DNA from: an uncultured Pseudomonadales bacterium
GTDB taxonomy: Bacteria; Patescibacteriota; Microgenomatia; UBA1400; MFAQ01
Reading direction: 5' to 3'
DNA length: 64,000 bases
Assembly: GCA_964429015.1 (NCBI GenBank)
Contig: CAYSAM010000003.1
Coordinates: forward strand, 6,378-70,377
In this document: positions 1 to 64,000 of the stretch, one piece after another
How the letters are laid out: the number at the start of each line of letters is the position of its first letter
Position numbering within the stretch: the first letter of the stretch is position 1
The notes under the pieces: model-generated
Database searches by the model: none
What the model saw: only the letters and a program-made list of their open reading frames with translations
What the model was told of the DNA's origin: nothing
Translations under genes and position numbers: made by a program

Positions 1-268
1 CGCTCGCCGTACTATTACTCACGCTACCAAACGTGTCGGTAAATTCTTCCTAAGAGTTTTCCCTCACAAACCAATTGGTCACAAGACTCCAGGTGCTCGT
101 ATGGGTTCTGGAAAATCTGATGTTAGTGGTTACGTAGCTGTTGTCAAGCCTGGTCAAATCCTCATGGAGCTCTCCGGAGTCACCAGAGCTGTTGCTCAAG
201 AAGCCATCAGACTAGCAGGTCACAAACTCTCAGTTAAAACTAAGTTTATTGCAAAAGAAAATGACTAA
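1..268 (+). CDS. rplP: 50S ribosomal protein L16 (3' partial)
   Basis: Frame 2 translates ...RVFPHKPIGHKTPGARMGSGKSDVSGYVAVVKPGQILMELSGV..., a typical L16 C-terminus; stop TAA at 266-268. Confidence 0.9.
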   Translation, partial: ARRTITHATKRVGKFFLRVFPHKPIGHKTPGARMGSGKSDVSGYVAVVKPGQILMELSGVTRAVAQEAIRLAGHKLSVKTKFIAKEND

Positions 269-431
269 AATTAAATCCGAAAAAACCATTGCTAATCTCG
301 ATGAGCTAAAAATCAAATTTGCTGACATCAAACTTCAAATCAAATCAGGTCAACAAAAAAACACCAACGCTCACAAGGCTCTCAAAAAAGAAATTGCTCA
401 AATATTAACAAAGCCTCAATCAACAAAGTAA
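261..431 (+). CDS. rpmC: 50S ribosomal protein L29
   Basis: MTKIKSEKTIANLDELKIKFADIKLQ...; ATGA overlap with the rplP stop. The longer 249 start lies inside rplP. Confidence 0.85.
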   Translation: MTKIKSEKTIANLDELKIKFADIKLQIKSGQQKNTNAHKALKKEIAQILTKPQSTK

Positions 432-445
432 TTCATTAAATTAAT

Positions 446-670
446 ATGAAACACCTACTCGGAACCGTCAAAAGCGATAAAAACCTCAACACTGCCATAG
501 TGGATGTTGTTAGTTTCAAAGTTCACCCCAAATACCTCAAACGTATTAAGGTCAACAAGAGCTACGCAACACACAACACTCTAGGGGCAAAAACCGGGGA
601 CCGTGTTCGCATCGAAGAAACTCGACCAATTAGTAAAACCAAACACTGGCAAATAACCAAAATCCTATGA
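446..670 (+). CDS. rpsQ: 30S ribosomal protein S17
   Basis: 74 aa, ...[23 protein letters not shown]...[14 protein letters not shown], an S17 signature; conserved operon order. Confidence 0.92.
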
Positions 671-1041
671 TTCAACTAAGATCTGTTCTCAAAGTAGCCG
701 ACAACTCCGGCGCAAAACTCGTAAAAGTCGCTTTAGTTCATGGTGGCTCAAGACGCCGCTTTGGTTATATTGGCGATGTCGTCACCGCAGTTGTCGAAGG
801 TGCAGACACCAACGGCGCTGTCAAAGACAAACAACTCGTTAAGGCTGTTATCGTTAGAACTCGAAAAGAAACTCGTCGCCCTGACGGTTCCTACATTAGA
901 TTCGACGAAAACGCCGCAGTTATTATCGACTCTATCTCTGGCAAACAACCTCTAGGTACTCGTATCTTTGGACCCATTGCTCGCGAAGTCAAAGACGCAG
1001 GTTTTAGCAAGATAGCATCCCTAGCACCAGAAGTAGTATAA
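667..1041 (+). CDS. rplN: 50S ribosomal protein L14
   Basis: 124 aa [17 protein letters not shown]...; ATGA overlap with rpsQ. Confidence 0.95.
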
Positions 1042-1046
1042 AGCTT

Positions 1047-1370
1047 ATGTTTAAATTCAAAATCAACGACACAGTCCAAATTACTGCCGGCAAAGACAAA
1101 GGTCGCACTGGTAAAATCCTCAAAGTTTTACCTGTGGCTCAAAAAGTTTTAGTCGAAGGTATCAATCTTTACAAAAAACACATTAAACCAAAAGGTAACG
1201 AGGCTGGTACTATTGTCACCCTTCCTCGCGCCATCTCAACTGCCTCTGTCGCCATCATCTGTACTAGCTGCGGCAAACCTACCAGAGTCGGTTTCGATGC
1301 CTCCCAAAGCCCCAAAGTTCGTGTTTGTCACAAGTGCCGACAGGTTATCAAGTCCGACACCAAAAAATAA
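1047..1370 (+). CDS. rplX: 50S ribosomal protein L24 with a C-terminal Cys4 zinc-ribbon extension
   Basis: KOW region FKINDTVQITAGKDKGRTGKILKV, followed by ...CTSCGKPTRVGFD...VCHKCRQ. Confidence 0.88.
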   Translation: MFKFKINDTVQITAGKDKGRTGKILKVLPVAQKVLVEGINLYKKHIKPKGNEAGTIVTLPRAISTASVAIICTSCGKPTRVGFDASQSPKVRVCHKCRQVIKSDTKK

Positions 1371-1375
1371 CACCT

Positions 1376-1921
1376 ATGCAAACACTTAAACAACGCTTCC
1401 AAAAAGAAATTCGTCCAGCTCTTCAAAAAGAACTCGGTTTGGTTTCTATAGAGGAAACTCCAAAAATAACCAAGATCACCGTAAATACTTCTTCCAAAGA
1501 TTTCAAAACCGATAAGGAATTCTTAGCAAAAACCAAAGATTGGCTAAGCAAGATTACAGGTCAAAAACCTTCTGAGAGAAGATCTTCTGGTGCTATTGCC
1601 GCTTTTAATCTTCGCGAAAACGAAGTTGTCGGACTCAAAGTTACCTTAAGAGGTGACAGAATGTACGATTTTTACCAAAAGTTAGTAACTATTGTTTTAC
1701 CTCGTCTAAAAGACTTTCAAGGTGTTTCTCGTACCACATTCGATCAAAATGGTAACTACTCTCTTGGTTTAGTCGAACAAATAGTGTTTCCTGAAGTAGA
1801 ATATGATAAAATCGGGAGGATTCAAGGGCTACAAATCACTATTTCCACTAGTGCTTCCAATCCAGCAGACGCCGAGAGACTTCTCGAGGAACTAGGTATG
1901 CCTTTTACAAAAAAATCATAA
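1376..1921 (+). CDS. rplE: 50S ribosomal protein L5
   Basis: MQTLKQRFQKEIRPALQKELG...; the ATG at 1376 is preferred over the long 1325 start, which overlaps rplX. Confidence 0.9.
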   Translation: MQTLKQRFQKEIRPALQKELGLVSIEETPKITKITVNTSSKDFKTDKEFLAKTKDWLSKITGQKPSERRSSGAIAAFNLRENEVVGLKVTLRGDRMYDFYQKLVTIVLPRLKDFQGVSRTTFDQNGNYSLGLVEQIVFPEVEYDKIGRIQGLQITISTSASNPADAERLLEELGMPFTKKS

Positions 1922-1930
1922 ATATCGAAC

Positions 1931-2116
1931 ATGGCTAAAACAAGCAAAATAGAAAAAACCAAAAGACTCGCGGGTCACTCAACTAGAGATCACCGTCGTT
2001 GCCAACTTTGTGGTCGTCCTCGTGGTGTTATCCGTATCTTTGGTCTTTGCAGACTTTGCTTTAGAGAGATGGCTCACAAAGGCGAACTCCCCGGTGTTTA
2101 CAAAATGTCAAAATAA
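1931..2116 (+). CDS. rpsN: 30S ribosomal protein S14 (type Z, zinc-binding, 61 aa)
   Basis: [23 protein letters not shown] Cys4 motif; 61 aa. Confidence 0.92.
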
Positions 2117-2121
2117 ATAAT

Positions 2122-2511
2122 ATGGATACTACAGCAGACTTTATCACTATCATCAGAAACGGCTACCTAGCCAAAAAGACTCAGGTTACCACGAACTTTT
2201 CCAAGCTTCGCGGTGAAATTGCTCGCATTCTCAAAGATGAAGCTTTTATTGAGGACTTTTTAGTTACCGACGCCAAACCTAGCAAAAAAATCACCGTCAA
2301 CCTTCGTTACTTCGAAAAAGACATGCCCGCCATTACCGGAATCAAAAAAGTCACCAAGCCCAGTGTCCGCATTTACTCCGGCTACAACAAGCTCCCCAAA
2401 ACTCTTTCAGGTGCTGGTACTACTATTGTTTCTACTTCTAAAGGTTTACTTACTGGCAAACAAGCCAAAGAGCAACATCTAGGTGGAGAAGTTATTTGTC
2501 AAATTTGGTAA
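2122..2511 (+). CDS. rpsH: 30S ribosomal protein S8
   Basis: 129 aa, MDTTADFITIIRNGYLAKK...; operon position. Confidence 0.93.
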   Translation: MDTTADFITIIRNGYLAKKTQVTTNFSKLRGEIARILKDEAFIEDFLVTDAKPSKKITVNLRYFEKDMPAITGIKKVTKPSVRIYSGYNKLPKTLSGAGTTIVSTSKGLLTGKQAKEQHLGGEVICQIW

Positions 2512-2517
2512 AAATAT

Positions 2518-3066
2518 ATGAGCCGCATAGGAAAAAAACCCCTCCACTTGCCCGAAAACGTAAAACTTGAAGTTCTCGATGGACTTCTCAGATTCACAGG
2601 TCCAAAAGGTACTCTCGAATCTGTTCTTCCCAAAGGAATTTTTATGGAAGAAAAAGACAGTGTTCTGTCTTTTACTAGAAAAACCAACGAACCAGCCACT
2701 CGCGCTCTTCATGGTCTTGCTCGTCGCTTGGCTCAAAACGCCATTACCGGTGTCACCGAAGGTTTTGTTAAAGATCTCTTGTTAATTGGTACTGGTTATC
2801 GTGTTGCCAACCACGCCGATGGTATTAGTCTTTCTGTAGGCTTTTCTCACCCTGTTATCTTCAAAAAAGTTCCCGGGGTCACTATCACCATCGAAGGCCA
2901 AGACAAAATCAAAGTTGTTGGTATCGACAAACAGCTCGTAGGTCAAGTTGCCGCTAACATCCGGGAAATCAAAAAACCAGAACCTTACAAAGGCAAAGGT
3001 ATCCGCTATGTCGACGAAGTCATCATCAAGAAACAAGGTAAGTCAGCTACCAAAACTGCTTCCTAA
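2518..3066 (+). CDS. rplF: 50S ribosomal protein L6
   Basis: 182 aa MSRIGKKPLHLPENVKLEV... Confidence 0.93.
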   Translation: MSRIGKKPLHLPENVKLEVLDGLLRFTGPKGTLESVLPKGIFMEEKDSVLSFTRKTNEPATRALHGLARRLAQNAITGVTEGFVKDLLLIGTGYRVANHADGISLSVGFSHPVIFKKVPGVTITIEGQDKIKVVGIDKQLVGQVAANIREIKKPEPYKGKGIRYVDEVIIKKQGKSATKTAS

Positions 3067-3072
3067 ACTCCT

Positions 3073-3414
3073 ATGAAAAAAAGTAATAACCCTCAAATCC
3101 AAAGACAAACTCGTATTCGTGCTAAGCTTTTAGCTCGTGTCGACAGGCCTCGTCTTACTGTAAACAGGTCAAATACTCACATCTTTGCTCAAATCATTGA
3201 TTTAAGCGGTAAAGTTCTTGCTGCTTTTGGTTCTCAAGCTTTAAAGTCAAAGACTAACAAAACCGAAATGTCAGTAGAAGTTGGTAAAAAGCTCGGTGAG
3301 ATAGCCAAAAAGAACAATGTTTCCGAAGTTGTTTTTGATAGAGGTTCTTATCGTTATCATGGCCGTGTCAAAGCTTTGGCAGAAGCCGTAAGAGCTGCAG
3401 GCATCAAATTTTAA
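3073..3414 (+). CDS. rplR: 50S ribosomal protein L18
   Basis: 113 aa ...[17 protein letters not shown]...[20 protein letters not shown]. Confidence 0.92.
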
Positions 3415-3504
3415 ATCTGCGTTATTGCGCGATTCGGTAATCCGAACCAAAGCAATCCAAAAAAATAGATATAATACAAAATCACAAAACAAAACAAACT
3501 AAAA

Positions 3505-4029
3505 ATGGCATATTCAGGCAACACCAACAATCGCGGTAACAATCAAAGACCAGTCTCAGATAATTTTGAGCAAGTTTTAGAAATTCGTCGCGTTAGCAAA
3601 AAAACCCAAGGCGGCACAAATGTTTCTTTTTCTGCCTTAGTGGTTACAGGTGACAAAAAGGGTAAAGTTGGTCTAGGTTTAGCCAAAGCCCCAAACGTTG
3701 CCGACGCTATCAAAAAGTCCATCCGTTTAGGTAATCGTGATTTGGTTCAGGTTCCTCTAAGTAACGGCACCATTCCTTACGAAACCAAAAGTAAGTATGG
3801 CGCCGCCAAGGTTCTCTTCCGCCCTGCTCCAAAAGGTACAGGTATCATTGCTGGTTCAGCCGTTCGTGCTGTAGTAGAAGCCGCAGGTATCACCGACATA
3901 GTTTGTAAAGTTCTCGGAACCAATAACAAAACTAGCAATGCTCGCGCTACTTTCAAAGCCCTCAAACAAATCGAAACACTCGCCAAAAAATACCAATTGC
4001 TCAAAGCCCTAAAAACAGCTAAGGCTTAA
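3505..4029 (+). CDS. rpsE: 30S ribosomal protein S5
   Basis: 174 aa ...VLEIRRVSKKTQGG...; L15 follows directly, so no rpmD (L30) is present. Confidence 0.93.
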   Translation: MAYSGNTNNRGNNQRPVSDNFEQVLEIRRVSKKTQGGTNVSFSALVVTGDKKGKVGLGLAKAPNVADAIKKSIRLGNRDLVQVPLSNGTIPYETKSKYGAAKVLFRPAPKGTGIIAGSAVRAVVEAAGITDIVCKVLGTNNKTSNARATFKALKQIETLAKKYQLLKALKTAKA

Positions 4030-4034
4030 ACAAC

Positions 4035-4484
4035 ATGAACACAATACTCACCAATCTTCAAAAAGTCACCAAAACAGGTAAAAAACGCCTAGGACGAGGA
4101 CGTGGTTCAGGTGTTGGTGGTCATACTGTTGGTCGTGGTCAAAAAGGTCAAAAGACTCGAGGAGTTATCCCCCTCTGGTTCGAAGGTGGACAGCTTCCTT
4201 TGGTCCGCAGAACTCCTTTTATCAAAGGTAAACACCGCTTCCAGGTAATTAACAACCAACCCACCACCGTCAACTTTGATCTTCTCAGTAAACACTTCGA
4301 GGATAAATCTGTGGTCGATAATCTCACTCTCGCCAAAGCCCTAAAGATCAGTGAAAAGGTCGCCAAAAACGGTTTTAAGGTCATTGCTACTGGCAAGCTC
4401 ACCAAGGCTCTAGAGGTCAAAGTAGCAGCTTCAGTAGGTGCCATCAAAGCCATCGAAGTTGCAGGCGGCTCCCACTCAATCTAA
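4035..4484 (+). CDS. rplO: 50S ribosomal protein L15
   Basis: 149 aa ...RLGRGRGSGVGGHTVGRGQKGQKTRG... Confidence 0.93.
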   Translation: MNTILTNLQKVTKTGKKRLGRGRGSGVGGHTVGRGQKGQKTRGVIPLWFEGGQLPLVRRTPFIKGKHRFQVINNQPTTVNFDLLSKHFEDKSVVDNLTLAKALKISEKVAKNGFKVIATGKLTKALEVKVAASVGAIKAIEVAGGSHSI

Positions 4485-4503
4485 GAATTCTTTATTAAGT
4501 CCC

Positions 4504-4536
4504 AAAAAAGTCGCCGAAATGGCGGCTTTTTTTGTT
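4504..4536 (+). terminator. rho-independent terminator after rplO
   Basis: AAAAAAGTCGCC-GAAAT-GGCGGC followed by TTTTTTTGTTTTT. This is unexpected, since secY normally continues the operon. Confidence 0.7.
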
Positions 4537-4545
4537 TTTCTGGTT

Positions 4546-4622
4546 GTCATTCCCGACTCGATCGGGAATCCATCCCCATTTCGTCATTGCGAGGCTCGAC
4601 TTTAGGTCGACCGTGGCAATCC
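4546..4622. repeat. GTCAT-hairpin composite repeat element (family 1)
   Basis: GTC-ATTCCCGA-CTCGA-TCGGGAAT-CC (8-bp stem) followed by CGTCATTGCGAGGCTCGACTTTAGGTCGACCGTGGCAATCC. Related copies lie at 12100, 13056(rc), 27408, 32313, 34517, 43257 and 53706. Confidence 0.75.
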
Positions 4623-4644
4623 ACCTACCATCCTGAACCTTGCC

Positions 4645-4675
4645 CAAACACCCTATATTATGGTACAATTACCAT
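4645..4675 (+). promoter_or_regulatory. putative sigma70-like promoter (TTGCCC-18-TACAAT with TG extension)
   Basis: ttgcccaaacaccctatattatggtacaat; lies upstream of the 4713 TTG ORF. Confidence 0.35.
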
Positions 4676-4712
4676 CAGAAATCTTAAAATCCAAGAAAAA
4701 AAGAGGTGTAAA

Positions 4713-5345
4713 TTGACAACACAAAGCGAAAGAAGGAAAAGAACTACCCAAGCACTGCTGTTGGCCGCCCGCCAACTTTACAACGAATTAGATTTTTTTC
4801 AAAAGTACTTTACTTCCACAGTGATTTTAAACGGCTACGTTTGCTGGATGAACGACAGAAAAACAGGTTACTACAAGGTTAATGTCAACAGCGGCATTGT
4901 CCTTGAAGTTGATACCATTGAAGATACGACGGGTAAATACGTAAGGACAGAAGACCTTGTTTCGGTTTCCATGGCAATGGCAAACTTCATCAATATTTCC
5001 GGAACTATGGCAGGTTACTCGAGGCCTCTGCCTCAAATCAGCCACCAAGTACTGGATGGCATTGGTTGTCAGGTAACTACTCGTGGCGCGAACGAGACAG
5101 ATCTAACGCTTTATGCTTCTCACGATGTCTATCTAGAACTTGCCAAGTTGCATGTATTACACGAGCAAATATATTGGCCCCACAAACTCACCCATTACGC
5201 TCTAAAAGATGGCCGAACTCTGGCAATCACCATCGAGGAAAAAGAAGTTAACTTCGCAGTTTTGAGATCTCAATCCGTTCCAGTGAAAACAGGTATTCTT
5301 GAAATGCGCAACGCACTCATGGAATTTGTTCTTTACTGCAGTTAG
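4713..5345 (+). CDS. hypothetical protein (island ORF A; TTG start after SD AAGAGGTG)
   Basis: The long ORF from 4587 begins inside the repeat element. SD plus an in-frame TTG at 4713 is more plausible. No recognisable domain. Confidence 0.45.
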   Translation: MTTQSERRKRTTQALLLAARQLYNELDFFQKYFTSTVILNGYVCWMNDRKTGYYKVNVNSGIVLEVDTIEDTTGKYVRTEDLVSVSMAMANFINISGTMAGYSRPLPQISHQVLDGIGCQVTTRGANETDLTLYASHDVYLELAKLHVLHEQIYWPHKLTHYALKDGRTLAITIEEKEVNFAVLRSQSVPVKTGILEMRNALMEFVLYCS

Positions 5346-5356
5346 TTAGATACCAG

Positions 5357-5382
5357 CCCGCCTCATTGAGGCGGGTTCTTTT
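5357..5382 (+). terminator. rho-independent terminator
   Basis: CCCGCCTC-ATT-GAGGCGGG followed by TTCTTTT. Confidence 0.8.
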
Positions 5383-5444
5383 ATACCTACCATCATCCTT
5401 ACCAAAACACCCTCACGCCCGCAGGATTTTTTTGTGCCCAAATC

Positions 5445-5473
5445 TTGAATATTATCCTATATAGTGCTAAAAT
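5445..5473 (+). promoter_or_regulatory. sigma70-like promoter TTGAAT-17-TAAAAT with internal palindrome CTATATAG (paralogue A)
   Basis: ttgaat attatcctatatagtgc taaaat; an almost identical copy lies 700 bp downstream. Confidence 0.6.
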
Positions 5474-5519
5474 ACCCCAGATTTATCCAATCCACACTTT
5501 AAGTTAAAGGAGCTATCAC

Positions 5520-6083
5520 ATGCCGTCTGAATTCAAGAAGTTTTCACCTTACTTACTTTTGCTATTTATCTTCAGCGCAATCCTCGGTCTTTTCCTTCGT
5601 GGCAATCAGCTTGCCACCAGTATCTGGTTAGGCGTAGCCGTGGTTACCTGTATCTGCCTTATCGGTATTGAGTTCGGCTCACTTCTATTAGTCAAAAAAG
5701 ACAAAAATCTCTGGTACACAGAAACTCTCATTGCCGACAACAACGCAATCTTTGTCTTTGGCGAAGATGAACGGCACGAAGCTAAAGAGATTGTGGAGAA
5801 CGTTCGACGTTTATACAATGCTGGAGTACTATATCCTGTCTTAAATATTTTTGGAGTCGAAACGAGGGCTAACTTTTGGGGAAAAGACTTTTACTGCCCA
5901 TTTTCTACGACAGTATCTACATACCTTTGCATAACCCCAGACGGTGTTTTCTGTCGAAGTAACAGCGGGCTCGAAGTCCTGGAAAAGTTTGAGGCAATAA
6001 GTTTTGGATTCTTACAAGAACTCCACCGTGAGTTAGCACTTCAGGTTGAAAAACTCCCAGACCTTTCGGAAGATGAGTGGTAA
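5520..6083 (+). CDS. hypothetical membrane protein (2 N-terminal TM helices plus cytoplasmic domain; island ORF B)
   Basis: SD AAGGAG 9 nt upstream; hydrophobic segments LLLLFIFSAILGLF and IWLGVAVVTCICLIGI. Confidence 0.6.
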   Translation: MPSEFKKFSPYLLLLFIFSAILGLFLRGNQLATSIWLGVAVVTCICLIGIEFGSLLLVKKDKNLWYTETLIADNNAIFVFGEDERHEAKEIVENVRRLYNAGVLYPVLNIFGVETRANFWGKDFYCPFSTTVSTYLCITPDGVFCRSNSGLEVLEKFEAISFGFLQELHRELALQVEKLPDLSEDEW

Positions 6084-6099
6084 TTTGTTTATTTTCGTT

Positions 6100-6133
6100 C
6101 CCCGTCGCCATCATGGCCACGGGGAATTTTTTT
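6100..6133 (+). terminator. rho-independent terminator
   Basis: CCCCGTCGCC-ATCAT-GGCCACGGGG followed by AATTTTTTT. Confidence 0.7.
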
Positions 6134-6144
6134 ATGCCCAAAGA

Positions 6145-6173
6145 ATGAAAATAATCCTATATAGTGCTAAAAT
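6145..6173 (+). promoter_or_regulatory. paralogous promoter copy B (ATGAAA-17-TAAAAT, same ATCCTATATAGTGCTAAAATACCCCA core)
   Basis: Bases 6151-6179 are identical to 5451-5479. Confidence 0.55.
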
Positions 6174-6204
6174 ACCCCAAAATTCCTTAATAAAAGGAGG
6201 CTAT

Positions 6205-6753
6205 ATGCCTTTATTTAAATTCGCTCTAGAAGACTGGTACCGACTTCCAATTGGTGGCAAGTACGAGTGCTACGTTCGCCCAGACCGCCCATATACTATT
6301 ATCATCGACAATGAGCACAACAAAGTCGCTCTCACATTGGAAATCTCTTCAAACCCAAACTGGTATGTAGAAGAATTTACGAAACAAGTTGAGGCTGACA
6401 TGGTTCTTCCGCTAAATCAACATAACCTCTATTTTCTAGAAAGAGAAGCCCTGCTTGCAGAAGAAAGGCTCAATATCCACCACGATCATTTTTATGAAGA
6501 TGTTGGTGAATTGGAAGAAAAGAGATATCTATACGCCGCAATATTCGAAGTCTTTCTGTTCGATCGTCCCCCAGGTTATCTCGGCCTTCGTAGCCAGCAA
6601 GAATACTTGTTGGTTTACAACTCGATACCTTATCTTAGTTTCGATCCAAACAGTCTGGAGTATCAAAAATCGCTAAACATATTCACTGCCTTTACAGGTG
6701 CAACTGTTTGCAGAGTTGTAGATGTTACAGACTCGATTATTTCAGGTATATAA
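6205..6753 (+). CDS. hypothetical protein (island ORF C)
   Basis: SD AAGGAGG plus ATG at 6205. The long 6046 start overlaps the upstream gene and terminator. Confidence 0.6.
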   Translation: MPLFKFALEDWYRLPIGGKYECYVRPDRPYTIIIDNEHNKVALTLEISSNPNWYVEEFTKQVEADMVLPLNQHNLYFLEREALLAEERLNIHHDHFYEDVGELEEKRYLYAAIFEVFLFDRPPGYLGLRSQQEYLLVYNSIPYLSFDPNSLEYQKSLNIFTAFTGATVCRVVDVTDSIISGI

Positions 6754-6785
6754 TCAGCCCAGCACACGAAAATAAAGGAGAAAAA

Positions 6786-7115
6786 ATGGACATTGATTTT
6801 TCAGGTTCGCTTGAAAGACTCTTAAAAATAACCCGTTTTTTACATTCGATCATTGAGAATTTAGCTTTGGAAAAGCAAGAATCACCAAGTCTATACTTTG
6901 AGGCTAACAAGCTATACATTAACCTCAATCATCGACAAGGCTGGATTGTTGTCGATCCTGAAAATAATCGAGCTTATCATGTTTCGCGGGCCAAGGATCC
7001 AGCTACAACTCAACATCCTTGCTCACCATATTTGGCTGAATATATTTACAAGAGCCTGCACGACACCCTCATTGATCTCAATCTGCTTGTAGACTACAAC
7101 AATTTTGAAGGATAG
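6786..7115 (+). CDS. hypothetical protein (island ORF D, 109 aa)
   Basis: SD AAGGAG followed by ATG at 6786. Confidence 0.55.
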   Translation: MDIDFSGSLERLLKITRFLHSIIENLALEKQESPSLYFEANKLYINLNHRQGWIVVDPENNRAYHVSRAKDPATTQHPCSPYLAEYIYKSLHDTLIDLNLLVDYNNFEG

Positions 7116-7124
7116 CAACCATCA

Positions 7125-7151
7125 CACCCTCACATTCCGAGGGTGTTTTTA
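7125..7151 (+). terminator. rho-independent terminator
   Basis: CACCCTC-ACATTCC-GAGGGTG followed by TTTTT. Confidence 0.8.
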
Positions 7152-7159
7152 TATTCAAC

Positions 7160-7188
7160 TTGTTATATATCCCATAATGACATAAAAT
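7160..7188 (+). promoter_or_regulatory. sigma70-like promoter TTGTTA-17-TAAAAT containing the ATATCCCATAA motif
   Basis: ttgtta tatatcccataatgaca taaaat. Confidence 0.5.
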
Positions 7189-7236
7189 ATCAAAGCGTGC
7201 GTTGTCACTTTAAAATACCAAACACAGGAAGGTAAA

Positions 7237-7884
7237 ATGCTAAACGATTCTTTACGTCTCATGCTTGTTGAATCCACAATAAACGTCTTTAGGGTAGCTT
7301 TAAGTTCACCGTACTTCCTAAAGTCAATTGTGGATATCCCACACATAAACATAGGAAGCAACCTTTGTTTTTATGCAGAGGAGATAGGTGTTTATTGCTG
7401 CATCGACCTTAGTTTAAACGATATATATGTCTCACCAGAGCTAGTTGCTTTGGATTATCAAAATTACCCACAGGCTACCATCCAAGAACTTATTGTTTTG
7501 TCTCAAACACTTGTTCGCTTTGCAAAAAAAACAAGCTTGTGGTCAAGAATTTGTTCTTTATCTTGTCATATCAAAATTACTCCGGGAGAACAAGAACTTC
7601 TGCCACAAAGTTGTTATTTCGATAATGAAATTCTATTTTGGTATAGCCCCAAAATTAACCAGTACCTTAGAGTCGATTTTGTTTCATATAGCTTATTCCT
7701 TATGGATGAGCCTTCAGATCAGAGGAGTGCTTGGAAAGTCCCCTCAGAACAACATTTGCAAGCAGTTATCGAAGAGATTGTAAGTCACTATATATCAATT
7801 CATAAAAAAACAACAATGATTGCTGAGTATATGAATCAATACTTACAAAACAAAGATCTTAGTCAAAAGTTTTCCCTAAGTTAA
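7237..7884 (+). CDS. hypothetical protein (island ORF E, 215 aa)
   Basis: SD AGGAAGG; ORF. Confidence 0.55.
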   Translation: MLNDSLRLMLVESTINVFRVALSSPYFLKSIVDIPHINIGSNLCFYAEEIGVYCCIDLSLNDIYVSPELVALDYQNYPQATIQELIVLSQTLVRFAKKTSLWSRICSLSCHIKITPGEQELLPQSCYFDNEILFWYSPKINQYLRVDFVSYSLFLMDEPSDQRSAWKVPSEQHLQAVIEEIVSHYISIHKKTTMIAEYMNQYLQNKDLSQKFSLS

Positions 7885-7913
7885 AACTACTACTTGTGCA
7901 AACGGAGCTGCAA

Positions 7914-8465
7914 ATGGTCTCAATGGTGCAAAAAATTTTATTAGATCTAGCCAAAGAATTGGCTTTAAAAAAGCAAAAAGAAAGTTTGATAACCTGGGAT
8001 ATCTCCCCACATCTATCCCTCGGTATAGATCTTGTTGATGAAAAATTTTTTTACATTACCAAGCCAGGGAAAACAAAAATTAAGGATGAAGTCACTCTGG
8101 ATGACATCCTCATCGTTGCCTCCGCCATAAAGTTGTATTTAAAAAATGGCGCAGACAAATACAACATGGAGTTGGATTTGTATTACCAGAGTGGCGTCCG
8201 ATACTACGCTAACCTCGTCATCTTCTACGTTGAAAGCTGTGATGGTCCCAAAACAGACCGTTTCGTTATTGTTGGCAAACATATTGCCTTCAAAAACAGA
8301 TCTGGCTTCAACGTCTACCAGCATGTCCCGGATGGACCTGGAGTTTGGTATCAAGCTGGAGGTAAGCAGCTCGATATTGACAAAATAAAAAAGGTTGAGC
8401 AGATAAACCGCAGACGAGATCGCAGAGCGTTCGATCTCCTTCGAGAAACTGTGAAAATGTTATAG
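7914..8465 (+). CDS. hypothetical protein (island ORF F)
   Basis: SD GGAG 6 nt before the ATG at 7914. Confidence 0.5.
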   Translation: MVSMVQKILLDLAKELALKKQKESLITWDISPHLSLGIDLVDEKFFYITKPGKTKIKDEVTLDDILIVASAIKLYLKNGADKYNMELDLYYQSGVRYYANLVIFYVESCDGPKTDRFVIVGKHIAFKNRSGFNVYQHVPDGPGVWYQAGGKQLDIDKIKKVEQINRRRDRRAFDLLRETVKML

Positions 8466-8476
8466 GACAATTAAAT

Positions 8477-8507
8477 CATCTCGGCCATTTGGTCGGGATT
8501 TTTTGTC
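8477..8507 (+). terminator. putative terminator (7-bp stem with G-U pairs followed by T-run)
   Basis: CTCGGCC-ATTT-GGTCGGG followed by ATTTTTTG. Confidence 0.5.
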
Positions 8508-8532
8508 CATATCCCATAAAAAGATATATAAT
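8503..8532 (+). promoter_or_regulatory. sigma70-like promoter TTGTCC-18-TATAAT containing the ATATCCCATAA motif
   Basis: ttgtcc atatcccataaaaagata tataat; paralogous to the 7160 promoter. Confidence 0.55.
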
Positions 8533-8566
8533 ATGCCAGACTAAATACTAAAGGAGAACTTTTAAA

Positions 8567-9229
8567 ATGCACAAGAATCTCTATGACTATCTCAGAAATG
8601 CTGTCTTGTCAAAGGAGTTTTTATATCTCCTGGATGAATGTGGTGGTAAGTATCAAAATGGTTTTTTAACTTGGATCAAATTCCTTTTTGATGATGACGA
8701 ACTGGATGTTGACAAAGAAAGTATCGTCTATGCCATCGATATTAATCTGGAAAAAATTTACCTTCTCAACCACGAAAATCAGGTGCCTGGTCAAGGTAAG
8801 CTGGTAACAAGTCTAGAGTTGGCTGACGAGCTTTATAAAAGCATCTCATCTCGAATCTCAATAGTTAACGCTCTAAAGGGCAAAACCCTACCTTCGGTTA
8901 ATCTTTTTCAGTTTGTTCTTTTCTGCTTCGAAAATTTTGGACCGAGAAGTCTATTGGAAAAAGCTGGAGCCATTTTTGATGGTGACTGGTTCATTTGGCA
9001 AGATGAAAATGAAGAGCTTTTTTACGCCGTCAATCCCATCGTTAGTTCTGTCATGGCGCTTGTCAGTAAGGACGATAATCCAGCGATGGGGCGTGAGGTG
9101 CTAGATGAATTAGAAATCTCAAATATTCTAGTGGACATTTTTGAAAAGCTGGAAGAAGTCCGTTATATTAAAATTTTTAATTTTTCACCCAGTCACTATC
9201 TCCCGGGTCAACTGTTTACTATAAACTAA
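8567..9229 (+). CDS. hypothetical protein (island ORF G; weak SUKH/SMI1-KNR4-like resemblance)
   Basis: SD AAAGGAGA. The segment ...AGAIFDGDWFIWQDENEELFYAV... resembles SMI1/KNR4 immunity-type folds, but this is a low-confidence call. Confidence 0.55.
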   Translation: MHKNLYDYLRNAVLSKEFLYLLDECGGKYQNGFLTWIKFLFDDDELDVDKESIVYAIDINLEKIYLLNHENQVPGQGKLVTSLELADELYKSISSRISIVNALKGKTLPSVNLFQFVLFCFENFGPRSLLEKAGAIFDGDWFIWQDENEELFYAVNPIVSSVMALVSKDDNPAMGREVLDELEISNILVDIFEKLEEVRYIKIFNFSPSHYLPGQLFTIN

Positions 9230-9238
9230 AGAGTCATC

Positions 9239-9622
9239 ATGGATGAAAACGACGAAAAGAATCCACTAGAGGACCTAATACACATTATTCAAATTTTAAT
9301 GGAAGAGCCAGACAAGCTAGAAAAACTCAAAAAAATGGGGGCCAAAATCACCAGAGATTTTTTTGTGTTTACCTGTTTAGGCGGGTGTGGTTTGGTTTAT
9401 GCCATAAACGGAATTTCTGGTGAAGTTTATGACCTCAATGATCTAGAAAGCACACCAGAAACCGGAAGAGTAATAACAGACTCAGAGGAGATTGCATGCA
9501 TTATCGAAAGCCTTCTTGAGTTTGTTGAAGATACCCCAGATTTGTATGTGGTTGAAGAGTTTTTTATGGAACGCCTAAACCCCAAAAAATACATCCCTGG
9601 AAGTTGCTTTTCACCTTGCTAG
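9239..9622 (+). CDS. hypothetical acidic protein (island ORF H, 127 aa)
   Basis: Closely follows ORF G; SD AAGAG. Confidence 0.5.
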   Translation: MDENDEKNPLEDLIHIIQILMEEPDKLEKLKKMGAKITRDFFVFTCLGGCGLVYAINGISGEVYDLNDLESTPETGRVITDSEEIACIIESLLEFVEDTPDLYVVEEFFMERLNPKKYIPGSCFSPC

Positions 9623-9635
9623 CTTTTGATCACAG

Positions 9636-9659
9636 ACCCGCTTCTTAGCGGGTTTTTTA
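9636..9659 (+). terminator. rho-independent terminator
   Basis: ACCCGCT-TCTT-AGCGGGT followed by TTTTT. Confidence 0.8.
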
Positions 9660-9703
9660 ACGGACTCTTTCAAAAATCTCAAAAACTGTTAATATAAAAA
9701 TAT

Positions 9704-10720
9704 ATGGCAAGTGAAAATGAAGAATATTCCACACGACGAACAGTAGCCCCTCATGCCCCATCAAGGCAACCAAGGCGTGATTTTAAGAGTAGTTATCAAG
9801 ATGACGTTTACAATCCCTATTCTAATGTAAACTTAGGTGAGATTTCAGAAGTAAACCGAAAACCCAAAAAAGGCAGAATCAGAAGAAATGAACTAACCCC
9901 AACTGAAATTAATAATCTTTCAGAAGCAGACAAAAAAGCTAGAGAAAAATACCTAGCTGGCAATCTTGAGGAAATAAAACAATTATCATATGTTGAAACT
10001 AAGGGGAATTTTGGTAAGGTTGGTGAGGCACACACTGATGGTAAGCCTCCAGTTACTGAAGAGCGGGACGAAAAAATTACTGGTTTTAGCGTTGTTCAAT
10101 TAGAAAAAGAAGGAGATGTTTTAAGAGGTGATGAACAACGCATAGAAGGTATTGATAGTGGAAAATTGGGAACTGGAAAAAATCCAGATCAAGCAGATAT
10201 TGTCTACACCGAAAACGATCATCTTTTACCCATTAGTGACCGCGTGCAAAGTTTTGGTGATAGTCCGTTGCCTTTAGAAGATCAACATGCCGATAACGAT
10301 TATGAATTTGCAAAAAACGAAGACAGATTGATTGAGCCTGTTGATGCTACTCGAATAGAAGGTGATATTAACGTTGACTTTAACTTGGAATCAGTTTCAG
10401 ATAAAGTGGTACGTGAATTCTTAATTAAAAAAGGGTTAAGCTTTGTTGAAAATGTTTGGGAAAATTGCCGCTTTATTAATATATATTCAAAAAAAGATAG
10501 TTTTGATTTATACATAAATTTAAATGCTTATGGCAAAGGTTTTGTAGCTATGAAATTGGTTGACTTCTTTAATATGTGCAATTTGCCAGATTTTAATAAT
10601 GGTAATTCTCATTTGAAATCACCTGCGACCTTTGATAAAAAAGAAATATTGTCTACAATTAACAGAATTAAAGTTAACAATCGAGCAAATGGTGCCATAA
10701 AAAAATCAAGGCGCCATTGA
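9704..10720 (+). CDS. hypothetical protein with disordered, charged N-terminal half and C-terminal globular domain (island ORF I)
   Basis: 338-aa ORF; no recognisable domain. Confidence 0.5.
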   Translation: MASENEEYSTRRTVAPHAPSRQPRRDFKSSYQDDVYNPYSNVNLGEISEVNRKPKKGRIRRNELTPTEINNLSEADKKAREKYLAGNLEEIKQLSYVETKGNFGKVGEAHTDGKPPVTEERDEKITGFSVVQLEKEGDVLRGDEQRIEGIDSGKLGTGKNPDQADIVYTENDHLLPISDRVQSFGDSPLPLEDQHADNDYEFAKNEDRLIEPVDATRIEGDINVDFNLESVSDKVVREFLIKKGLSFVENVWENCRFINIYSKKDSFDLYINLNAYGKGFVAMKLVDFFNMCNLPDFNNGNSHLKSPATFDKKEILSTINRIKVNNRANGAIKKSRRH

Positions 10721-10767
10721 CAAGATAAAAGTTAATTAGACGATCGTATATGGTTGTTGTATAAGCG

Positions 10768-10796
10768 TTACACTTTTTATCTCCTTGATATAGAAT
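10768..10796 (+). promoter_or_regulatory. putative secY promoter TTACAC-17-TAGAAT; secY is probably leaderless or short-leadered
   Basis: The -10 ends 12 nt before the secY ATG, and there is no SD. Confidence 0.4.
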
Positions 10797-10808
10797 AGTA
10801 CTCACTCT

Positions 10809-12092
10809 ATGGAAAATATTTTTGCTCCACTGCGAGCCTTGTTTAAAATCAAAGATCTTCGTTCTCGTCTTATCTTTACTGCCGTCATCATTGCCATCTT
10901 TCGCTTTGTGGCTCATATTCCTACCCCAGGTATTAATGTCGCTGCACTACAACAACTTTTTGGTGGCAATGCCTTTCTCTCGCTACTAGACGTTTTTTCA
11001 GGTGGTACTCTTACCAATTTTTCCGTCATGGCTCTAGGGCTAAACCCCTACATCAACGCTTCTATAATTATTCAAATGCTTGGCATGGTCGTTCCCAAAC
11101 TCGAAGAACTTCAAAAAGAGGGGGACTATGGTCGCCAAAAATTAAACCAATACACCAGGCTACTTACCTTACCACTAAGCTTTTTGCAAGGTATTGCTCT
11201 CATAATGCTTTTAGCTAAGCAAGGTCTAACCACTACCGCCGACCCTCTCAAACTCGCCGCTATTATTTTTACTCTCTCCGCCGGCACCTCTTTTCTTATT
11301 TGGCTTGGTGAACAATTAAATGACTACGGTTTGGGAAATGGTATTAGTATGATTATTTTTGTTGGTATTGTTAGTCGTTTGCCAGTTAGTGCTGCTCAAG
11401 TTTTTTCCACTATCGACCCTTCCCAATACTTTACCTACCTAATTTTTCTTTTCTTTGCTGTCGTTGCCATTTATGCCATCATTCGTACAGGTGAGGCTGT
11501 CCGCGAGGTGCCAATTCAGTCCGCGCGCCGAGGTGCCAATACTTTTACCACCTCAGTTTCCAACCACCTACCTCTCAAATTAAATCAGGCAGGTGTCATC
11601 CCAATCATCTTTGCTGTTTCGTTTATGTTAATTCCCAATCTCTTAAGTCGTGTTTTAGCGGGTGTCAATCAGCCAAGTTTAGCCAGTTTTGCAAGTAATC
11701 TTAGTATCGCCCTAGCTCCAAATACTTTTTTGTATAACAGTATTTACTTTTGTTTAGTTGTTGCTTTCTGTTACTTTTATACTGCCGTTGTTTTTAATCC
11801 CGAAAAAATTGCCAAAGATCTTCGCACTTCAGGTTCTTTTGTTCCGGGCATAAGACCAGGTCAAAATACTGTTGAATATCTAAACTTTGTTCTCAATCGT
11901 ATTACCTTGGTTGGTGCCAGCTTCTTAGGATTAGTTGCCATTTTCCCCTCTATTATTTCTGGAATTACAGGTATAAGTTCTATCGCCATTGGAGGTACCG
12001 GCATTCTTATCGTTGTTTCCGTGGTTCTCGAAATTCTCAAAGCCGTCAACTCCCAGCTCTACATGTACAACTACGACAAATTTTTAGATTAA
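10809..12092 (+). CDS. secY: preprotein translocase subunit SecY
   Basis: 427 aa, 10 TM, ...[27 protein letters not shown]... Confidence 0.95.
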
Positions 12093-12157
12093 AATCATTG
12101 TCATTGCGAGGCACGTCTTTATGACAGCCGCAAAAATCTATATAAATTGAATACAAA

Positions 12158-12541
12158 ATGAAAACCATTTTAGTCGACGCTGCTGGAACACTTGTCGTCG
12201 ATGGTCAGGGAATATATCAGCCTCTTTATGACCTACTGGAAGAGTACCTAAACAAAAAGATTATTTTGTCCAATGCCAACGACGAACAATTGGTTGACTA
12301 TGGCATCGTTAACATGCCATATGAAGTCTTTACCTTAAAACACAATCCCAACAAAGACAATCCTGAGTATTTTAAAACAATGTTGAACCATTTTGGCTTA
12401 TCCGTTTCGGATGTCATTTATTTTGAGCATAGCCCCGAGGCTGTCGAAAGTGCCACTTCTCTAGGTATACTTTCTCATCACTACGACTCGGATAAAAAAG
12501 ATATTGAAAGTCTAAAAGTATTTCTAGATAAAAACCTTTAG
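12158..12541 (+). CDS. small HAD-superfamily-like hydrolase (degenerate motif I)
   Basis: MKTILVDAAGTLVVDG...; 127 aa. Confidence 0.4.
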   Translation: MKTILVDAAGTLVVDGQGIYQPLYDLLEEYLNKKIILSNANDEQLVDYGIVNMPYEVFTLKHNPNKDNPEYFKTMLNHFGLSVSDVIYFEHSPEAVESATSLGILSHHYDSDKKDIESLKVFLDKNL

Positions 12542-12544
12542 TTT

Positions 12545-12964
12545 TTAATCCCTCTCGGCTTCGCCGCTTCTCCCTTTGACAAGGGAGAGCAAAACACTTT
12601 TAACTTTTCCAAAATCTTTCAATACAGTCTCGTTTGTAAATCTGATAGTTTCAATTCCAATTTGTTTCAAAAATTCATCACGCTCCTTGTCGTAACCTAC
12701 TCTATCTTTGTGATACTCTCCATCAATTTCAATAGCCAAGTTTAATTCAGAACAATAAAAATCCAAAATAAATCTTCCAATCGGTTTCTGTCTGGTAAAT
12801 TTATATCCTGTCTGTTTTTTAGATAGTATCTTCTCCCAAACTAACACTTCTGCTTTTGTTGGTTTCTTTCTGTTAATTCTTGCTGCCCAGGTTAACTTTG
12901 GTAAATACTTTATTTGCCCATGTGTTTTGCTAATAACTTCAAAATCAATAGCTTTTTTCGTCAC
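12545..12964 (-). CDS. DUF559 / endonuclease-like (Vsr-fold) domain protein
   Basis: ...KKPTKAEVLVWEKILSKKQTGYKFTRQKPIGRFILDFYCSELNLAIEIDGEYH... Confidence 0.75.
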   Translation of the reverse strand: MTKKAIDFEVISKTHGQIKYLPKLTWAARINRKKPTKAEVLVWEKILSKKQTGYKFTRQKPIGRFILDFYCSELNLAIEIDGEYHKDRVGYDKERDEFLKQIGIETIRFTNETVLKDFGKVKSVLLSLVKGRSGEAERD

Positions 12965-12973
12965 AAATAATTG

Positions 12974-13122
12974 TAACGCCCTGCCCTGTCAAGGGAAGGG
13001 TTGGGGAAGGGTTTAAAAAGTGAGGGGGATTAAAAACATTAAGGCTTTATTCTGGATTCCGGATCAAGTCCGGAATGACAACTAACGCCCTGCCCTGTCA
13101 AGGGAAGGGTTGGGGAAGGGTT
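12974..13122. repeat. 40-bp perfect direct repeat (x2) flanking a family-1 GTCAT hairpin
   Basis: TAACGCCCTGCCCTGTCAAGGGAAGGGTTGGGGAAGGGTT occurs at 12974-13013 and 13083-13122. A related CCCTTTGACAAGGGAGAG lies at 12567-12590. Confidence 0.85.
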
Positions 13123-13140
13123 TTGGTATAAAATAAATCC

Positions 13141-13704
13141 ATGAACCTAATCATTCTCGGTGCCCCCGGTTCCGGAAAAGGCACCCAAGCCGAAAAAATC
13201 GCCAAAGAATTTAATCTTGCCCACATTTCAGGCGGAGAGTCACTGCGCAAAGAAATAGCCAGTGGGTCAAGAAAAGGCGAACTAATTGCCCACATTATGG
13301 AAAAGGGGGACTTAGTCCCGTTTGAAACAATCTCTTCCGTTATTGAACCAGAAATTCTAGAGAATAAAGACAATTTTATTTTGGATGGTAGTCCCAGAGA
13401 TCTGGTCCAGGCCGAATATCTAAATGCTTTTTTTGCCGAAAACAAAATCAACATCGACTTTGTAATATACCTCCATGTTCCAGACGAAAAACTCATCGAT
13501 AGACTTTTGCTTCGTGCCAAAACCGAAAACCGTGTCGATGATAATTTAGAATCTATTCAAGAGAGATTCAAAGTATTCCACCAAAATACCGAACCTGTCA
13601 TCGCCTTTTACCAAAAAAATTCTCACTTTCTCAAAATAGATGGTGATCGCAGTATCGAAGACATAGCCAAAGAACTCAGTAATATAATAGGACAAAGTAC
13701 ATGA
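13141..13704 (+). CDS. adk: adenylate kinase (short form, no zinc lid)
   Basis: MNLIILGAPGSGKGTQAEKIAKEF... Confidence 0.93.
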   Translation: MNLIILGAPGSGKGTQAEKIAKEFNLAHISGGESLRKEIASGSRKGELIAHIMEKGDLVPFETISSVIEPEILENKDNFILDGSPRDLVQAEYLNAFFAENKINIDFVIYLHVPDEKLIDRLLLRAKTENRVDDNLESIQERFKVFHQNTEPVIAFYQKNSHFLKIDGDRSIEDIAKELSNIIGQST

Positions 13705-14438
13705 GTTCAAAAACCCAAATCATGATCGAAGGCGGCAAACGCCTAGGTCACATCAAATTCCAATTAGCCGAAGCGGTCAAAGCAGGAGTCACCCCACTAG
13801 AGGTCGATGCTCTTGCCGATAAGCTCATCAAGGCAGGAGGAGATAAAGCTAACTTCAAAATGGTCGATGGCTATCGCTTTGCTACTTGTATTAATGTCAA
13901 CGCTGGAATTGTTCATGGTATTCCTACCAACAAACCCTTTCAAGAGGGTGATGTTGTTAAGGTCGATGTTGGTTTATTCCACAACGGTTTCCACTTAGAT
14001 ACTTCCAATACTATCTACATTCCACCCCAAAACGCCAAAGTAAATAATTTTTTAGAAGTCAGTCGTAAGGCCTTAGAGCTGGCCATTTTTACCGCTACCG
14101 CTGGCAACAGTGTTTACGATCTCGGTGTGGCCATGCAAACTACTGTAGAGGCTGGTGGTTATAGCGTCATTCGAGATCTTACTGGCCATGGCATCGGTCG
14201 TCAGCTCCACATGAATCCTTTTATTCCCTGTTATGCCGAACCAAAAACCAAGCGAGATATTTTAAGTATCGATCAGACTATTGCTGTAGAGATTATGTCA
14301 GCTATGGGAGACTACCACCTAGTAGAAGAGTCCGATGGTTGGACTCTATCCACCCAAGATGGCTCCATTACTGCTATGTACGAGGAAACCATCTGTATTA
14401 CTGACGGCCAGCCCCTCATTCTCACCGCCATAAACTAG
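13701..14438 (+). CDS. map: methionine aminopeptidase type I
   Basis: ...GHGIGRQLHMNPFIP...; ATGA overlap with adk. Confidence 0.92.
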   Translation: MSSKTQIMIEGGKRLGHIKFQLAEAVKAGVTPLEVDALADKLIKAGGDKANFKMVDGYRFATCINVNAGIVHGIPTNKPFQEGDVVKVDVGLFHNGFHLDTSNTIYIPPQNAKVNNFLEVSRKALELAIFTATAGNSVYDLGVAMQTTVEAGGYSVIRDLTGHGIGRQLHMNPFIPCYAEPKTKRDILSIDQTIAVEIMSAMGDYHLVEESDGWTLSTQDGSITAMYEETICITDGQPLILTAIN

Positions 14439-14512
14439 CTCTTTCTTGGTAGTTTGGTGGTCTATAATACCCACATCACCGCAGTTTAAATTTGTATAAA
14501 TTAGGAGTCAAT

Positions 14513-14953
14513 ATGAAAACCTTGTTGTTAGTCCATGATCAAGATTTCCTTTCCACTGCCAGCGCGCTCTGTTACATGCTCACAGCTTCTGGCTTTAGGG
14601 TTGTTTTAAGCTCAGATCTTTTTGCTGGAAGCCTCAAATCAGAAGCCTACAACGATCTCGACAAGATTTTTACCAATACCGCGGCGTTTTTAGTTTTACC
14701 CAGCCCAAATCTCTTTAAAAATGATTTTCTCCTCGGAATTGTTCACGATGCGGTTGGCGAACGCAAGGCTATTCTCCTTTCCTTATCATCTGTCACAAAT
14801 CTGCCTCCGTGGTATACAAATCCCATTGTTATCGACAATCCAGGAGATACCTCACAAGGGCTAAATCAGCTGATAACAAGGTTAAATTTGTTTGTTATGA
14901 ATCAGCCGCCTATTATTACTCCAGACATCATAAGTCTAAGAAGAATCAACTAA
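14513..14953 (+). CDS. hypothetical protein, possibly TIR-like/flavodoxin-like fold
   Basis: SD AGGAG followed by ATG at 14513; alternating beta-alpha pattern (KTLLLVHDQDF...RVVLSSD...AAFLVLPSP...). Confidence 0.45.
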   Translation: MKTLLLVHDQDFLSTASALCYMLTASGFRVVLSSDLFAGSLKSEAYNDLDKIFTNTAAFLVLPSPNLFKNDFLLGIVHDAVGERKAILLSLSSVTNLPPWYTNPIVIDNPGDTSQGLNQLITRLNLFVMNQPPIITPDIISLRRIN

Positions 14954-14964
14954 ACCGTTCAGTT

Positions 14965-14987
14965 GCCCTCCCTTGAGGGCTTTTTTG
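14965..14987 (+). terminator. rho-independent terminator
   Basis: GCCCTC-CCTT-GAGGGC followed by TTTTTT. Confidence 0.85.
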
Positions 14988-15078
14988 TATTCATTTTACC
15001 AGTGATATATGTGTCCCAAACTAGCCACTAGCCAAACCTAGGATTGTTTGCTACAATAGCCGTTGCACACAAAATATT

Positions 15079-15297
15079 ATGGCTAAAAACCAAATGACTG
15101 AGTTAAACGGAGTCGTTTCCGAGTGTCTGCCCAACACCCAATTTAGGGTAACACTAGAAGACGGCAGGGAAATCTTAGCTCATCTTGCCGGACGTATGAG
15201 GCTTCACCGCATTCGCGTCATGCCTGGGGACAAAGTTAAGCTCGAAATGAGCCAATACGACCTCGACAAAGGTAGGATAATCTACAGATCAAACTAA
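15079..15297 (+). CDS. infA: translation initiation factor IF-1
   Basis: 72 aa ...[30 protein letters not shown]... Confidence 0.95.
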
Positions 15298-15344
15298 TTT
15301 CGTTTATCTCTTAAAAAAATTATTTATCACTAAACAAAAATCTA

Positions 15345-15458
15345 ATGCGAGTTCAATCGTCTGTCAGACCTCGATGTAAAAATTGTAAAATTATTAAACG
15401 CCATGGTAAGGTGTTGGTTATTTGCACCAACGCACGTCATAAGCAACGCCAAGGCTAA
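15345..15458 (+). CDS. rpmJ: 50S ribosomal protein L36 (37 aa; too short for the ORF track)
   Basis: [37 protein letters not shown]. Confidence 0.9.
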
Positions 15459-15497
15459 AGTTAAATTTAAAATTTAAACTCAAAAAAATAAACAAAT

Positions 15498-15899
15498 ATG
15501 CCTAGAATTTCCGGAATCGATATCCCAAATGAAAAAAGAATAGACGTTGCTCTTACCTATATCTATGGTATCGGTGAAAAAGTTGCTCACGACATTCTCA
15601 AAACAGCCAAAGTTGATCCTAGTATCCGTACCAAAAATCTAACTGCCGACGAGCTCAGACTTATCCAAACCACCATCGAAACTCTCCCCACCGAAGGTGA
15701 GCTCAGAAAAATCGTTCGCGACAACATCGAAACTCTTAAGCGTATTCAGGCCTACCGCGGTACCAGACACTCCATGGGTCTACCTGTAAGAGGTCAAAGA
15801 ACCAAAACCAATGCTCGCACTCGCAAGGGTAAGAGAAAAACCATTGGTGCCGTTAGTAAAGAAGCCGAAGCCGCCAAGGCAGCAGCTACCAAGAAGTAA
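15498..15899 (+). CDS. rpsM: 30S ribosomal protein S13
   Basis: MPRISGIDIPNEKRIDVALTYIYGIG... Confidence 0.95.
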   Translation: MPRISGIDIPNEKRIDVALTYIYGIGEKVAHDILKTAKVDPSIRTKNLTADELRLIQTTIETLPTEGELRKIVRDNIETLKRIQAYRGTRHSMGLPVRGQRTKTNARTRKGKRKTIGAVSKEAEAAKAAATKK

Positions 15900-15915
15900 T
15901 TAATTTATTCACAAA

Positions 15916-16329
15916 ATGGCAGATAACAAAACCAAATCAAAGACTCAAGTCAAAGTTAAAAAAGCTTCTGGTGTTAGCTTCAAAAGCGGCCAAGGCAAAA
16001 TGTATGTCAAAGCTACATTTAATACTACTTATGTCACCTTTACCGACGCTTCTGGCAACACTCTATGTTGGAGTGCCGCGGGCACTTGCGGATTCAAAGG
16101 CGCCAAACGTTCCACTCCTTTTGCTGCAACTACTATTATCGAAGAAGGTCTCCGTAAAGCAAAATCTATGGGACTTATGTCTGCAGATGTCTACCTCAAA
16201 GGTCCTGGCCCAGGCAAAGATGCTGCTCTTCGTGTGTTAAAAACCTCTGGAATCGAAATTAATACCTTGGCTGACACTACTCCAATCCCTCACAATGGCT
16301 GCCGACCAAGAAAACACCGACGTGTTTAA
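15916..16329 (+). CDS. rpsK: 30S ribosomal protein S11
   Basis: 137 aa ...KGPGPGKDAALRVL... Confidence 0.94.
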   Translation: MADNKTKSKTQVKVKKASGVSFKSGQGKMYVKATFNTTYVTFTDASGNTLCWSAAGTCGFKGAKRSTPFAATTIIEEGLRKAKSMGLMSADVYLKGPGPGKDAALRVLKTSGIEINTLADTTPIPHNGCRPRKHRRV

Positions 16330-16363
16330 ACTAACAACCTATAACTAAAAACCAAGAATAAAT

Positions 16364-16987
16364 ATGGCAAAATATACCGACCCCAAATGCAGACTATGTA
16401 GAAGAGAAGGCACTAAGCTTTATCTCAAAGGTGCTCGCTGTCTTTCCCCCAAATGTCCCATCGACAAAAAAGGCGCTCAAGTTCCAGGTCAACACGGCAA
16501 AAAAAGAGCTCGTGGTCGATTATCTGGATTTGGTTTACAGCTAAGAGAAAAGCAAAAAGCCAAGAGAACTTACTCTGTTTTGGAATCACAGTTCCATGGT
16601 TACTACGATCAAGCTATCAAGTCCCAAGGAAACACTTCTGAAGTTCTCATGCAACTTTTAGAATCTCGCTTAGACAACATTTGTTACCGTCTTGGTTTTG
16701 TCACTTCCCGTTCTTTGGCTCGCCAACTTGTTACTCATGGCAATATTTTAGTTAACGGTAAAAAAGTCGATGTTCCTTCTTTCCAAACCAAACCAGGTAT
16801 GACTATTTCTCTTCCCGAAAAAGCCGCCAAGTTCGATTTTGTCGCACCAAATCTAAACGACAAAAACGTTCCTGCCAAATGGCTCTCTCGTAAAGGCACC
16901 GAAGGCAAAATCGACCGTATGCCTACCTCAGACGAAATTGGCTCCGAAATCAAAGCCAACCTCATTATTGAGTACTACTCTAGATAA
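16364..16987 (+). CDS. rpsD: 30S ribosomal protein S4
   Basis: MAKYTDPKCRLCRREGTKLYLKGARC... Confidence 0.94.
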   Translation: MAKYTDPKCRLCRREGTKLYLKGARCLSPKCPIDKKGAQVPGQHGKKRARGRLSGFGLQLREKQKAKRTYSVLESQFHGYYDQAIKSQGNTSEVLMQLLESRLDNICYRLGFVTSRSLARQLVTHGNILVNGKKVDVPSFQTKPGMTISLPEKAAKFDFVAPNLNDKNVPAKWLSRKGTEGKIDRMPTSDEIGSEIKANLIIEYYSR

Positions 16988-17018
16988 TAATTTAATAATT
17001 AACTAACAACAAAACAAC

Positions 17019-17921
17019 ATGTTAGAACCAAACTTCAAGATAAATATCAAAGATAAAGGAGACAACTCCGCCGAGGTAATTATCGAGCCACTTCCACAGA
17101 ACTTTGGACACACTGTCGGCAATGCTTTAAGACGCGTTTTATTAACTTCTCTTATTGGCGGTGCTGCTATTAGAGTCAAAATCGATGGTGTTACCCATCA
17201 ATTTTCTACCTTAGATGGTATCAAAGAAGACATTCTCGAATTTATTTTAAATCTAAAAACCCTCAACTTTTCTGTCGACTCAGATGAGCCAGTAGAGGTC
17301 AAGCTAAAAGTGTCTGGTGAAAAAACCATTACCGCAGCAGATCTCGATTTACCAGCCAACGTTGAAGTTGCCAATCCCGAAACTGTTCTACTTCACTCCA
17401 CCGCTTCCAAGAGCAAATTCAATGCTACTATCACCGTCGCTTCTGGTATGGGCTATGTTGCTGCTGAAGAACACGCTACCAACGAAGTTGGTGTCATTCC
17501 TCTAGACGCTTCTTTTTCTCCAGTAATCAAAGCCAACTATACCGTCGAAGCTGCTCGTGTAGGTCGATCCAGTAACTACGACAAAGTTCGCTTGGCTCTA
17601 ACTACCGATGGCACCACCACCCCAGAGGCCGCAGTTCGTGAGTCTGCTCGCATTCTTACCAACTTCTTTGGCTTCGTAAACTCCGAAGAGGCCTACACTC
17701 AAGATGAAAAAGTCAAAACCAGCAAAGAAACCTCAGGTTTTGTGGACGATCTCGATCTTCCAACCAGAGTCCTAAATGCTCTTCGCAAATCCGGTATCAA
17801 CAAATTATCAGACCTAAAAGCTCTTTCTCTAGCTGACCTTAAAAAAGTCAAAAACCTTGGCGAAAAATCTGCCCTCCAAGTCGTCGACAAAGCCAAAGAG
17901 AAGGGTGTAATTATTGAATAA
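17019..17921 (+). CDS. rpoA: DNA-directed RNA polymerase subunit alpha (short, 300 aa)
   Basis: ...IEPLPQNFGHTVGNALRRVLLTSL... Confidence 0.93.
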   Translation: MLEPNFKINIKDKGDNSAEVIIEPLPQNFGHTVGNALRRVLLTSLIGGAAIRVKIDGVTHQFSTLDGIKEDILEFILNLKTLNFSVDSDEPVEVKLKVSGEKTITAADLDLPANVEVANPETVLLHSTASKSKFNATITVASGMGYVAAEEHATNEVGVIPLDASFSPVIKANYTVEAARVGRSSNYDKVRLALTTDGTTTPEAAVRESARILTNFFGFVNSEEAYTQDEKVKTSKETSGFVDDLDLPTRVLNALRKSGINKLSDLKALSLADLKKVKNLGEKSALQVVDKAKEKGVIIE

Positions 17922-17924
17922 AAT

Positions 17925-18338
17925 ATGTCACGTCGTCATCAAGCCAAACTTGCCAAACTAAATCGTTCTTCCAAACAAAGAGCCTCTTTGTTTCGCACAC
18001 AGTTAAACCAACTTATCCAAAACGGGTCATTGGCTACTACCGTTGTCAAAGCAAAAGTGATTAAACGTCTTTTTGATCGTCTAGCTTCCAAAGCAGTCGA
18101 TGGTACTTTGTCTGATAGACGACGCATTGCTTCCACTTTGGGTCATCCCAAAAATGCAAACAAGCTTTTCGATCTTATTGTTCCTGCTATGGGCGGTCGC
18201 AAGAGTGGTTTTACCACTATCCAAAAAACTGGTGTTCGCAAAGGCGACGCTACCACCACAGCTACTCTTTCCTTTGTTATTCCCATGCCCGTGCGTCCAG
18301 AAGTAGTTAAGGAAAAGAAAATAGAAAAAACCAAATAA
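17925..18338 (+). CDS. rplQ: 50S ribosomal protein L17
   Basis: MSRRHQAKLAKLNRSSKQRASLFR... Confidence 0.92.
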   Translation: MSRRHQAKLAKLNRSSKQRASLFRTQLNQLIQNGSLATTVVKAKVIKRLFDRLASKAVDGTLSDRRRIASTLGHPKNANKLFDLIVPAMGGRKSGFTTIQKTGVRKGDATTTATLSFVIPMPVRPEVVKEKKIEKTK

Positions 18339-18343
18339 ATCTT

Positions 18344-18784
18344 ATGAAAACAACTACCCTAACACCCAAAGACATCACTCGTAAGTGGCACTTGGTCGAT
18401 CTAAGTGGTCAAGTTCTTGGTCGCTCTGCTGTCAAAATTGCTCGCCTTTTAGCTGGTAAAGACAAAGTTTTAACAGGTGACCATCTCGATAATGGTGACT
18501 ACGTTGTAGCTCTAAACGCCAAAAGTTTTGTTGTAACAGGCAAAAAACTAACCGACAAAATGTATTATTCTCACTCAGGATTTGCTGGTGGATTCAAAGA
18601 AAAAAACCTACAACAAATGATCGAAAAAGATCCTCGTAAGGTTATAGAAAAAGCTGTAAAAGGTATGTTACCAAAAGACAAACACCAACAAAATCGTCTC
18701 CGAAGACTCAAGGTCTACACTGACGACAAACATCCTTACGCTGTTCAACTTGGATTAGTCAAAAAAGAAGAAGCTAAGTCCTAA
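18344..18784 (+). CDS. rplM: 50S ribosomal protein L13
   Basis: ...KWHLVDLSGQVLGRSAVKIARLLAGK... Confidence 0.93.
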   Translation: MKTTTLTPKDITRKWHLVDLSGQVLGRSAVKIARLLAGKDKVLTGDHLDNGDYVVALNAKSFVVTGKKLTDKMYYSHSGFAGGFKEKNLQQMIEKDPRKVIEKAVKGMLPKDKHQQNRLRRLKVYTDDKHPYAVQLGLVKKEEAKS

Positions 18785-18814
18785 ATATAAAATATAAAAT
18801 TTAAAATAATCTAA

Positions 18815-19294
18815 ATGGCTCAAAAACTATCCAAAAAATCCAAAGTTGCAGTAAAACCAGTAAAATCTGCTGTTACCAAAAAAGGTGCCCTAACCATGCC
18901 CAAAGAGTTTTTCTCTGGTCTAGGTCGTCGCAAAACAGCTGTTGCTCGTGTTCGTATCTGGTCTGGTAAGCAAGAAATGGTTGTCAATGGCAAGCCAATC
19001 TCTGAGTACTTCAAAGGTGATGTTTTCAAAAAAACTTACAACGCTCCTTTCTTAGCTACAGACTCCCTTGGTCAGTTTACTGGTAGTGTCAAAGTTGCTG
19101 GGTCCGGCCTTATGGGCCAGGTCGACGCTTTAGTCCACGGTATTGCTCGTGCTTTAATCAAAGTCAATCCAGAAGGCTACAAACAAGTCCTTCGCGATAA
19201 AGGTTTCCTAACTCGTGATCCACGCATGAAAGAAACCAGAAAGCCAGGCCAAGGTGGCAAGGCTCGCTCCAAGAAACAATCTCCAAAGCGTTAA
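18815..19294 (+). CDS. rpsI: 30S ribosomal protein S9
   Basis: ...GLGRRKTAVARVRIW...GGKARSKKQSPKR. Confidence 0.93.
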   Translation: MAQKLSKKSKVAVKPVKSAVTKKGALTMPKEFFSGLGRRKTAVARVRIWSGKQEMVVNGKPISEYFKGDVFKKTYNAPFLATDSLGQFTGSVKVAGSGLMGQVDALVHGIARALIKVNPEGYKQVLRDKGFLTRDPRMKETRKPGQGGKARSKKQSPKR

Positions 19295-19304
19295 TCTTAA
19301 AAAA

Positions 19305-19331
19305 ATACCCCCTGTTGGGGGTATTTTTTTG
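19305..19331 (+). terminator. rho-independent terminator
   Basis: ATACCCCC-TGTT-GGGGGTAT followed by TTTTTTT. Confidence 0.9.
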
Positions 19332-19344
19332 CTAAACTACATTA

Positions 19345-22300
19345 GTGACCAGTTTTTTTACCTATCTTCACAAGCTTAACAAAGTAAAAGTTGGAATAAT
19401 TTTTTTATCTCTTTGTTTTTTGGTGTCAGTCGCCGTTTTTATTTTGCCTCAACTTCGTCAAACTGCGCGCATCAAACTTGGATCAGTAGACGGGCTAACT
19501 ATAACCGCTGATAAGCAGGACTCTCTCGGTATCTTCACCAATACCCAATTTACCGTCAAAACAGATACTGATCTGAGCTCTTCCGACATCAAAAAGAACC
19601 TCACCATTTTTCCTGCTACAGAATTCGATATTCAGCCGATTTCTGCACGTCAATTCACCTTAACTCCAAAACAACACCTCCTAGATAACAGTATCTACAG
19701 AATCGAAGTCAAAACCAATCAAAAAACTTTTTCGTGGGCATTTCAAACCAAAAATGATTTTCGTGTAGTCAATTCTCTTCCAGCCGACAAAACAGCCTAC
19801 GTACCCACAAACACAGGTATAGAACTAATTTTTAGCCACGACAACTGGGAAGATCCAAAAAGTTTCTTTTCTATTCATCCCAAGACGGAAGTAAGTTTCG
19901 AGCGCCACGGCCGGACCGCCTCATTTTTGCCTAAGTCCTTAAATCCCGGAACTCTTTATACCGTTACTCTCAAAAAAGGTCTAAAGCTAAACGGTACTGT
20001 CGATATCCTAAAAGACGATTTCACTTTTCAATTCGAAACAAAACCTTCCACTCCAATACAATCAAAAGTAAGCTTTTCCAAACTAACTTACGAATTTTCT
20101 GACACAGTAACACCAGCTTTCGATGTCTATGTTCCCAGTGAATCACTTTCGGCTATTTCTGCTGATATTTACAAATATCCCGGAGACTCAAGTTTTCTAA
20201 ATCATCTAAATGAAAAAATCTCTACCCCCTCGTGGGCAACTTACTCGGTTAGTAGCGATGTTTTACCAACTAACAATCTTACCAAAGTGGTTTCCCTAAA
20301 TCTAAATATTCAAAAGCAAAAATATAGTAACTTTTTCTCACTTCCCCAAACCCTACCTCTTGGACAATACCTTATCGAGGTATCTGCTGGTGGTCAAAAA
20401 TCCCAAGCACTATTTCAGGTTACCAATGTTTCCGCTTACTTTACCCAAAGTGGCACCAAAACTCTAGTTTGGGTCAACAGTTTAGCAAACGCTCCACTTT
20501 CTGGTGCTACGGTAACTTACAACAATAACAATCAGACCACCGATCAAAACGGCATCTCTTACTTCGAAACTGAACCCTCAGATATACAACTAGGTTTTCA
20601 AAATAAAACAACTATAGTTGCCGTGAAGCAGTCACTTGGAGCTCTTTATTTTCCTTTAAAGAGCGATTATTCTATTTTTTACCAAAAGCAATCACGCCAA
20701 TCAGATAAGTACTGGAGTTATATTTATCTAGACAGGCCCACCTATCTTCCAACAGATACTGTAAAGCTTTGGGGTTTACTCAAAAACAGAGATCTGCCAG
20801 ATAAAAAAACAGAATTTACCTTAGAGGTTACTCGCTCCGATTATCATTCTTGGGACTATCAGCCCATTGCTGTCTATTCCAAAAAAGTTACAACAACAGA
20901 TTTAGGAACCTATCTCGAAGAAATCAACCTCAATCAGTTTTCACCAGGCTGGTATACACTCAGTTTTAAGGTTGGTAATGATATCGTTATTAATTCAGGT
21001 TTTAGTGTTGAAACCTATGTCAAACCAGCCTACAAAATTTCTGTTCAACCTTCGGTCAAAGCTGCTTTTTCTGGAGATCAAATTAATCTTTTAGGTCAGG
21101 CCCAATTTTTTGAGGGGACACCTGTTGTTGGTTTACCGCTAAAAAGCTACAATTCTGACAGTAGTCTAGCTTCACTTACTCCAATCACTGACAACCAGGG
21201 TAAATTTTCAGTTTCTGTTCCTGTAAATAATGGTTCTGCAAATTATTCTCCTAATAATGTGAGTTTTACTTTCTCTCCAAAAAATCCTGAAGAGGGGCAA
21301 ATTTCTGGAAGCGCCAGCCTTGCTGTCTTTTCCTCTTCTCTCTATTTTCCTTATCCACGCATAGACAATAAAAACAATCAATCATCAGTTACTATCAACC
21401 TTCGTCAAGTAGATCTTCAAAAATACTCTCCCACAGCCGACCTCGCCGAGGTTTTTAATCCAGCACCAAATCAAAATGTTCACGCTGTTATTTATCAAAT
21501 CGATTGGCTCAAAAATCAGGTTGGTACGTACTACGATTTTATAAACAAGGTAACCTCTCCAACTTACGAATACTCACAATCTCAAAAGCAAATAGGGGAG
21601 TTTGACTTGGTTACAAATAGTTCTGGTCAAGCCACTTATAGTGTCAATCTCCCCGAAAATACAACATATAAAATTTCATTTTCTTCCAAGGATTCACTGG
21701 GCAGGACGGTTACTCAAGAAGCCATTTTGTACGGTAACAATTATGGTAATTCAGACGACAATTTTCTTTATCTAAAAACCGATAAAGAACAAGAGAAACC
21801 AAATACGTATAATATCGGCGAGCAAGTTAACCTTCATATTGAACAGGGTGGTAAAACTATAGCCGAAAACGAGTCAGACAAGTTTCTTTTTATTGTTTCT
21901 CAGCGCGGAATCAGATCATATTATCTCTCAGATAATGGCCTATTCAGCTTTAAATTTCCCGAAACCTTTATTCCAAACTTTTTTATCCAAGCAGTAAGAT
22001 TCAACGGTCAAACCTACCAAGCTACCGAAAATCTAAGCCTTTACTTCAACCAGGACTCCAAAAAATTAAACATTAAACTTTCCTCAGATAAACCTCTGTA
22101 CGAACCTGCTGATACTGCCAAAATTAACGTTACCACTTCAGACAATAGTGGCAATCCTATCCCTGCTGAAGTAGTCCTCAACGTGGTCGACGAGTCATAT
22201 TATGCACTCTTCACAGATTATCTCAATCCACTTTCAGAGATATACAAATCTGTCCAAACAGATATCATTACTACTTACGCCACACATCAATATCCAAGCA

Positions 22301-24528
22301 ACAACTCCGGAGCCGAAGGTGGTGGTTGTTTTCTTCCTGGAACCCAAATTCTTATGGCCGATGGAAAATCAAAAGGAATAGAGGAAATAAAAGTAGGTGA
22401 TAATATTAAAACTCGTCAAAGTCTCACTGACAAAAAACTAGTTAGTGCTAAGGTCAAAGAAGTCTTCACTCATCAAGTCAACGGCTACCTGCTAATAAAC
22501 AATCATCTTCGTGTCACCAAGGAGCACAACCTATATGTCAATGGTCGTTGGTTGACGGCAGGTGAGGTTAGGATTGGAGATAGTTATTTGTCAGTCGATG
22601 GAACTTACCAAACAATCAAGTCTATAGAGCCTCAGTCTGGTTTGTACAATGTTTACAACTTATCTATCGACAATCTTCACACCTACTTTGCTGAGGGCTT
22701 TTATGTTCACAACGAAAAAGGCGGTTCCCTTTTCAAAGACACAGCCTTTTTCGGCAACCTAACTACCAATAATCAAGGTCAAGGGTCTGTTGATATAAAA
22801 TTACCCGACAATCTCACTTCTTGGCGCGTGTCTTCAGTGGGACTCAGTTCCAATCTACAAGCAGGCAGTAAAACATTTCCACTGATTGTCAGGTTACCGT
22901 TTTTCCTCACCGCTACTCTTAATACTGACTACTTAGTTTCAGATAAACCTGTTGTTGTTGTACGCGCCTTTGGAGACAGTCTAGTTTCTGGTGATCAGGT
23001 AAATCTAAAAGTCGAGTCTTCTACCTTAAGTATCTCAAAATCAGTTTCTGGTCAAGCTTTCGAGCCCATAAAAATTGACATCAGTCCTCTAAAAGAAGGT
23101 CAACACAAACTAATTTTTACCGCCAGCTCACCAAAAGGTGGTTACAAGTTAGAAAGAACCATCAATGTTCTATCTACTCATCTTTCAAGGAGGTTTACAA
23201 AGTCTATCCCTCTAGCCGAAAATATTTCTTCATCCTCTTTTTCTGCTCAAAATCAAAAACTCGTAATTGCAGATCAAGGGTTAGGGAAGTATTATTCTCA
23301 ACTAACGTCTTTAACTTCCACTTGGGGTGATCGTCTAGATCAAAAAAACGCTCGATCCTTATCTCAGGAGTTGCTAAATCAATATTTCCAGGATCAAAAA
23401 CCCGTGGAGAAAATAGATTTCAATCTATACCAAACAAATACCGGAGGAATATCCCTCTTTCCTTACTCTGGTGCCGACATCGAAAACACATCCTTCATAG
23501 TAGCTTTAAGCAAAAATAAAATTGACAACTCCGCTGTTAAAAGCTACCTGTACTCAGCTCTTACCAAAGCAAAAGATCCAAATACCGCCAGTAAAGCACT
23601 ATTTGGTATTGCCAGTTTGGGTGAGCCGGTTCTTATCCAGATCAACAACATCATCGAAGATTCAAAAATAGATTTGGAGACAAAACTTTATCTTGGTTTG
23701 TCACTAGCAGAAATAGGTGACAAGGAAAAATCTTTATCACTCTACAAGGAGCTACTTGCCACAACCAAATTAGAAGAACAAAACATTTCCATCATTGCAC
23801 TTTTTGCTGACCTGTCAGCCATACTTGGTCAGTCAGAGGCAGACGATTTTCTTAACCGTGTCTTTACCACCTCATCTAAGGAGTACTCATTAGTAAGTCA
23901 AAAACTATTTGCACTTCAGAGTCTGTTACCAAGAGCCAGTACAGAACCAGTCGCTTTTACTTATAGTCTTGCTGGCACAGAAAAAAAGATCACTCTTGCC
24001 AAAGGGCAAAACTTAAACCTCTATGTTACGGAAAAGGACTTAGCCACTCTAAAATTCTCAAATATCTCTGGTCAAGCCATCATCACTTCTGTTATTTCTG
24101 TTCCTGTAGAGCCTGCCAAAATGGCAGCCAATTCCAGCCTAGTTCTTACCAGAACCTTTTATGTTGCGGGTAAAGAATCAACTTCAATAGGTGAATCAGA
24201 CTTAGTTAAAGTCGGTCTTACTTTCCAGATAAACGAAAATCTTCAAGATGGTTGTTATCAAGTTCAGGATGTTTTACCTTCCGGTCTAAAACCTGTTTCT
24301 GCCTTGTTATACCCCGGCCAAGACACCGATTTTTATCACTACCCCTACCAAATCGATGGCCAAAAAGTTAGTTTTTGTGTAACTAAAAACAGCACTAACA
24401 AAAATATTTACTACTATGCAAGAGTCGTAAACCAAGGCGTTTTCAAAGCAGAAAATGCCTTAATTCAGTCCTTAGCTAGCCCCTCCATTTTTACTCTCTC
24501 GCCTTCTTCTGAAGTAAATATAAAATGA
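19345..24528 (+). CDS. large alpha-2-macroglobulin-family surface protein (1727 aa) with embedded Hint / bacterial intein-like domain
   Basis: N-terminal TM/signal; Big-like repeats; A2M-domain signature ...LPDNLTSWRVSSVGL...RLPFF... with VVDESYYAL upstream. Residues 995-1123 run from CFLPGTQILMADG to FYVHN, which is Hint-like. No CxEQ thioester. Confidence 0.8.
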   Translation: MTSFFTYLHKLNKVKVGIIFLSLCFLVSVAVFILPQLRQTARIKLGSVDGLTITADKQDSLGIFTNTQFTVKTDTDLSSSDIKKNLTIFPATEFDIQPISARQFTLTPKQHLLDNSIYRIEVKTNQKTFSWAFQTKNDFRVVNSLPADKTAYVPTNTGIELIFSHDNWEDPKSFFSIHPKTEVSFERHGRTASFLPKSLNPGTLYTVTLKKGLKLNGTVDILKDDFTFQFETKPSTPIQSKVSFSKLTYEFSDTVTPAFDVYVPSESLSAISADIYKYPGDSSFLNHLNEKISTPSWATYSVSSDVLPTNNLTKVVSLNLNIQKQKYSNFFSLPQTLPLGQYLIEVSAGGQKSQALFQVTNVSAYFTQSGTKTLVWVNSLANAPLSGATVTYNNNNQTTDQNGISYFETEPSDIQLGFQNKTTIVAVKQSLGALYFPLKSDYSIFYQKQSRQSDKYWSYIYLDRPTYLPTDTVKLWGLLKNRDLPDKKTEFTLEVTRSDYHSWDYQPIAVYSKKVTTTDLGTYLEEINLNQFSPGWYTLSFKVGNDIVINSGFSVETYVKPAYKISVQPSVKAAFSGDQINLLGQAQFFEGTPVVGLPLKSYNSDSSLASLTPITDNQGKFSVSVPVNNGSANYSPNNVSFTFSPKNPEEGQISGSASLAVFSSSLYFPYPRIDNKNNQSSVTINLRQVDLQKYSPTADLAEVFNPAPNQNVHAVIYQIDWLKNQVGTYYDFINKVTSPTYEYSQSQKQIGEFDLVTNSSGQATYSVNLPENTTYKISFSSKDSLGRTVTQEAILYGNNYGNSDDNFLYLKTDKEQEKPNTYNIGEQVNLHIEQGGKTIAENESDKFLFIVSQRGIRSYYLSDNGLFSFKFPETFIPNFFIQAVRFNGQTYQATENLSLYFNQDSKKLNIKLSSDKPLYEPADTAKINVTTSDNSGNPIPAEVVLNVVDESYYALFTDYLNPLSEIYKSVQTDIITTYATHQYPSNNSGAEGGGCFLPGTQILMADGKSKGIEEIKVGDNIKTRQSLTDKKLVSAKVKEVFTHQVNGYLLINNHLRVTKEHNLYVNGRWLTAGEVRIGDSYLSVDGTYQTIKSIEPQSGLYNVYNLSIDNLHTYFAEGFYVHNEKGGSLFKDTAFFGNLTTNNQGQGSVDIKLPDNLTSWRVSSVGLSSNLQAGSKTFPLIVRLPFFLTATLNTDYLVSDKPVVVVRAFGDSLVSGDQVNLKVESSTLSISKSVSGQAFEPIKIDISPLKEGQHKLIFTASSPKGGYKLERTINVLSTHLSRRFTKSIPLAENISSSSFSAQNQKLVIADQGLGKYYSQLTSLTSTWGDRLDQKNARSLSQELLNQYFQDQKPVEKIDFNLYQTNTGGISLFPYSGADIENTSFIVALSKNKIDNSAVKSYLYSALTKAKDPNTASKALFGIASLGEPVLIQINNIIEDSKIDLETKLYLGLSLAEIGDKEKSLSLYKELLATTKLEEQNISIIALFADLSAILGQSEADDFLNRVFTTSSKEYSLVSQKLFALQSLLPRASTEPVAFTYSLAGTEKKITLAKGQNLNLYVTEKDLATLKFSNISGQAIITSVISVPVEPAKMAANSSLVLTRTFYVAGKESTSIGESDLVKVGLTFQINENLQDGCYQVQDVLPSGLKPVSALLYPGQDTDFYHYPYQIDGQKVSFCVTKNSTNKNIYYYARVVNQGVFKAENALIQSLASPSIFTLSPSSEVNIK
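22327..22713 (+). mobile_element. Hint (BIL/mini-intein-like) domain inserted in the A2M-like protein
   Basis: Begins with Cys and ends with His-Asn (HN); 129 aa. The +1 residue is Glu, not Cys/Ser/Thr, which argues for BIL-type over a canonical intein. Confidence 0.65.
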
Positions 24529-26258
24529 AGTTTTGGCAGCTTATTCTTGGTTTTTCTCTGATGCTATCTATTGTCTTTTTGTCATTCCGGTCCCGGTCTA
24601 ATACTCAGTCCTCATCATTGCTAGTAGAGCGTGGCAATCCAGAGTCAATCTCGACCACCTTTGCCTACGATCAAAATACTTTTCTAAATTCACTTTCATC
24701 TTCAAATTTCTCAAAAAATAAATACGCAAAAGGAGTAATTATTCCTCATCACCTCCTGGCCTCTCCGCTTATTGTCAAAGGAATAAGTATGCTCAGCGTA
24801 ATTGATCCTCAAAGTACTGTTATTCTGCTATCTCCCAATCATGCAAACCTAGGAAGCTGCGACATTGTCTCTTCAAATCTTCCCTGGTCCACTCCATATG
24901 GAGAAGTCGAAATAGACAAAAAATTGCAAGATGAGTACTTAGTTTCAAAACAAATTTGCATTGATAATTACAGTATAAAAGAAGAACATGGTATCGCTAC
25001 CATCTTGCCATATCTTAAGTATTTTTACCCTCAAGTCAAAGTTCTCCCACTCGCATTTAAAAAAAATATTTCCGAGGAAAAGTTAGAAAAAATAGCCTCA
25101 TTGCTTTCACAAACTTTAAAATATCAAACTAACTTTTTAATTAGCTCAATTGATTTTTCACACAACCTTAGTCTTTCAGAGTCCCAAAAAAAAGATTTGC
25201 TAACCGAAAAATATATCGAATACAAAGACGTCAAAACCATAAAAAATCTTTCCTCTGACTTTCTAGATTCGCCATCGGTACTAATAAATACTTTGCAAAT
25301 AGCCCAAAAAAACGATCTTACTACAAATCAAGAAAATCACAAATCTTCGTACGATTTTGGCTCAAACAGCGATGGGGTTACAAGCTATTTTGTTTATAGT
25401 CTGACTCCAAAACAAACAGATCAAAATTTGACTCTTTTATTTGGCGGCGATGTTATGCTTGGTCGCTCTGTAAATACTCAAATTAGAAATTTTGCCGACT
25501 ATGCCTGGCCAACCAAACTAGTTTCCGAGTTCACAAAACAGTCAGATCTTTTTCTTATAAACCTAGAGTCACCATTCAAGTCAGGGTGTGAGCCAACCGA
25601 CAAGGGTATGGTTTTTTGTGCTCACCCCAATAGCGTGGCCACCCTCGTTAGCGCTGGTGTCGACGTTGTCAATATAGCCAATAACCATATTTATAATCAG
25701 GGCAAAGAGGGTTTATTAGAAACTATCAATATTTTAAATAAAAATAACATTGTATTTGTAGGGGCGGACCCCCGTGTCCGCCCGTTAGATAACCCATTTA
25801 GTTCAATCATCACCATCAAAAATACCAAAATAGCCATCTTAGGTTTCAATGATATTGCACCCTTTCCCCAAGAGGTAAACAAATTGACAGTAGAAAATCT
25901 AACAAGCCAAATTAAAGGTGTTCGTTCTCAGGCAGACTTAGTCATTGTTACTTTTCACTGGGGAAACGAATACCAAAAAGCCAGCCCTCGTCAAAAGGAG
26001 TATGCTCACCTAGCTATCGACCAAGGTGCAGATGCCGTCATCGGTGCCCACCCTCACTGGGTGCAAGAGTTCGAGGAATACCAAGGCAAGCCTGTTTATT
26101 ATTCACTTGGCAATCTGGTCTTCGATCAAATGTGGTCCGAGGAAACCAAAAGTGGACTATTAGTAAAGCTTACCTATCAGAATAAAAAGCTTATCAAAAC
26201 CGAAAACTTTCCCGTAAAAATCGAAAACTACGGCCAACCGTATATAATCAAATTATGA
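24525..26258 (+). CDS. Memo-like (AmmeMemoRadiSam B family) :: CapA/PGA_cap metallophosphatase fusion protein with N-terminal TM
   Basis: N-terminal half: GVIIPHHLLASP...LLSPNH...EHGIATILPYL...SSIDFSHN (Memo pattern). C-terminal half: LLFGGDVMLGRSV...IANNHIYNQG...FHWGNEYQ...GAHPHW (CapA). ATGA overlap with the upstream gene. Confidence 0.65.
   Translation: MKFWQLILGFSLMLSIVFLSFRSRSNTQSSSLLVERGNPESISTTFAYDQNTFLNSLSSSNFSKNKYAKGVIIPHHLLASPLIVKGISMLSVIDPQSTVILLSPNHANLGSCDIVSSNLPWSTPYGEVEIDKKLQDEYLVSKQICIDNYSIKEEHGIATILPYLKYFYPQVKVLPLAFKKNISEEKLEKIASLLSQTLKYQTNFLISSIDFSHNLSLSESQKKDLLTEKYIEYKDVKTIKNLSSDFLDSPSVLINTLQIAQKNDLTTNQENHKSSYDFGSNSDGVTSYFVYSLTPKQTDQNLTLLFGGDVMLGRSVNTQIRNFADYAWPTKLVSEFTKQSDLFLINLESPFKSGCEPTDKGMVFCAHPNSVATLVSAGVDVVNIANNHIYNQGKEGLLETINILNKNNIVFVGADPRVRPLDNPFSSIITIKNTKIAILGFNDIAPFPQEVNKLTVENLTSQIKGVRSQADLVIVTFHWGNEYQKASPRQKEYAHLAIDQGADAVIGAHPHWVQEFEEYQGKPVYYSLGNLVFDQMWSEETKSGLLVKLTYQNKKLIKTENFPVKIENYGQPYIIKL
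25749..25779. repeat. REP-like palindrome (family 2) inserted in-frame within the CapA-like CDS
   Basis: GTAGGGGCGGACCCCCGTGTCCGCCCGTTAG; near-identical to the element downstream of the RAYT at 44628. Confidence 0.7.
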
Positions 26259-27394
26259 AAAAACTTTTTACCCTACTTTTTTTAATTGCATTCATTTTTG
26301 TTACAAAACCAGTTGAGGCTGTTTACTTTGGCTCTGGCGAAAAACTTTCTTTTCCCAAAACTCAAAAATTCAACGAAACAGTTTTTGTTGCTGCTTCCGA
26401 CCTAAACTTCGAAGCCGACGTCACTGGGGACCTTCTCTGTGCCGGTCAAAATATTACTATCTCCGGCAAAATTACCGGCGATATTCTCTGTGCAGGTCAA
26501 AATATTACTATCACAGGTACCGTCGACGGCAACGTCCGCGTAGTAGGCCAACAGGTTAATCTAAATGGTTCTGTATCACGCAACTTAAGTGTTGTTGCTC
26601 AAGTCCTAAAACTTTCTAGCAGCTCCAATATCAAAGGAGATATTTACTACGGAGTCCAAAGTGTTGATTTGCAAGGTGTTTTAGGTCGAGATCTGGCCGG
26701 CGGCTCAGAAAGCATCAATATTTCTGGGTCGCTATTAAGAAACGCCAAAATAGCCGCCAACAAAATAAATATTGACACCAATGCTAAATTGGGAGGAGAT
26801 CTAGAATACTTTATCGAAAAAACCGGTACTGCCAACCTCAACGAAAAAAGTATCAAGGGGAAAGTTACTCGCCACGAAGTCGAATTAAAGGAAAAAGATC
26901 AAATCAATAGTGGTATCAAAAAAGTTACGCCTGCAATTGTAGTTACTAAAACAGTCCTCTCAATCATATCCTCAATTTTGTTAGCTTGCATGCTTTTGTA
27001 TTTTGTCCCTGCTAGAGTTTCTCAAGTCGTCACAGTTCAAAAATCTCATCCAGTTAAATCAGCCTTTGTTGGTTTGGCGGTTTTGGTTACCACGCCTTTA
27101 GCTATTATTATTTCTAGTATTTCTATAGTCGGTTTGGGATTAGCTGCTGTTATTTTACTTTTTTACATAATTAGTCTTATTCTTGCTTCTAGGTTTGTAG
27201 CTATTTATATCGGTGGTTTGTTAATGGAAAAAATCACGGCAACTGGTAAGTCAGTGTATCTTAGCGCTGCACTAGGTTGTTTGGCTTTTGGCATAGTCGC
27301 TATTATCCCTGTAGTTGGACCAATTGTTTCTTTCCTAATTTTTCTAATTGGGCTTGGATCAACTTTTCTCTCATACCTCCCCTCAGAAAAATAA
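26255..27394 (+). CDS. bactofilin-like beta-helix repeat protein with signal peptide and C-terminal multi-TM domain
   Basis: Repeats GDLLCAGQNITISGKITGDILCAGQNITITGTVDGNV...; four hydrophobic helices at the C-terminus; overlaps the upstream stop. Confidence 0.55.
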   Translation: MKKLFTLLFLIAFIFVTKPVEAVYFGSGEKLSFPKTQKFNETVFVAASDLNFEADVTGDLLCAGQNITISGKITGDILCAGQNITITGTVDGNVRVVGQQVNLNGSVSRNLSVVAQVLKLSSSSNIKGDIYYGVQSVDLQGVLGRDLAGGSESINISGSLLRNAKIAANKINIDTNAKLGGDLEYFIEKTGTANLNEKSIKGKVTRHEVELKEKDQINSGIKKVTPAIVVTKTVLSIISSILLACMLLYFVPARVSQVVTVQKSHPVKSAFVGLAVLVTTPLAIIISSISIVGLGLAAVILLFYIISLILASRFVAIYIGGLLMEKITATGKSVYLSAALGCLAFGIVAIIPVVGPIVSFLIFLIGLGSTFLSYLPSEK

Positions 27395-27407
27395 CCAGGT
27401 TCAACCT

Positions 27408-27503
27408 GTCATGCCGGTCTTGATGAGTTTGTCCCGAGTACCCCCTCGGGAGCATCCAGTCCACGTCATTGCGATGCACGACTTTAGGTCGGCCGCGGCA
27501 ATC
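27408..27503. repeat. GTCAT-hairpin composite repeat element (family 1)
   Basis: GTCATGCCGGTCTTGATGAG...TCCCGAG-TACCCC-CTCGGGAG...CGTCATTGCGATGCACGACTTTAGGTCGGCCGCGGCAATCT. Confidence 0.75.
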
Positions 27504-27562
27504 TATAAAAATAAATTCCACTTTCCTGTTCAACCAAACATATCTCTTGCTACAATTATTTA

Positions 27563-27859
27563 ATGCCCATTCACCACTCACTTCACAAAATAAAAAAGAC
27601 CCATACCGACTATCTAGATTCCACCATGTCCGTCGTTGCTTTTATCAGTCCATTTGCAGTTACCCCTCAAATTCTCCAAATCTACCAAACCAAAGACGTC
27701 CAAGGAATATCACTTGTAACTTGGATTATTTCTATTCTTTCTTCTGTAATTTGGCTTGCTTATGGCTTACACCACAAAGATAAGCCAATAATCTTTAACT
27801 CAATCTTAGGAACTCTCTTCTGTTCTATGATTACTGTAGGAATATTAATATACAGATAA
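27563..27859 (+). CDS. SemiSWEET / PQ-loop sugar transporter (likely starts at ATG 27626, 77 aa)
   Basis: ...SPFAVTPQILQIYQTKDVQGISLVTWII...WLAYGL...; three TM helices. The first 21 codons overlap the repeat element. Confidence 0.65.
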   Translation: MPIHHSLHKIKKTHTDYLDSTMSVVAFISPFAVTPQILQIYQTKDVQGISLVTWIISILSSVIWLAYGLHHKDKPIIFNSILGTLFCSMITVGILIYR

Positions 27860-27884
27860 AAATATTGATACTCATCCTATATTG

Positions 27885-27955
27885 TCGGGGTACTCGGAAT
27901 TGAACCGAGATCATGCGCACCCCATGCGCACATACTGCCGTTATACTATACCCCG
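27885..27955 (-). tRNA. tRNA-Pro (anticodon GGG)
   Basis: Minus-strand read CGGGGTA-TA-GTAT-AACGGCA-GTAT-G-TGCGC-ATGGGGT-GCGCA-TGAT-CTCGG-TTCAATT-CCGAG-TACCCCG-A: 7-bp acceptor, TTCAATT T-loop, U33, G37. CCA is not encoded. Confidence 0.8.
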
Positions 27956-28123
27956 TAGCTAACAGAGTTATTTTATCACGCATATAGAAACCTAACTTAA
28001 TATTTTAATTTGACATGGGTACTTGCAAAAATAACCCGAAAGGATTAAATTGATTCTTGTAGGGGATGACTCCCACGTCAACCCAAAAAATAAACAATAA
28101 AAATAAAAATTAACCAAAACAAA

Positions 28124-29182
28124 ATGGCCAAAAAATCAAAAAATGAAGAAGCAAAAGGTGTCCAAACTCACGTCGACAATAGCGCTCGTCTTACCGCAGT
28201 AAAAATCGCCATGCAACAAATCACCAAACAATTTGGTGAAGGCGCCATCATGCACATGGACTCCGACAAAATCAACGACAAAATCCCCGTAATCTCTACT
28301 GGCTCCATAAGTTTAGATTTAGCTCTTGGTGTTGGTGGTTTCCCCAAAGGTCGCATTATCGAAGTCTACGGTCCAGAGGCTTCAGGTAAGACCACGGTTG
28401 CTCTCCACGTTGTTGCCGAAGCTCAAAAGCTTGGAGGTATCGCTGCCTTTATCGATGCAGAGCATGCTTTAGATCCAAGCCGTGCCAAATCTATTGGTAT
28501 AAATTTAGAAGAACTCTTACTCTCCCAGCCAGACAATGGCGAACAGGCACTAGAGATTGCTGAAACTTTAATTCGTTCTGGCGGAGTCGATGTTGTTGTC
28601 ATTGACTCAGTTGCCGCCCTAGTTCCCAAAGCTGAAATCGAAGGGGAAATGGGGGATGCTGCCATGGGTATGCAAGCGCGTCTTATGAGTCAGGCACTAA
28701 GAAAAATAACCGGTGCCATTTCCAAAAGTAAATGTATTGTTATTTTTACTAATCAACTAAGAGACAAAATTGGTGTCATGTTCGGTAATCCCGAGGTCAC
28801 TACTGGTGGTAAAGCGCTAAAATTCTATGCCTCCATCCGTATCGACATGCGTAAAATTGGCAACATCCAAGAGGGAGACGAAATTATTGGTTCACGTCAT
28901 CGCGCTAAAATAGTCAAAAACAAAGTTGCTTCCCCTTTCAAATTAGCCGAGTTCGATGTTCTCAATGTTGGTGGCATTAGTAAGTTAGGAGATCTTCTAG
29001 ACACCGCCATTGCCTACGGCGTCGTCGAAAAAGCCGGCTCCTTTATTAAATACGATGGCCAAACTCTGGCGCAAGGACGCGATGCCGCCAAAGCAGTTTT
29101 GTCTGGTCAGCCAGAAACTGTTGAGAAAATCAAAGAGCAAGTAATGGAAAAGGTCAATGCCGGAGTACAACCAGAAAAATAG
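28124..29182 (+). CDS. recA: recombinase RecA
   Basis: ...[27 protein letters not shown]...FIDAEHALD... Confidence 0.96.
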
Positions 29183-29591
29183 TGATATTCGGGCGGTACT
29201 TGTAAAGTATGCCGCCAACATTCTTAGTCGACGCCCATATTTTTATGGCCAAATTAAAAAAAAGCTAGAGGTGCGTTCTCAAAAATTAGGTTTCGAAGGT
29301 GTCAATGGTGTCATCGAAGGTATCCTCAAAGACTTACAGGGTAGTGGCTATTTAGATGACTCTTATCTAGCAGAAAGCTTTGTTAGGCGTTGTCTTGGTA
29401 AAGGTCAGGGTCCAAAAATAATTAAATACAAGTTAGGTCAACTAGGGCTTAGCGTAGCTGCGATAACCAGCGCCTTATCTACTCCAGAGAACCATGACCT
29501 TCTAGAGCAAGCCAAAGCCAAAATAGCCTCAAAATACTCTTCCTCCGATCCATACATTGTCAAAGCTAAGCTTTACCAGCGTGGTTTTTAG
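29157..29591 (+). CDS. recX: RecX-like regulatory protein
   Basis: ...[33 protein letters not shown]...; overlaps the recA 3' end by 26 nt. Confidence 0.6.
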
Positions 29592-29738
29592 TGTAAAATA
29601 CATCTACTAGTCACACGATTTTATCTTTACGCAATGAAAACTCTACTCCCCAAAAACTCCTCACTCCAAACATTTCTGTTGGAGATTTTTCGCGCACAAT
29701 AAAGTCCAAAGACTAGGTTAATATTTATCGCAAAACCT

Positions 29739-31325
29739 ATGTCACTTTTATCTATTTTTAAGTCTGGAATTTTCAAAAAATCAAAAGATTCTGTTGCAAA
29801 TGTTGAAACTGTAAAGTCATCTCCTGTTGTAATTAAGTCAGAGGTCGCCTCTATCGCACCAAAAACGTCTACGATCAACGATCTACAAACTACAAACTCT
29901 GTCGACACCACCGCAATCATTGCCCAAGCTACCGCTACGGCTCATGCTCAAGCCAGAGAAATTATTATTTCCGCCAAAGATGAAGCCTTCAAAGTCAAAG
30001 ATCAAGCTATAAAAGATGCTAGGTTGCAGCTCGAAGATATCGAAGTAAAAGTAAAGTCGCTAAACCAAAAACAGCAAGCTTTAGTCCAAGAAGAAAATAA
30101 TCTTAAAAAAGACAGACAGCAACTAGAGGTAACCCAAAAGCAAATCGAAGAAATAAAAGCCAAACTTCAAGACCATGCTGATCAAATGGTCAAAAAACTA
30201 GAAAAAGTTGCATCCCTAACCACCGAACAAGCCAAAAAAGAACTTCTCGCTCAAGTTGAAAAACGCTCTTCCATGGAGATTGCCAGAGCAATCAAAGAAA
30301 CAGAAGAAGTCGCCAGAGCCCAAGCCCAAGATAAGGCCAGAGAAATTCTCGTCGACTCTATGAGGTCAGGGGCTACTGATTATGTTGCAGAGTACACAAT
30401 TTCTACAGTCCCAATTCCAGACGAAGAAACCAAAGGTAGAATAATTGGTAAAGATGGTAGAAACATTAGAATCTTCGAAAAAGTTTCTGGTTGCGACGTA
30501 TCCATGGATGATTCACCAGACGAAGTAAAACTCAGTAGTTTTGATCCGGTCAGAAGAGAAATTGCCCGCCAAACCTTAATTCATTTAATTAAAGATGGTC
30601 GTATTCATCCTGCTCGTATCGAAGAATACTTCGAAAGATCAAAGAGAGATGTTGAGCAGATCATGTTTCAAGAAGGACAAAAGCTTTGTCACGCTGTTGG
30701 CGTCTACAATATGCACCGTGACATTGTTGCCATGTTAGGACGATTCAAGTTCCGCACCTCATACGGCCAAAACATGATCAGTCACACACTGGAGGAAACC
30801 AGAATCGGTATCAAAATTGCTAGTGAAATTGGCGCCAATGTCGACATTGTTCGTATGGGCTGCTTGCTTCACGATATAGGTAAAATTATCGAAGGTGAAG
30901 GTAATCACATCGAACTAGGTGTTAATTATCTTAAAAAATACAATCTTCCCCAGCCCATCATTGACTGTGTAGCTCAACACCACGAAGATGAAGAATTTAG
31001 TTCTATAGAATCAGTCTTGGTTTATATTTCTGATGCTATCTCTGGTTCTCGCCCCGGTGCTCGCCACGAAAATACCGAAGACTATGCTAAGAGAATAAAA
31101 CAACTAGAAGAAGTAGCTCGCAAACACCCAGAAGTCGAAGATGCTTACGCCATTTCCGCTGGTCGCGAAATTAGAGTCATCGTCAATCCTCACAAGGCAG
31201 GCGATGCTCAGCTAGTCATCTTGGCTCAAGCCATAAGAGACGAAATCAGAGACACTATGACCTTCCCTGGCACCGTCAAAGTAAACGTCATTCGCGAAAC
31301 CCGCGCCTCCGAAATCGCCAGTTAA
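29739..31325 (+). CDS. rny: ribonuclease Y (KH plus HD domains)
   Basis: KH: IIGKDGRNIRIFEKVSGCDV. HD: ...ISHTLEETRIGIKIASEIGANVDIVRMGCLLHDIGK. C-terminus ...VNVIRETRASEIAS, like B. subtilis ...VIRETRAVEYAK. Confidence 0.9.
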   Translation: MSLLSIFKSGIFKKSKDSVANVETVKSSPVVIKSEVASIAPKTSTINDLQTTNSVDTTAIIAQATATAHAQAREIIISAKDEAFKVKDQAIKDARLQLEDIEVKVKSLNQKQQALVQEENNLKKDRQQLEVTQKQIEEIKAKLQDHADQMVKKLEKVASLTTEQAKKELLAQVEKRSSMEIARAIKETEEVARAQAQDKAREILVDSMRSGATDYVAEYTISTVPIPDEETKGRIIGKDGRNIRIFEKVSGCDVSMDDSPDEVKLSSFDPVRREIARQTLIHLIKDGRIHPARIEEYFERSKRDVEQIMFQEGQKLCHAVGVYNMHRDIVAMLGRFKFRTSYGQNMISHTLEETRIGIKIASEIGANVDIVRMGCLLHDIGKIIEGEGNHIELGVNYLKKYNLPQPIIDCVAQHHEDEEFSSIESVLVYISDAISGSRPGARHENTEDYAKRIKQLEEVARKHPEVEDAYAISAGREIRVIVNPHKAGDAQLVILAQAIRDEIRDTMTFPGTVKVNVIRETRASEIAS

Positions 31326-31340
31326 TATTTAACTAAAAAA

Positions 31341-32279
31341 ATGACTATAATCACCGGTTGTGAAGGTCCAGATCTAGATGGTGTTGCCTGCATGATTGCC
31401 TATTCTGAGTTGTTAAATGCAAAGGGTATTCAGTCCAAGGCCAAATACTTTGGCAAACTCGATTTGGAAACCAATTTTGTCACCAAGTTCACTAATTATT
31501 TTCCGTTAGACGAAGGATCGTATCTACATGACGCCGACTATGTTCTAGTCGATACTGCAAATCCAGACATAATTGATAAAAATATACCAATCGATCGGGT
31601 AATTTCAGTTTTCGATCATCGTCAACTTGTATTTACCAATAAATTCACCAATGCAGAATTACATATCGAACTGGTTGGTTCCTGCGCCACCTTAATTACC
31701 GAAGAGTTCCAAAAGGCAAAAGTAACCCCAAGCATTAACTCGGCGACTTACCTGTATTCTGCAATTGTTTTTAGTACTATAAACTTCAAAAATACGGTCA
31801 CAACAGATAGAGATATCAAAGCAGCCGAATGGCTACTGTCTATTGCAAATACAAGCGAAAGCTTTGTTCGCGATTTATTTTCAGCAAAATCTCAAATATC
31901 TCCATCCAATCTTTATGAAATATTGTCACAGGATTTTTCCATAAAAACTCTATCAGATCACAAAATCGGTATTGCTCAAATTGAAATGGTCAACATCAAT
32001 CGTTTCTTGTCCGACCTCAAACAACCTCTTAAAGAGGCACTCTCCAAACTAAAAACAGACAACAACTTGGAATATATCTTTTTCAATGGTATTGATGTCA
32101 TTGACGGCTACAGTCTGTTCATAGTTATCGATTCGGCTTCGGCAGACATCTTCTCTTCGATACTCGGAATTTCCAGGTTCGAATACTCACATCAACATCC
32201 CTCCATCATCATGCGCAAACAAATCTGGCCAAAAGTTGAAGAACATCTAAAAACCCGCGCCTCCGAAATCGCCTCATAA
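31341..32279 (+). CDS. DHH-family phosphoesterase-like protein (degenerate, NrnA-like N-terminal domain) whose last 8 codons duplicate the rny 3' end
   Basis: MTIITGCEGPDLDGVACMIAY...LVDTANPD...VISVFDHRQ (DHH motifs); C-terminus ...KTRASEIAS identical to the rny tail. Confidence 0.55.
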   Translation: MTIITGCEGPDLDGVACMIAYSELLNAKGIQSKAKYFGKLDLETNFVTKFTNYFPLDEGSYLHDADYVLVDTANPDIIDKNIPIDRVISVFDHRQLVFTNKFTNAELHIELVGSCATLITEEFQKAKVTPSINSATYLYSAIVFSTINFKNTVTTDRDIKAAEWLLSIANTSESFVRDLFSAKSQISPSNLYEILSQDFSIKTLSDHKIGIAQIEMVNINRFLSDLKQPLKEALSKLKTDNNLEYIFFNGIDVIDGYSLFIVIDSASADIFSSILGISRFEYSHQHPSIIMRKQIWPKVEEHLKTRASEIAS

Positions 32280-32291
32280 AAATGCATTGTT

Positions 32292-32350
32292 GGGGCGAGG
32301 TTCCTCTCGCCCCCGTCATTGCGAGTCACGGCTTCAGGTCGGCCACGGTG
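32292..32350. repeat. perfect 8-bp hairpin GGGGCGAG-GTTCCT-CTCGCCCC followed by a family-1 GTCATTGCGAG element
   Basis: ggggcgaggttcctctcgcccccgtcattgcgagtcacggcttcaggtcggccacggtg. Confidence 0.7.
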
Positions 32351-32487
32351 CTTCTCAGTAGGTTTCTGCCTTTAGCCCCTGACCTAGATCCGTGGTAAAT
32401 GTCGAAATTAGTTTTTGTCGAAGACAAAATAACTTTCGACCAATCTATACAAACTACACTAAGTGAAAATAGTACTTAGTCAAAAAT

Positions 32488-32967
32488 TTATTTTACTAGC
32501 GCTAGTAAGGCATTTATATCCAGTTGTTTAGAATCCATCTCAATCATGCCATCTGCATTTTTCACCCAAGTTTCTTCTGGTGTATCGCAGTACAGTTCAA
32601 TACCAATGTTATCTGGGTCACGCAAATATATCGCCTCAGATACTCCATGGTTACTCGCTCCTTCAATCGGATATTTATTAACTACTAAACTTTTTAATAC
32701 TTTGGCAAGTTCCAGTCTGCTTGGCAGTAAAATCGCAAAGTGATAAAGTCCTGCAAACCCCTGTGGTTGTGGTGGTATTCCCTCACCTTGCCACACATTC
32801 AAACCGATATGATGGTGATAACCACCAGCAGATAAAAATACTGCCGACTTTCCATATTTATTTGTCACTTCAAAGCCCAAAATATCTCTATAAAACTGAA
32901 GTGACTTTTCCAGGTTAGAAACAGTTAGGTGGACATGACCTATTTTTGTTTTCGGACTTATTATCAT
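32488..32967 (-). CDS. VOC-family (glyoxalase/bleomycin-resistance/extradiol dioxygenase fold) protein
   Basis: ...IGHVHLTVSNLEKSLQFYRDILGFEV...; 159 aa. Confidence 0.8.
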   Translation of the reverse strand: MIISPKTKIGHVHLTVSNLEKSLQFYRDILGFEVTNKYGKSAVFLSAGGYHHHIGLNVWQGEGIPPQPQGFAGLYHFAILLPSRLELAKVLKSLVVNKYPIEGASNHGVSEAIYLRDPDNIGIELYCDTPEETWVKNADGMIEMDSKQLDINALLALVK

Positions 32968-33069
32968 AATTTATTCTACGTTAGTCTAGTGTTCTTGAGT
33001 TTTTTACTTATAAGTGCTATTATCAACGCACATTATCATTGATACTGCCCAATAAATTAATAAAAAAAT

Positions 33070-33345
33070 ATGACAAAACAAACCCTTATCGGAATTGTTT
33101 CCAAAAAAGTTCACCTCACCAAAAAAGCTGTCAAAGAAACAGTCGATGTTTTTTTCGATGAATCTATAAAAGCACTTACCAAAGGTGAAAAGGTTGTAGT
33201 GTCTGGCTTTGGTACCTTTTATGTCAGCAAGGTAAACGATAAGCAAGTTGTTCCTTTTGGCAACGAATCCAAACGTCAAGTAGTCAAAGGTCACAAAGTC
33301 GTCAACTTCCACGTTGGCAAACCTCTCAAGAAAAAAGTTTCTTAA
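33070..33345 (+). CDS. hup: HU-family DNA-binding protein
   Basis: ...KGEKVVVSGFGTFYVSK...; 91 aa. Confidence 0.88.
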   Translation: MTKQTLIGIVSKKVHLTKKAVKETVDVFFDESIKALTKGEKVVVSGFGTFYVSKVNDKQVVPFGNESKRQVVKGHKVVNFHVGKPLKKKVS

Positions 33346-34496
33346 TGCCTTTAGTTTTTATCAAAACATTTGGCTGTCAAGCCAACAAATCAGACTCCGA
33401 AAGGGTTCTTGGAGACTATCTTGCTAGAGGTTTTCAGGAAACAGAAAATTGGAGAGAAGCGGAGGAAATTGTTATCAATACTTGTTCCGTAAGGCAATCC
33501 GCGGAGGATAGAGTTACAGGCTTTTTATTAAATGTCGAAAAATATTTTCAAGATCAAGGTTCAACTCGGCCAAAAATAATTCTTACTGGCTGCATGTTAC
33601 ATATCAAAGAGCAGGAGATAAAAACTCTCCTACCTCAGGTCGACGAAGTTCTTCCTATAGGTGAAGTGGGTTTCAATCAAAAAGCTATAAGAAAAGATAA
33701 GCATCACGCTTGGATCCCAATCTCTAGTGGCTGCAACAGCTTTTGTACTTTTTGTATTGTTCCCTTTTCTCGCGGCCGCGAAAAATCTCGTTCTCTAGAA
33801 AGTATTCTGGAGGAGGTAACCAATTTAGCCAGTGAGGGCTATAAACAAATCACCCTCCTAGGTCAAAACGTCAATTCCTGGGGACTAGAAAAAATTGGTA
33901 TTTCTCTTCGTAAAATTTTCATGGAACAAGGAAACGTAACCGTAGATCAACTACCAAGCAATGCCTCCCAGTATCAAAGACCAGAGGGTATTCCTCCTTT
34001 TGTTCACTTACTCCAAGAAATAAGTAAAATTAACGGTATCGAAAAAATATCATTTTTTACCAGTAATCCATGGGATTTTTGGGATGAGCTAATAGAAGAA
34101 ATAAAAAACAATCCCAAAATTGATCGCTTTATTCACTTGCCAGTTCAATCTGGCAGCAACCGCATTCTAAAACAAATGAATAGGGGATACACTCGCGAGT
34201 CTTACCTTAGTATCGTTAACAAAATAAAAAAAGAAATTCCCGAAGCTGTGTTAGGTACAGATATTATTGTAGGTTTCCCAGGAGAAACAGAAGAGGATTT
34301 TCAAGACACTGTAAATTTAGTAAAAGAAGTTGGCTACAAGGTAGCCTTTGTGGCACGCTATTCTCCTCGTCCAGGTACCGCCTCCCAACGGCTATTTCTA
34401 GATGATATACCTGCCGCCGAGAAAAAAAGGCGTTGGGAAATTCTCGATAAAATAGCCAACAAAGACACACTAAGAGAACGCCCTCATATTGCATAA
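33345..34496 (+). CDS. miaB: tRNA methylthiotransferase (MiaB/RimO-family radical-SAM MTTase)
   Basis: N-terminal FGCQAN; radical-SAM CNSFCTFC; upstream of miaA. Confidence 0.8.
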   Translation: MPLVFIKTFGCQANKSDSERVLGDYLARGFQETENWREAEEIVINTCSVRQSAEDRVTGFLLNVEKYFQDQGSTRPKIILTGCMLHIKEQEIKTLLPQVDEVLPIGEVGFNQKAIRKDKHHAWIPISSGCNSFCTFCIVPFSRGREKSRSLESILEEVTNLASEGYKQITLLGQNVNSWGLEKIGISLRKIFMEQGNVTVDQLPSNASQYQRPEGIPPFVHLLQEISKINGIEKISFFTSNPWDFWDELIEEIKNNPKIDRFIHLPVQSGSNRILKQMNRGYTRESYLSIVNKIKKEIPEAVLGTDIIVGFPGETEEDFQDTVNLVKEVGYKVAFVARYSPRPGTASQRLFLDDIPAAEKKRRWEILDKIANKDTLRERPHIA

Positions 34497-34498
34497 AC

Positions 34499-35413
34499 AT
34501 GTCTTTATCCACTTCACGTCATTGCGAGTCACAAAGTGCCGAAGCAATCCACAAACAACCCACCCTCATCGTCTGCGGCACCACTTCCTCCGGCAAATCT
34601 GCCTACACATTCAAGTTAGCCAAAGAGTACAAAAAAGAAGTAAACATTCTCTCCGTCGATTCTCGTCAGTTTTATAAGGACATTCCCATAGTTTCAGGAC
34701 AAGACGACCTTTCAGAGTTACCATCAAACGTCACTCTTTTTGGTCAGGGTTTTTTAGAAGCAGATCAGGTTTCTAATATTAGCGATTTTCAAAAATACGC
34801 CAATCAAATTATCATCAAAACACAAAGTGAAAACAAAAAATTAATTATTGTTGGTGGCTCTGGACTTTATCTCAAAGCTATTACCGAAAACTTAGGTAAT
34901 GCCAAAGTCCCCCCAGACGCAATCTTTAGAAAGGAAGCTGAAAGTTACTCCGTATCTACTCTCCAAAATATTTTAAAAAGTTTGAACATTTCACTCTTTA
35001 ATTCATTAAATAACTCAGATATAAACAATCCTCGTCGCCTCATTCGCCATATCGAAATTTCCCAATCACCAAAAATGTCTCAAAAATCTACCATCTACCA
35101 TCTACCATCTACGACCTATTCCTGGCTCGGTCTCCGCAAATCCCCCGAAGCTCTTCTTCAATCTATCAAAGAACGCGTCGTCTTGCGTCTCAAAAATGGT
35201 GCTATAGAAGAAGTAGAGACTCTACAAAAAAAATATCCAAATCAATCTTTACCGATTTACAGCACTTTGGGTGTAAGCCAAATACAAAAATATCTTTGCC
35301 AAGAAATTACCAAAGAAGAACTAATCAAAAAATGGACAATCGATGATAATAACTATGCCAAACGCCAAATGGTCTGGTTCAAAAAACAACCTCAGATTGT
35401 TTGGTATGATTAA
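34499..35413 (+). CDS. miaA: tRNA dimethylallyltransferase
   Basis: ...TLIVCGTTSSGKSAYTFKLAKEY...ILSVDSRQFYKDIPIVSG.... The first ~18 codons are the translation of a family-1 repeat (34517-34550). Confidence 0.8.
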   Translation: MSLSTSRHCESQSAEAIHKQPTLIVCGTTSSGKSAYTFKLAKEYKKEVNILSVDSRQFYKDIPIVSGQDDLSELPSNVTLFGQGFLEADQVSNISDFQKYANQIIIKTQSENKKLIIVGGSGLYLKAITENLGNAKVPPDAIFRKEAESYSVSTLQNILKSLNISLFNSLNNSDINNPRRLIRHIEISQSPKMSQKSTIYHLPSTTYSWLGLRKSPEALLQSIKERVVLRLKNGAIEEVETLQKKYPNQSLPIYSTLGVSQIQKYLCQEITKEELIKKWTIDDNNYAKRQMVWFKKQPQIVWYD

Positions 35414-35418
35414 GCTAT

Positions 35419-36414
35419 ATGAAAAGCTCTAGGCGACTAAGTATCGATATCTCCATAAGCAGTATTTTTTGGATTCTACTAACATGCGGTGGAATATATT
35501 TATTGTTTGTACTTTCCAATCTCTTAGTTTTAGTTATTACCTCTCTTATTATTGCTCTTTCTGTAAATCCCTTAGTTGATTTGCTCGAAAAATACAAAAT
35601 CAACCGCAGTCTTTCCTCAGCCCTAATACTGTTTTTACTTTTTTTAGTTCTAATCCTCTTTGGTATTTCTGTCGCCACTCCACTTATCGATCAAACTGAA
35701 GTGTTCTTAGAAAAACTGCCTTCAATTATAGAAACAGTTAGTCCCATCAAAATTGACATGAATTCTTTTAATACCCAGTTGGCTAAAATTCCAGGTCAAG
35801 TATTTAATATTGCTATAGGAACTTTTTCTGGCCTATTTACTGCCTTTACTACTATTATTTTAAGTTTTTACATTATTCAAGAAATAAAAAAAATTCCAGG
35901 TTATATTGATTTTTGGTTTGCAGATAAGTCAAGTCTTTACAAAGATCTTTCCAATAGATTGCAAAAACAAATTAGTATGTGGGTAAGAGGACAACTATTG
36001 CTCATGCTTGTAGTTGGTGTTCTTAGTTATTTTGGTTACCTAGCTATCGGTATTCCGTACGCTTTACCTTTGGCTTTTATCGCCGGCATTCTGGAGTTGA
36101 TTCCCAACATTGGTCCAACTATTGCTGCCGTTCCTGCTATTTTTGTCGGATTTTCTATCTCAGCCGCTCATGGAGTCGCCGCCTTAATTATCTCTTTAGT
36201 TGTTCAACAACTAGAAAATAATTTTATAGTTCCCAAAATTATGGAAAAAGTAGCAGGGCTTAACCCTATTATCACCATTATCAGCATTATGGTCGGTTTA
36301 CAGCTTGGAGGCCCACTACTTGCTGTTCTATCTATTCCTTTAGTCTTATCGCTTAGAGTTATCTACACTCACGTTCGCCTCAATTCGGAAACAAAGCTTC
36401 CAGAAATCGACTAA
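35419..36414 (+). CDS. AI-2E family transporter (PerM/UPF0118)
   Basis: 8 TM; ...GILELIPNIGPTIAAVPAIFVGF... Confidence 0.8.
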   Translation: MKSSRRLSIDISISSIFWILLTCGGIYLLFVLSNLLVLVITSLIIALSVNPLVDLLEKYKINRSLSSALILFLLFLVLILFGISVATPLIDQTEVFLEKLPSIIETVSPIKIDMNSFNTQLAKIPGQVFNIAIGTFSGLFTAFTTIILSFYIIQEIKKIPGYIDFWFADKSSLYKDLSNRLQKQISMWVRGQLLLMLVVGVLSYFGYLAIGIPYALPLAFIAGILELIPNIGPTIAAVPAIFVGFSISAAHGVAALIISLVVQQLENNFIVPKIMEKVAGLNPIITIISIMVGLQLGGPLLAVLSIPLVLSLRVIYTHVRLNSETKLPEID

Positions 36415-36439
36415 AAAACCCGCCGATGGCGGGTCTTTA
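36413..36439. terminator. bidirectional terminator (AAAAAA-ACCCGCC-GATG-GGCGGGT-CTTT), shared by the AI-2E gene (+) and rnpB (-)
   Basis: A-run on one side and T-run on the other. Confidence 0.7.
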
Positions 36440-36442
36440 AGT

Positions 36443-36799
36443 GCTCCAGGTCATAGTAAGCCGGATTCTGTTTTTCAGAGGAATATCTGTCTAATGCTCG
36501 AGACTTTAGGGCTTACTTACTTTCGTAAGAAGAAAAAGGCATCAAACCCAGTTCGTCGATTGCAGCAGGGCGGGTTACCACTCCAAAATAATTACTTATT
36601 TCAGATCTCTGGCTAATGCCAAAGCGTTTCACCTTTAGTCGTCTCTGTGGCCCTATCGCGCTCACGATGGTTACCCATCGGAGGACCACGCACCTCTTAC
36701 GAAGAGCGTGGACACCTTGCCTTTTTGCTGTCCGGACTTTCCTCTCACGAATTCCGACTTTAGGTCGGAAGTTCGGAGCATTCCTCACCAGATCCTGGA
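36443..36799 (-). ncRNA. rnpB: RNase P RNA (bacterial type A), ~357 nt
   Basis: The minus strand contains GAGAGGAAAGTCCGGACAGC (P4 5' strand), AAAGGTGAAACG and ACAGAATCCGGCTTAC (P4 3' strand). P1 pairs GCTCCAGG (5') with CCTGGAGC (3'). The ORF-track ORFs 36513..36842(-) and the N-terminal 36616..36870 of the (+) ORF are artefacts of this RNA. Confidence 0.85.
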
Positions 36800-36870
36800 G
36801 CAATCTAATTCTACCACAAACCCATAGTATTAAATACATCAAATTTTTTAAAAGAGTCTATAATAAAAGC

Positions 36871-37533
36871 ATGCTCAATCTAAATCCTTTGGTTAATAGT
36901 CTTTTTCTTCACACTGCCGGCTTCCTACCCACCCTTATTGGTGCTGCCGCGCTAATGTTTGCTGGGGTTATTCTTTCCAACTGGCTAAAAAAAGCCGTCA
37001 TCAAACTAGCCATCGCCACCAAAGCTAGTAACCTTACCAAAAATCCAGCCATCCAAGATTTTCTAAACAACGCTCAAGTCACCACAAAAGTCGAGCACAT
37101 CCTTGGTGAAACTGTTCGTATCATTGTCCTTGTGTTCTTTGTTATTGCTACTTGCAACCTTTTAGGTCTCACCTCAGTTAGTCTATTGTTGGGTAGTTTG
37201 CTTTCCATAGTACCTAACCTCTTTGCCGCCTTAGTTATTCTCTTCCTTGGGGTTATTCTTGCTGGATTTTTAGAAAAGTTAGTCAAAGGCTCTCTGGGGG
37301 CAGGAGATCCATCTCTTTCTCGTTTTGCTGGCCGTGTTGTCAGTTATACAACAATGACAATCTTTATCCTCGCAGCTCTCTCACAGCTTGGTATAGCCAG
37401 CTTCTTTATCCAGGTAACCTATATCGGCTTTATCTTAGTTCTCACTTTAGCCTTAGGTTTAGGCTTGGGGTTGGGCTCAAAAGATATCTTCAAAAAAATT
37501 CTCGAAGACTGGTACAAAAAAGTCTCCAAATAG
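36871..37533 (+). CDS. small multi-TM membrane protein (conserved-TM-helix repeats, MscS-N-terminal-like), probably leaderless
   Basis: TATAAT at 36859-36864 lies only 6 nt before the ATG at 36871. The protein is hydrophobic and ends ...KKILEDWYKKVSK. Confidence 0.6.
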   Translation: MLNLNPLVNSLFLHTAGFLPTLIGAAALMFAGVILSNWLKKAVIKLAIATKASNLTKNPAIQDFLNNAQVTTKVEHILGETVRIIVLVFFVIATCNLLGLTSVSLLLGSLLSIVPNLFAALVILFLGVILAGFLEKLVKGSLGAGDPSLSRFAGRVVSYTTMTIFILAALSQLGIASFFIQVTYIGFILVLTLALGLGLGLGSKDIFKKILEDWYKKVSK

Positions 37534-37625
37534 GCACAAAACGTCCCATAGTCTTGACTTTAAGTCCTCTTGATGATACAATTCATCATTCTAATTTCCT
37601 TGTTGCTGTAGTTTAAAAAGAAAGG

Positions 37626-38045
37626 ATGGGTACAATGAGTGTCAGTAAACGCAAGCCATCTTGGATTGGCGTTTTTATCCTGCTAGTTCTCGCACTTATG
37701 TCAGGATATGGTGACTTTAAGTTGGAAAACAGGATCGCCAATCTTAGGCGAGAAGGTGTCCATACCACCGCAAATGTGGTTGGGACTTCATATTTTAAGG
37801 CCAGCCCTTTGACTTCTTGGGTTGAGTTCAAAACCGAGAGCGGCAGCACAATCAACACCTCACTCTACATCGGTCAACTCGCAGAAACCGATCCTGTTGA
37901 GGTTGTCTACGACCCGCTCGACCCCGAGCAGGTCACCTTAGGCAGCGAGGACCGTTTCCCAATAATGTCTGTCCTTGCAGTAGCTCTCATATTTCTCTGC
38001 TTTTTTGAGATATTTGCTGGACTAGAAAATTTGCCAAGCCGGTAA
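37626..38045 (+). CDS. hypothetical membrane-anchored protein (TM - ~90-aa domain - TM; DUF3592-like architecture)
   Basis: SD AAAGGATGGG; 139 aa; flanked by a duplicated host-gene 3' end. Confidence 0.5.
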   Translation: MGTMSVSKRKPSWIGVFILLVLALMSGYGDFKLENRIANLRREGVHTTANVVGTSYFKASPLTSWVEFKTESGSTINTSLYIGQLAETDPVEVVYDPLDPEQVTLGSEDRFPIMSVLAVALIFLCFFEIFAGLENLPSR

Positions 38046-38061
38046 CCAACCCGGCTTTTTT
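38038..38061 (+). terminator. rho-independent terminator
   Basis: GCCGG-TAACCAAC-CCGGC followed by TTTTTT. Confidence 0.75.
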
Positions 38062-38063
38062 GT

Positions 38064-38107
38064 CGCAAAAAATCCTCGAGGACTGGTACAAAAAAGTAAG
38101 CAAGTAA
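38064..38107 (+). repeat. diverged duplicate of the 3' end of the 36871..37533 gene (encodes KILEDWYKKVSK*)
   Basis: About 88% identical to 37492-37533 over ~40 bp, including the stop codon. Confidence 0.8.
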
Positions 38108-38110
38108 AAG

Positions 38111-38917
38111 CTAGTTCTTCATCTCAGACATAAACAACTCAAGTTTTTTGACGCCCATATCGAGTTCGGCCATATTTCCCTCCCAGACATAATAAGGAAA
38201 CTGGTATTTCCCCTTTTTAACTAGTCTGGTTTTCTCAAAAACATTTTTGTTGACCATTGGACCCTTTTCAGTCTGAATAAGTCTAGAGCTAGATCTAGTA
38301 AGTTGAAGAGTCATACTCCGAACATCAATATGTAGTTTTACAACTGGAACCATTTTTTCCGCGTTTTCAGTTTTTGGAAACAGATATATTATCCCATTTT
38401 TCAAAAAACCATTCTCAACACCATCAAAGCCAGGCAGGACCGCTTTAATGCTAGATAAAACTTCTTCAGTTATGGTTTTTTCCAGTTGCTCCTTCTTTCT
38501 TTTTGTAAACTCTATCTCAGCTCTAATTTCTTGAGATTTTTCTACAAAAAATCTACTACTCTCCAATTCAGTTATCGCTTTAAAAATCATATTGTAACCA
38601 CCACCTTCCAAGTTGGCGTTTGTATATCCTTCAGATTTTCTTTCAGGCAGTAAAAGCCCTTCCACTGTTTTGTCAAGTTCTATTGGAAGACTATATATAC
38701 CGTCGAAGCCCACCGAAAGCAAAACATGCTTTGATCCAATTCTTGTTTCTGTAACATTTATTCTTCCAGAAATTAAATTTTCCACATCTACCACCTTCTC
38801 GTAGCACTTATAAGGTGAATGTTTTTTGTCTTCTTCTTGTAGTTTATAGCCAAGTCTTGCCATCAGTTCACTTAAACTTCTAATTTGTTTTTCACTTTCT
38901 CTACTTTCTGTCGACAT
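38111..38917 (-). CDS. hypothetical protein (268 aa)
   Basis: Long ORF with no recognisable motif. Confidence 0.5.
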   Translation of the reverse strand: MSTESRESEKQIRSLSELMARLGYKLQEEDKKHSPYKCYEKVVDVENLISGRINVTETRIGSKHVLLSVGFDGIYSLPIELDKTVEGLLLPERKSEGYTNANLEGGGYNMIFKAITELESSRFFVEKSQEIRAEIEFTKRKKEQLEKTITEEVLSSIKAVLPGFDGVENGFLKNGIIYLFPKTENAEKMVPVVKLHIDVRSMTLQLTRSSSRLIQTEKGPMVNKNVFEKTRLVKKGKYQFPYYVWEGNMAELDMGVKKLELFMSEMKN

Positions 38918-38954
38918 AAGTTATTATAAACTTTATAGCTTCTCTATCCGCTCG

Positions 38955-38985
38955 CAAAAAATCCCGAACAAGTCGGGACTTTTTG
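38955..38985. terminator. bidirectional rho-independent terminator
   Basis: AAAAAA-TCCCGA-ACAAG-TCGGGA-CTTTTTG. Confidence 0.75.
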
Positions 38986-39011
38986 ACGAAAACAAATAAA
39001 ATTATTTGGCT

Positions 39012-39152
39012 CCGATTTTGAACATCTTAGTTCCACAGGCTGGGCAGACAGCTTTAACGGCTGGCTTACCATTCTTCATGGTAACTTGCTCAAATTTCTC
39101 AACCTCTTTTTTTGCTCTACATTTTACACAATAGATTTGCATTTACTTAGTT
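39012..39152 (-). CDS. small Cys4 zinc-ribbon protein (46 aa; absent from the ORF track)
   Basis: MQIYCVKCRAKKEVEKFEQVTMKNGKPAVKAVCPACGTKMFKIGAK; SD AGGGGGTG upstream; terminator downstream. Confidence 0.6.
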
Positions 39153-39176
39153 CACCCCCTTTCTTTTTGTTAGTGC

Positions 39177-39404
39177 CTAGGATAAATAATGCCACAAGGC
39201 TAATTCTAAGGCTAGAACAAGCATAGTGAGCACAAATGTCTTTGTCAAGTCTGCCTTAAAATACCCAGTATCTACTTTGATCTCTTTAGATACATTTTTA
39301 TCTGCTTCCGGCGTTTTTAGCCACTCAGATTTAATTTGAAACCCGGCTTTTCTTTCTACTGTTTTAAGTTTTTGGCTTTTTGTTCTACGCATTTTTTTGG
39401 TCAT
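39177..39404 (-). CDS. hypothetical small protein with C-terminal TM (75 aa)
   Basis: Basic N-terminus, hydrophobic C-terminus; weak translation signals. Confidence 0.3.
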   Translation of the reverse strand: MTKKMRRTKSQKLKTVERKAGFQIKSEWLKTPEADKNVSKEIKVDTGYFKADLTKTFVLTMLVLALELALWHYLS

Positions 39405-39437
39405 ATTCAAGCTAAATTGTATAGTAAAATTTAATCT

Positions 39438-39890
39438 ATGTCAGTTGAACAAATACTACTTGGTATCTTAACTATTTGGTTGATCGCTATAACCTACCTC
39501 TATTACAGACTTCAAAGTCACTACTCAAAACTCACAGCCGATGTTTCCAAAAAGGATTTAATCAGTAGTCTTAACCAACTTATTTCAGTTTCTGTTGAAA
39601 ATAGCGAATCTCTCAAAAATCTTTCTGAAAAACTAAAATCTGAAATAGAAGAGAATAAAAAACACCTCCAAAAGATAGGCTTTAATCGCTACAATCCATT
39701 TACAGACACTGGGGGAGACCAAAGCTTTTCTCTAAGTTTGCTAGATGAAAATGGTGATGGAATTGTGATAAGCTCTTTACATAGTCGAGAAAATACCCGC
39801 CTCTACGCCAAAAAGGTCGTTAACGGTAAAGTAGAAAATCAAGCCACCTCGGCAGAAGAAGTATTAGTTATAAAAGAAGCTCTTAAGTAA
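39438..39890 (+). CDS. DUF4446-family protein
   Basis: N-terminal TM; ...IGFNRYNPFTDTGGDQSFSLSLLDENGDGIVISSLHSRENTRLYAK... Confidence 0.7.
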   Translation: MSVEQILLGILTIWLIAITYLYYRLQSHYSKLTADVSKKDLISSLNQLISVSVENSESLKNLSEKLKSEIEENKKHLQKIGFNRYNPFTDTGGDQSFSLSLLDENGDGIVISSLHSRENTRLYAKKVVNGKVENQATSAEEVLVIKEALK

Positions 39891-39893
39891 ACA

Positions 39894-41108
39894 ATGGACC
39901 AAAATAAATTTCCAAATATCAAAAGTATATTAGTTTTAACCTTGGCATTCGCCATTTCTTTCGGTTTAACTTACATTTTTCTTCCGGTAAGCAAGGGAAG
40001 CTTAGTTTCTCCAAAAGCAGAACTAGAAAAAAATAGAGTTACTGCTGGATTCAATCAATTTGCCAATCAACCAAAAACAGAAACTTGTCCCATAAACGGA
40101 GCCCTTTTTAGTAAAGAAGAAAAAGCTCTCTGGGAACAAAAAAGACCAATTCTTACAATGATCGAAAACTCACTAGACGCAAGGCCACAATCAGGCTTAG
40201 GTTCATCAGACGTTGTCTATGAAGCTGTTGCTGAAGGCGGTATTACTCGCTTTATGGGTGTCTTTTATTGTGGAGCTCAAGCTGACAAACTTGCCGTCGG
40301 TCCTGTTCGCAGTGCACGCATTTATTTTGTAAACATAGCTGCTGAGTACAATACTCCTGTCTACATGCACGTCGGCGGTGGTAACTGCAGCCGTGACGAA
40401 GCCAGTGGTCAATGCACCTCAAACAAAAAAGCTTGGGCCTTGGAAGAACTACAAAAACTAGGCTGGAGAAAGCCAGGAGGTAATGACTTCGATACTATTG
40501 GTGATATTGGCAAGCCAGTGCTTTATAGAGATGAAGACCGACTTGGTCGTGACGTTGCCACCGAACATACTATGATGGGTTCCTTACCAGATGCGTGGCG
40601 TCAAGCCGCCAAGCGCGGATACACCAGCCAATCAGCTGATGGAAAAACTACATGGGTCGCTGGTTTCAAGCCATGGAAAATCGGCACTCCAGATACTGCA
40701 AAATCCACTCCAGCCACCACAATCAACTACGATTTCTGGCAAAACTATCCAGACTTTGCTGTAACTTGGAAGTACGATGCAGCTACAAAAACCTATTTAA
40801 GATCACAAGGCTCAACTGCTCACATCGATCACGATACCAAAAAACAGTTATCAGCAACTAACATCATTGTTCAGTTTGCCAAACAAGAAGGTCCCTTGGA
40901 TGATCACAAACATATGTTCTATAACGTCATAGGTGAAGGCACTGGTATCTACTTCAACAACGGTGTTGCTCAAGATATCAAATGGAAAAAAGCAAAACAG
41001 TTAGACCGCACTATCTTCACAGACACAGCGGGAAAAGAGATTGTCTTTTCTCCAGGTCAGTTTTGGGTAAGTATTTTACCCATCGGCAACAAAGTCATAT
41101 ATAATTAA
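39894..41108 (+). CDS. DUF3048 (YerB-like) exported protein
   Basis: ...ENSLDARPQSGLGSSDVVYEAVAEGGITRFMGVFY... Confidence 0.7.
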   Translation: MDQNKFPNIKSILVLTLAFAISFGLTYIFLPVSKGSLVSPKAELEKNRVTAGFNQFANQPKTETCPINGALFSKEEKALWEQKRPILTMIENSLDARPQSGLGSSDVVYEAVAEGGITRFMGVFYCGAQADKLAVGPVRSARIYFVNIAAEYNTPVYMHVGGGNCSRDEASGQCTSNKKAWALEELQKLGWRKPGGNDFDTIGDIGKPVLYRDEDRLGRDVATEHTMMGSLPDAWRQAAKRGYTSQSADGKTTWVAGFKPWKIGTPDTAKSTPATTINYDFWQNYPDFAVTWKYDAATKTYLRSQGSTAHIDHDTKKQLSATNIIVQFAKQEGPLDDHKHMFYNVIGEGTGIYFNNGVAQDIKWKKAKQLDRTIFTDTAGKEIVFSPGQFWVSILPIGNKVIYN

Positions 41109-41140
41109 GCCGAAGCTGCAGAAATGCAAGCAAAAAATAT

Positions 41141-41722
41141 ATGGCCAAGCTTTCTGATTTAATAATATCTAAGGTTCGTGTTAAACTTCTAAAAATATTT
41201 TTAGGCAACGCAAAGGGTCTTTACTATGTTCGTGAGTTGACCAGAATGACCAAGGAAGAAATAAACGCTATCAGAAGGGAGTTAGATAATTTGCTAAAAT
41301 CTGGTTTACTGCAAAGTGAAAAGCGTGGTAATCGTCTTTACTACTCTGTAAAAACAAGTTATAGCCTATACCCAGAACTTGTCAGTTTAGTAACCAAATC
41401 TACAGGTCTAGGAAAGTTAGTTGCCAAAAATCGTAGCAAGTTAGGATTTGTAAAATTTCTCTTTGTTTCCCAACGCCTAGCAAGAGGCTTGGAAAGACAG
41501 CCAGAAGATATCGATCTCTTAATCGTGGGAAAAGTTATCATGCCTCAGGTGGCACTTCTTATAAAAAATATAGAAAAGATTTTAAGTAGCGAAATAAACT
41601 ATTCCTGTATGACTGAGGAGGAGTTTTCTTATCGCAAAAATCACCAAGATCCATTTATTGTCAAAATCTTACTTCAGCCAAAAATAATGCTTATTGGTGA
41701 TGAAATAAACCTTCAAAACTAA
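41141..41722 (+). CDS. winged-HTH plus nucleotidyltransferase-domain protein
   Basis: N-terminal HTH-like segment; C-terminal ...RQPEDIDLLIVGKV..., a minimal NTase signature. Confidence 0.5.
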   Translation: MAKLSDLIISKVRVKLLKIFLGNAKGLYYVRELTRMTKEEINAIRRELDNLLKSGLLQSEKRGNRLYYSVKTSYSLYPELVSLVTKSTGLGKLVAKNRSKLGFVKFLFVSQRLARGLERQPEDIDLLIVGKVIMPQVALLIKNIEKILSSEINYSCMTEEEFSYRKNHQDPFIVKILLQPKIMLIGDEINLQN

Positions 41723-41922
41723 TGCCCAAACAAAAAATAATCCGTATTGGTAACTCGCTTGGACTTACTCTCCCGTCTCGCTTTGTTCAAAATCTTTCTC
41801 TAAAAATAGGCGATAGTATAGATCTTAAATATCACAGTGATGACTCACTAATACTTTCTTTTCCGGACAACTCGCAGCTAACACTTCTGCCAAATTCCAC
41901 AAAAAACAATAACAATAGGTAA
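41722..41922 (+). CDS. AbrB/MazE (SpoVT-AbrB, looped-hinge helix) antitoxin-like protein
   Basis: ...IIRIGNSLGLTLPSRFVQNLSLKIGDSIDL...; start overlaps the upstream stop (TAATG). Confidence 0.6.
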   Translation: MPKQKIIRIGNSLGLTLPSRFVQNLSLKIGDSIDLKYHSDDSLILSFPDNSQLTLLPNSTKNNNNR

Positions 41923-41934
41923 TATAATTTTGCT

Positions 41935-43281
41935 ATGACTTTTTCCAAACCCACCAAAGTTTTTTTCTTCCTTATTTTCCTTACTATATTTTCTCTCTAC
42001 ATTGCTCTGCCTGCAAAAATTGGCAAGTACCAAATTCCCAGATTAAACTTTAAGTTAGGAAAACTTGATCTTTCCAAAGAAATAGAGATAAAACAAGGTT
42101 TAGATATAAAAGGTGGAGTACAAGTTACCTTAGCAACTGACACATCAAAAATCCCAGAAGATCAAAAAAAAGATGCCATCGACTCTCTAAAAGATGTCGT
42201 TGGTAGGAGAATAGATCTCTATGGAGTCACAGAAGTTTCATTAAAAACACTTCAAAATGGCAAAGATTATCGTTTGGTTCTCGAGCTACCTGGGGTAACA
42301 GATTCTCAAGAGGCTCTAAATTTACTTGGTCAAACAGCCAAAATGGAGTTTGCCCTACCTATTTTTTCAGCTTCACCGTCAGCAACAGAGTCCGCTCAGC
42401 TCATTGGCTTTGAACCCACCGATCTTTCAGGTTCAGATCTAAAAAAAGCCCAGGTTACTTTTCAAACAGACGATCGCTTGCCCGCAGTATCTCTTGAGTT
42501 TAGTGAACAAGGTCGCCAAAAATTCGCCAAAATAACCAAAGACAATTTGGGTAAACAAGTGGCAATTCTTCTAGATGGTTATCCGCTCACTATGCCTACA
42601 GTTCAAACTGAAATTAGGGATGGTAATGCAATTATTACTGGTAGTTTTACTGTCGACGAGGCCAAATCATTGGCAATAAAACTAAATGCTGGTGCTCTGC
42701 CGGTTCCAATTAGTGTCTTAAGTCAAAAAAATATTCCTGCGACTCTTGGTGCAGAATCTATCCAAAAGAGCCTTCTGGCGGGCGGTATTGGCCTAGCTAT
42801 GGTCATTATTTTTATGGTTCTAAACTACGGCAAAATGGGTTTGATTGCCTCTGTTGGATTAACTTTATATGGTTTATTTACTATTGTTCTGTATAAGCTA
42901 ATTCCCGTCGTTTTAAGTTTGCCAGGTATTGCCGGTTTTCTACTTTCGGTGGGTATGGCTGTTGATAGCAACATTTTAGTTTTTGAACGCTACAAGGAAG
43001 AGATTAGGAGTGGTCGTTCTTGGCAAGTAGCTCTAGAGCTCGCCTTTGGTCGTGCCTGGGATTCTATTAAGGACGCCAACACTGCTACCATCATCACAGG
43101 CTTAATTCTTTTTAATCCGCTGAATTGGAACTTTTTAAACACTTCTGGTTCTGTCAGAGGTTTTGCTCTAACTCTTATATTAGGAATCTTCATTTCCCTT
43201 TTTACTGGCATCGTTGTAACAAGAAACCTCCTCCGCCTATTTTTCAAAGGCAAGACGTTGTCATTACGAAAAACAAAGTGA
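41935..43281 (+). CDS. secD: protein translocase subunit SecD
   Basis: ...GLDIKGGVQVTLA...; 6-TM C-terminal domain. Confidence 0.9.
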   Translation: MTFSKPTKVFFFLIFLTIFSLYIALPAKIGKYQIPRLNFKLGKLDLSKEIEIKQGLDIKGGVQVTLATDTSKIPEDQKKDAIDSLKDVVGRRIDLYGVTEVSLKTLQNGKDYRLVLELPGVTDSQEALNLLGQTAKMEFALPIFSASPSATESAQLIGFEPTDLSGSDLKKAQVTFQTDDRLPAVSLEFSEQGRQKFAKITKDNLGKQVAILLDGYPLTMPTVQTEIRDGNAIITGSFTVDEAKSLAIKLNAGALPVPISVLSQKNIPATLGAESIQKSLLAGGIGLAMVIIFMVLNYGKMGLIASVGLTLYGLFTIVLYKLIPVVLSLPGIAGFLLSVGMAVDSNILVFERYKEEIRSGRSWQVALELAFGRAWDSIKDANTATIITGLILFNPLNWNFLNTSGSVRGFALTLILGIFISLFTGIVVTRNLLRLFFKGKTLSLRKTK

Positions 43282-43293
43282 CGCGGCAATCTA
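43257..43293. repeat. family-1 repeat variant overlapping the secD 3' end
   Basis: GTTGTCATTACGAAAAACAAAGTGACGCGGCAATCTA. Confidence 0.6.
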
Positions 43294-43322
43294 TATAAAT
43301 AAAAAAAACACATCAAAAAAAC

Positions 43323-44183
43323 ATGAACTGGATGAAGCACCTCTCCCTCTACTTTTTACTTTCAGCGCTAATAATTATTCCCGGAACCTATTCCTTAACT
43401 AAATACGGCTTTAAACTTTCAATTGAGTTTACTGGTGGAACCTTGGCTAGTTTTAACATTGAAGACAGTAAAAAAAACAATTTAGTCCAGTCTTTAAATG
43501 CATACAACCCGCAAACCGAAAATAACATTCCAGGTCACATTACCCTCAAGCTCAAAGAAATTTCCGAAAAAGATCTTTTGCAAATTATGCAAAAAACCAG
43601 CACTTTAAGTGCAGAGATAAATCTTAGTAGTTTTGAAACAGTCGGACCTGTTCTCGGTCAAGAAACTCTCAAAAAAACTCTTAATGCCTTAGCTATTTCT
43701 TCTTTGCTTTTGCTTATATATATAAGCAGTGCTTTTAAACAATTTAAATATGGTGTTAGCGCCATTATCGCCATGTTGCACGATACTGTAGTTCTTCTAG
43801 GATCTTTTTCCCTTCTAGGGCACTTTTATGGTATCGAAGTTGACTTGCTTTTTGTAACTGCCGTTCTCACTATTCTTTCATTTTCTGTTCACGATACTAT
43901 TGTTGTTTATGACCGTATTAGAGAGTTAAGTCACAAGGTAAAAGGCGTATCTTTTGTAGATCTTGTCAACCAAGCTGTTTCTGAAACCATGGTCCGTTCC
44001 CTGAACAACTCCTTAACTATTATTTTTATGCTTATCGCCATGTTCCTAATTGGGGGAGAGTCCACCAAATATTTTTCCTTAGCTCTGTTAATCGGTACCA
44101 TTACCGGAACTTACTCTAGTACTTTCACCGCCGCTCCACTCCTTGTTGTTTGGAATAAATTATTCGAAAAAAATAAAAAATAG
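43323..44183 (+). CDS. secF: protein translocase subunit SecF
   Basis: ...IEFTGGTLASFNIE...; 6 TM. Confidence 0.9.
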   Translation: MNWMKHLSLYFLLSALIIIPGTYSLTKYGFKLSIEFTGGTLASFNIEDSKKNNLVQSLNAYNPQTENNIPGHITLKLKEISEKDLLQIMQKTSTLSAEINLSSFETVGPVLGQETLKKTLNALAISSLLLLIYISSAFKQFKYGVSAIIAMLHDTVVLLGSFSLLGHFYGIEVDLLFVTAVLTILSFSVHDTIVVYDRIRELSHKVKGVSFVDLVNQAVSETMVRSLNNSLTIIFMLIAMFLIGGESTKYFSLALLIGTITGTYSSTFTAAPLLVVWNKLFEKNKK

Positions 44184-44631
44184 GCACTCAATCAGGTTAC
44201 CTGGTTATGATTACTCACAAAGTGGGTGGTATTTTGTCACCATTTGTTCATATAAACACGAATGTATTTTTGGGGAAATTGTTGACGGAGAAATGAAATT
44301 AAACGAAATTGGGAAAAACGTGGAACAAAAAATTTTGGAAATGCCAAAGTATTATGGAATAAAAATTGATTGTTTTTGCGTTATGCCAAATCATATACAT
44401 GTTGTTATGGTTATTCCCAACCGTTCGACAATAATAGGGCAGGCGCAGGGGCCTGCCCCTACCATTGGTGAATATGTTAAACGTTTAAAAACCATTACGA
44501 CCAAAAAACAAAAAATGTGGCAACGCAATTATTATGAACATATCGTTCGTGATGATGTGGACATCTCTCGAATTCGTGAATATGTTAATTCAAATGTAAA
44601 AAATTGGATAATTGATAAATTAAATGCGTAG
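44143..44631 (+). CDS. REP-associated tyrosine transposase (RAYT, IS200/IS605 TnpA-like HuH)
   Basis: ...LPGYDYSQSGWYFVTICS...VMPNHIHVVM (HuH)...RNYYEHIVR (catalytic Tyr). No in-frame ATG downstream of the secF stop, so the start is uncertain (41-nt overlap with secF, or a non-canonical start). Confidence 0.75.
   Translation: MLFGINYSKKIKNRHSIRLPGYDYSQSGWYFVTICSYKHECIFGEIVDGEMKLNEIGKNVEQKILEMPKYYGIKIDCFCVMPNHIHVVMVIPNRSTIIGQAQGPAPTIGEYVKRLKTITTKKQKMWQRNYYEHIVRDDVDISRIREYVNSNVKNWIIDKLNA
44437..44466. repeat. REP-like palindrome inside the RAYT CDS
   Basis: GGGCAGGC-GCAGGG-GCCTGCCC. Confidence 0.6.
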
Positions 44632-44705
44632 GGGCAGGCCCCCGTGCCTGCCCTTGTATATCCCCCATGCCTGCCCTTGTATATCCCCCATGCCTGCCCT
44701 TGAAC
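44628..44705. repeat. REP cluster downstream of RAYT: full palindrome GGGGCAGGCCCCCGTGCCTGCCC plus two tandem 23-bp half-site repeats (CCCATGCCTGCCCTTGTATATCC)
   Basis: Same family as 25749-25779. Confidence 0.8.
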
Positions 44706-44713
44706 TGCCCCCG

Positions 44714-46210
44714 CTACCCTCGGGTTGACATATTATTTTCCCCTATCTCCAAAACTCTCTTCAATAAATACTCTCTTTGATTTTTTGAAGTATCCTCCAA
44801 TACTTCCTCAAATAATTCCTTCAAAACTTTACCAATAATGGGTCCAGGCGCTACTTTCAAAACCTCCATCACATCTTTTCCGTTCACTGCCATATCATTT
44901 ATCTCCATAGGCTCAAATAGTTGTTCACCAATTCTTTTTTGTAGTTCCAAAAATCTCCAACTTGTTGTCTTAGAGCCACTCCCTTTTCGGTCAGAAATTC
45001 TAAGTAGTACCAAGTCAGCAATATTCTCTTTACCCACCTTTCGAATTAATCTTCTTATGGCACTATCTGTCATAGAGGGTTGATAGTTAAACATATGCCA
45101 TCGGACCAATGTCTCTATTTTTTCAATTTCCTTTCGGCTAAATCTGAGCCTTTCTGCAATCTCTTTTGCCATTCTTGCTCCAATTACCTCGTGGCCATAA
45201 AAAGTAATCATTCCTCTTGTTGGTTGTTTGTAGCCACAATTTGCACATGTGTGAAAATCATCAGGAAGATCTCTAAACATTTTTCCGCATTTTCTACATT
45301 TAAATCGCTGACTTCTAGGTTTACCAATATCATGAATCAATGCTACAAATCGTACTAGTGGATTGGGTGATGGACAATTTTTTAAGCTCTGAATCGAGTG
45401 CTCCAAAACCGACCATTCGTGGTGTCCACCTTGTGCAGTATTCTTACCCTCAAGAATTTCGGGTAAAAAATAATTTATTAAGTTGGTAGATATTAAAAGG
45501 CTAAGGCCGTCGGCAGGATAGTTAGATCCTAAAATTTTCAAGAACTCTTCTCTTACTCTCTCCTTGCTAATTTTTTCTAGCAAAGCTGCATTTTTGCTTA
45601 CAGCTACAAGTGTTTCAGTGTCAATTGCAAATCCCAGTTTCGAAGCAAACCTAATTGCTCTCATCATTCTCAAGGCGTCTTCGCGGAATCGTCTATCAGG
45701 ATCTCCTACAGCTTTTATAACCCCTTTCTCAAAATCAGCTAGTCCTCCCACCAAATCAATCAACTCCCACTGTGATCTGTGATCTGTTATCTGTGATCTA
45801 TATCCCACCACTAGTGCATTTACCGTAAAATCCCTCCTAACTATATCCTCCTCCAAGTTTTTACCCCAAGAAACATTATCAGGTCGCCTAAAGTCAGAGT
45901 ACTCCTTTTCCGATCTGTATGTAGTAATCTCATACAACTCTTCCGTTCCGTCAACGTTCACATTGTAGGATACTGTCCCAAAATCATTATTATAAAAAGG
46001 ATTAAGATCCTTTAGTACTTCCAAGCTTTCCTCGGGGGTAGCGTTTGTGGTCAAGTCACAGTTTTCCGGTCGTTTGTTAACTAGTAGGTTCCTCACTCCG
46101 CCACCTACCAAATAAATCTCAAATCCTGCCTTAATATAAAGATCCATCACCACATTTAAGGCTTCGGGTATCAACGCAATTTCATCTGCTACCAAGTCTC
46201 TTTTGTACAC
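44714..46210 (-). CDS. cca: CCA-adding tRNA nucleotidyltransferase (PolyA-pol head plus HD domain)
   Basis: ...FEIYLVGGGVRNLLVNKRPENCDLTT...RRDFTVNAL...HD: ALIHDIGKP. Contains an internal heptanucleotide tandem repeat (45770-45799). Confidence 0.85.
   Translation of the reverse strand: MYKRDLVADEIALIPEALNVVMDLYIKAGFEIYLVGGGVRNLLVNKRPENCDLTTNATPEESLEVLKDLNPFYNNDFGTVSYNVNVDGTEELYEITTYRSEKEYSDFRRPDNVSWGKNLEEDIVRRDFTVNALVVGYRSQITDHRSQWELIDLVGGLADFEKGVIKAVGDPDRRFREDALRMMRAIRFASKLGFAIDTETLVAVSKNAALLEKISKERVREEFLKILGSNYPADGLSLLISTNLINYFLPEILEGKNTAQGGHHEWSVLEHSIQSLKNCPSPNPLVRFVALIHDIGKPRSQRFKCRKCGKMFRDLPDDFHTCANCGYKQPTRGMITFYGHEVIGARMAKEIAERLRFSRKEIEKIETLVRWHMFNYQPSMTDSAIRRLIRKVGKENIADLVLLRISDRKGSGSKTTSWRFLELQKRIGEQLFEPMEINDMAVNGKDVMEVLKVAPGPIIGKVLKELFEEVLEDTSKNQREYLLKRVLEIGENNMSTRG
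45770..45799. repeat. heptanucleotide tandem repeat (TGATCTG x ~4, two imperfect) inside cca
   Basis: tgtgatctgtgatctgttatctgtgatcta; encodes ...RSQITDHRSQW... in a loop. Confidence 0.8.
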
Positions 46211-46248
46211 GCCACAATCTTATCACGCCACTACAGTAAAATAGAGCC

Positions 46249-47748
46249 ATGAGTCCAACTCTCAAAACGCTTACCACCACCTTAAGGGGTAAAAATCTCA
46301 AGTACAATTTTAAAAAAATTAACAAAGCATATTTCTTTGCCAAAAAACTTCACGCAGGTCAAATACGTCAAACGGGGGAATCCCTTATAAAACATCCCTT
46401 ATCAGTTGCAATCACTTTGGCAGAATGGGGGTTAGATCAGCAAAGTATTGAGAGTTGTTTATTACACGAAGTTCCCGAAGCAATACCCAAAAACTACCGT
46501 CAAGTTATCGAAAAAAAGTTTGGGAAAGATATCCTGCGTCTGGTAGAAGGTGTTCATCGAGTTGGTCAAGTTAAGTTGATGGGGTCTGAGAATCAAAGTT
46601 TTCTCGAAAACTTAAGAAAAATGTTTGTAGCTATGGCCAGTGACGTCCGAGTTGTTCTTATTCGTCTCGCCGATAGATTGCACAACGTCAAAACTCTGGA
46701 TGCTGTACCTCTTTCCAAACAAAAACGCATAGCAATTGAAACATTAGAAATTTATGCCCCTCTTGCGGAAAGGCTAGGTATGGGTCAGTTAAAGGGAGAG
46801 CTAGAAGACCTCGTCTTTCCCTATATATATCCAAACGAATACAAGTGGTTAATGGAGATAGCCAAGCCACATTTTAAGTTTTCCTCGGACAATATTAAAA
46901 GTTCCATTGTCAAAATTCGTCAGCTTTTAGCCAAAAATGGTGTTATCGCACACACTGATGGGCGCCCAAAACGTAAATACAGTCTTTACAAAAAACTTCT
47001 TCGTCCCGAAATAAATAAAGACATCAATCAAATTCACGATCTTATGGCCCTTCGCATTATTACCAAAGACTCTAGTGCTTGCTATACAGTTTTGGGACTT
47101 ATGCATCAATACTGGAAGCCTGTTCCATATCTTGGCATCTCAGATTTTATTGCTCAGCCCAAACCAAATGGTTATCAATCGATTCACACCAAAGTTTTTG
47201 ATCACAAAGGAAATATTCTGGAAATTCAAATTCGTTCAGAACAAATGCATTTGCAAGCAGAACTTGGTGCAGCAGCGCACTTTGCCTATTCAGCGGCCAA
47301 AAATGCAGGTGTTGCGGATGAAAAACTTGAGTCAGGTAAGGGTTTTGTTCTAGATGAAAAAATGTCTTGGGTACAAGAACTTGCAAATTGGAAAAAGCAA
47401 ATAGAGTCGGTACACGAGCAAGAGTCAGATCTAAAACTAGATGCTCTTTCTAAGCATATTTTTGTCTTTTCACCCAAAGGTGATGTATACGATCTTCCTG
47501 AAAACTCCACTCCTGTTGACTATGCTTTTGCTGTACACACAAACCTAGGTTTTTACATTTCCTCAGTCAAGGTCAATGGTCGTATTAGTAGTGTCGACCA
47601 AGCTCTAAAAAGCGGAGATGTCATCGAAATTCTCAAATCTCGTGTCAGAAAACCTGTTAATAAAAACTGGTTGAGGTTTGTAAAAACTCACCGCGCCAAA
47701 GAAAAGCTTCGTCACCAAACTCAGTACGAAAGCAATCTCTATAAATAA
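46249..47748 (+). CDS. rel: (p)ppGpp synthetase/hydrolase, RelA/SpoT family (HD + synthetase + TGS, no ACT)
   Basis: HD ...LLHEVPE...; synthetase ...YQSIHTKVFD...; TGS ...VFSPKGDVYDLPENSTPVDYAF... Confidence 0.85.
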   Translation: MSPTLKTLTTTLRGKNLKYNFKKINKAYFFAKKLHAGQIRQTGESLIKHPLSVAITLAEWGLDQQSIESCLLHEVPEAIPKNYRQVIEKKFGKDILRLVEGVHRVGQVKLMGSENQSFLENLRKMFVAMASDVRVVLIRLADRLHNVKTLDAVPLSKQKRIAIETLEIYAPLAERLGMGQLKGELEDLVFPYIYPNEYKWLMEIAKPHFKFSSDNIKSSIVKIRQLLAKNGVIAHTDGRPKRKYSLYKKLLRPEINKDINQIHDLMALRIITKDSSACYTVLGLMHQYWKPVPYLGISDFIAQPKPNGYQSIHTKVFDHKGNILEIQIRSEQMHLQAELGAAAHFAYSAAKNAGVADEKLESGKGFVLDEKMSWVQELANWKKQIESVHEQESDLKLDALSKHIFVFSPKGDVYDLPENSTPVDYAFAVHTNLGFYISSVKVNGRISSVDQALKSGDVIEILKSRVRKPVNKNWLRFVKTHRAKEKLRHQTQYESNLYK

Positions 47749-47776
47749 ATACATCTTTGTAATATAAAATTAAACT

Positions 47777-48652
47777 GTGAAAAAAGCTTTACTTCTTATC
47801 CCTCTATCTTTTTTTATTGTCTTTTTACCGGTTTTGGGTAAGGTTTCCAATCCAAGAGAGCCAGTTGTAAAAGCTTACTATACTTCAGAGGCACCCCTAC
47901 CACAAAAGAAAAAAGACTCAACACCAATTACTGTTACAGCCTTAGGTGTTTTTATCATGGATTTAAACTCTGGTGTTGTTCTATACGACAAGTCTCCAAA
48001 CAAAAGGCTCAAGCCAGCCTCACTTACAAAAATTATGACTTCTTTGGTTGCCTTGGATTATTACAAAGAGGACTCAGTTCTCAAAGTTATCAACGGACAA
48101 AAGTCACTTGGGAATACCATAGATCTTGTCAGAGGAGATCAAATTATGTCTCAAGATTTAATTTACGGCCTTTTAGTGTCATCCGGAAACGATGCTGCGG
48201 TAACTTATGCCGAAAACTATCCTGGTGGTTATACTGCTTTTGTCAAAAGAATGAACACCAAAACTGCCGAAATGGGACTTGAGAATACTCACTTTAGTAA
48301 CGTTTCTGGGGTAGAGTCTCCAGACCATTACACCAGCGCTTTCGATATCGCCATTATTGCAAGAGAGGCATTGAACCGATCAGTTTTTGAACAGGTTGTG
48401 TCTACCAAAAAAATTACTCTCAAAAGTCTAAAGGGTAATTCCTATCCTCTTACTAACACTAATATCTTATTAAATAAGCCTGGTTTTTATGGAGTCAAAA
48501 CCGGCTGGACACCAGAAGCTGGTGAGTGTCTGGTTATCTTGGCCGAAAGAAACTCACACCCTGTTTTAATTTCGTTACTTCACAGCGCGGACCGTTTTGG
48601 CGAAGGTGAAAAATTGGCTAACTGGGTATTTCAAAACTACACCTGGGAATAA
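47777..48652 (+). CDS. D-alanyl-D-alanine carboxypeptidase (S11, PBP5-like)
   Basis: SxxK ASLTK, SxN SSGND, KTG KTGWT; signal peptide. Confidence 0.85.
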   Translation: MKKALLLIPLSFFIVFLPVLGKVSNPREPVVKAYYTSEAPLPQKKKDSTPITVTALGVFIMDLNSGVVLYDKSPNKRLKPASLTKIMTSLVALDYYKEDSVLKVINGQKSLGNTIDLVRGDQIMSQDLIYGLLVSSGNDAAVTYAENYPGGYTAFVKRMNTKTAEMGLENTHFSNVSGVESPDHYTSAFDIAIIAREALNRSVFEQVVSTKKITLKSLKGNSYPLTNTNILLNKPGFYGVKTGWTPEAGECLVILAERNSHPVLISLLHSADRFGEGEKLANWVFQNYTWE

Positions 48653-48680
48653 AAAAGAACCTCTCGCGAGGTTCTTTGTT
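48651..48680. terminator. bidirectional rho-independent terminator
   Basis: AAAAAAGAACCTC-TCGC-GAGGTTCTTTGTT. Confidence 0.8.
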
Positions 48681-48683
48681 CTA

Positions 48684-49337
48684 TTATGGAGTTATTTGTA
48701 ACTCTTGTTCTTTGGTGAGTTTGACCCAATTGTCCCCCAATACCCTTGCATAATACCCTCTTTCAAGCACCTTAGTGCCATAGGCGTAGGTTAGTTCCAC
48801 CACACCATCCGATGGAACATATAAATATACAAAAATGCTTTCCTGGGTCGCGTCTTTGCATCCCAGGTGTGCCGTATCGGTTGACAATCCAACCAGTGTT
48901 GCCCCCATCTCCTCTCTTTCTGCCGCCGGCGAAACAACAGTTAGAAAGCTGCCAATAATGTCCAGCTGAATTGTCCCTACCACTCTTACACCATATCCAT
49001 ATCCATCCTCATACCACGCGGCGATACTATCCGCGGTATAGCTAGTGTGGCATTTGCCACTCGTGCTCGGGTATCCTGCGTTCAATCTGATGACTTCATC
49101 AATAGGAAGCACCCTGCTTGGCATGCTTTGAACCAGAACGGGATCAATCGTTGGTGTAGCTGGTAATAGAGTAGGTGGTAACAGTGTGACCGTGGTCAAG
49201 CTTGGGTCACTTTCGGGTACCGGTGTCTGGACAATATAAACAGCCTCTGGCTGTTCACTTGGCTGCTCACTCAAATTGGGACCACAAGCAGCAAGGAAAA
49301 CCAGCAACAAGCTTACAAAAAACACATTCTTATTCAT
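48684..49337 (-). CDS. hypothetical lipoprotein (lipobox LAAC)
   Basis: MNKNVFFVSLLLVFLAACG...; Pro/Thr-rich linker. Confidence 0.6.
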   Translation of the reverse strand: MNKNVFFVSLLLVFLAACGPNLSEQPSEQPEAVYIVQTPVPESDPSLTTVTLLPPTLLPATPTIDPVLVQSMPSRVLPIDEVIRLNAGYPSTSGKCHTSYTADSIAAWYEDGYGYGVRVVGTIQLDIIGSFLTVVSPAAEREEMGATLVGLSTDTAHLGCKDATQESIFVYLYVPSDGVVELTYAYGTKVLERGYYARVLGDNWVKLTKEQELQITP

Positions 49338-49402
49338 CTTACCTCCGACTATCTTTTAGGGTGCCGCCGAAGCGGTGTGTGTACTGGTTACATATTATAC
49401 AC

Positions 49403-50488
49403 CTATTTTCCATCTAGCCACTCATCCCTCACGGCCGAAACATAAGCAGCAAACCCCTGATCTCCCAAGAAGATATATATTGGCATAGCGTACTTTTGGT
49501 TAACATTAGAGTCGTAGTATCCCAAAAAGATCTTCCTTATTTTTACCTCGCCATTCTGTGGTCCTGTGGGAGCCACAAAGCCACCACCAGCCGCCAATTC
49601 ACTCCACGCTTCATCACCAGTTTTTATTGGATAGGTAGAGCTTTTATCATAGTTAATAAAAGTATATGCATAATCCATATCGATAACCTTTTCATTTGGT
49701 TGTTTAGATCCAGATACCACAACCCTAATTAGGCCTCTGCTGGGATCGGTTCTATAAAATGGATAACTAGCCTTGATTTCCTTCGTTTTTGACGTAGGAT
49801 CAATTTCGTCAATATTTTTTCTAAAATAATCAATTTGAACAAAGTCTGCATCAGACAAAGACAATGCGGATATTAGTTTGCCAGAATCATTTTTTACGTA
49901 ACTGATTTTTTCAAATCCTATTGCATCATCTTCTAATAGGCCGACCTTTTTTAAATAATTACTTGATTCAATTATCACTTGTTTGTCAGAAACAAAATTA
50001 GCCTGAGTGGCAATAGTGGGATTATTTTGCCACTGTTTGGTTAACAAAAAGTGTCCAGACACAATATTCATGTCCAATTTAGAACTCAGTTGATCCTGGT
50101 TTGTCCAAATGTATCTGGTTTCTGTTGGTTGTTCTGGTTTAAAAAGGAAACCCAACGCCGTAGCAGTGTCCAAAGCCTTATCGGGGTCAGCAAAACCACT
50201 TCTCTTGGTTGGTGCATAATACACTCTCATTCTATCTGGAAACTCAGGAATAATACCGGTGGGAAGCTCCAAAGATAGTTCTGGTCTAGTGGTATTTTTG
50301 GGAAAATTAACTGGCTGTAGTAGCCCAAAGTCTACAGATGCTGGTGGAAGAGCAGGTGGGTGAAGGTATATATAGTAATTTACAAGAGCTACCCCCATAT
50401 ACCACAGCAATGTAACTCCAACAAAACCAATACTTCCGTATTTAATTGCTTTTCGAGAAATGGCCGAAGCCTCAGTTAGTGTCGCCAT
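49403..50488 (-). CDS. hypothetical membrane-anchored protein (361 aa)
   Basis: N-terminal TM (IGFVGVTLLWYMGVALV); no recognisable motif. Confidence 0.5.
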   Translation of the reverse strand: MATLTEASAISRKAIKYGSIGFVGVTLLWYMGVALVNYYIYLHPPALPPASVDFGLLQPVNFPKNTTRPELSLELPTGIIPEFPDRMRVYYAPTKRSGFADPDKALDTATALGFLFKPEQPTETRYIWTNQDQLSSKLDMNIVSGHFLLTKQWQNNPTIATQANFVSDKQVIIESSNYLKKVGLLEDDAIGFEKISYVKNDSGKLISALSLSDADFVQIDYFRKNIDEIDPTSKTKEIKASYPFYRTDPSRGLIRVVVSGSKQPNEKVIDMDYAYTFINYDKSSTYPIKTGDEAWSELAAGGGFVAPTGPQNGEVKIRKIFLGYYDSNVNQKYAMPIYIFLGDQGFAAYVSAVRDEWLDGK

Positions 50489-50513
50489 ATACTACATAAA
50501 GTATACTATCAGT

Positions 50514-51938
50514 ATGACAGATAAGCATATCAGAACCAGAAACGCGCCTTCGCCAACCGGCATTCCTCACATTGGAAACACACGAACAGCCCTTTTTGAT
50601 TATTTATTAGCCAAAAAATATGGTGGCGAATTTATTTTACGTATCGAAGACACCGATCAAGATCGTTTTGTAGAAGGGGCCATCGAAAAAATATATCAAA
50701 TACACGATCTTTTGGGTTTGGTAAGAGACGAAGATCCTGTTGTTGGTGGTAAATACGGACCATATATTCAAACTCAGCGCTTAGAACTTTACAAAAAATA
50801 CGCTCTCGAGCTTGTTAACACTGGCGCAGCTTACTACTGTTTTTGTTCGGAAGATCGTCTAAAAAAACTTCACGAAGACAATCCATATGCTAAATACGAT
50901 CGCCACTGTCGCAATCTAGACCAAAATGAAATAGATAAAAATCTTACCGAAGGAAAGTCTTACGTTATTAGAACCAAGCTACCAGAGTCTGGGTTTACAG
51001 TCTGGCACGATTTAGTTCAAGGGAAACTAAGTTTGCCAAACACAGAGTGTGACGACAAAGTTCTTCTCAAAAGCAGTGGTATCCCTACCTATCACTTGGC
51101 AGTTGTCGTCGATGACCATTTTATGAAAATCAGCCATGTACTTCGTGGTGTTGAGTGGATGATGTCTACACCAATACATGTATTTCTCTATGAGTCTTTC
51201 GGTTGGGAACCACCCCTTTTCTGTCATGTCCCTTTGCTCTTAGGTCCGGACAAAAGTAAATTGTCCAAGCGCCACGGAGCAAAATCTGTGCTGGAGTATC
51301 TTTCTGAAGGTTACTTGCCAGAGGCCATTAATAATTTTCTATTTTATTTGGGTTTTTCATATAAAGACAACTCTGATCTCTTAACTTTAGACGAAATGGT
51401 AAAAGTGTTCGACGAAACCAAATTGCAAAAACAAAATGCCATTTTTGATATTGAAAAACTAAGATACCTTAATTCTCAATGGATCAAAAAAATAGATATA
51501 GATACCATATTTATTAAACTAAAGCCATTTTTACCAGACAATTGGCAAGGACAAGATAAAAAAGTAAAACATGTCCTAGAGCTAGTAAGGGACCGTATGG
51601 TAACTTTGCCAGATTTTATTGATCTTAGTCGTTACTTCTTTGAAGATATAGATCTAGTTTTAGAGGAAGTTTTTAAGCAATCTACTCATCCAAAAACAGA
51701 CCTCCTAAATTGGTTTCAAGTAGTTATCAGTTTTTTAGCATCTCATCCTAATGCTAGTCTAGAAGAAATTCAAAACAATTTACAATCTTTACAAAAGGAA
51801 TCCGGACTAACTCCAAAAGAGGCTTTTATGTCACTAAGAGTAGCACTTTCTGGTCGCACTGTCACTCCACATATCTTTGACTGCATAATAGCTTTAGGGA
51901 TTGACGAATCAATAAACAGACTAAAAAAAGTTTTTTAA
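50514..51938 (+). CDS. gltX: glutamyl-tRNA synthetase
   Basis: HIGH: PTGIPHIGN. KMSKS: KLSKR. The ATG at 50514 is preferred over 50460, which overlaps the convergent gene. Confidence 0.9.
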   Translation: MTDKHIRTRNAPSPTGIPHIGNTRTALFDYLLAKKYGGEFILRIEDTDQDRFVEGAIEKIYQIHDLLGLVRDEDPVVGGKYGPYIQTQRLELYKKYALELVNTGAAYYCFCSEDRLKKLHEDNPYAKYDRHCRNLDQNEIDKNLTEGKSYVIRTKLPESGFTVWHDLVQGKLSLPNTECDDKVLLKSSGIPTYHLAVVVDDHFMKISHVLRGVEWMMSTPIHVFLYESFGWEPPLFCHVPLLLGPDKSKLSKRHGAKSVLEYLSEGYLPEAINNFLFYLGFSYKDNSDLLTLDEMVKVFDETKLQKQNAIFDIEKLRYLNSQWIKKIDIDTIFIKLKPFLPDNWQGQDKKVKHVLELVRDRMVTLPDFIDLSRYFFEDIDLVLEEVFKQSTHPKTDLLNWFQVVISFLASHPNASLEEIQNNLQSLQKESGLTPKEAFMSLRVALSGRTVTPHIFDCIIALGIDESINRLKKVF

Positions 51939-51942
51939 CTTA

Positions 51943-52818
51943 ATGCCAAATCTAAATCTGCCCAATGCTTTAGAAAATCTCGAAAAAAGATCTCTTTTAT
52001 TAAACAAAGAGGTAAAAAGGTTTAAAAAAGCCAAAAAATATTTTACCAAAACGCTTCTTTTAGCACATAATCTCCGGCAAAAATCAAATCAAATTTTGGC
52101 GTCTGTTGGCTTAATTGGTACTATCCTCACTACTCCTATTTTTGGGATTTCTGACATAAGCTCTACAAAAATAAAAACAGAAGATTCGCAAACTAAGCCA
52201 TCCAACAGACTACTTCTTCTTAACTACTTGCAAGAAAAAATTCCGCATAACCCTTATAAATTTTCCAAAGAAGAAATTGCCCCACTGGTAAACGAAATAA
52301 ACACCAAAACAAATATTAAAGTTGATGGCTATCTAGACGATCAATCACTAAATCATCATCTGGGCTACATCGGCTACGAACAACACTTAGTTCGTTTCCC
52401 TGGGGATAGCATAAGCCAGCACGACTCTTTTCAGGAAGCTGGCATGGCTCCAGGCAAAGGCGCTTTTGGCTATTTTGCCAAAGATGCGTCTCAGTTTACT
52501 ACCCAAGACTTTCTAAGAGAAAAATACTACTGCGTCGTCCAAACACTCTACTTAGAAAACTGGAACAGAGATCACCCCTTTCTCAAAGACTGGTACCAAT
52601 TCCGCAAAGTCTTGGTTATCAATCCCGTGAACGGTAACGCTGTCGTCTGCGATATTGGTGATGCGGGTCCTGCTGAGTGGACAGGTAAACAATTTGGTGG
52701 TTCTCCAGAGGTAATGCAAGAGTTAAACCTTCACAGGGGGCCAAGAAAGGGATTGGTTCTTATGTTATTTGTCGATGATCCTAACAATTTAGTTCCCTTA
52801 GGTCCTGTTAATTATTAA
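51943..52818 (+). CDS. hypothetical protein, possible RlpA/DPBB-like C-terminal domain
   Basis: ...VLVINPVNGNAVVCDIGDAGPAEWTGKQFGGSPEVMQELNL... resembles a double-psi beta-barrel; low confidence. Confidence 0.4.
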   Translation: MPNLNLPNALENLEKRSLLLNKEVKRFKKAKKYFTKTLLLAHNLRQKSNQILASVGLIGTILTTPIFGISDISSTKIKTEDSQTKPSNRLLLLNYLQEKIPHNPYKFSKEEIAPLVNEINTKTNIKVDGYLDDQSLNHHLGYIGYEQHLVRFPGDSISQHDSFQEAGMAPGKGAFGYFAKDASQFTTQDFLREKYYCVVQTLYLENWNRDHPFLKDWYQFRKVLVINPVNGNAVVCDIGDAGPAEWTGKQFGGSPEVMQELNLHRGPRKGLVLMLFVDDPNNLVPLGPVNY

Positions 52819-52823
52819 AAAAT

Positions 52824-53144
52824 ATGTCCATACTTTTTTACGACCATCTTTTCTCCAAACAGCAGATTCAAGAAATTATTGATCAGGTCGAAGAATCTGA
52901 AAACCTCAAATCTCGAATGCATCAACTTGTTGATGATATTGTTTATCAGGGCTTAGTTGCTATGATTCTTGGAAAATTAAAAGAAAGTAAACATGAAGTT
53001 TTTTTGGAAATGCTGCACGATAGGCCATATGACACCGAAATAATTCTCTTTCTGAGAGAACATACCCACGACCAAATAGAAGATGATATTAGGCAGGAAG
53101 CCGAAAAACTACTTGGTACTATTCTCAAAGATATGCTACCCTAA
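52824..53144 (+). CDS. hypothetical protein (106 aa)
   Basis: ORF immediately downstream of 51943..52818 (5-nt gap); no motif. Confidence 0.4.
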   Translation: MSILFYDHLFSKQQIQEIIDQVEESENLKSRMHQLVDDIVYQGLVAMILGKLKESKHEVFLEMLHDRPYDTEIILFLREHTHDQIEDDIRQEAEKLLGTILKDMLP

Positions 53145-53149
53145 TTGTT

Positions 53150-53683
53150 ATGGAAACAGAAAAATGCCCCAAATGTGGCGCACCCTTAGGAGATGTTCAA
53201 GAAACAGCAACTGGACGCAAGTTGCAACGTTGTTCGGCAGGTTCTTGGAATAAAGAAACCAAAAAAAACGAAGGTTGTGACTATGTTAAGTGGTTACAAG
53301 TAGAACCCCAAACCTTAGACGAAAAATGCCCCAAATGTGGCGCACCACTAGTGCTTCAAGTAACTCGTTTTGGTAAAAAAATGAAAAAATGTAGTGCTGG
53401 CGGATGGGACAAAGAAGCCAAAAAGGCTACTGGTTGTGATTTTGTGGAGTGGGTAAATGGCACCACCGAAAAGTTAGACGAAAAATGCCCTCAATGCGGC
53501 GAGGAACTCGTTCTTTATACTACCGCTAACGGCAAAAGAATGAAAAAGTGTTCCACTTCTGGTTGGGATAGAGAAGCCAAACGTGCCACCGGTTGTCCTT
53601 ATGTTGAGTGGCTCAAGGCGGAATATAAAGCAGCTCCAGCTAACGGCGAAGAATTTTTGCCCCCCGAAGAAGACATCTTCTAA
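53150..53683 (+). CDS. protein made of three tandem topoisomerase-type C4 zinc-ribbon modules
   Basis: Three repeats of CP(K/Q)CG..L-x20-CS(A/T)(G/S)GW-x13-GC(D/P)(Y/F)VEW; the DNA repeats about every 160 bp. Confidence 0.6.
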   Translation: METEKCPKCGAPLGDVQETATGRKLQRCSAGSWNKETKKNEGCDYVKWLQVEPQTLDEKCPKCGAPLVLQVTRFGKKMKKCSAGGWDKEAKKATGCDFVEWVNGTTEKLDEKCPQCGEELVLYTTANGKRMKKCSTSGWDREAKRATGCPYVEWLKAEYKAAPANGEEFLPPEEDIF

Positions 53684-53705
53684 ACTTACGTCACAAAAAT
53701 GATCT

Positions 53706-53731
53706 GTCATGCCGGACTTGATCCGGCATCC
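53706..53731. repeat. family-1 GTCAT hairpin element
   Basis: GTC-ATGCCGGA-CTTGA-TCCGGCAT-CC. Confidence 0.75.
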
Positions 53732-53756
53732 AGTTACAAATAAAAACGTTTTATCT

Positions 53757-54251
53757 ATGAAAAAAAAGAAGCATAGTCAAATTGATAAAATTTCTACCTG
53801 GCTCACCGAGTCTATAGGTACAAATACCTCTCTAGTCGTGCACACAATCCTATTTGTAGGGATTTTTTCACTGTCTTTATTTGGATTAACTATCGACAAA
53901 ATACTGCTCATTCTTACTACGGCCGTTTCCTTGGAGGCCATCTATCTAGCCATCTTTATCCAAATGACGGTTAACAAAACCACCGAGAGCTTGGCTAGTG
54001 TAGAAGAAAACATCGACGAAATCCAAGAGGACGTAGACGACATTCAGGAAGACGTCGAAGACATCCAAGAGGACGTAGACGACATTCAGGAGGATGTAGA
54101 CCATCTAGAAACAAACATCAAAGATATTTCTGAGGACTACATCGACGACGAGGTAGAGGAGAGTGATACCGTCAAAATCCTAAGCAATATTGAGTCACAA
54201 CTTAATTTACTCAAAGAGGAAATTGCCGAACTAAAAAAGAAAGCAAGTTAG
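53757..54251 (+). CDS. DUF1003-family membrane protein with acidic heptad tandem repeat
   Basis: 2 TM followed by ...IFIQMTVNKTTE... and a coiled coil. 21-nt tandem repeats at 54021-54110 encode (IQEDVDD)x4. Confidence 0.55.
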   Translation: MKKKKHSQIDKISTWLTESIGTNTSLVVHTILFVGIFSLSLFGLTIDKILLILTTAVSLEAIYLAIFIQMTVNKTTESLASVEENIDEIQEDVDDIQEDVEDIQEDVDDIQEDVDHLETNIKDISEDYIDDEVEESDTVKILSNIESQLNLLKEEIAELKKKAS

Positions 54252-54349
54252 TTTTATATAACCCATAGTAATTTTTTACCCAGAATTGACATTACATGTA
54301 CCTATAGGATAGAATTAGCTCACTTTGAACCTTTAAAAAGGAGTTTATT

Positions 54350-55423
54350 TTGAAAAAAAATATTGCTTTTGTTGTTTTAACTTTATTTTGTGTAATTATT
54401 TTGAGTTCTTGCGGTTTCAAAGAAAAAACCGCTCTAAAAATTATTTCACCCACCGAAGGTGTGCGCCTCACAGGGGAAACACCGGCTACAAATGTCACAG
54501 CACTCATAGAAACAAACAGGACAGACATTTCTACTATTCCTGTGAAGGTTTTTATAAATGATACTGTCCAAGGTGACCAAATTTTAAACATAAACACCGA
54601 AACAACATTTCAAATTCCTTTGGTAAATACGGGTGTTTATCACTTACGTCTAGAGGTTGATCAATCAGATGGTAAAAAAATTACTGCCGAAACAAAGTTT
54701 GTTTGGATACCAGTTAGAGGTTTCGACGTTGCCGCACTGTCAATTGCTCAGATGGTAAACAGAGAGGATCCTACTACAGGATACTTTATCATTGGTGCTT
54801 TTGTACTTTTAGTTATGATCATCTTGGCACTAATAAAAAGTAAGCAAGGTGGTATGCCCACAGTAATTATTAGTATTTCGTCTTTTATAACACTTATTAT
54901 TCTCTTGACGGCTGGAGTTGATCCTGTTCTTGCTTACAGATACTTTAATACTGTAATTGGTACTGTGATGGGACTAGGGTTAGTTTCAATTTTTGCATAT
55001 GTAATTTCCAATTTTGCAAACAAAAACTATGCCTATCGCGGATCTAATACCGTTGTTGTAAGTGCCAAAGCTTGGTGGCCAACAGGCGAGCCTCTTGCCA
55101 ATATTGAGATGACTGCAAATGAGGGTAGTTATTTTGGAAATGCAAACAGCATCCCTCAAACTCAAATTACCGCCATTGCTAGTACTTTATTTGTGTTACC
55201 AAAAATTATTGAACAAGCCGCCAGACTTATGGAGGAGTGTCCAAACCCAGCAGCAAGATCTCAGGTTATAGATGCACTCTACACAGGTCAAGATAATAGT
55301 GACATGCACTACTTTACAGACCAAATGGCAGCTGGATATATGCTCCCAGACGGGACTCGCCCAAACAACTCTATCGTCACAATCCAAGGATCTAAATCTT
55401 CAAAAAAAACAAATTGGAGGTAA
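54350..55423 (+). CDS. hypothetical membrane lipoprotein (TTG start, lipobox LSSC)
   Basis: SD AAGGAG 7 nt before the TTG; later TM helices. Confidence 0.55.
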   Translation: MKKNIAFVVLTLFCVIILSSCGFKEKTALKIISPTEGVRLTGETPATNVTALIETNRTDISTIPVKVFINDTVQGDQILNINTETTFQIPLVNTGVYHLRLEVDQSDGKKITAETKFVWIPVRGFDVAALSIAQMVNREDPTTGYFIIGAFVLLVMIILALIKSKQGGMPTVIISISSFITLIILLTAGVDPVLAYRYFNTVIGTVMGLGLVSIFAYVISNFANKNYAYRGSNTVVVSAKAWWPTGEPLANIEMTANEGSYFGNANSIPQTQITAIASTLFVLPKIIEQAARLMEECPNPAARSQVIDALYTGQDNSDMHYFTDQMAAGYMLPDGTRPNNSIVTIQGSKSSKKTNWR

Positions 55424-55424
55424 T

Positions 55425-56282
55425 ATGCCGAATATAGTGACAGATACAAAAGATCTTTATAGACAGCTTTTTCCTTATCAGTTAGCAACTGATTTCATCG
55501 GCGACGCTCACAGGGCACTTAGTTTTGTCACCGCTCCAACACACCAAGGCGAAGAACTTTATCAAGTGTTAAAAACTCTTAAAAAGCGCCTCGAATATGT
55601 TATTGAATTTGCATACAGTCCCAGACGAAGACCATATGAAGATGCAATAGAAAATGCTCAAGAAGAAATTGAAATTCTTGCTCGTGCAATCCATCACTAC
55701 GATTTAGCCTTTAAGGGTTATCCAAATGCTCTAAATCTAGACTTTTTAAGTTGGCAAAAGAACAGTTTAGGTTTTCCAGCATTTATGGTTATGGATATGT
55801 CAGTTGGGCCAAAGTTCAGCATTGTTGCTAAAGTCGATAAAACAAAACGCCCACCAACCACCACGCTCACTATCACTCCCAAACTCCCTGTGGAGGTGAC
55901 TGCTCCATACAACGCATTTAAAAACCTATTTGTCTCAAAGGCGGAATCAAATAGCATATCAACTTGCACCATTGCAGCCAAATTTGGTGGCAGTCCACCA
56001 AAATCTACAGATAAAAAAATCGATACGGCTGATAACTCAAAATTATTCAAACAGTTTATTATCATTGCCGAAGCACCAAACTGGGAGTTTGATGTTATTG
56101 TAGAGGTCAAAAAAGACCCTATTGTTGCTGCTCTATCTCCCGTATTTCATCCGGTAAAAAAAGATGACTATGGAAACCCGGTATCTATTGGGAATCACAT
56201 CACTTTTATTGATATTTTTAACCTCACCCACATCGAAGAACGAGCTCTTCAGTCATCACTGATTAGTCCGGGTAGCAAATAG
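55425..56282 (+). CDS. hypothetical protein (285 aa)
   Basis: SD GGAGG 6 nt before the ATG at 55425. The long 55272 start overlaps the upstream gene. Confidence 0.55.
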   Translation: MPNIVTDTKDLYRQLFPYQLATDFIGDAHRALSFVTAPTHQGEELYQVLKTLKKRLEYVIEFAYSPRRRPYEDAIENAQEEIEILARAIHHYDLAFKGYPNALNLDFLSWQKNSLGFPAFMVMDMSVGPKFSIVAKVDKTKRPPTTTLTITPKLPVEVTAPYNAFKNLFVSKAESNSISTCTIAAKFGGSPPKSTDKKIDTADNSKLFKQFIIIAEAPNWEFDVIVEVKKDPIVAALSPVFHPVKKDDYGNPVSIGNHITFIDIFNLTHIEERALQSSLISPGSK

Positions 56283-56291
56283 TCTCCCACA

Positions 56292-56319
56292 AGCCCACTC
56301 AATGTAGTGGGCTTTTTTG
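56292..56319 (+). terminator. rho-independent terminator (overlaps the last codons of the convergent nadE)
   Basis: AGCCCACT-CAATGT-AGTGGGCT followed by TTTTTT. Confidence 0.8.
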
Positions 56320-58155
56320 TGACAAAAACTCTTTACTAAAGTAAACTCCATTTTGTGACTCCCGTAAGTCAAATCCAAAAGCTCTTCTACTTACAGCAAT
56401 TATTGGTGGTGCCTGAATTCTTTTAAAAATATTCACTTTATATAGTTTCCATTTTTGTTCCAAATCTTCTATAAAACTTTCTCTAGAATCAAAATAACTA
56501 TCAATTGAGATTTTTAATCCAAAATCTTTTGTTAGGGTTCCAGTATCGTATTTTTGTAATATAGTTTGGGGATCCAGTCTCCACTCAACAAAAGCCTTTA
56601 TCAATTTATCGTGATATGGATAGTTTATAGGGTCGCCTTTGCCGATAGTTACATCTTGCTCACTGCTAAGCTCTGCCGAAGGTACTACTTTAATAATTTC
56701 CAAAGGAATTACTATTCTTCCTGCTTTACTATTTATATACTCAGCCATCTCGTAAATTTGTCCTTTATACAAATCAGCAATTGGGGCAAATGCTCCGCTT
56801 ACATCTCCATATAGAGTGCAGTAACCAAGTGCTGTTTCTGTTTTATTTCCATTGTTCACAAATACTCCACCTGCACAAGCTGAAATCGCAGCCAAAATTC
56901 TAGCACTTCTATCTCTTGCTTGTATGTTTTCAGTTACCACACTGGTTACTTCTAAGCCAGCCTCTTTTAATTGCTCAATAGTCATATCAACAGATTTCTG
57001 AATCGGAACCACCTTGTAATCAATATTAAGGTTTGCTGCCAGTTGTGCCGCCGCTGTTTTTGTTAGCTCAGAGTTAAAAACTGAAGGCATGTTCACCCCC
57101 AAAATATTTTCCGATCCAAGTGCCTCCACTAGAAGTGCGGCAACCACGGCAGAATCAATACCGCCACTAAGCCCAATTACTACTTTTTTACTCGGCAAAG
57201 AATTAAAAAATCTCGTAATTCCAAAAACTAGCCCTGTGTAAAGTTCTGCTAAATCACTCTCTTCTAATGTAGTCCTTTCGTTCTCACTGTTGCGATAGTT
57301 CGTCAAAGAAATATCATTATCAACATCTATTTCTGCACTTATTATTTCCTCCTTATATTTCCCAGCCTGTTTAACAACATTTCCTGCCTTGTCATACATG
57401 GTTGAACTACCGTCAAAAAGAAATATGTTTTTACCATTGTTTTGCGTACCTGTGTTGTTGCAGTACAAAAAAGGTACTTTGAGTGCCTCAATATGTTCCT
57501 TTATTACTCTGTGGCGCTTGTTATTTTTTTGTATGGTCCAGGGTGAGCAGGAGATATTAACCAAAATATTGGCTCCATTTTTTACCAATACTTTACTTGG
57601 GTCGACAGTATAGTCACTGCTCCACATGTCCTCGCATAGCATTAGCCCCAAACTTATTTTTTTGTCTTTTATTATCACTTCAAATGGTAAAAGTAAGTCT
57701 TCTATTTTTTTACTTTCTTCCAAGGCAAGTTTTTGTAAGGAAAAAAAGTGTCTTTCATCATCAAACTCCCGGTACTTAGGCATAAGAGTCTTGTAGCTTC
57801 TTCCCTCAAAAACACCATTGCTCACCCACTGCTTGTCTTGGGCAATAAACACACTGTTATATTTTCTCCATCTTCCATCTTCTCCTTTTTTGTTTTTGTC
57901 TACAAACACATTTCCCCACACTATAACCATTCCTTCAGATTTTTGCTTTATGATGTCGTTGGCTTTCATCAGCTCATCTACAAAAGATTCATTTTCCCAC
58001 TCATCACCCAGCAAGTATCCGCCCACCACCATTTCAGAAAAAACTAATATTTCTATACCCTCATTTTTTGCCTGGTCAATTTTGTCAATAATTTTCAAAA
58101 GGTTAGCTTTAGGGTTACCTGGTAGCACCTCAATTTGAGCTAGTGCAATTTTCAT
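56299..58155 (-). CDS. nadE: glutamine-dependent NAD+ synthetase (CN-hydrolase plus NAD-synthase domains)
   Basis: N-terminal nitrilase-like MKIALAQIEVLPGNPKAN...; PP-loop ...VIGLSGGIDSAVVAAL... Confidence 0.88.
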   Translation of the reverse strand: MKIALAQIEVLPGNPKANLLKIIDKIDQAKNEGIEILVFSEMVVGGYLLGDEWENESFVDELMKANDIIKQKSEGMVIVWGNVFVDKNKKGEDGRWRKYNSVFIAQDKQWVSNGVFEGRSYKTLMPKYREFDDERHFFSLQKLALEESKKIEDLLLPFEVIIKDKKISLGLMLCEDMWSSDYTVDPSKVLVKNGANILVNISCSPWTIQKNNKRHRVIKEHIEALKVPFLYCNNTGTQNNGKNIFLFDGSSTMYDKAGNVVKQAGKYKEEIISAEIDVDNDISLTNYRNSENERTTLEESDLAELYTGLVFGITRFFNSLPSKKVVIGLSGGIDSAVVAALLVEALGSENILGVNMPSVFNSELTKTAAAQLAANLNIDYKVVPIQKSVDMTIEQLKEAGLEVTSVVTENIQARDRSARILAAISACAGGVFVNNGNKTETALGYCTLYGDVSGAFAPIADLYKGQIYEMAEYINSKAGRIVIPLEIIKVVPSAELSSEQDVTIGKGDPINYPYHDKLIKAFVEWRLDPQTILQKYDTGTLTKDFGLKISIDSYFDSRESFIEDLEQKWKLYKVNIFKRIQAPPIIAVSRRAFGFDLRESQNGVYFSKEFLSQKSPLH

Positions 58156-58670
58156 ATGTTTTTATAGCAGTTTATTATTAAATCCATTGCCTTTATATCT
58201 ACAAACTTCTCCAGGTTTTTATAATCTTTGTCCTCAATTAGTTTCCTTACTTCAGTAGCTGAACAAACATTTTTCATGTCGCATCTATTTATCAAGATTT
58301 CAGTTTCAAATTTTTCAGCCAGTATCTCCAGGTCTTGCTCCAAACCACCATAAAACTTAAATCTCTCTCCTCTAGACATGGCTAGTTCCTCAATGCTTTT
58401 TAGCCATTGTTCATTTGTGCTGCCGTCAAAATGCTCCAAGTTTGGCTTGCCGTCTGGTAGGGGCAAAATTTCAATATCAGGGAAAGAGGTGGCAATTATT
58501 TTCTTCCTATCCTCATATCCGTAGGGGGTTCTCTTACTAATGGCATTAGAGGATCCAACTAAAACAAGGACATTTTTTATGTCCACTTTATCGATAAGTG
58601 CAGAAAGTAGCTTCTTGTGTCCGTTGTGAAAGGGGGCAAATCTTCCCAGGTATACATGTTTTTCTCTCAT
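58152..58670 (-). CDS. nicotinamide/nicotinate mononucleotide adenylyltransferase (NadM/archaeal-type-like)
   Basis: HxGH motif YLGRFAPFHNGH; 4-nt overlap with nadE. Confidence 0.75.
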   Translation of the reverse strand: MREKHVYLGRFAPFHNGHKKLLSALIDKVDIKNVLVLVGSSNAISKRTPYGYEDRKKIIATSFPDIEILPLPDGKPNLEHFDGSTNEQWLKSIEELAMSRGERFKFYGGLEQDLEILAEKFETEILINRCDMKNVCSATEVRKLIEDKDYKNLEKFVDIKAMDLIINCYKNI

Positions 58671-58745
58671 AGTGTATATTGTACACTACAATTCAGCTAT
58701 TTTTCAAGCTTCTGTATATAATTACTGTATTACTAACAATCAAAT

Positions 58746-59276
58746 ATGAAAAAAAGAACAATCCTAGCCACAGCTGTTGGTCTTACCATCATAGCTACAT
58801 CTCCAGCGCACGCCGCACTCCAAGAGCGTATCCAGGTCCGTCAAGAGCGCATGGAAAACCGTCAGGAGCAAATTCAAGAAAACAGGGATGAAAGGGTCGA
58901 AAATAGGCAGCAACGCCGAAGCGATATCGCCGAAAACCACGCCCTAAGACTCGAAAAACGTTTTGGTAGCTACTACACCCGTTTAAGTGCCATAGTTACC
59001 AAAATCCAAGCCAGAATCGACGCCTCCACCACCAAAAACACCACAGAGGCACAATCAAAATTAAATGAAGCCAAAACCAAGCTAGAGCAAGCTAAGGTAA
59101 GCGCCGATAGTGCCATTGCTCAGTTTAAAGCCATAGACCCCACCAAGTGGGAAGAACAAAAGGAAAAAGCCAAGTTGGCCAGAGATGAAGCCAACAAAGC
59201 TCGTCAAGGTTTTATCGATACTCTAAAGCTCTTAAATGAGTCAGTAAAGTTACTAAAGTCAGCCCCAGTTAAATAA
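58746..59276 (+). CDS. secreted coiled-coil protein (signal peptide; Q/R/E-rich heptads)
   Basis: MKKRTILATAVGLTIIATSPAHAA... Confidence 0.5.
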   Translation: MKKRTILATAVGLTIIATSPAHAALQERIQVRQERMENRQEQIQENRDERVENRQQRRSDIAENHALRLEKRFGSYYTRLSAIVTKIQARIDASTTKNTTEAQSKLNEAKTKLEQAKVSADSAIAQFKAIDPTKWEEQKEKAKLARDEANKARQGFIDTLKLLNESVKLLKSAPVK

Positions 59277-59281
59277 AGAAT

Positions 59282-59530
59282 ATGAAAAATAATCTAAAAA
59301 AAGCTTCTCTTCTATTTCTTGGTGCCGTATTGTTATCTGCTTGCAGTCTCTCCCTTCCCAAAAAAGATACTGATATGGGAGCTGAAGATAATAACAAAAT
59401 TGAAAACGTAAGCCCATCTGTTACCGAAAGCCCAACACCTACTCTTACCAAAGATAATAGTTTGGAGAGCATCGAGTCAGATTTAAAGAATACTACAGTT
59501 CTGGAGGAAGACTTTACTAACATCAAGTAA
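59282..59530 (+). CDS. small lipoprotein (lipobox LSAC)
   Basis: 82 aa MKNNLKKASLLFLGAVLLSACS... Confidence 0.45.
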   Translation: MKNNLKKASLLFLGAVLLSACSLSLPKKDTDMGAEDNNKIENVSPSVTESPTPTLTKDNSLESIESDLKNTTVLEEDFTNIK

Positions 59531-59795
59531 ACTCTTTGCTTTTATAGCAAAAGGAGGTCATCATGGCCTCTTTTTGTTTTTTTGTCAGTTTTTTAATTTC
59601 CGCCTCTCGTCTCATTGCCGCGCTTCTGTTTACATGTTTTTCTGCAAACACTAGCTCAAAACTCTCAAACATTCTCAAGTACTTGGCGCCATATTTTCCC
59701 TTTGTATGCTCTTCAACTCTTCGCTCCAAATTATTTGTTTGACCTACATAAAGGGTTCCTTTGTTTGTTCTTAAAATATATACAAAATATGTCAT
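59523..59795 (-). CDS. stand-alone GIY-YIG nuclease-domain protein
   Basis: MTYFVYILRTNKGTLYVGQTNNLERRVEEH... Confidence 0.7.
   Translation of the reverse strand: MTYFVYILRTNKGTLYVGQTNNLERRVEEHTKGKYGAKYLRMFESFELVFAEKHVNRSAAMRREAEIKKLTKKQKEAMMTSFCYKSKEFT
59554..59584 (+). terminator. rho-independent terminator
   Basis: GAGGTC-ATCAT-GGCCTC followed by TTTTTGTTTTTTT. Confidence 0.7.
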
Positions 59796-59819
59796 GGGGA
59801 TCTATAATTTTTATGCTAC

Positions 59820-61592
59820 ATGAATCTTAATTTGCTCAGTGAACCTATTATAGTTTTACTTTCTTTAATTGTAAGTTTTATTCTCACTCTTCTAAACCAA
59901 GATCTCTTAAGTAATCTTCTTGCAATTACTGCTATTGTTTACGGTAGTAAATCTTTGGTTGTATCTACCTGGGAATCGCTCAAGTCCAAAAACTTGGCTC
60001 TAGATTATATTGCTATCCTTGCTATTCTTACTGGTTTATTTTCAGGTAATTTTTTGGTTGCCTTAGTTATAGTTCTTATGATGTCTGGTGGAAACACCCT
60101 AGAGCGTTTCGCCAAGTCAAAAGCTAGTACCTCTCTTAAAAATCTTATTTCCCGTCTTCCTAAAACAGTCGAGGTTTTGGAAGGAAATAAGCAGTTTTCC
60201 AAAGAAATTGATACTGTTGCCATTGGTAGTATTGTGTTGGTTCGCAAGGGTGAGGTGGTGCCCTTAGATGGTGTTTTATTGAGCGCCAGGGCTATGTTAG
60301 ACGAATCTAGTCTTACCGGTGAAAGTTTGCCCAATTTAAAAAGATCAGGAAACCTAGTCAAAAGTGGCACTGTAAATGTTGGTAACGTTCTTACTCTAAA
60401 AACTACCGTCACTAGCAAAAACTCTGTTTACTCACAAATTGTTCGCTTGGTAAAAGAAGCTCAATCGAGCAAGGCACCTCTTACACGTTTAGCAGACAGT
60501 CTTAGTGGTTGGTTTACTTTGTTTACATTACTTTTATGTTCTTTGGCTTACTATTTGTCCCCAGATATCAATCGTATCCTTGCTATTTTGGTCATTGCTA
60601 CTCCATGCCCGTTAATATTAGCTGCCCCTATTGCATTTATTGGTGGTATTAACTCCGCTGCCAAAAAAAGAATCATCATCAAAAATATTTCCGCTCTCGA
60701 GTCGTTGGCAAAAGTTAACGCCATGGTTTTCGACAAAACAGGCACACTAACTTTTGGCTATCCAGAGCTGCAGACTCTCACTGTTATTAGCCCTCACTTC
60801 ACCAAAAAGGAAATTCTGAAAATTGCTTCTGGCTTAGAAATCAATTCGCTTCATCCTTATGCTCGTAGTTTAGTAAACGAAAGCAAAAAACAACAAATAA
60901 TTCCCGCAAAATTTTTAAGCATTACAGAAGAGATAGGAAAAGGTATAAAAGGCATTTATAAAGGAAGTACTTTTTCCTTACTCAAAAATGCCACTGATCC
61001 TACTAAAATAATTCTTCTTCAAAAATCCAAAAAAATAGCCACTTTTTCGTTTGTCGACAAAATAAAACCAGAAACCATTTCTTCTCTAAAGCGCTTTAGC
61101 GAACAGAAAATTAAACTCCACATCTTTACGGGAGATACAAAAGAAAAAACCAAACAAATTACCGATAAGTTTTCTTTTCCAGTAGAGGTCCATGCCGATT
61201 GCACTCCCAAATCCAAACAGGCTGGTATTAAAGAAATTAAAGAAAATTATTCTGTTGCCATGGTGGGTGATGGTATCAACGACGCACCAGCCCTAGCTCT
61301 AGCCGATGTTGGCTTGGCATTCAGTCATCATCAGCAGACAGCCTCCACCGAGGCAGCTGACATCGTCTTGGTAGGTAGCAATTTTGATCAAGTCCTAGAT
61401 TCAGTCAAAATAGCCAAAAACACTCTCAAAATTGCCAAACAAAGTATGTATGCTGGTGTTATTCTCAGTCTTTTGGGAATGGTCTTTGCTTTTCTTGGTC
61501 TTCTCAACCCTCTTACTGGGTCGCTCACTCAAGAGATTATCGATGTTGCTGTAATTCTCAATGCTCTTCGAGCTATCCAAGCACCTCACTAA
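59820..61592 (+). CDS. cation-transporting P-type ATPase (P1B-like, CPx-type TM motif, no N-terminal metal-binding domain)
   Basis: DKTGTLT phosphorylation site; GDGINDAPALA hinge; TPCPL in the TM region. Confidence 0.85.
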   Translation: MNLNLLSEPIIVLLSLIVSFILTLLNQDLLSNLLAITAIVYGSKSLVVSTWESLKSKNLALDYIAILAILTGLFSGNFLVALVIVLMMSGGNTLERFAKSKASTSLKNLISRLPKTVEVLEGNKQFSKEIDTVAIGSIVLVRKGEVVPLDGVLLSARAMLDESSLTGESLPNLKRSGNLVKSGTVNVGNVLTLKTTVTSKNSVYSQIVRLVKEAQSSKAPLTRLADSLSGWFTLFTLLLCSLAYYLSPDINRILAILVIATPCPLILAAPIAFIGGINSAAKKRIIIKNISALESLAKVNAMVFDKTGTLTFGYPELQTLTVISPHFTKKEILKIASGLEINSLHPYARSLVNESKKQQIIPAKFLSITEEIGKGIKGIYKGSTFSLLKNATDPTKIILLQKSKKIATFSFVDKIKPETISSLKRFSEQKIKLHIFTGDTKEKTKQITDKFSFPVEVHADCTPKSKQAGIKEIKENYSVAMVGDGINDAPALALADVGLAFSHHQQTASTEAADIVLVGSNFDQVLDSVKIAKNTLKIAKQSMYAGVILSLLGMVFAFLGLLNPLTGSLTQEIIDVAVILNALRAIQAPH

Positions 61593-61698
61593 AACCAATC
61601 TACTGATACAAACAAGATTCTAAAGAATTAAGCACTTGCAATTATATAGTGTATATGTTACACTAATTTAGTCGTCGCTCTCTGACAAAAGGAGAAAA

Positions 61699-62001
61699 AT
61701 GGCTACCAAACCTATCACCCCAAAAGACGCAACTCTTCTCAAAGTTTCTACTATTCCAGACGCAGTCTTTGAAGCTTTTAATGAGTTAATCGCAGAAAAC
61801 TTCGATGGGCACTCTTCTTGTTTTACTGAGAAAAAAGTAGTTGCTCGCATCGTTAAAAAAGGCATAAGTTCAAAAACTGCTTACGATAATCACTGGCTCG
61901 ATGTAGAACCTCTCTACGAGAAAGCTGGCTGGAAGGTAGAATACGATAAACCAGGTTTCAACGAAAGCTATGACGCCACCTTTACTTTTACCAAAAAGTA
62001 A
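61699..62001 (+). CDS. hypothetical protein (100 aa)
   Basis: SD AAAGGAGA; terminator downstream. Confidence 0.5.
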   Translation: MATKPITPKDATLLKVSTIPDAVFEAFNELIAENFDGHSSCFTEKKVVARIVKKGISSKTAYDNHWLDVEPLYEKAGWKVEYDKPGFNESYDATFTFTKK

Positions 62002-62034
62002 CTCTCTTTTTTACTCTAAACTCAGACGGAGTTA

Positions 62035-62062
62035 ACTCTCCGTCTTTTATTAAATACAAACA
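62035..62062. terminator. rho-independent terminator (bidirectional)
   Basis: AGACGGAG-TTAACT-CTCCGTCT followed by TTTATT. Confidence 0.8.
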
Positions 62063-62066
62063 AATC

Positions 62067-62438
62067 CTAGTTCTTTCCGCTCTGTCGGTAGTGTTTTTTT
62101 ATTTCCCAGTACTTGTTACTGGCGCCCGATGATTTCATTAGTTTTGCTGGGTACTTCTTCTTGTTGTGTTTAATCTTTTCTCTGACTGCTTTTAGTGCGT
62201 CAAATTTAAGGATTACTGCCATATCAAAACAGTAAATCATTATGTCTGCTAGTTCTTTTTTTATTCCGTTCAATTTCTCATAATCATCAAGCAATTCTTG
62301 TATTTTTGGGTCGGACCATTGGAAATGCTCAAGTAGTTCGGCAGACTCAATTGATATAGACTTTGCTACGTTGGCAGGCTTAAGATTTAGCCAATTTCTC
62401 GCTTTTAGGTAGTTTCGGATAACCTTTTGTGTTCTCAT
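62067..62438 (-). CDS. MazG-like nucleotide pyrophosphohydrolase
   Basis: ...SAELLEHFQW...ELADIMIYCFDMA...KIKHNKKKYP... Confidence 0.75.
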   Translation of the reverse strand: MRTQKVIRNYLKARNWLNLKPANVAKSISIESAELLEHFQWSDPKIQELLDDYEKLNGIKKELADIMIYCFDMAVILKFDALKAVREKIKHNKKKYPAKLMKSSGASNKYWEIKKHYRQSGKN

Positions 62439-62441
62439 AAC

Positions 62442-62723
62442 TTACAAATTTAACATTGTAAACACTTTGTAAACTAACACTGCTGGCCAAAAGAACGCTT
62501 TACCTATCGCCCACAAAATCATTTCCAAGCCGTGTGCATTTTGTAAAAAGTAAAACAACGCACCCAACATACCTAGCCCATATATTGCACCAGATTCTCC
62601 TCCTTTATTATAATTTCTGTTTTTAATTATTATCTTTTCTCCCTTTGGTGTCACGAAAGACTTGTTTTTCATACCCTTATCATACTGCAATTCAAAGCAT
62701 CTATAATATAACCATGTCCTCAA
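62442..62723 (-). CDS. hypothetical small membrane protein
   Basis: ORF with hydrophobic C-terminal half; the start may be the internal MKNK. Confidence 0.35.
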   Translation of the reverse strand: MRTWLYYRCFELQYDKGMKNKSFVTPKGEKIIIKNRNYNKGGESGAIYGLGMLGALFYFLQNAHGLEMILWAIGKAFFWPAVLVYKVFTMLNL

Positions 62724-63127
62724 TAACTATCGAAGTTACAGTAAAGTCATCAGTAGAAAAAGTCTGGGAGTATTGGACAGAACCACAACATATTACAAAT
62801 TGGAATTATGCCAGCGATGATTGGTGTTGCCCCAAGGCAGTTAACAACTTAGTTGTTGGAGGTCGTTTTAGCTACACAATGGCAGCTGTAGATGGTACTA
62901 ACAGTTTTGATTTCTCAGGAGTTTATACTCAAATCGAAAGACTAAAGAAAATAAACTACAAACTTGATGATAATCGCCAAGTTCAAATAATTTTCGAAAA
63001 GAATTCAGAATCAACCACCAAAATTATTGAGAACTTCGAAATCGAATCAGAAAACAGTGAGAAGCTCCAAAGAGATGGTTGGCAAGCAATTTTAAACAAC
63101 TTTAAAAAGTACTCAGAAAGTCTATAG
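62714..63127 (+). CDS. SRPBCC / AHSA1-like (START-fold) protein, likely leaderless
   Basis: ...VEKVWEYWTEPQHITNWN...; TATAAT 5 nt before the ATG at 62714. Confidence 0.7.
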   Translation: MSSITIEVTVKSSVEKVWEYWTEPQHITNWNYASDDWCCPKAVNNLVVGGRFSYTMAAVDGTNSFDFSGVYTQIERLKKINYKLDDNRQVQIIFEKNSESTTKIIENFEIESENSEKLQRDGWQAILNNFKKYSESL

Positions 63128-63203
63128 GTAAATGCAAAACCTATCTTCGGTCAAACTCATAAGACAAGAACACTTCTCGTAAAAAGTATTAAAATATCTC
63201 TAT

Positions 63204-63470
63204 ATGAAAAAATCAAACGACATGTGCGAAAGTTGCCTCATGCCTTTCAAAAAAGATCCCAAAGGTGAAAACAGAGAACATAAAAATTTTTGCTCGTACT
63301 GCTATGCAGGCGGCAAGTTATGTTACCCAGGGGCAGACCTCAAAGAGTTCCAGCAAGCTATGATCAAAGCTATAACAGTTAGGGGAGAAAGCAAAATCAA
63401 AGCCCACATTTTCGCCTTTATGGCCAGCTTCGCCCCTCGCTGGCAAAAAGGCTACCAATATCCTAACTAA
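63204..63470 (+). CDS. zinc-ribbon domain protein (88 aa)
   Basis: CESC...CSYC Cys clusters. Confidence 0.5.
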   Translation: MKKSNDMCESCLMPFKKDPKGENREHKNFCSYCYAGGKLCYPGADLKEFQQAMIKAITVRGESKIKAHIFAFMASFAPRWQKGYQYPN

Positions 63471-63910
63471 TTCCACCCACTCACAGAAAAGGCAATTTTA
63501 TTTTGGTAGTTTTTAATAGCCTCCTTTATATAAGGTAGAGTATTTTCTGGTAAATTATCAATTGGATACCAGTCTAACGCATCACACTTATTTGGTTCTC
63601 CTATTACAATTTCTCCCTGCCACTTTGTAATTACAAAGAAAAAATCGATATACTCTTCATCTGGTGATTTGCGATGAATAACCGTAGCGGGAATCAAATC
63701 TTCTTCTCGTACTACAATTACAGCTTCTTCAAAAGCTTCTCTAATCATGGCCTCGTTTACAGACTCATTTCCGTCCAAATGACCAGCTATAAGGCTATAA
63801 AATCCATCCATCCAGCCAGTCTGAAATCTTCGCGATAACAATATCTTGTTGTCCACAATTGGCATTAAGTAAACTGCTGACTTTGGTCTGAATCTTTCTC
63901 CACTTCCCAT
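63467..63910 (-). CDS. NUDIX hydrolase
   Basis: Nudix box GHLDGNESVNEAMIREAFEEAVI. Confidence 0.85.
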   Translation of the reverse strand: MGSGERFRPKSAVYLMPIVDNKILLSRRFQTGWMDGFYSLIAGHLDGNESVNEAMIREAFEEAVIVVREEDLIPATVIHRKSPDEEYIDFFFVITKWQGEIVIGEPNKCDALDWYPIDNLPENTLPYIKEAIKNYQNKIAFSVSGWN

Positions 63911-64000
63911 TAGGCAATTATAACAAGCTCATAATGACTTTTGTAATTATGAGCGCAGTTATAAGAGGCTCTGTAATCAGAGACAGGAAGATGACGAGCA

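Follow-up and report, generated by a model that had tools for sequence, protein, structure and literature searches.

The window, the whole 64,000-nucleotide stretch of DNA that was analyzed, carries on its forward strand the genes for ribosomal proteins S5 (3505–4029) and L15 (rplO, 4035–4484), the latter being the final gene of the S10-spc block and lacking rpmD (L30) before it. These are followed on the same strand by nine ORFs (A to I) spanning positions 4713–10720 and then by secY (10809–12092), with which the cluster resumes and downstream of which the secY-adk-map order is kept. The split of rplO from secY described in the first-pass annotation, namely rplO, a terminator, nine co-oriented ORFs and secY, was thus recovered in full. 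Adjacency of rplO and secY is among the most conserved gene neighborhoods in bacteria and archaea, and phylogenomic marker sets for uncultured lineages are built around the S10-spc block. The canonical arrangement, with secY directly after rplO in one transcription unit, is replaced here by a 6.3-kb gap, a predicted terminator after rplO and a conserved −10 element proximal to secY.

A codon model trained on the window gave all nine ORFs a positive coding score in the annotated frame and in no other. The dN/dS ratios of C, G and H (0.14–0.24) indicate purifying selection, compared to 0.01–0.03 for S5 and SecY. None of the nine ORFs matched Pfam, NCBIfam, PADLOC or PHROGs, and neither tRNA genes nor Rfam families were detected in the region searched. 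Domain searches found no integrase or transposase domains, in agreement with the earlier statement that no integrase, tRNA or transposase delimits the island, and no direct or inverted repeats flanking it were found. Some horizontal acquisition may have occurred besides evolution in place, given that A–E have lower codon scores than core genes and that the GC3 of I is 0.23.

The predicted intrinsic terminator after rplO is located at 4504–4532 (−15.6 kcal/mol, z −3.0), and hairpin terminators after rplO are also found in ~12 relatives. Within the island, candidate terminators follow A (5355–5377; −18 kcal/mol, z −5.8), B (6097–6127; −21 kcal/mol, z −5.3), D (7124–7146), F (8478–8499) and H (9634–9655; −14 kcal/mol, z −5.3). 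All six hairpins with U-runs named previously were thereby confirmed (−13 to −21 kcal/mol, z −3 to −5.8). Because the same folding analysis found no terminator hairpin after C, E, G or I, the ORFs are grouped into six units: A, B, C-D, E-F, G-H and I. The proposed cassette architecture therefore stands as units with their own putative promoter, one or two ORFs and a terminator, but not as a gene-by-gene series of nine. A degenerate copy (73%) of the terminator of D, located at 5401–5433, may be what is left of an earlier cassette boundary.

A promoter-like site for A (4640–4669) contains the extended −10 element TGGTACAAT at 4661–4669. The promoter module reported as duplicated was found upstream of B (copy 1, 5426–5484; TTGAAT-17-TAAAAT with TG) and upstream of C (copy 2, 6126–6184), the two copies sharing 86% identity and occurring nowhere else. 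B and C share promoter regions, as do E and G. Since a generic sigma-70 scan returned 36 sites vs. 30.6 expected, with no overall enrichment, only the positions of such sites carry weight. The promoters and terminators of the island region, like the leaderless start described below, are predictions from nucleotide sequence. A REP-like intergenic repeat at the island edge (4548–4621, not assigned to a strand), previously listed as a family-1 element, indeed recurs at five further sites in the window (12099–12138, 13053–13077 on the reverse strand, 27454–27503, 32304–32353 and 34507–34532). It is absent from the corresponding site of the closest long relative (L062).

Directly before secY lies a conserved promoter block (10764–10808), in which the −10 hexamer TAGAAT (10791–10796) is located 12 nt before the ATG and no Shine-Dalgarno motif is present. 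All 34 loci have a TANAAT hexamer 7–14 nt before the secY start codon ATG, with TG ahead of it in ~32, and none has a Shine-Dalgarno motif there. The previous proposal that secY has its own promoter is thus borne out at the sequence level, and the conserved position of the hexamer together with the missing Shine-Dalgarno motif suggests that the start is probably of the leaderless type. From this conservation we infer that secY is uncoupled from the ribosomal transcript. In Collierbacteria, the S10-spc ribosomal-protein transcript would end at the terminator after rplO, while secY would be read from its own extended −10 promoter, yielding, because the hexamer is so near the ATG, an mRNA that is leaderless or nearly so.

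The dominant protein family of the island, designated Hfam, is a single ~85-residue domain present in D, E, G (two copies) and H, and at borderline significance in A. ORF A (4713–5345, 210 aa, TTG start) has two weak matches to this domain, with an E-value of 1e-4 against the Hfam model before its own inclusion, and no close homolog. ORF B (5520–6083, 187 aa) combines two N-terminal transmembrane segments with a soluble domain; hydropathy placed the hydrophobic segments at residues ~7–32 and ~29–60, as expected from the first reading, and sequence profiles gave no Pfam match to a bPH domain for the PH-like part proposed there. The soluble domain is homologous to a protein of another locus (L067) that lacks transmembrane segments. 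ORF C (6205–6753, 182 aa, dN/dS 0.20) has a conserved HHDH motif, and its 69% identical ortholog is the first listed gene of a contig (L064) without coverage of the rplO side. It shares a unit with D (6786–7115, 109 aa), a single Hfam domain, whereas E (7237–7884, 215 aa) has a clear Hfam domain in its second half and a weak one in its first. ORF F (7896–8465, 189 aa from GTG) is a basic orphan with a very weakly Hfam-like N-terminus; given a Shine-Dalgarno motif, ATG 7914 is more likely its start than GTG 7896. ORF G (8567–9229, 220 aa, dN/dS 0.24) comprises two tandem Hfam domains, and H (9239–9622, 127 aa, dN/dS 0.14) has one Hfam domain followed by the C-terminal tail FMERLNPxxYxPGSCFSPC, which is invariant in the H subfamily. 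ORF I (9704–10720, 338 aa), which represents a second family (Ifam), has a low-complexity, charged and gap-rich N-terminal two-thirds, probably disordered, and then a better-conserved block of ~110 residues. Wherever present, Ifam is the final gene before secY, its stop codon lying directly against or within the secY promoter. Most island proteins are small, acidic and cytoplasmic, the exceptions in charge being F (basic) and A (near neutral); they have a conserved core, and the rest of the sequence is apparently variable.

The island had been regarded as nine unrelated orphan ORFs. This description does not hold, as most genes filling the gap are copies of the Hfam domain, and among the remaining ORFs B, C and I have homologs in other versions of the island; no homologs of A and F were found anywhere searched. 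G is an internal duplication, H is closest to the second half of G, and three to five Hfam genes stand in a row in three other loci (L002, L064 and L062). The family has 19 representatives among 1.84 billion (1.84e9) protein clusters, and no further copies occur elsewhere in the 64-kb window. It is under purifying selection and evolves at the protein level ~10 times faster than secY or rpsE. Its predicted alpha/beta fold (pLDDT 81.5) did not match any solved structure. Among 11 look-ups of Hfam genomic context, eight had secY flanking the array, and rplO too where the contig reached it; of the other three, one (L068) matched only the island interior of the window, one (L076) was too short and one (P0001) was not on record. 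Every informative Hfam context is therefore located between rplO and secY, although the sequence available was limited to ±10 kb around secY for most genomes and included no complete Collierbacteria genome, which biases this apparent confinement.

The junction is occupied by a gap of 0.57–6.3 kb in all ~40 Collierbacteria loci examined (0.57–5.1 kb in L001–L031, 6.1 kb in L062, 4.3 kb in L070, 3.5 kb in L077 and 6.3 kb here), while rplO and secY are adjacent outside the clade (L032–L061, comprising other Microgenomates and other phyla). The colonization of the operon supposed in the first-pass annotation was, given this distribution, not a recent event. Recurrent families, including Hfam, Ifam, M28-like, DUF2284-like and c5–c11, form a mosaic in the gap, with ~97% of gap ORFs on the forward strand. 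The closest long relative, L062, has flanks of 89–94% nucleotide identity but shares only the G-H block of the island (8495–9620; promoter, G and H; 88% nucleotide identity), which ranks second and third there and seventh and eighth here and has its breakpoints at gene boundaries, in support of the proposed gain, loss and shuffling of the array. Identities to L064 counterparts are 67% for H, 69% for C, 39% for D and 25% for I, with a SecY dN of only ~0.10. The order Hfam array, M28-like, Ifam, secY is fixed in several genomes, while five Collierbacteria loci (L018, L019, L020, L027 and L028) have neither Hfam nor Ifam at the junction and carry DUF2284-like or other genes instead. Relatives thus do carry genes at this position, a finding that the first-pass annotation had envisaged as evidence against its reading, but these are neither syntenic nor recognizable as housekeeping genes. 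Conserved core flanks with content that differs between relatives are what is seen in a flexible genomic island or gene-turnover hotspot.

We consider it reasonably probable (about 0.6) that this ancestrally insulated junction is an integrase-free hotspot in which promoter-ORF-terminator cassettes duplicate, diverge and are swapped. Uncoupling of secY would leave a slot between two essential genes, and comparison of the loci shows this slot to be permissive: self-contained cassettes that combine a putative promoter, one or two ORFs and a terminator, nearly all co-oriented with the flanks, are duplicated, diverge, are lost and are exchanged with no integrase, transposase or tRNA involved. Homologous or illegitimate recombination would be the route of change. 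The main occupant of the slot is the clade-restricted Hfam, which expands where it stands through tandem duplication and fusion of domains. A tentative and rather less likely suggestion is that the island proteins have a binding or neutralizing, immunity-type role, with conflict against hosts, competitors or phages driving their divergence. It is based on their mostly small, acidic nature, tandem paralogs and fast evolution, with no toxin, secretion or defense gene recognized in the island versions screened.

Confinement and order are open to another interpretation, since a functional link to translation or secretion would explain the strict proximity to secY and the fixed order just as well. 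Hfam, Ifam and the M28-like peptidase could be clade-specific accessory factors of the ribosome or Sec translocon, for example cytoplasmic SecY-binding checkers or plugs, or handlers of secreted substrates, kept beside secY by function. The consistent location of Hfam, the position of Ifam as the last gene before secY with no intervening terminator, the recurring M28-like-Ifam-secY order, the co-orientation of all genes with the flanks, and the resemblance of the invariant H-subfamily peptide to a docking motif all favor this possibility. However, content and copy number differ between close relatives, some of which lack both families, and a core partner of an essential machine is not expected to vary in this way. 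Moreover, tandem duplication without transposition explains the confinement to one locus by itself, and there is no sequence or fold likeness to Syd, SecB or known Sec or ribosome factors. This explanation is accordingly regarded as unlikely, and its narrower form, in which Hfam and Ifam are fast-evolving cytoplasmic proteins acting on the Sec translocon or ribosome, e.g., by binding the cytoplasmic face of SecY, as slightly more doubtful still. If true, it would account for the confinement of the whole family to the junction, turning the latter into an arms-race module centered on an essential machine of an episymbiotic bacterium. Another speculative possibility is a gene nursery, with new protein families arising in place in a gap that would be insulated and transcribed yet bordered by essential genes on both sides.

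An array of orphan SUKH/SMI1-type immunity genes against polymorphic toxins is less probable again. Tandem, fast-diverging, mostly small acidic cytoplasmic paralogs, some of them two-domain fusions, and the two-gene units C-D, E-F and G-H would suit such an array, yet the SUKH/SMI1 hint noted for G found no support in either sequence profiles or the predicted fold. No SUKH-clan family (SMI1_KNR4, SUKH_5/6, Syd, etc.), nor any other Pfam family, was detected in G or the 31 Hfam members at E-values up to 1; a profile search of PDB sequences returned no SUKH-clan proteins, and no fold similarity to solved SUKH structures was found. PADLOC defense models gave one weak, chance-level match (Csx1 to G; E 0.005, 14.5 bits). 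Likewise, no toxin, Rhs, CdiA, secretion or defense genes were recognized in the ~40 island versions, in a screen that covered all window ORFs but, among those of relatives, only representatives of the recurrent families. A recently integrated mobile element or prophage remnant, to which the codon scores of A–E, the low GC3 of I and REP-like repeats near both sides of the region might point, is largely refuted: integrase or transposase genes, an att or tRNA target, flanking repeats, phage-like genes, PHROG matches and IMG/VR relatives were not found (the sole IMG/VR match was spurious, antisense to an actinophage tape-measure gene), and the site is occupied across the whole clade. It is equally improbable that the ORFs are non-functional or the arrangement a misassembly. 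The genome is a metagenome assembly, and A and F have no homologs, but frame-specific coding signal and purifying selection argue otherwise, as do the recovery of B (99.3% identity, L069) and C-D-E-F (98.8%, L068) in independent assemblies and the continuous rplO-island-secY order in four other loci (L062, L063, L070 and L077).

Under the preferred reading of a slot that turns genes over without an integrase, even the ribosomal cluster can host flexible content, and secY has broken away from the ribosomal operon throughout an entire clade of the candidate phyla radiation (CPR), where its promoter is probably of the leaderless type. Binning and synteny-based tools that expect the ribosomal block to be contiguous will encounter a break here. 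The ~40 natural variants of Hfam, a protein family without detectable relatives, form a compact and comparable set that is useful for studying the origin and diversification of lineage-specific proteins in symbionts with small genomes.

Compared to the canonical spc operon of E. coli and B. subtilis (rplN ... rpmD-rplO-secY), gene order is the same up to rplO and secY-adk-map is retained, but rpmD is absent, a terminator follows rplO, 0.6 to 6.3 kb of other genes separate rplO from secY, and secY, which lacks a Shine-Dalgarno motif, is preceded by a −10 element of its own. Syd in E. coli binds the cytoplasmic face of SecY, a likeness proposed for Hfam and Ifam, but its fold is unrelated. Integron cassette arrays are similar in being linear, co-oriented series of small-gene cassettes, with order and content varying from one relative to the next; however, integron cassettes are usually promoterless, whereas those described here have putative promoters and terminators of their own, with no IntI integrase domain, attI or attC sites, and their boundaries are dissimilar, unrelated G+C-rich hairpins with U-runs followed by promoter-like sites. 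Tandem, fast-diverging, small acidic paralogs, some of them fused, are the typical habit of immunity-gene arrays. The island shares this habit with the SUKH and Imm arrays of polymorphic-toxin systems, including occasional two-domain fusions, but neither its sequences nor the predicted fold match SUKH or Imm families, no toxin gene was recognized nearby in any genome, and several of its units have their own predicted promoter and terminator. Flexible genomic islands or integration hotspots between core genes, described for E. coli, Prochlorococcus, Vibrio and others, share with this locus the conserved core flanks, content that differs in close relatives, shuffled recurrent families and unknown or accessory cargo. 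In contrast to these, the present site is embedded in the S10-spc-alpha ribosomal cluster, where it separates rplO from secY; it has no genes for an integrase, a tRNA or mobile elements, and its dominant cargo is seen only at this site and was apparently generated in place.

At the start of the window, the S10-spc ribosomal protein cluster runs in the order L16, L29, S17, L14, L24, L5, S14, S8, L6, L18, S5, and L15, with S14 of the short, 61-aa zinc type and no rpmD (L30) between rpsE and rplO (3505-4484). S5 (rpsE, 3505-4029) and L15 (rplO, 4035-4484) lie on the plus strand, as do secY (10809-12092) and the nine ORFs that separate rplO from it: A (4713-5345), B (5520-6083), C (6205-6753), D (6786-7115), E (7237-7884), F (ending at 8465, with two alternative starts at 7896 and 7914), G (8567-9229), H (9239-9622), and I (9704-10720). 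Judged by its SecY relatives (best genome matches at 91%, 90%, and 87% identity), the source organism is a Candidatus Collierbacteria bacterium (Microgenomates, candidate phyla radiation, CPR).

To characterize the junction, the rplO-secY distance was measured in 61 genome loci retrieved with SecY (relatives' loci carry handles from L001 to L077). Outside Collierbacteria the two genes abut, both in other Microgenomates (L032, L033) and in other phyla. A gap is present in every Collierbacteria locus spanning the junction: six loci have 0.57-0.78 kb, most have 1.1-3.7 kb, L002, L009, and L024 have 4.0-5.1 kb, and the window has 6.3 kb, with additional gaps of 6.1 kb in L062 (the closest long relative), 4.3 kb in L070, and 3.5 kb in L077. 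All but three of about 100 gap ORFs share the strand of the operon, and clustering of their products revealed a mosaic in which certain families recur in varying combinations: Hfam (a domain family of ~85 residues); Ifam, to which ORF I belongs and whose gene is the one directly preceding secY in all cases; an M28-peptidase-like family (about 295 residues); a DUF2284-like family (about 170 residues), which fills several minimal gaps alone; and several further unnamed families. In L062, the flanks are 89-94% identical to the window in nucleotide sequence, and only 8495-9620 of the island (promoter, G, and H) is held in common, at 88% identity; the G-H block ranks 2-3 in a ten-gene array there versus 7-8 in the window. 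Relative to L064, identity is 67% for H, 69% for C, 39% for D, and 25% for I, at a SecY dN of only about 0.10. Given the ubiquity of the gap and these differences in content, the junction is best described as an old, clade-wide gene-turnover hotspot and not a recent insertion into the window genome; the first-pass annotation's view of an array that has colonized the operon needs revising, the split being common to the whole set of spanning loci. No description of a split rplO-secY junction in CPR bacteria was found in the literature searched.

The transcriptional architecture of the island was delineated by six hairpin and U-run terminators located 3′ of rplO, A, B, D, F, and H (free energies of -13 to -21 kcal/mol; z-scores against shuffles of -3 to -5.8), confirming all those initially annotated after rplO and at 5357, 6100, 7125, 8477, and 9636. 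No terminator hairpin was found 3′ of C, E, G, or I, so that the island divides into six units: A, B, C-D, E-F, G-H, and I. The claimed duplication of a promoter module was likewise recovered (5426-5484 and 6126-6184, 86% identical), and no further copy turned up in the rest of the window or among the 63 loci fetched; the upstream regions of E and G have a shorter motif in common, and a degenerate copy of D's terminator lies at 5401-5433. A generic sigma-70 scan gave 36 sites where 30.6 were expected, showing no overall enrichment, so only the positions of its sites carry weight. The repeat noted at the island edge is a REP-like element (4548-4621) with four or five other copies in the window. 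Intergenic copies with the core GTCATTGCGAGG...GGCAATC also occur at 12099-12138, 27454-27503, 32304-32353, and 34507-34532, one copy lying directly 3′ of the rplO terminator and one directly 3′ of secY; similar elements are visible 3′ of rplO in L018 and L031. Other repeats in the window include three tandem 23-nt C-rich units in a gap between two ORFs (44639-44712) and a 21-nt periodic repeat that encodes an acidic stretch inside an ORF (54006-54110).

Upstream of the secY ATG, a TANAAT hexamer ends at a distance of 7-14 nt in 34 of 34 Collierbacteria loci, with TG at the extended -10 position in about 32, which agrees with the proposal that secY has its own promoter; a Shine-Dalgarno-like motif upstream of secY was found in none of the 34. 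Sequence shared by the window and L062 on the secY side starts 45 nt before this gene. In several relatives the secY promoter overlaps with the stop codon of the gene in front of it, and a terminator hairpin directly 3′ of rplO is also present in many of them. The clade thus probably ends its ribosomal transcript after rplO as an ancestral trait and starts secY from a separate promoter, yielding a putatively leaderless or near-leaderless secY mRNA. At ORF I, TGTTAATAT (9685-9706) ends 8 nt before the ATG and there is no Shine-Dalgarno motif; like secY, this gene may be translated from a leaderless mRNA.

The secY-adk junction (12093-13140) is a second variable slot. In the window, secY is followed by a small, 127-aa HAD-like ORF (12158-12541), a DUF559 endonuclease-like gene (12545-12964, minus strand), adk, and map; in relatives the slot holds EamA, GIY-YIG, cupin, or no gene, and secY and adk are adjacent in more distant Collierbacteria. 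Just 3′ of the DUF559 gene lie two perfect 41-nt direct repeats, 109 nt apart (12974-13014 and 13083-13123), with a minus-strand copy of the first half of the REP-like element between them (13053-13077). The repeat pair may be a trace left by a small element of mobile or homing type.

Nothing significant was detected for the nine ORFs in Pfam, PADLOC, PHROGs, and NCBIfam scans, and the only matches for representatives of other island families were DUF2284-like and M28-like. The initial description of nine nameless orphans therefore stands with respect to known families, but G, H, D, and E, with A as a borderline case, belong to a single family, Hfam. G and H are paralogous, with a BLASTP E-value of 1e-8, G being an internal duplication of the H-type domain, and iterated profile searches over the gap proteins converged on 42 proteins with 48 domains from 17 loci. 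Two clear Hfam domains were assigned to G, one each to H and D, and a clear second and a weak first domain to E; A had an E-value of about 1e-4 before entering the model, and the match of F was not significant (E 0.02-0.08). Comparison of families with hhalign yielded links only among Hfam subgroups, with B, C, F, and I unlinked to Hfam. The soluble part of B has a homologue in L067, and C has orthologues in L064 and L065. Another recurrent junction family, found in L062 (12625-14393), L020, L026, and L008, carries the motifs FxFGGGLxNGGLS, FDYMGSSEFEWG, and GWLELDNGFFFF and matches nothing in Pfam, NCBIfam, or PHROGs.

When 1.84 billion cluster representatives were searched exhaustively by profile, only 19 Hfam proteins were returned, all related to junction proteins; a word-indexed search yielded four proteins with G, 16 with the Hfam alignment, and only itself with I, and a JGI metagenome scan with H orthologues gave no match. 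For 11 Hfam proteins, the encoding contigs were inspected: secY flanks the array in eight, as does rplO wherever the contig extends that far, and one of the eight (L075) holds the secY promoter and the first SecY codons in its last 80 bases. Of the other three, L068 contains island genes matching the window's own island only, L076 is too short to show the flanks, and G itself (P0001) has no record in the index. No second Hfam copy was found in the 64 kb window, and the locus comparison covered ±10 kb around secY for most genomes. The island contains a new protein family.

An AlphaFold2 model of H, built from an 18-sequence alignment, is a confident small alpha/beta domain (pLDDT 81.5) of two helices, a four-stranded meander, a long helix, and a short helix; a single-sequence model of C reached a pLDDT of 34. 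Foldseek searches with the H model found nothing below E 0.8 in the PDB or below E 0.07 among viral models. As no SUKH structure was among these matches and no Hfam member matched SUKH-clan Pfam models, the SUKH/SMI1 hint for ORF G is unsupported. H orthologues share an invariant C-terminal peptide, FMxRLNPxxYxPGSCFSPC, and two invariant CxxxC pairs (residues 46-50 and 123-127), suggesting a metal-binding site, for Zn or Fe-S, that ties the tail of H to its domain. Other Hfam subfamilies terminate in a related ...F-S-x-S/C motif. The idea that the tail marks a RiPP precursor was rejected: no maturase is present, and a conserved tail on a variable body is the reverse of RiPP precursors.

That the ORFs are junk is highly improbable. 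Under a model of codon usage learned from 24 long ORFs in other parts of the window, all nine scored positive in the annotated frame only, confirming a coding signature throughout the island, with scores for A-E (0.05-0.10) below the core-gene mean of 0.20. Estimates of dN/dS were 0.24 for G and 0.14 for H against L062 and 0.20 for C against L064, compared to 0.03 for SecY and 0.01 for S5 against L062. By these measures the nine are real genes under purifying selection, with protein evolution roughly ten times as fast as in the neighboring genes. Mis-assembly is scarcely credible either, because independent assemblies from another sample reproduce B (L069, 99.3% identity) and the C-D-E-F stretch (L068, 98.8%).

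The notion that the island is a mobile element is equally hard to sustain. As first annotated, it has no integrase, tRNA, or transposase in domain scans and a tRNA search; it also has no Rfam family and no terminal repeats flanking either side, and IMG/VR scans gave no relatives. The only IMG/VR match, for A, was discarded as antisense to an actinophage tape-measure gene. Across the whole clade, the site is variable, with co-oriented cassettes, genes shared as whole blocks with breakpoints at gene boundaries, paralogues in tandem (some of them fused), and duplicated promoter modules. Transcriptional insulation would make the junction a safe place for insertions, and its content probably changes via tandem duplication with divergence and also via recombination between island versions. 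Regarding function, the guess that Hfam members are intracellular binding or neutralizing proteins of an immunity type is tentative (about 30%). The main rival, in which a functional connection to SecY or the ribosome accounts for the confinement to this locus, appears unlikely.

In layout, the island is like immunity-gene arrays and integron arrays, but it fails the tests that define them. In behavior, it resembles flexible genomic islands or integration hotspots, from which it differs in lacking an integrase, in sitting inside the most conserved gene cluster, and in carrying a cargo that appears to have been generated in place.

Follow-up and report, generated by a model that had tools for sequence, protein, structure and literature searches.

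GTCAT-headed hairpin repeats at gene junctions of a CPR-like bacterium: probable members of the NTS/SRM family of Ssn nuclease targets

Introduction

A stretch of 64 000 nucleotides from a CPR-like bacterium, here called the window, carries at many of its gene ends short palindromes which begin with GTCAT. What are these elements, and which protein might recognise them? A preliminary description of the window had read them as dispersed elements of the REP or MITE kind. We describe their sequence architecture and covarying hairpin, their distribution across phyla, their bracketing of GIY-YIG genes in other genomes and their presence/absence polymorphism among relatives, and we relate them to the NTS.

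The NTS, or Ssn-related motif (SRM), is the target of the small GIY-YIG Ssn nucleases (Chenal et al., Nat Commun 2025, PMC11893778). SsnA, a GIY-YIG nuclease of about 94 aa, binds the NTS as single-stranded DNA only. Mutagenesis revealed that the bases critical for Ssn binding are the three that lie upstream of the palindrome (the GTC head) and the C just after it. The Neisseria enzyme binds the hairpin together with the C that follows it, places its cut 5' of the GTC head at a distance of a few nucleotides, and ignores double-stranded DNA, RNA and the opposite strand. The NTS, CGTCATTCCCGCGMAVGCGGGAATCYRG, is an oriented superset of the dRS3 repeat of Neisseria (ATTCCC-N8-GGGAAT) and is found in the layout NTS-ssnA-NTS. 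The published SRM has the head HGTCWY and the tail RNCYNB (all PMC11893778).

Results

The GTCAT palindromes are real, mobile, strand-specific hairpin repeats. All eight intervals listed in the preliminary description contain the elements described there, and two decayed copies, 3421-3457 and 24581-24643, could be added (Table 1). The exact 10-mer GTCATTGCGA occurs five times, on the plus strand only (4583, 12100, 27465, 32315 and 34518), compared with 0.10 +/- 0.33 expected from shuffled sequence; a copy with one mismatch is located at 43260. The pattern GTCATKCCSG-N(3-12)-SCGGMATCC is matched twice (13054-13079 minus, 53706-53731 plus) and never in shuffles, and the copy at 4546-4571 has the identical plan. 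Most copies do stand immediately after stop codons, as had been stated; at 4546 this is not the case, as an intrinsic terminator (4504-4532) intervenes after the rplO stop codon.

Some copies are read through into open reading frames. The artefacts with the spurious starts LRGSTLGRPWQS and LRCTTLGRPRQS were borne out: the copy at 4583-4622 provides the N-terminus LRGSTLGRPWQS of ORF 4587-5345, and that at 27465-27504 is read as LRCTTLGRPRQS. The proposal that one element supplies the N-terminus of miaA also holds. The P-loop of MiaA comprises residues 27-33 and the sole start codon upstream of it is ATG 34499; therefore, the element encodes residues ~7-17. The secD ORF terminates within the copy at 43260.

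Table 1. GTCAT-headed elements and the GIY-YIG gene of the window.
Feature	Position	Strand	Remarks
Type B variant (ATTGC stem)	3421..3457	+	head GTT instead of GTC; rplR-rpsE spacer; z = -2.35
Type A GTCATTCCCGACTCGATCGGGAATCC	4546..4571	+	8-bp stem, 5-nt loop; ssDNA fold -7.6 kcal/mol, z = -3.46
Type B GTCATTGCGAGG-[TCGAC TTTAG GTCGA]-CCGTGGCAATCC	4583..4622	+	tandem, 11 nt past type A copy; z = -2.2
Type B, 3' arm decayed (GCAAAAATC)	12100..12138	+	7 nt past secY stop codon
Type A GTCATTCCGGACTTGATCCGGAATCC	13054..13079	-	upstream of DUF559 gene; 8-bp stem
Decayed pair: GTCATTCCGG head, then TCATCATTGCTAGTAGAGCGTGGCAATCC	24581..24643	+	within 5' coding region of ORF 24525-26258
Type A with second hairpin inserted (TCCCGAG-TACCCC-CTCGGGA)	27408..27457	+	
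Type B	27465..27504	+	tandem, 7 nt after 27408-27457 copy; weak fold, z = -1.2
Type B, head intact, 3' arm lost	32315..32350	+	decayed; folding lost, z = +1.8
Type B (GAAGCAATCC tail variant)	34518..34550	+	in frame, first ~17 codons of miaA
Type B, decayed (GTCATTACGA...GGCAATC)	43260..43291	+	across secD end
Type A GTCATGCCGGACTTGATCCGGCATCC	53706..53731	+	8-bp stem; z = -4.44
Candidate Ssn-like GIY-YIG protein	59523..59795	-	90 aa, single domain; Pfam GIY-YIG E = 2.3e-17

All copies follow a common plan, which consists of Y-GTC, a hairpin beginning with AT, and ATC(C/T). Intact copies of the window have the head (T/C)GTCAT and, without exception, the tail ATCC or ATCT. Among 128 cross-phylum copies, a pyrimidine (T or C) occupies position -1 in 115, and a pyrimidine follows GGCAATC (position +1) in 122. 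Three stem sub-types occur: perfect hairpins with ATTCC or ATGCC, a composite of the form ATTGC-GAG...CGYG-GCAAT, and, in relatives, a GA/AG-bulged form. The two units originally distinguished exist as described but belong together as sub-types of a single architecture, with hybrids occurring as well (L058). A tRNA-like or CCA-tail reading of the ending ...ATCCA was rejected because half of the copies end in ATCT. An Rfam search at the gathering threshold, plus one at E <= 10 on two element regions, gave terminator-like noise and no family.

Upon folding as single-stranded DNA, the hairpin is intact at 4546, 13079 (minus strand) and 53706 (8-bp stem, z -3.5 to -4.4), as well as at 4583 (-2.2) and 3421 (-2.35), and decayed at 12100, 32315, 34518 and 43260. 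All six inner Watson-Crick pairs are present in 21 of 29 26-mers chosen by head and tail alone. Five of the eight stem pairs have changes on both sides, 99% of the cells are paired, and none of 500 shuffles matches this. The variable cores of type B are self-complementary (median z = -1.6). The hairpin is under selection. Loops of the GTCAT strand are GNA-rich (GAA 16, GCA 8, GTA 2), while the complementary TNC type does not feature among the 25 commonest loops, and this strand asymmetry lends indirect support to recognition of the forward strand as single-stranded DNA. The shortest cores are d(GCGNAGC) mini-hairpins, which are known to be stable. In 115 of the 128 copies the forward strand folds more strongly than the reverse strand, a significant difference, but one to which the fixed part of the motif contributes and by which it is confounded.

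The family is not restricted to the window. The same element DNA was found in unrelated contexts at more than 240 loci, in many phyla and on viral contigs, and the ATTGC sub-type in well over 120 genomes, which represent many phyla. What had been called REP/MITE-like is a dispersed multi-copy hairpin family and not a coding motif. Copy positions differ among relatives, a comparison that had been suggested as a check for mobility: at orthologous junctions, elements are present, absent or swapped. At least nine relatives have an empty secY-adk junction of 2-5 nt; L125 and L136 (ATTGC stem) and L135 (ATTCC, GA/AG-bulged) have a solo element there, and other relatives an element plus genes. At the rplR-rpsE junction, orthologues of the 3421-3457 copy in L125 and L138 have an intact GTCAT head, and L121 has a type A element instead of the ATTGC-stem copy of the window. 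The sister genome L201 has a different, rearranged element at the site of 53706-53731. The orthologous junctions with this turnover belong to a ribosomal-protein/secY/adk operon whose genes are otherwise tightly packed.

When secY-adk junctions with and without elements were compared, no short target-site duplication was seen. The element 13054-13079 is part of a 68-nt block with perfect 41-nt direct repeats on either side (12974-13014, 13083-13123); L213 contains one 41-nt copy and lacks the element, and strain L211 has the same filled state as the window. The elements do not classify as MITEs, this sole 41-nt duplication at 12974-13123 being atypical, and no parent IS was found adjoining the copies. 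Apart from the GIY-YIG genes described below, neither RAYT nor any other protein family was recurrent beside the elements in 240 fetched loci. An all-against-all BLAST of the genes around 151 cross-phylum copies gave no recurrent family. The gene for a DUF559 endonuclease (12545-12964), which here lies between inverted elements, was considered as regular cargo or partner and rejected because its homologues in L212, L213 and L214 do not have adjoining elements. This sub-lineage simply has the gene as a resident of its secY-adk junction.

In four other genomes (L035, L091, L106 and L219), elements of types B/C bracket one GIY-YIG gene each, which encodes a protein of ~95-105 aa and was detected with a GIY-YIG profile. 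The inverted orientation of the flanking elements was read directly in the first three; in the fourth, L219, flanking elements are located on both strands. This is the published NTS-ssnA-NTS layout. The only GIY-YIG gene of the window, 59523-59795, is 5.8 kb away from the nearest element. The closest solved relatives of its protein are of the UPF0213 type (1zg2, 1ywl; E ~1e-12), and it shares 37% identity with the element-flanked GIY-YIG protein of L035. For this gene, an NTS-ssnA-NTS arrangement was rejected, as elements were absent from its surroundings and from those of its four distinct homologues (L201-L210; five contexts including the window). Its product is a candidate Ssn-like nuclease that does not belong clearly to the sub-type flanked by elements, and is possibly cognate to the elements of the window. 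To our knowledge, UPF0213 (the YhbQ/YazA family) is still uncharacterised.

Discussion

The elements of the window are probably members of the NTS/SRM family, in which the GTCAT strand would be recognised as a single-stranded DNA stem-loop by a small GIY-YIG Ssn nuclease. If so, they add to it a new case, from a CPR-like bacterium with a tiny genome, and are not a new kind of element. Their plan fits the published head HGTCWY and tail RNCYNB, and they have the non-palindromic, orienting 5' head, the hairpin-forming inverted repeat of 20-50 nt and the 3' C followed by Y which are expected of an SRM. The exact core of the Neisseria NTS, GTCATTCCCGCG-NNN-GCGGGAATCC, is present in relatives from the clade (GTCATTCCCGCGAAGGCGGGAATCC in L201, GTCATTCCCGCGCAGGCGGGAATCC in L159). 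The published degenerate string HGTCWYN(0-2)YYVSBRHN(0-5)WNVSBRGN(0-2)RNCYNB has no matches in the window; upon inspection by hand, type A deviates from it at one or two stem positions and the ATTGC of type B at the YY positions. As the string was made manually from 29 genomes (PMC11893778), this lowers the probability of membership but does not remove it. The GIY-YIG gene of the window likewise speaks against membership, being UPF0213-like, 5.8 kb from any element and, as are its four homologues, unflanked. The family is probably wider than the published string, which the ATTGC-stem and the GA/AG-bulged sub-types escape. A literature match to the raw element sequences returned primers only, and the link to the NTS was made via the dRS3 repeat of Neisseria.

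The elements share with NTS/SRM the Y-GTCAT head, the hairpin of 20-50 nt and the ATC-Y tail. Both are multi-copy, mostly intergenic, clustered or tandem and spread over many phyla, and in other genomes small GIY-YIG genes are bracketed by elements of this family. In contrast to the published cases, an ATTGC stem characterises the commonest sub-type here, together with a GAG/CGYG internal loop that is conserved and an inner hairpin free to vary; the organism is CPR-like, a group without mention in PMC11893778; almost all elements are co-oriented with genes, their median distance from stop codons being 7 nt; and the GIY-YIG gene of the window is UPF0213-like and without flanking elements. An element family explained only in 2025 is hereby placed in a reduced, CPR-like genome.

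We propose that an Ssn-type nuclease of the organism itself acts on the elements as single-stranded DNA, be it in replication, in repair or in the uptake of DNA, and that such action may underlie their spread and maintenance. Gene junctions have gained, lost and exchanged the elements, which persist mainly a few nucleotides past stop codons and now and then in frame inside genes. CPR bacteria are thought to depend on DNA uptake. A system resembling restriction of single-stranded DNA at these sites could shape recombination in CPR bacteria.

A role at the RNA level, which the preliminary description had proposed in the form of hairpins that stabilise or terminate mRNA, is conceivable but clearly less probable than NTS/SRM membership. 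The hairpins would be transcribed at gene 3' ends and act as exonuclease barrier or mRNA stabiliser, as attenuator, or as regulator coupled to translation termination, either primarily or secondarily on an SRM origin. Such roles of 3'-end hairpins have been shown for some REPs of E. coli. In the CPR clade, elements between co-oriented genes are found 51 times in gene orientation and twice in the opposite one; however, 95% of the clade genes are on one strand, which makes gene co-orientation inseparable from replication-strand bias. GC skew, with negative values throughout on the coding strand, is uninformative for distinguishing replication-strand from transcription-strand bias. Against NTS/SRM membership, neither the co-orientation (51 vs 2) nor the proximity to stop codons is predicted by the Neisseria transformation model.

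Proximity to stop codons also favours the RNA-level reading, as 30 of 75 elements begin 0-10 nt past a co-oriented stop codon (median 7 nt), and so does the better folding of the forward strand. Across phyla, 29 copies are located <=50 nt past a co-oriented stop codon compared with 13 next to a convergent one; however, divergent (17) and convergent (14) spacers are occupied as well and the bias for tandem genes is weak (29 vs 18). No window copy is followed by a T-run, the downstream sequence being A-rich or mixed, so that the elements do not have the form of a rho-independent terminator (G+C-rich stem, then T-run). An intrinsic-terminator scan of 4400-4700 called only the hairpin 4504-4532, a separate canonical terminator which precedes the elements at 4546. 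Several window copies persist although their hairpin has been lost. A hairpin that did no more than stabilise would have no need of a GTC head and 3' C that stay invariant across a dozen phyla. These are exactly the bases which the published Ssn requires on single-stranded DNA; the RNA form is not bound by the published enzyme (PMC11893778). A secondary effect on RNA or translation in this clade is possible because the elements are strongly co-oriented at a median of 7 nt past stop codons, and this placement is a hint of an added role at the expression level.

A variant of the nuclease reading, which we regard as unlikely, is that the UPF0213-type protein 59523-59795, and not a canonical cd10448 Ssn, services the hairpins, and that the co-oriented placement ~7 nt after stop codons reflects targeted insertion or a role coupled to translation or the transcript rather than mere tolerance. 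Site-specific nuclease activity on single-stranded DNA would then extend to UPF0213, and SRMs would gain a second function linked to gene expression.

That the elements are REP/REPIN elements of the classical type, which a RAYT (IS200-like Y1 transposase) mobilises in trans, is in our view quite improbable. A RAYT gene is present in the window (44190-44631; Pfam Y1_Tnp 4.3e-9, NCBIfam REP_Tyr_transpos 1.5e-14), REPs, too, are hairpins with an orientation and a tetranucleotide conserved at the 5' end, and inverted element pairs in other phyla resemble REPINs. However, this gene is followed by repeats of its own with a GTAG head and a GGGCAGGC/GCCTGCCC stem (three 23-nt units, 44629-44712), from which the GTCAT elements had rightly been distinguished. 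No GTCAT element is located beside it, and the element head is GTC and not GTAG or GTGG. In the 240 fetched element-bearing loci, GIY-YIG genes recur beside the elements while RAYT genes do not. RAYT-REP pairs are lineage-specific, whereas the sequence of the GTCAT motif is kept across phyla. The resemblance to REP, BIME and REPIN elements of E. coli and Pseudomonas is in general form: extragenic palindromes which a short and conserved head at the 5' end gives an orientation, often just past stop codons, as single copies, tandems or inverted pairs, which by analogy may serve as single-stranded DNA hairpins for a dedicated small nuclease or transposase. The proposed partner fold is GIY-YIG and not HUH-Y1, and REP motifs are species-specific while the GTCAT motif is cross-phylum.

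The overlap of some copies with ORFs (4587, 27469, miaA, secD, 24525) might speak for a resemblance by chance or for a peptide motif that real proteins conserve. This is already refuted by the five exact 10-mers, the mostly intergenic location, the recurrence of the same DNA in unrelated contexts, and a variation that keeps base pairing and not codons.

The copies in frame inside genes (miaA N-terminus, ORF 24525, nadE linker of L201) are presumably comparable to the Rickettsia palindromic elements (RPE). RPEs are 100-150 bp long and unrelated in sequence to the GTCAT elements, and we know of no cognate nuclease for them. For genome annotation, the elements account for spurious ORFs that recur and for extended N-termini like ...RGSTLGRPWQS... 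and ...SRHCESQSAEAI....

GTCAT-headed elements in the window

The sequence that the preliminary description had reported for a family of GTCAT-headed elements is present in all of the intervals listed there. Type A elements are perfect hairpins with an ATTCC/ATGCC stem, and type B elements are composite hairpins with an ATTGC/GCAAT stem. The exact decamer GTCATTGCGA has five matches in the window, all on the plus strand, versus 0.10 ± 0.33 in dinucleotide-preserving shuffles; the copy at 43260 differs from it by one mismatch. The perfect-hairpin pattern GTCATKCCSG...SCGGMATCC has two matches versus none expected. Folding as ssDNA gave an 8 bp stem with a 5 nt loop at 4546, 13079 (minus strand) and 53706 (z = −3.5 to −4.4), an outer ATTGC/GCAAT stem of 5 bp with an internal loop and an inner hairpin at 4583 and 27465, and decayed copies at 12100, 32315, 34518 and 43260.

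The supposition that elements are read through into artefactual ORFs was upheld, spurious ORFs beginning LRGSTLGRPWQS and LRCTTLGRPRQS. The proposed contribution of an element to the amino terminus of MiaA also holds: because no start codon other than ATG 34499 precedes the P-loop, the element at 34518 encodes residues ~7–17. The end of the secD ORF falls within the copy at 43260.

Elements and associated genes located in the window
Feature	Position	Strand	Remarks
Extra copy, not previously listed	3421–3457		rplR–rpsE spacer; head mutated to GTT
Type A copy	4546–4571		Plan common to the units at 13054–13079 and 53706–53731
Perfect-hairpin unit	13054–13079	minus	Pattern match
Extra decayed pair, not previously listed	24581–24643		Within the 5' coding part of ORF 24525–26258
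RAYT gene	44190–44631		Y1_Tnp; NCBIfam REP-associated tyrosine transposase; directly 3' of secF
Perfect-hairpin unit	53706–53731	plus	Pattern match
90-residue single-domain GIY-YIG protein	59523–59795		Pfam 2.3e-17

Architecture and occurrence across phyla

The elements are not confined to the window. Scanning one genome per species with the pattern GTCATTGCGA-N(8-36)-GGCAATC revealed at least 151 copies at at least 120 loci. The matches listed come from Alpha-, Beta- and Gammaproteobacteria, Dehalococcoidia and other Chloroflexota, Oscillospiraceae, Bacteroidota, Planctomycetota, Nitrospirota, Elusimicrobiota, Treponema, Patescibacteria and others; a scan of viral contigs also yielded type B elements among the matches listed. 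One 13 kb viral contig (IMG/VR 3300022660_000530; our locus L264) carries 17 type B copies at 2670–5103, which follow one another head to tail in arrays repeating every ~42 nt, and similar short arrays are found at two further loci (L069 and L111).

Among the matches listed, the type B consensus is Y-GTC-ATTGC-GAG-[free hairpin]-CG(Y)G-GCAAT-C-Y, with Y at position −1 in 115 and at +1 in 122 of 128 copies, and with no conservation of the outer flanks beyond these positions. In the same set, most copies have a self-complementary variable core (median z = −1.6), the shortest cores being GCGAAGC, GCGTAGC and GCGCAGC. Loops on the GTCAT strand of the matches listed are rich in GNA, and the complementary TNC loops are absent from the commonest loop sequences, which points to a single functional strand.

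The sub-types are connected by hybrids in which a type A loop lies within a type B frame (L058, L010 and L104). Relatives of the window genome contain a third sub-type, ATTCC-GA-stem-AG-GAAT, as well as exact Neisseria-type cores. For the perfect-hairpin sub-type, 26-mers were chosen by head and tail only; all six inner Watson–Crick pairs are retained in 21 of these 29. Across 12 distinct sequences, both sides change in five of eight stem pairs while 99% of cells are paired, which none of 500 shuffles matched. Chance similarity or a shared coding motif is excluded by this covariation and the retained inner pairs, together with the enrichment of GTCATTGCGA and the occurrence in many phyla. The GTCAT elements are a genuine repeat family.

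Probable relation to the targets of Ssn nucleases

No Rfam family matches the elements. The type A stem resembles the Neisseria repeat dRS3. Following this likeness, a literature search on dRS3 led to Chenal et al. (2025; PMC11893778). About half of the dRS3 copies are oriented ‘NTS’ hairpins, CGTCATTCCCGCGMAVGCGGGAATCYRG, which are targets of SsnA, a 94-residue single-domain GIY-YIG protein (cd10448); similar hairpins of 20–50 nt, termed Ssn-related motifs (SRM), flank ssnA homologues in many phyla (PMC11893778). SsnA recognizes its motif in forward-strand ssDNA alone, binding neither the reverse strand nor dsDNA or RNA, and its cut falls a few nucleotides upstream of the motif; binding depends most on the C that follows the palindrome, and cleavage on the three nucleotides in front of the palindrome (PMC11893778). 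In Neisseria meningitidis, the Ssn system reduces transformation by NTS-bearing DNA (PMC11893778).

The invariant parts of the window family are exactly the bases critical for SsnA. The published degenerate SRM string, HGTCWY...RNCYNB (PMC11893778), has no match in the window: type A departs from the string in its stem, at one or two positions, and type B, with its ATTGC stem, at the YY positions. The sub-types of the window therefore widen the family beyond what that study searched.

Element-adjacent GIY-YIG genes were sought with a profile built from GIY-YIG proteins. Such genes are bracketed by elements at four loci (L035, L091, L106 and L219), and at the first three the inverted orientation of the elements around the gene could be read directly. 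No protein family other than GIY-YIG recurs among the genes neighbouring the matches listed. The published association of SRM with GIY-YIG genes is thus reproduced independently in this dataset. From motif and gene neighbourhood, the elements are probably a slightly divergent new instance of NTS/SRM hairpins serving Ssn-type GIY-YIG ssDNA nucleases. To the picture of such hairpins, this family adds a CPR host, sub-types that the published string misses, turnover clearly visible at operon junctions, copies lying in frame within genes, and co-oriented placement close to stop codons.

The GIY-YIG protein encoded in the window, a candidate for the cognate nuclease alongside a possible canonical ssn gene elsewhere in the genome, has the UPF0213 structures 1zg2 and 1ywl as nearest structural matches (~1e-12) and is 37% identical to the element-flanked protein of L035, which itself barely matches UPF0213 (E = 0.007). 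No elements were found near this gene or its four distinct homologues examined (L201–L210).

Turnover at orthologous junctions

Element positions differ between relatives, as seen from loci of SecY relatives (72–87% identity) fetched with 10 kb flanks. The secY–adk junction measures 2–5 nt in at least nine of these genomes. A solo element occupies it in L125, L135 and L136 (55–60 nt with flanks), with an ATTGC stem in L125 and L136 and the GA/AG-bulged ATTCC form in L135; in L149, L138 and the window an element is accompanied by extra genes. A 127-residue ORF without Pfam match (‘o127’, 12158–12541 in the window) is also present at this junction in L121 and L138; it is accompanied by the DUF559 gene in some cases and not in others, a pattern that suggests stepwise growth of the insert. 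At rplR–rpsE, an ATTGC-stem copy is common to the window, L125 and L138; in L121, the closest relative, its place is taken by a type A element. Over the stretches covered, L125, L138, L139 and L149 are rich in elements, and L124, L141, L145 and L153 have none.

At the site of the 53706 element, the sister genome L201 carries a different, rearranged element. L201 also contains an exact NTS core, GTCATTCCCGCGAAGGCGGGAATCC (5755–5778, minus strand), in frame in nadE; it encodes MDSRLRGNDRT in the linker that joins the CN_hydrolase domain to the NAD_synthase domain. The window nadE (ORF 56299–58155) has unrelated codons of equal length at this site (~57.3 kb; TNYRNSENERT), and the proteins are 90% identical elsewhere.

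The minus-strand copy at 13054–13079 lies within a 68 nt block between perfect 41 nt direct repeats (12974–13014 and 13083–13123). Upstream of the DUF559 gene, the repeat contains a promoter-like TTGACA-N17-TACAAT; L213 carries the repeat once and lacks the element. The repeat may represent a long target duplication, or a local tandem duplication linked to arrival of the element. The DUF559 endonuclease, encoded between the inverted elements 12100 and 13079, is not a regular partner of the elements. Candidatus Shapirobacteria MAGs contain annotated close homologues of this protein, and relatives lie on contigs of ~0.8–1.1 Mb, in keeping with a CPR/Patescibacteria organism.

Position, orientation and possible RNA-level roles

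In the CPR clade, 51 elements between co-oriented genes follow the gene orientation versus two that oppose it, where 95% of the long ORFs share that strand; 30 of 75 begin 0–10 nt past a co-oriented stop codon (median 7 nt). Across phyla, the orientation bias in tandem-gene spacers is weak among the matches listed (29 versus 18); convergent spacers hold 14 of these matches and divergent ones 17, and within 50 nt of a stop codon 29 are co-oriented versus 13 convergent. The window has a G+C content of 39.4%, and its plus strand carries nearly all genes. Over 1–64000 this coding strand has a negative GC skew throughout (C > G; −0.04 to −0.16), the reverse of the usual leading-strand and coding-strand pattern; the skew was of no help in telling replication bias from transcription bias.

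The suggestion that the hairpins terminate or stabilize mRNA is not supported as the primary explanation, since no window copy has a T-run, a canonical terminator lies upstream of the 4546 element, and the bias across phyla is weak. Some E. coli REPs have RNA-level or translation-level effects, and such a secondary effect is possible for these elements.

Origin from the RAYT transposase of the window is unlikely. The RAYT gene is trailed by its own repeats, a GTAG-headed REP and three 23 nt tandem units (CCCCCRTGCCTGCCCTTG...) extending to 44712, and therefore the earlier separation into two repeat systems was correct. A palindrome related to the RAYT repeats, GGGCAGGCGCAGGGGCCTGCCCC, is found within the RAYT gene itself.

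Other features of the window

The gene order comprises the ribosomal protein operon, secY, adk and map, and lineage-specific genes interrupt it at two junctions, rplO–secY and secY–adk. The insert at rplO–secY, where most bacteria have the two genes side by side, comprises ~6 kb of ORFs without Pfam match (4661–10720). This insert contains a 59 nt repeat, 86% identical between its copies, one just 5' of ORF 5520–6083 (5426–5484) and the other within ORF 6046–6753 (6126–6184). An alpha-2-macroglobulin-like ORF of 1727 residues (19345–24528; MG2, A2M_BRD, A2M) contains a Hint/intein-like segment (PT-HINT, Intein_splicing) at residues ~995–1123. Directly 5' of the 53706 element, a gene for a 177-residue protein (53150–53683) consists of three 159 nt repeats, and every repeat codes for a C4 zinc ribbon with matches to topoisomerase-type zinc ribbons.

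Follow-up and report, generated by a model that had tools for sequence, protein, structure and literature searches.

A repeated terminator-promoter junction in a strain-variable gene island between rplO and secY of a Candidatus Collierbacteria chromosome

We analyzed a 64,000-nucleotide stretch of DNA (contig CAYSAM010000003.1, positions 6,378 to 70,377; here called the window) in which a run of ORFs lies between rplO and secY, flanked on each side by the ribosomal spc/alpha operon (flanking genes, including secY, were identified by Pfam). The features of this interval are as follows, in window coordinates.

4485-10808, + strand: hypervariable cassette island, 6.3 kb, between rplO (4035-4484) and secY (10809-12092)
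4504-4532, + strand: predicted terminator 3' of rplO (hairpin fold)
4640-4669, + strand: sister promoter before ORF A, TTGCCC-18-TACAAT with AAACACCCTATATTATGG
4713-5345, + strand: ORF A
5393-5433, + strand: copy 1 terminator remnant, hairpin decayed, T-run at 5427-5433
5426-5484, + strand: copy 1 of a 59-nt repeat (element calls, repeat search), with TGCCCAAA (5435-5442), -35 TTGAAT (5445-5450), CCTATA (5456-5461), palindrome CTATATAG (5457-5464), TG (5465-5466) and -10 TAAAAT (5468-5473)
5506-6083, + strand: Shine-Dalgarno site AAAGGAG (5506-5512) and ORF B (5520-6083; 187 amino acids, hydrophobic N-terminus)
6098-6133, + strand: predicted intrinsic terminator 3' of B, with arms of 14 bp (6098-6111 and 6113-6126), then seven T (6127-6133)
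6126-6184, + strand: copy 2 of the repeat (element calls, repeat search), with TGCCCAAA (6135-6142), -35 ATGAAA (6145-6150), CCTATA (6156-6161), the palindrome (6157-6164), TG (6165-6166) and -10 TAAAAT (6168-6173)
6193-6753, + strand: Shine-Dalgarno site AAAGGAGG (6193-6200) and ORF C (6205-6753; 182 amino acids)
6786-7115, + strand: ORF D
7124-7188, + strand: terminator (7124-7146) and looser sister promoter before E, TTGTTA-17-TAAAAT with CCCATA
7237-7884, + strand: ORF E
7896-8465, + strand: ORF F
8478-8532, + strand: terminator (8478-8499) and looser sister promoter before G, TTGTCC-18-TATAAT with CCCATA
8567-9229, + strand: ORF G
9239-9622, + strand: ORF H
9704-10720, + strand: ORF I
10767-10796, + strand: predicted own promoter of secY, GTTACA-18-TAGAAT, whose -10 ends 12 nt 5' of the ATG

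Promoter-like and terminator-like sites delimit each of the units A, B, C-D, E-F, and G-H, and the predicted terminator behind rplO would uncouple the island and secY from the ribosomal genes upstream. ORFs A to I had no match in Pfam, PHROG, PADLOC, or NCBIfam. Among 5.8 billion proteins, B has only two homologues, one of which (62% identity) also lies in an rplO-secY island (locus L062), and all C homologues with readable contigs are within such islands. A profile of the G/H family matched nothing in PDB or Pfam, and C and H gave no immunity-family or fold match. Assigning the ORFs to immunity (SUKH-type or other), defence, or anti-CRISPR functions is unsupported but not disproved, given the lack of matches in Pfam, PADLOC, NCBIfam, and PDB profile searches. 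Dense ORFs on one strand might also suggest a prophage or phage early region; we rejected this on the basis of the ribosomal operon on both sides and the lack of PHROG matches. C had no viral relatives in IMG/VR, and a 16-base motif gave 13 viral matches, as many as chance would produce. A structured RNA or riboswitch in the leaders was likewise rejected, as Rfam returned no match across 4400-15600. The island shows no GC skew compared with its surroundings.

The window is a chromosomal segment of Candidatus Collierbacteria, a lineage of the CPR, as its SecY relatives are Collierbacteria. Repeats of the GTCATTGCGAG type are present and had hinted at a cyanobacterial origin. The SecY relatives and the CPR-like gene order (map, rpsD) rule this origin out.

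The rplO-secY gap ranges from 0.6 to 6.3 kb, with mosaic content, in 30 or more Collierbacteria (0.57 to 5 kb in the relatives L001 to L031 and 6.1 kb in L081), compared with 44 to 63 bp in two outgroup Microgenomates. The evidence for a variable island consists of these gap lengths and of mosaic ORF families at 30 loci. In L081, SecY is 98.6% identical to that of the window, yet homology in the island is limited to window positions 8495-9620 (the G-H block) and from 10764 onward. The first of these onsets falls in the 3' arm of the terminator that precedes G, just before its T-run, and the second adjoins the secY promoter. The island proteins also diverge quickly: C is 44 to 70% identical between genomes whose L15 is 82 to 94% identical.

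Within the island, a repeat search of the window recovered the two copies of a 59-nt direct repeat (86% identical), whose start-to-start offset is exactly 700 bp. A sequence-only reading of this DNA had described the same spacing and a 29-nt identity at 5451-5479 and 6151-6179. The spacing is exact and the repeat lies where it was placed, but the identical core is 26 nt long (5454-5479 and 6154-6179; ATCCTATATAGTGCTAAAATACCCCA), bounded on its 5' side by a mismatch between T at 5453 and A at 6153. The core had two matches in the window with up to three mismatches, versus none in 100 shuffled sequences, and CTATATAG occurs in the window in these two copies only. Sequence outside the 59 nt, aligned without gaps at the same offset of 700 bp, drops to 24 to 33% identity. 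Both copies are found, with unchanged spacing, in L067, a separate metagenome contig with 99% identity, and the repeat is thus not an assembly artifact of the window. The 700-bp figure is merely the length of the B cassette and has no evident significance of its own.

The order of elements is the same in both copies: T-run, TGCCCAAA, weak -35, 17-bp spacer with CCTATATAG, TGC, TAAAAT, and a leader with a Shine-Dalgarno site. TTGAAT-17-TAAAAT and ATGAAA-17-TAAAAT each match the sigma-70 consensus at 9 of 12 positions, with a spacer inside the 16- to 18-bp range, and the TG at -15/-14 (TGC directly 5' of TAAAAT) makes both extended -10 promoters by consensus. Transcription would start near 5479-5481 in copy 1 and 6179-6181 in copy 2, about 7 nt past the -10; promoter activity at both copies and termination ahead of copy 2 are likewise predicted from consensus. 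The hairpin at 6098-6126 followed by seven T has a folding energy of -21 kcal/mol (z = -5.3), as in an intrinsic terminator; it was detected as inverted repeat I8 and is kept 3' of the B homologue in L062. The corresponding stretch of copy 1 does not fold (-2.5 kcal/mol; z = 0) and lacks the form of an intrinsic terminator. It aligns with positions 8606-8645 of L001, where the hairpin CCCTGCAGCCACCACAGCCGCAGGG and T-run are intact. Two compensatory pair changes separate the homologous hairpins (CCCTGC...GCAGGG in L001 versus CCCCGT...ACGGGG in the window). Positions 5393-5433 would be the leftover terminator of a lost cassette. Both stretches are true copies of one terminator-plus-promoter junction. 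The earlier account of a terminator joined to a sigma-70-type promoter in each copy, with two -35 hexamers 17 bp from TAAAAT, a shared TGCCCAAA flank, and a hairpin intact before copy 2 and decayed before copy 1, agrees with these predictions.

The closeness of the direct repeats raises the possibility of a simple recent tandem duplication of about 700 bp, after which one ORF was replaced or diverged beyond recognition while the module was conserved. The similar lengths of B and C (187 versus 182 amino acids) and the fast evolution of island proteins would suit such an event. However, B and C showed no detectable similarity in a direct comparison, as the sequence-only reading had held, on which account we rejected them as diverged paralogues, and their architectures differ (hydrophobic N-terminus in B). 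Identity is at background immediately beyond the 59 nt, and both families occur separately in L062, where their order is unchanged and their promoters differ. We regard a tandem duplication as highly improbable. The eight mismatches outside the 26-nt run are only marginally clustered (P = 0.057). Taken alone, this test is compatible with uniform divergence after duplication, and mismatch clustering is accordingly not the main evidence for selection or conversion.

The same island in other Collierbacteria contains homologous junction modules. In alignments A4 and A7, TTTTTT.T.CC is invariant in seven junction modules, and CCTATA-N6-TAnAAT is invariant in nine promoters of A, B, C, and X ORFs from six genomes; six of these promoters were found by protein homology, independently of the motif. 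Nearly the same core as in the A promoter is seen in the L062 promoter of the B homologue and in the promoter of ORF X, an unrelated ORF of L001. Across 643 kb of Collierbacteria DNA, CCTATA-N6-TAnAAT occurs at 15 sites, all in the rplO-secY island and on the gene strand (0.66 expected by chance), with none in the other 86% of the DNA; these sites precede at least seven unrelated ORF families. The looser CCYATA spacer is found in 13 of 26 island promoter contexts versus 1 of 20 outside (P = 0.001 [by Fisher's test]), the outside sample being about 20 contexts mostly near the same operon. In a motif-first scan of JGI metagenomes, Collierbacteria matches were located solely just downstream of rplO. 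CCTATA is missing from other extended -10 promoters of Collierbacteria, and a generic promoter consensus, which the sequence-only reading had named as the outcome that would undo its claim, was rejected on these grounds: in the sampled DNA, the motif is associated with the cassettes. The search for further copies proposed in the same reading, run with an exact 20-mer, gave no match in the GTDB species genomes or in JGI metagenomes (the source genome is in neither). The recurrence of homologous modules fits the spread of a promoter-bearing module, which had been suggested from the sequence; the idea that one recent duplication added B and C does not stand.

The palindrome between the -35 and -10 had been put forward as an operator for a shared repressor. 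Only 4 of the 15 motif sites contain CTATATAG (the two window copies, L031, and L066), and orthologous promoters read CCTATATTAT, CCTATAAAGT, CCTATAAGGT, or CCTATATTGC in its place. Dyad symmetry is not conserved, as the 11 sites without CTATATAG are asymmetric, and no regulator gene was found; the palindrome as a conserved operator is not supported. The feature that never varies is CCTATA, placed 6 bp 5' of the -10, and not the 8-bp palindrome. A shared regulator could still act through CCTATA (with or without a TATAG half) at -24 to -19, bound by a repressor, an activator, or an alternative sigma factor, making the island one regulon. All 15 island promoters share CCTATA at the same 6-bp distance from the -10, while their -35 region lacks conservation and is in some cases missing, and the motif is island specific in the sampled DNA. 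Partly palindromic variants also exist (CCTATAGG at window position 54286 and CCTA-TC-TAGG in L024). Speaking against such a regulator are the unconserved palindrome, the promoter-like occurrence of the same 20-mer in an unrelated Gram-negative contig (L088), and a spacer layout that fits the general pattern of strong promoters (PMC12641261). In addition, domain searches revealed no DNA-binding protein in or beside the island (no HTH or other DNA-binding domain in A to I or J, although orphan proteins could conceal one). On balance, we consider a shared regulator possible and rather unlikely.

In strong promoters across bacteria, the spacer is reported to be divided into four regions (PMC12641261). 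The island modules resemble the extended -10 sigma-70 promoters described there (-35-like hexamer, 17-bp spacer, TGn, TAnAAT), and their AT / CC / TATATA / GTG follows the same layout of AT-tract, CC, AT-tract, and G-rich region. They differ in that the CCTATA hexamer is invariant at a fixed position over deep divergence and is confined to one locus. Neither this invariance nor the restriction to a locus is a general promoter property. Such invariance at a fixed spacing is stricter than a sigma-70 spacer usually requires and leaves room for a dedicated factor.

The origin of the 26-nt identity is best addressed by comparison with L062, where B and C are both present, in the same order as in the window, with promoter cores that differ from each other. 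The core of the B orthologue there is AAACACCCTATATTATGGTATAAT, unlike CCTATATAGTGCTAAAAT in the window, and the B leader in the window retains TATCCAAT, a remnant of the L062-type core. In the C loci L063, L064, and L066, homology at the DNA level starts at 6154-6156, which indicates that the core of copy 2 is the native C promoter. Since B and C coexist in L062 with different cores, the identity is better read as an exchange between preexisting copies, and it most likely reflects a recent gene conversion or crossover between the neighbors. Judging from one B orthologue (L062), the C core would have been written over the B core.

Alternatively, the repeat itself might be an attachment or crossover sequence (integron-like or Campbell-type), the direct repeats having been left by insertion of a circular B. 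A T-run and RTRCCCAA flank B in two diverged genomes, and strain-level breakpoints fall at modules. L067 moreover ends in a chimeric junction (left half of copy 2, core, and B leader; spanning ATGCCCAAAGAATGAAAATAAT...ACCCCAGATTTATCC), as would arise from a circle of 700 bp or from a B-B duplication in tandem. Yet L067 has a coverage of 1.26x, so the junction may be an assembly error. No integrase or recombinase was found in or near the island, nor was an attC-like imperfect inverted repeat. Each cassette also has its own promoter, unlike integron cassettes. A recombination site in this sense seems improbable.

We instead favor the explanation that both copies belong to a homologous family of cassette-junction modules in the rplO-secY island of the Collierbacteria ribosomal superoperon. 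Building on the observed anatomy, family membership, island association, and mosaicism, each module would comprise an intrinsic terminator closing the upstream unit, a sigma-70-type promoter (weak -35, 17-bp spacer, CCTATA, TG extended -10, TAnAAT), a C-rich discriminator, and a short leader that contains a strong Shine-Dalgarno site. Such modules would insulate the cassettes, giving each ORF or ORF pair its own constitutive-looking start. Cassettes would turn over rapidly between strains with breakpoints at the modules, and the native core of the C promoter would have overwritten that of the B promoter via gene conversion or unequal crossover. That the junctions are insulating terminator-promoter modules of a hypervariable cassette island is, in our judgment, probable; this assessment applies jointly to the module family, the island, and the exchange.

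Several known systems share traits with the island. Phage morons are autonomous promoter-ORF-terminator units between conserved prophage genes. The island cassettes are similarly self-contained, each having a promoter, a Shine-Dalgarno site, an ORF, and a terminator; they lie between two conserved operon genes and vary among close relatives. They differ in lacking PHROG matches and IMG/VR relatives, in lying in a ribosomal superoperon and not a prophage, and in using one homologous promoter family across cassettes. Chromosomal integration hotspots are the few intervals, bordered by core genes, in which accessory genes accumulate. The fixed rplO-secY interval with genes differing by strain is alike, but it lies inside a normally contiguous ribosomal operon, has no mobile-element genes, and is organized by a repeated terminator-promoter module. 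The Correia elements of Neisseria are intergenic repeats bearing a promoter and a terminator. The junction module is also a short, repeated noncoding unit supplying both at intergenic sites; unlike in Correia elements and MITEs, no terminal inverted repeats or target-site duplication were found, and its copies are at one locus. The rAID-1 arrays of Bacteroidales contain orphan immunity genes and repetitive intergenic sequences (bioRxiv 10.1101/471110). Like these arrays and integrons, the island has co-directional, small, fast-evolving genes with strain-level turnover, and the module family in A4 and A7 provides the repetitive intergenic sequence of rAID-1 arrays. It differs from them in having no XerD-like recombinase at its 5' end and no GC skew, and C and H matched no immunity family. 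It also differs from integrons, as it has no IntI recombinase, is flanked by rplO and secY, has terminator hairpins as its only junction inverted repeats in place of attC, and has cassettes that carry promoters.

By a more speculative extension, which we consider doubtful, the rplO-secY interval might be a dedicated, recombinase-free locus for cassette acquisition, with the module acting both as a signal for expression, which a lineage-specific factor might read, and as a substrate for homologous recombination after DNA uptake. If so, the module would serve for swapping, duplicating, and excising cassettes, the chimeric junction of L067 would directly record one such event, and the orphan proteins, which evolve fast, would serve the episymbiotic lifestyle as arms-race effectors. 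The island would be a regulon if a lineage-specific factor reads the module.

A duplicated promoter with a palindrome is ordinary when taken alone, as is the junction by itself; what is mildly unusual is a variable island that has a promoter type of its own. In the uncultured CPR bacteria, promoters and gene regulation are largely undescribed. CCTATA-N6-TAnAAT with an extended -10 offers a concrete, testable CPR promoter class tied to one locus. In Collierbacteria, the ribosomal-protein block, usually taken as contiguous, hosts a hotspot of orphan genes that varies among strains. Proteins of this hotspot evolve far faster than the adjacent housekeeping genes, and host-interaction or defence genes may be sought there. 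The rplO-secY interval may also break metagenome assembly or binning, the low-coverage, 790-nt L067 being one possible example.

A repeat search recovered a 59-nt direct repeat with 86% identity between its two copies (copy 1, 5426-5484, ahead of ORF B; copy 2, 6126-6184, ahead of ORF C) and a start-to-start distance of exactly 700 bp. The terminator-promoter copies described in the sequence-only reading were confirmed, and the interpretation given there was supported in part; one correction is that the identical core is 26 nt (ATCCTATATAGTGCTAAAATACCCCA; 5454-5479 = 6154-6179) and not 29 nt, since the base just 5' of it differs (T at 5453, A at 6153). A consensus scan recovered the proposed -35, 17-bp spacer, and -10 (TTGAAT-17-TAAAAT in copy 1, ATGAAA-17-TAAAAT in copy 2), with TG at -15/-14 in both. 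No further copy of the core turned up in the window when up to three mismatches were allowed, nor any in 100 shuffles, and CTATATAG was confined to the two copies. Beyond the repeat, identity at the 700-bp offset was at background (24 to 33%). Copy 2 is preceded by a hairpin (6098-6126) and seven T's (-21 kcal/mol; z = -5.3); the stretch ahead of copy 1 showed no fold (-2.5 kcal/mol; z = 0). Both copies are also present on L067, an independent metagenome contig (99% identical), so the repeat is not an artifact of this assembly.

The repeat lies in a 6.3-kb island between rplO and secY (4485-10808) that holds nine ORFs (A to I), all on the plus strand. Pfam searches identified L14, L24, L5, S8, L6, L18, S5 (3505-4029), and L15 (4035-4484) upstream and SecY (10809-12092), Adk, Map, S13, S11, S4, RpoA, L17, L13, and S9 downstream; with ribosomal genes on either side of the island, a phage identity of the window was ruled out. 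Among GTDB species representatives, the SecY relatives were "Candidatus Collierbacteria" (CPR/Microgenomates; at most 91% identity). No L30 gene separates S5 from L15 (4029-4035), so that L15 directly follows S5; this absence is a known CPR trait and fits the Collierbacteria assignment.

None of the nine ORFs matched Pfam, PHROGs, PADLOC, or NCBIfam. Kinship within the island was detectable only between G and H, and B and C had no detectable relatedness. The adjacent ORFs G (220 aa) and H (127 aa; together 8567-9622) are paralogues, the C-terminal half of G resembling H (BLASTP E = 3e-8), and their family occurs in several islands (L001 to L004, L063, L064, and L081). Fold searches gave no significant match for the ORF C model (pLDDT 82) or the confident ORF H model (pLDDT 84.5, pTM 0.80; PDB included), and profile searches against PDB and Pfam were negative, leaving a SUKH or immunity identity unsupported. 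No Rfam family matched across 4400-15600.

The rplO-secY gap spans 0.57 to 5.0 kb in 23 Collierbacteria loci with both flanking genes, compared to only 44 to 63 bp in two outgroup Microgenomates. Its ORFs form about 20 families in mosaic combinations among loci. Among 5.8 billion proteins, B had only two homologues and C eight, and every one with a readable contig lay inside an rplO-secY island. The close relative L081 (SecY, 98.6%; S5, 99.4%; Adk, 97.8% identity) shares only 8495-9620 (G-H) and 10764 onward (secY promoter and gene) with the island; it lacks A to F and I and carries eight other ORFs. On its left side the G-H block breaks off at 8495, in the terminator 3' arm, just before the T-run preceding the G promoter, and the shared secY block begins at the secY promoter -35. 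Divergence of the island proteins far outpaces that of their neighbors: identity to L062 is 94% for L15, 62% for B, and 44% for C, and identity to L064 is 88% for L15 and 68% for C. These incongruent values point to recombination. A duplicated promoter is in itself ordinary; the moderately novel aspect is a recombinase-free, strain-variable cassette island in a CPR ribosomal superoperon, organized by one promoter class.

We collected the DNA upstream of B and C homologues by protein homology, without using the motif. All carried CCTATA exactly 6 bp 5' of a TAnAAT -10; the repeat belongs to a module family. The cores were as follows.

L062, B homologue: CCTATATTATGGTATAAT
L062, C homologue: CCTATAAGGTGGTATAAT
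L063 and L064, C homologue: CCTATAAAGTAGTATAAT
L065, C homologue: CCTATATTGCAGTATAAT
L066, C homologue: CCTATATAGCAGTATAAT

In a nine-promoter alignment (A7), A.CCTATA......TA.AAT was invariant and the -35 region was not conserved. A seven-junction alignment (A4) gave the order hairpin, T6-7, (A/G)T(G/A)CC. The hairpin read as "decayed" in copy 1 aligns to L001 8606-8645, where CCCTGCAGCCACCACAGCCGCAGGG, the T-run, and ATGCCCAAAAC are intact after a different ORF, X. The stems of the window B terminator (CCCCGT...ACGGGG) and that of L001 (CCCTGC...GCAGGG) differ by two compensatory pair changes, so the two form one terminator family with a maintained hairpin.

Across 643 kb of Collierbacteria DNA the strict motif CCTATA-N6-TAnAAT matched 15 times (0.66 in shuffles). 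All 15 were on the gene strand and within the rplO-secY island (14% of bases), preceding at least seven ORF families mutually unrelated at BLAST E = 1e-3. Among contexts comprising promoter, Shine-Dalgarno, and ORF, CCYATA occurred in the spacer in 13 of 26 inside islands versus 1 of 20 outside (P = 0.001, Fisher), and other good extended -10 promoters in Collierbacteria genomes lacked the element. The proposed cassette association therefore holds, and in the sampled DNA, which covers a modest sample outside the island and, of the source genome, the window, the motif is not a genome-wide generic consensus. A motif-first scan of JGI metagenomes returned seven contigs, with the motif just after rplO in the three from Collierbacteria; unrelated matches were about as many as chance predicts, and the one looked at (L088/L089) came from a Gram-negative organism. 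Outside the island, a CCTATA-type spacer was seen in a single promoter-like site, at 54286-54315 (plus strand; TTGACA-18-TAGAAT), which has a perfect palindrome, CCTATAGG, and a leader (ctcactttgaac...aaaggag) similar to relatives' island leaders.

An operator role of the palindrome between -35 and -10 was not supported: CTATATAG occurs in only 4 of the 15 strict-motif sites, and the rest are asymmetric. What is conserved is CCTATA at positions -24 to -19, not the dyad. In strong promoters across bacteria, spacers are reported to run AT/GC/AT/G-rich(TG), and the spacer alone shifted promoter strength up to 600-fold (PMC12641261); the repeat spacer, ATTAT/CC/TATATA/GTG, fits this organization. 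Given this match and the nonconserved dyad, a core-promoter element is the economical reading of CCTATA. Its invariance and restriction to one locus make a dedicated factor possible. A search for a regulator candidate found none.

DNA homology of the C loci L063, L064, and L066 with the window starts at 6154-6156, right where the identical core begins, which indicates that copy 2 is the native C promoter. The core of the L062 B orthologue, AAACACCCTATATTATGGTATAAT, differs from copy 1 and is near-identical to the window A promoter (4646-4669) and the L001 ORF X promoter; TATCCAAT, a remnant of this type, persists in the window B leader. The simplest history, with its polarity resting on one orthologue, is that a C-module tract of about 26 to 59 nt overwrote the B module; with 700 bp between the copies, either gene conversion or unequal crossover could have done this. 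Clustering of the mismatches between the copies was by itself only marginal (P = 0.057). In place of the earlier idea that the cassettes were added by one duplication, the copies are read as members of an old module family that was recently homogenized at this locus.

L067 (ENA ERZ23795167, NODE_1019258; coverage, 1.26) aligns over 1-790 to window 5418-6210, with TAACAT for TAAAAT as the copy 1 -10. Its end joins the copy 2 left half and core to the B leader (GATTTATCCAATCC...), where the C leader is expected. This junction is expected of a 700-bp circle excised through recombination between the repeats, or of B duplicated in tandem (B-B), and an assembly error is just as likely an origin.

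Terminator-like hairpins divide the island into units A, B, C-D, E-F, G-H, and I.

4504-4532, hairpin after rplO
5355-5377, hairpin
6098-6133, hairpin
7124-7146, hairpin
8478-8499, hairpin
9634-9655, hairpin
4640, 5445, 6145, 7160, and 8503, promoter-like sites

Each module would halt transcription of the preceding unit and restart it about 7 nt past the -10, and the predicted leaders, about 40 nt long for B and 25 nt for C, have Shine-Dalgarno AAAGGAG(G). The terminator after rplO would uncouple secY, which probably has its own promoter at 10767-10796. That site (GTTACA-18-TAGAAT) is identical in L081, and L001 has TAGAAT equally far from the ATG. The -10 of the window site ends only 12 nt 5' of the ATG and 10767-10811 has no Shine-Dalgarno, suggesting that the secY mRNA is nearly leaderless.

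Short hairpin-forming repeats (GTCATTCCCGAC...GGGAATCC and CGTCATTGCGAGG...GGCAATCC) occur at island edges and in other intergenic regions; common to other Collierbacteria, they look REP- or MITE-like. Two further gaps in the operon are variable (secY-adk, 12133-13140; map-rpsM, 14439-15497) and in relatives hold EamA, GIY-YIG, cupin, or IS200-like genes.

4546-4621, 12099-12138, 27454-27503, 32304-32353, and 34507-34532, short hairpin repeats
L001 9877-9960, L081 8461-8835, and L085 near 4740, short hairpin repeats in relatives
12158-12541, ORF J, weakly HAD-like, secY-adk gap
12545-12964, minus strand, DUF559 endonuclease-like ORF, secY-adk gap
12974-13014 and 13083-13123, perfect 41-nt direct repeats with a hairpin repeat between them, secY-adk gap
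14492-14953, ORF K, map-rpsM gap
27884-27955, minus strand, single tRNA-Pro(GGG) gene in a 729-bp intergenic region
44639-44712, three tandem noncoding 23-nt units (CCCCCRTGCCTGCCCTTG...)
53159-53515, three coding repeats of 159 to 162 bp with CxxC zinc-ribbon-like motifs
54006-54110, 21-nt periodic acidic coding repeat

An alpha-2-macroglobulin-like protein (1727 aa; 19345-24528, plus strand) is split between its bait-region and A2M domains by a HINT/PT-HINT (intein-like) domain at residues about 990-1123.
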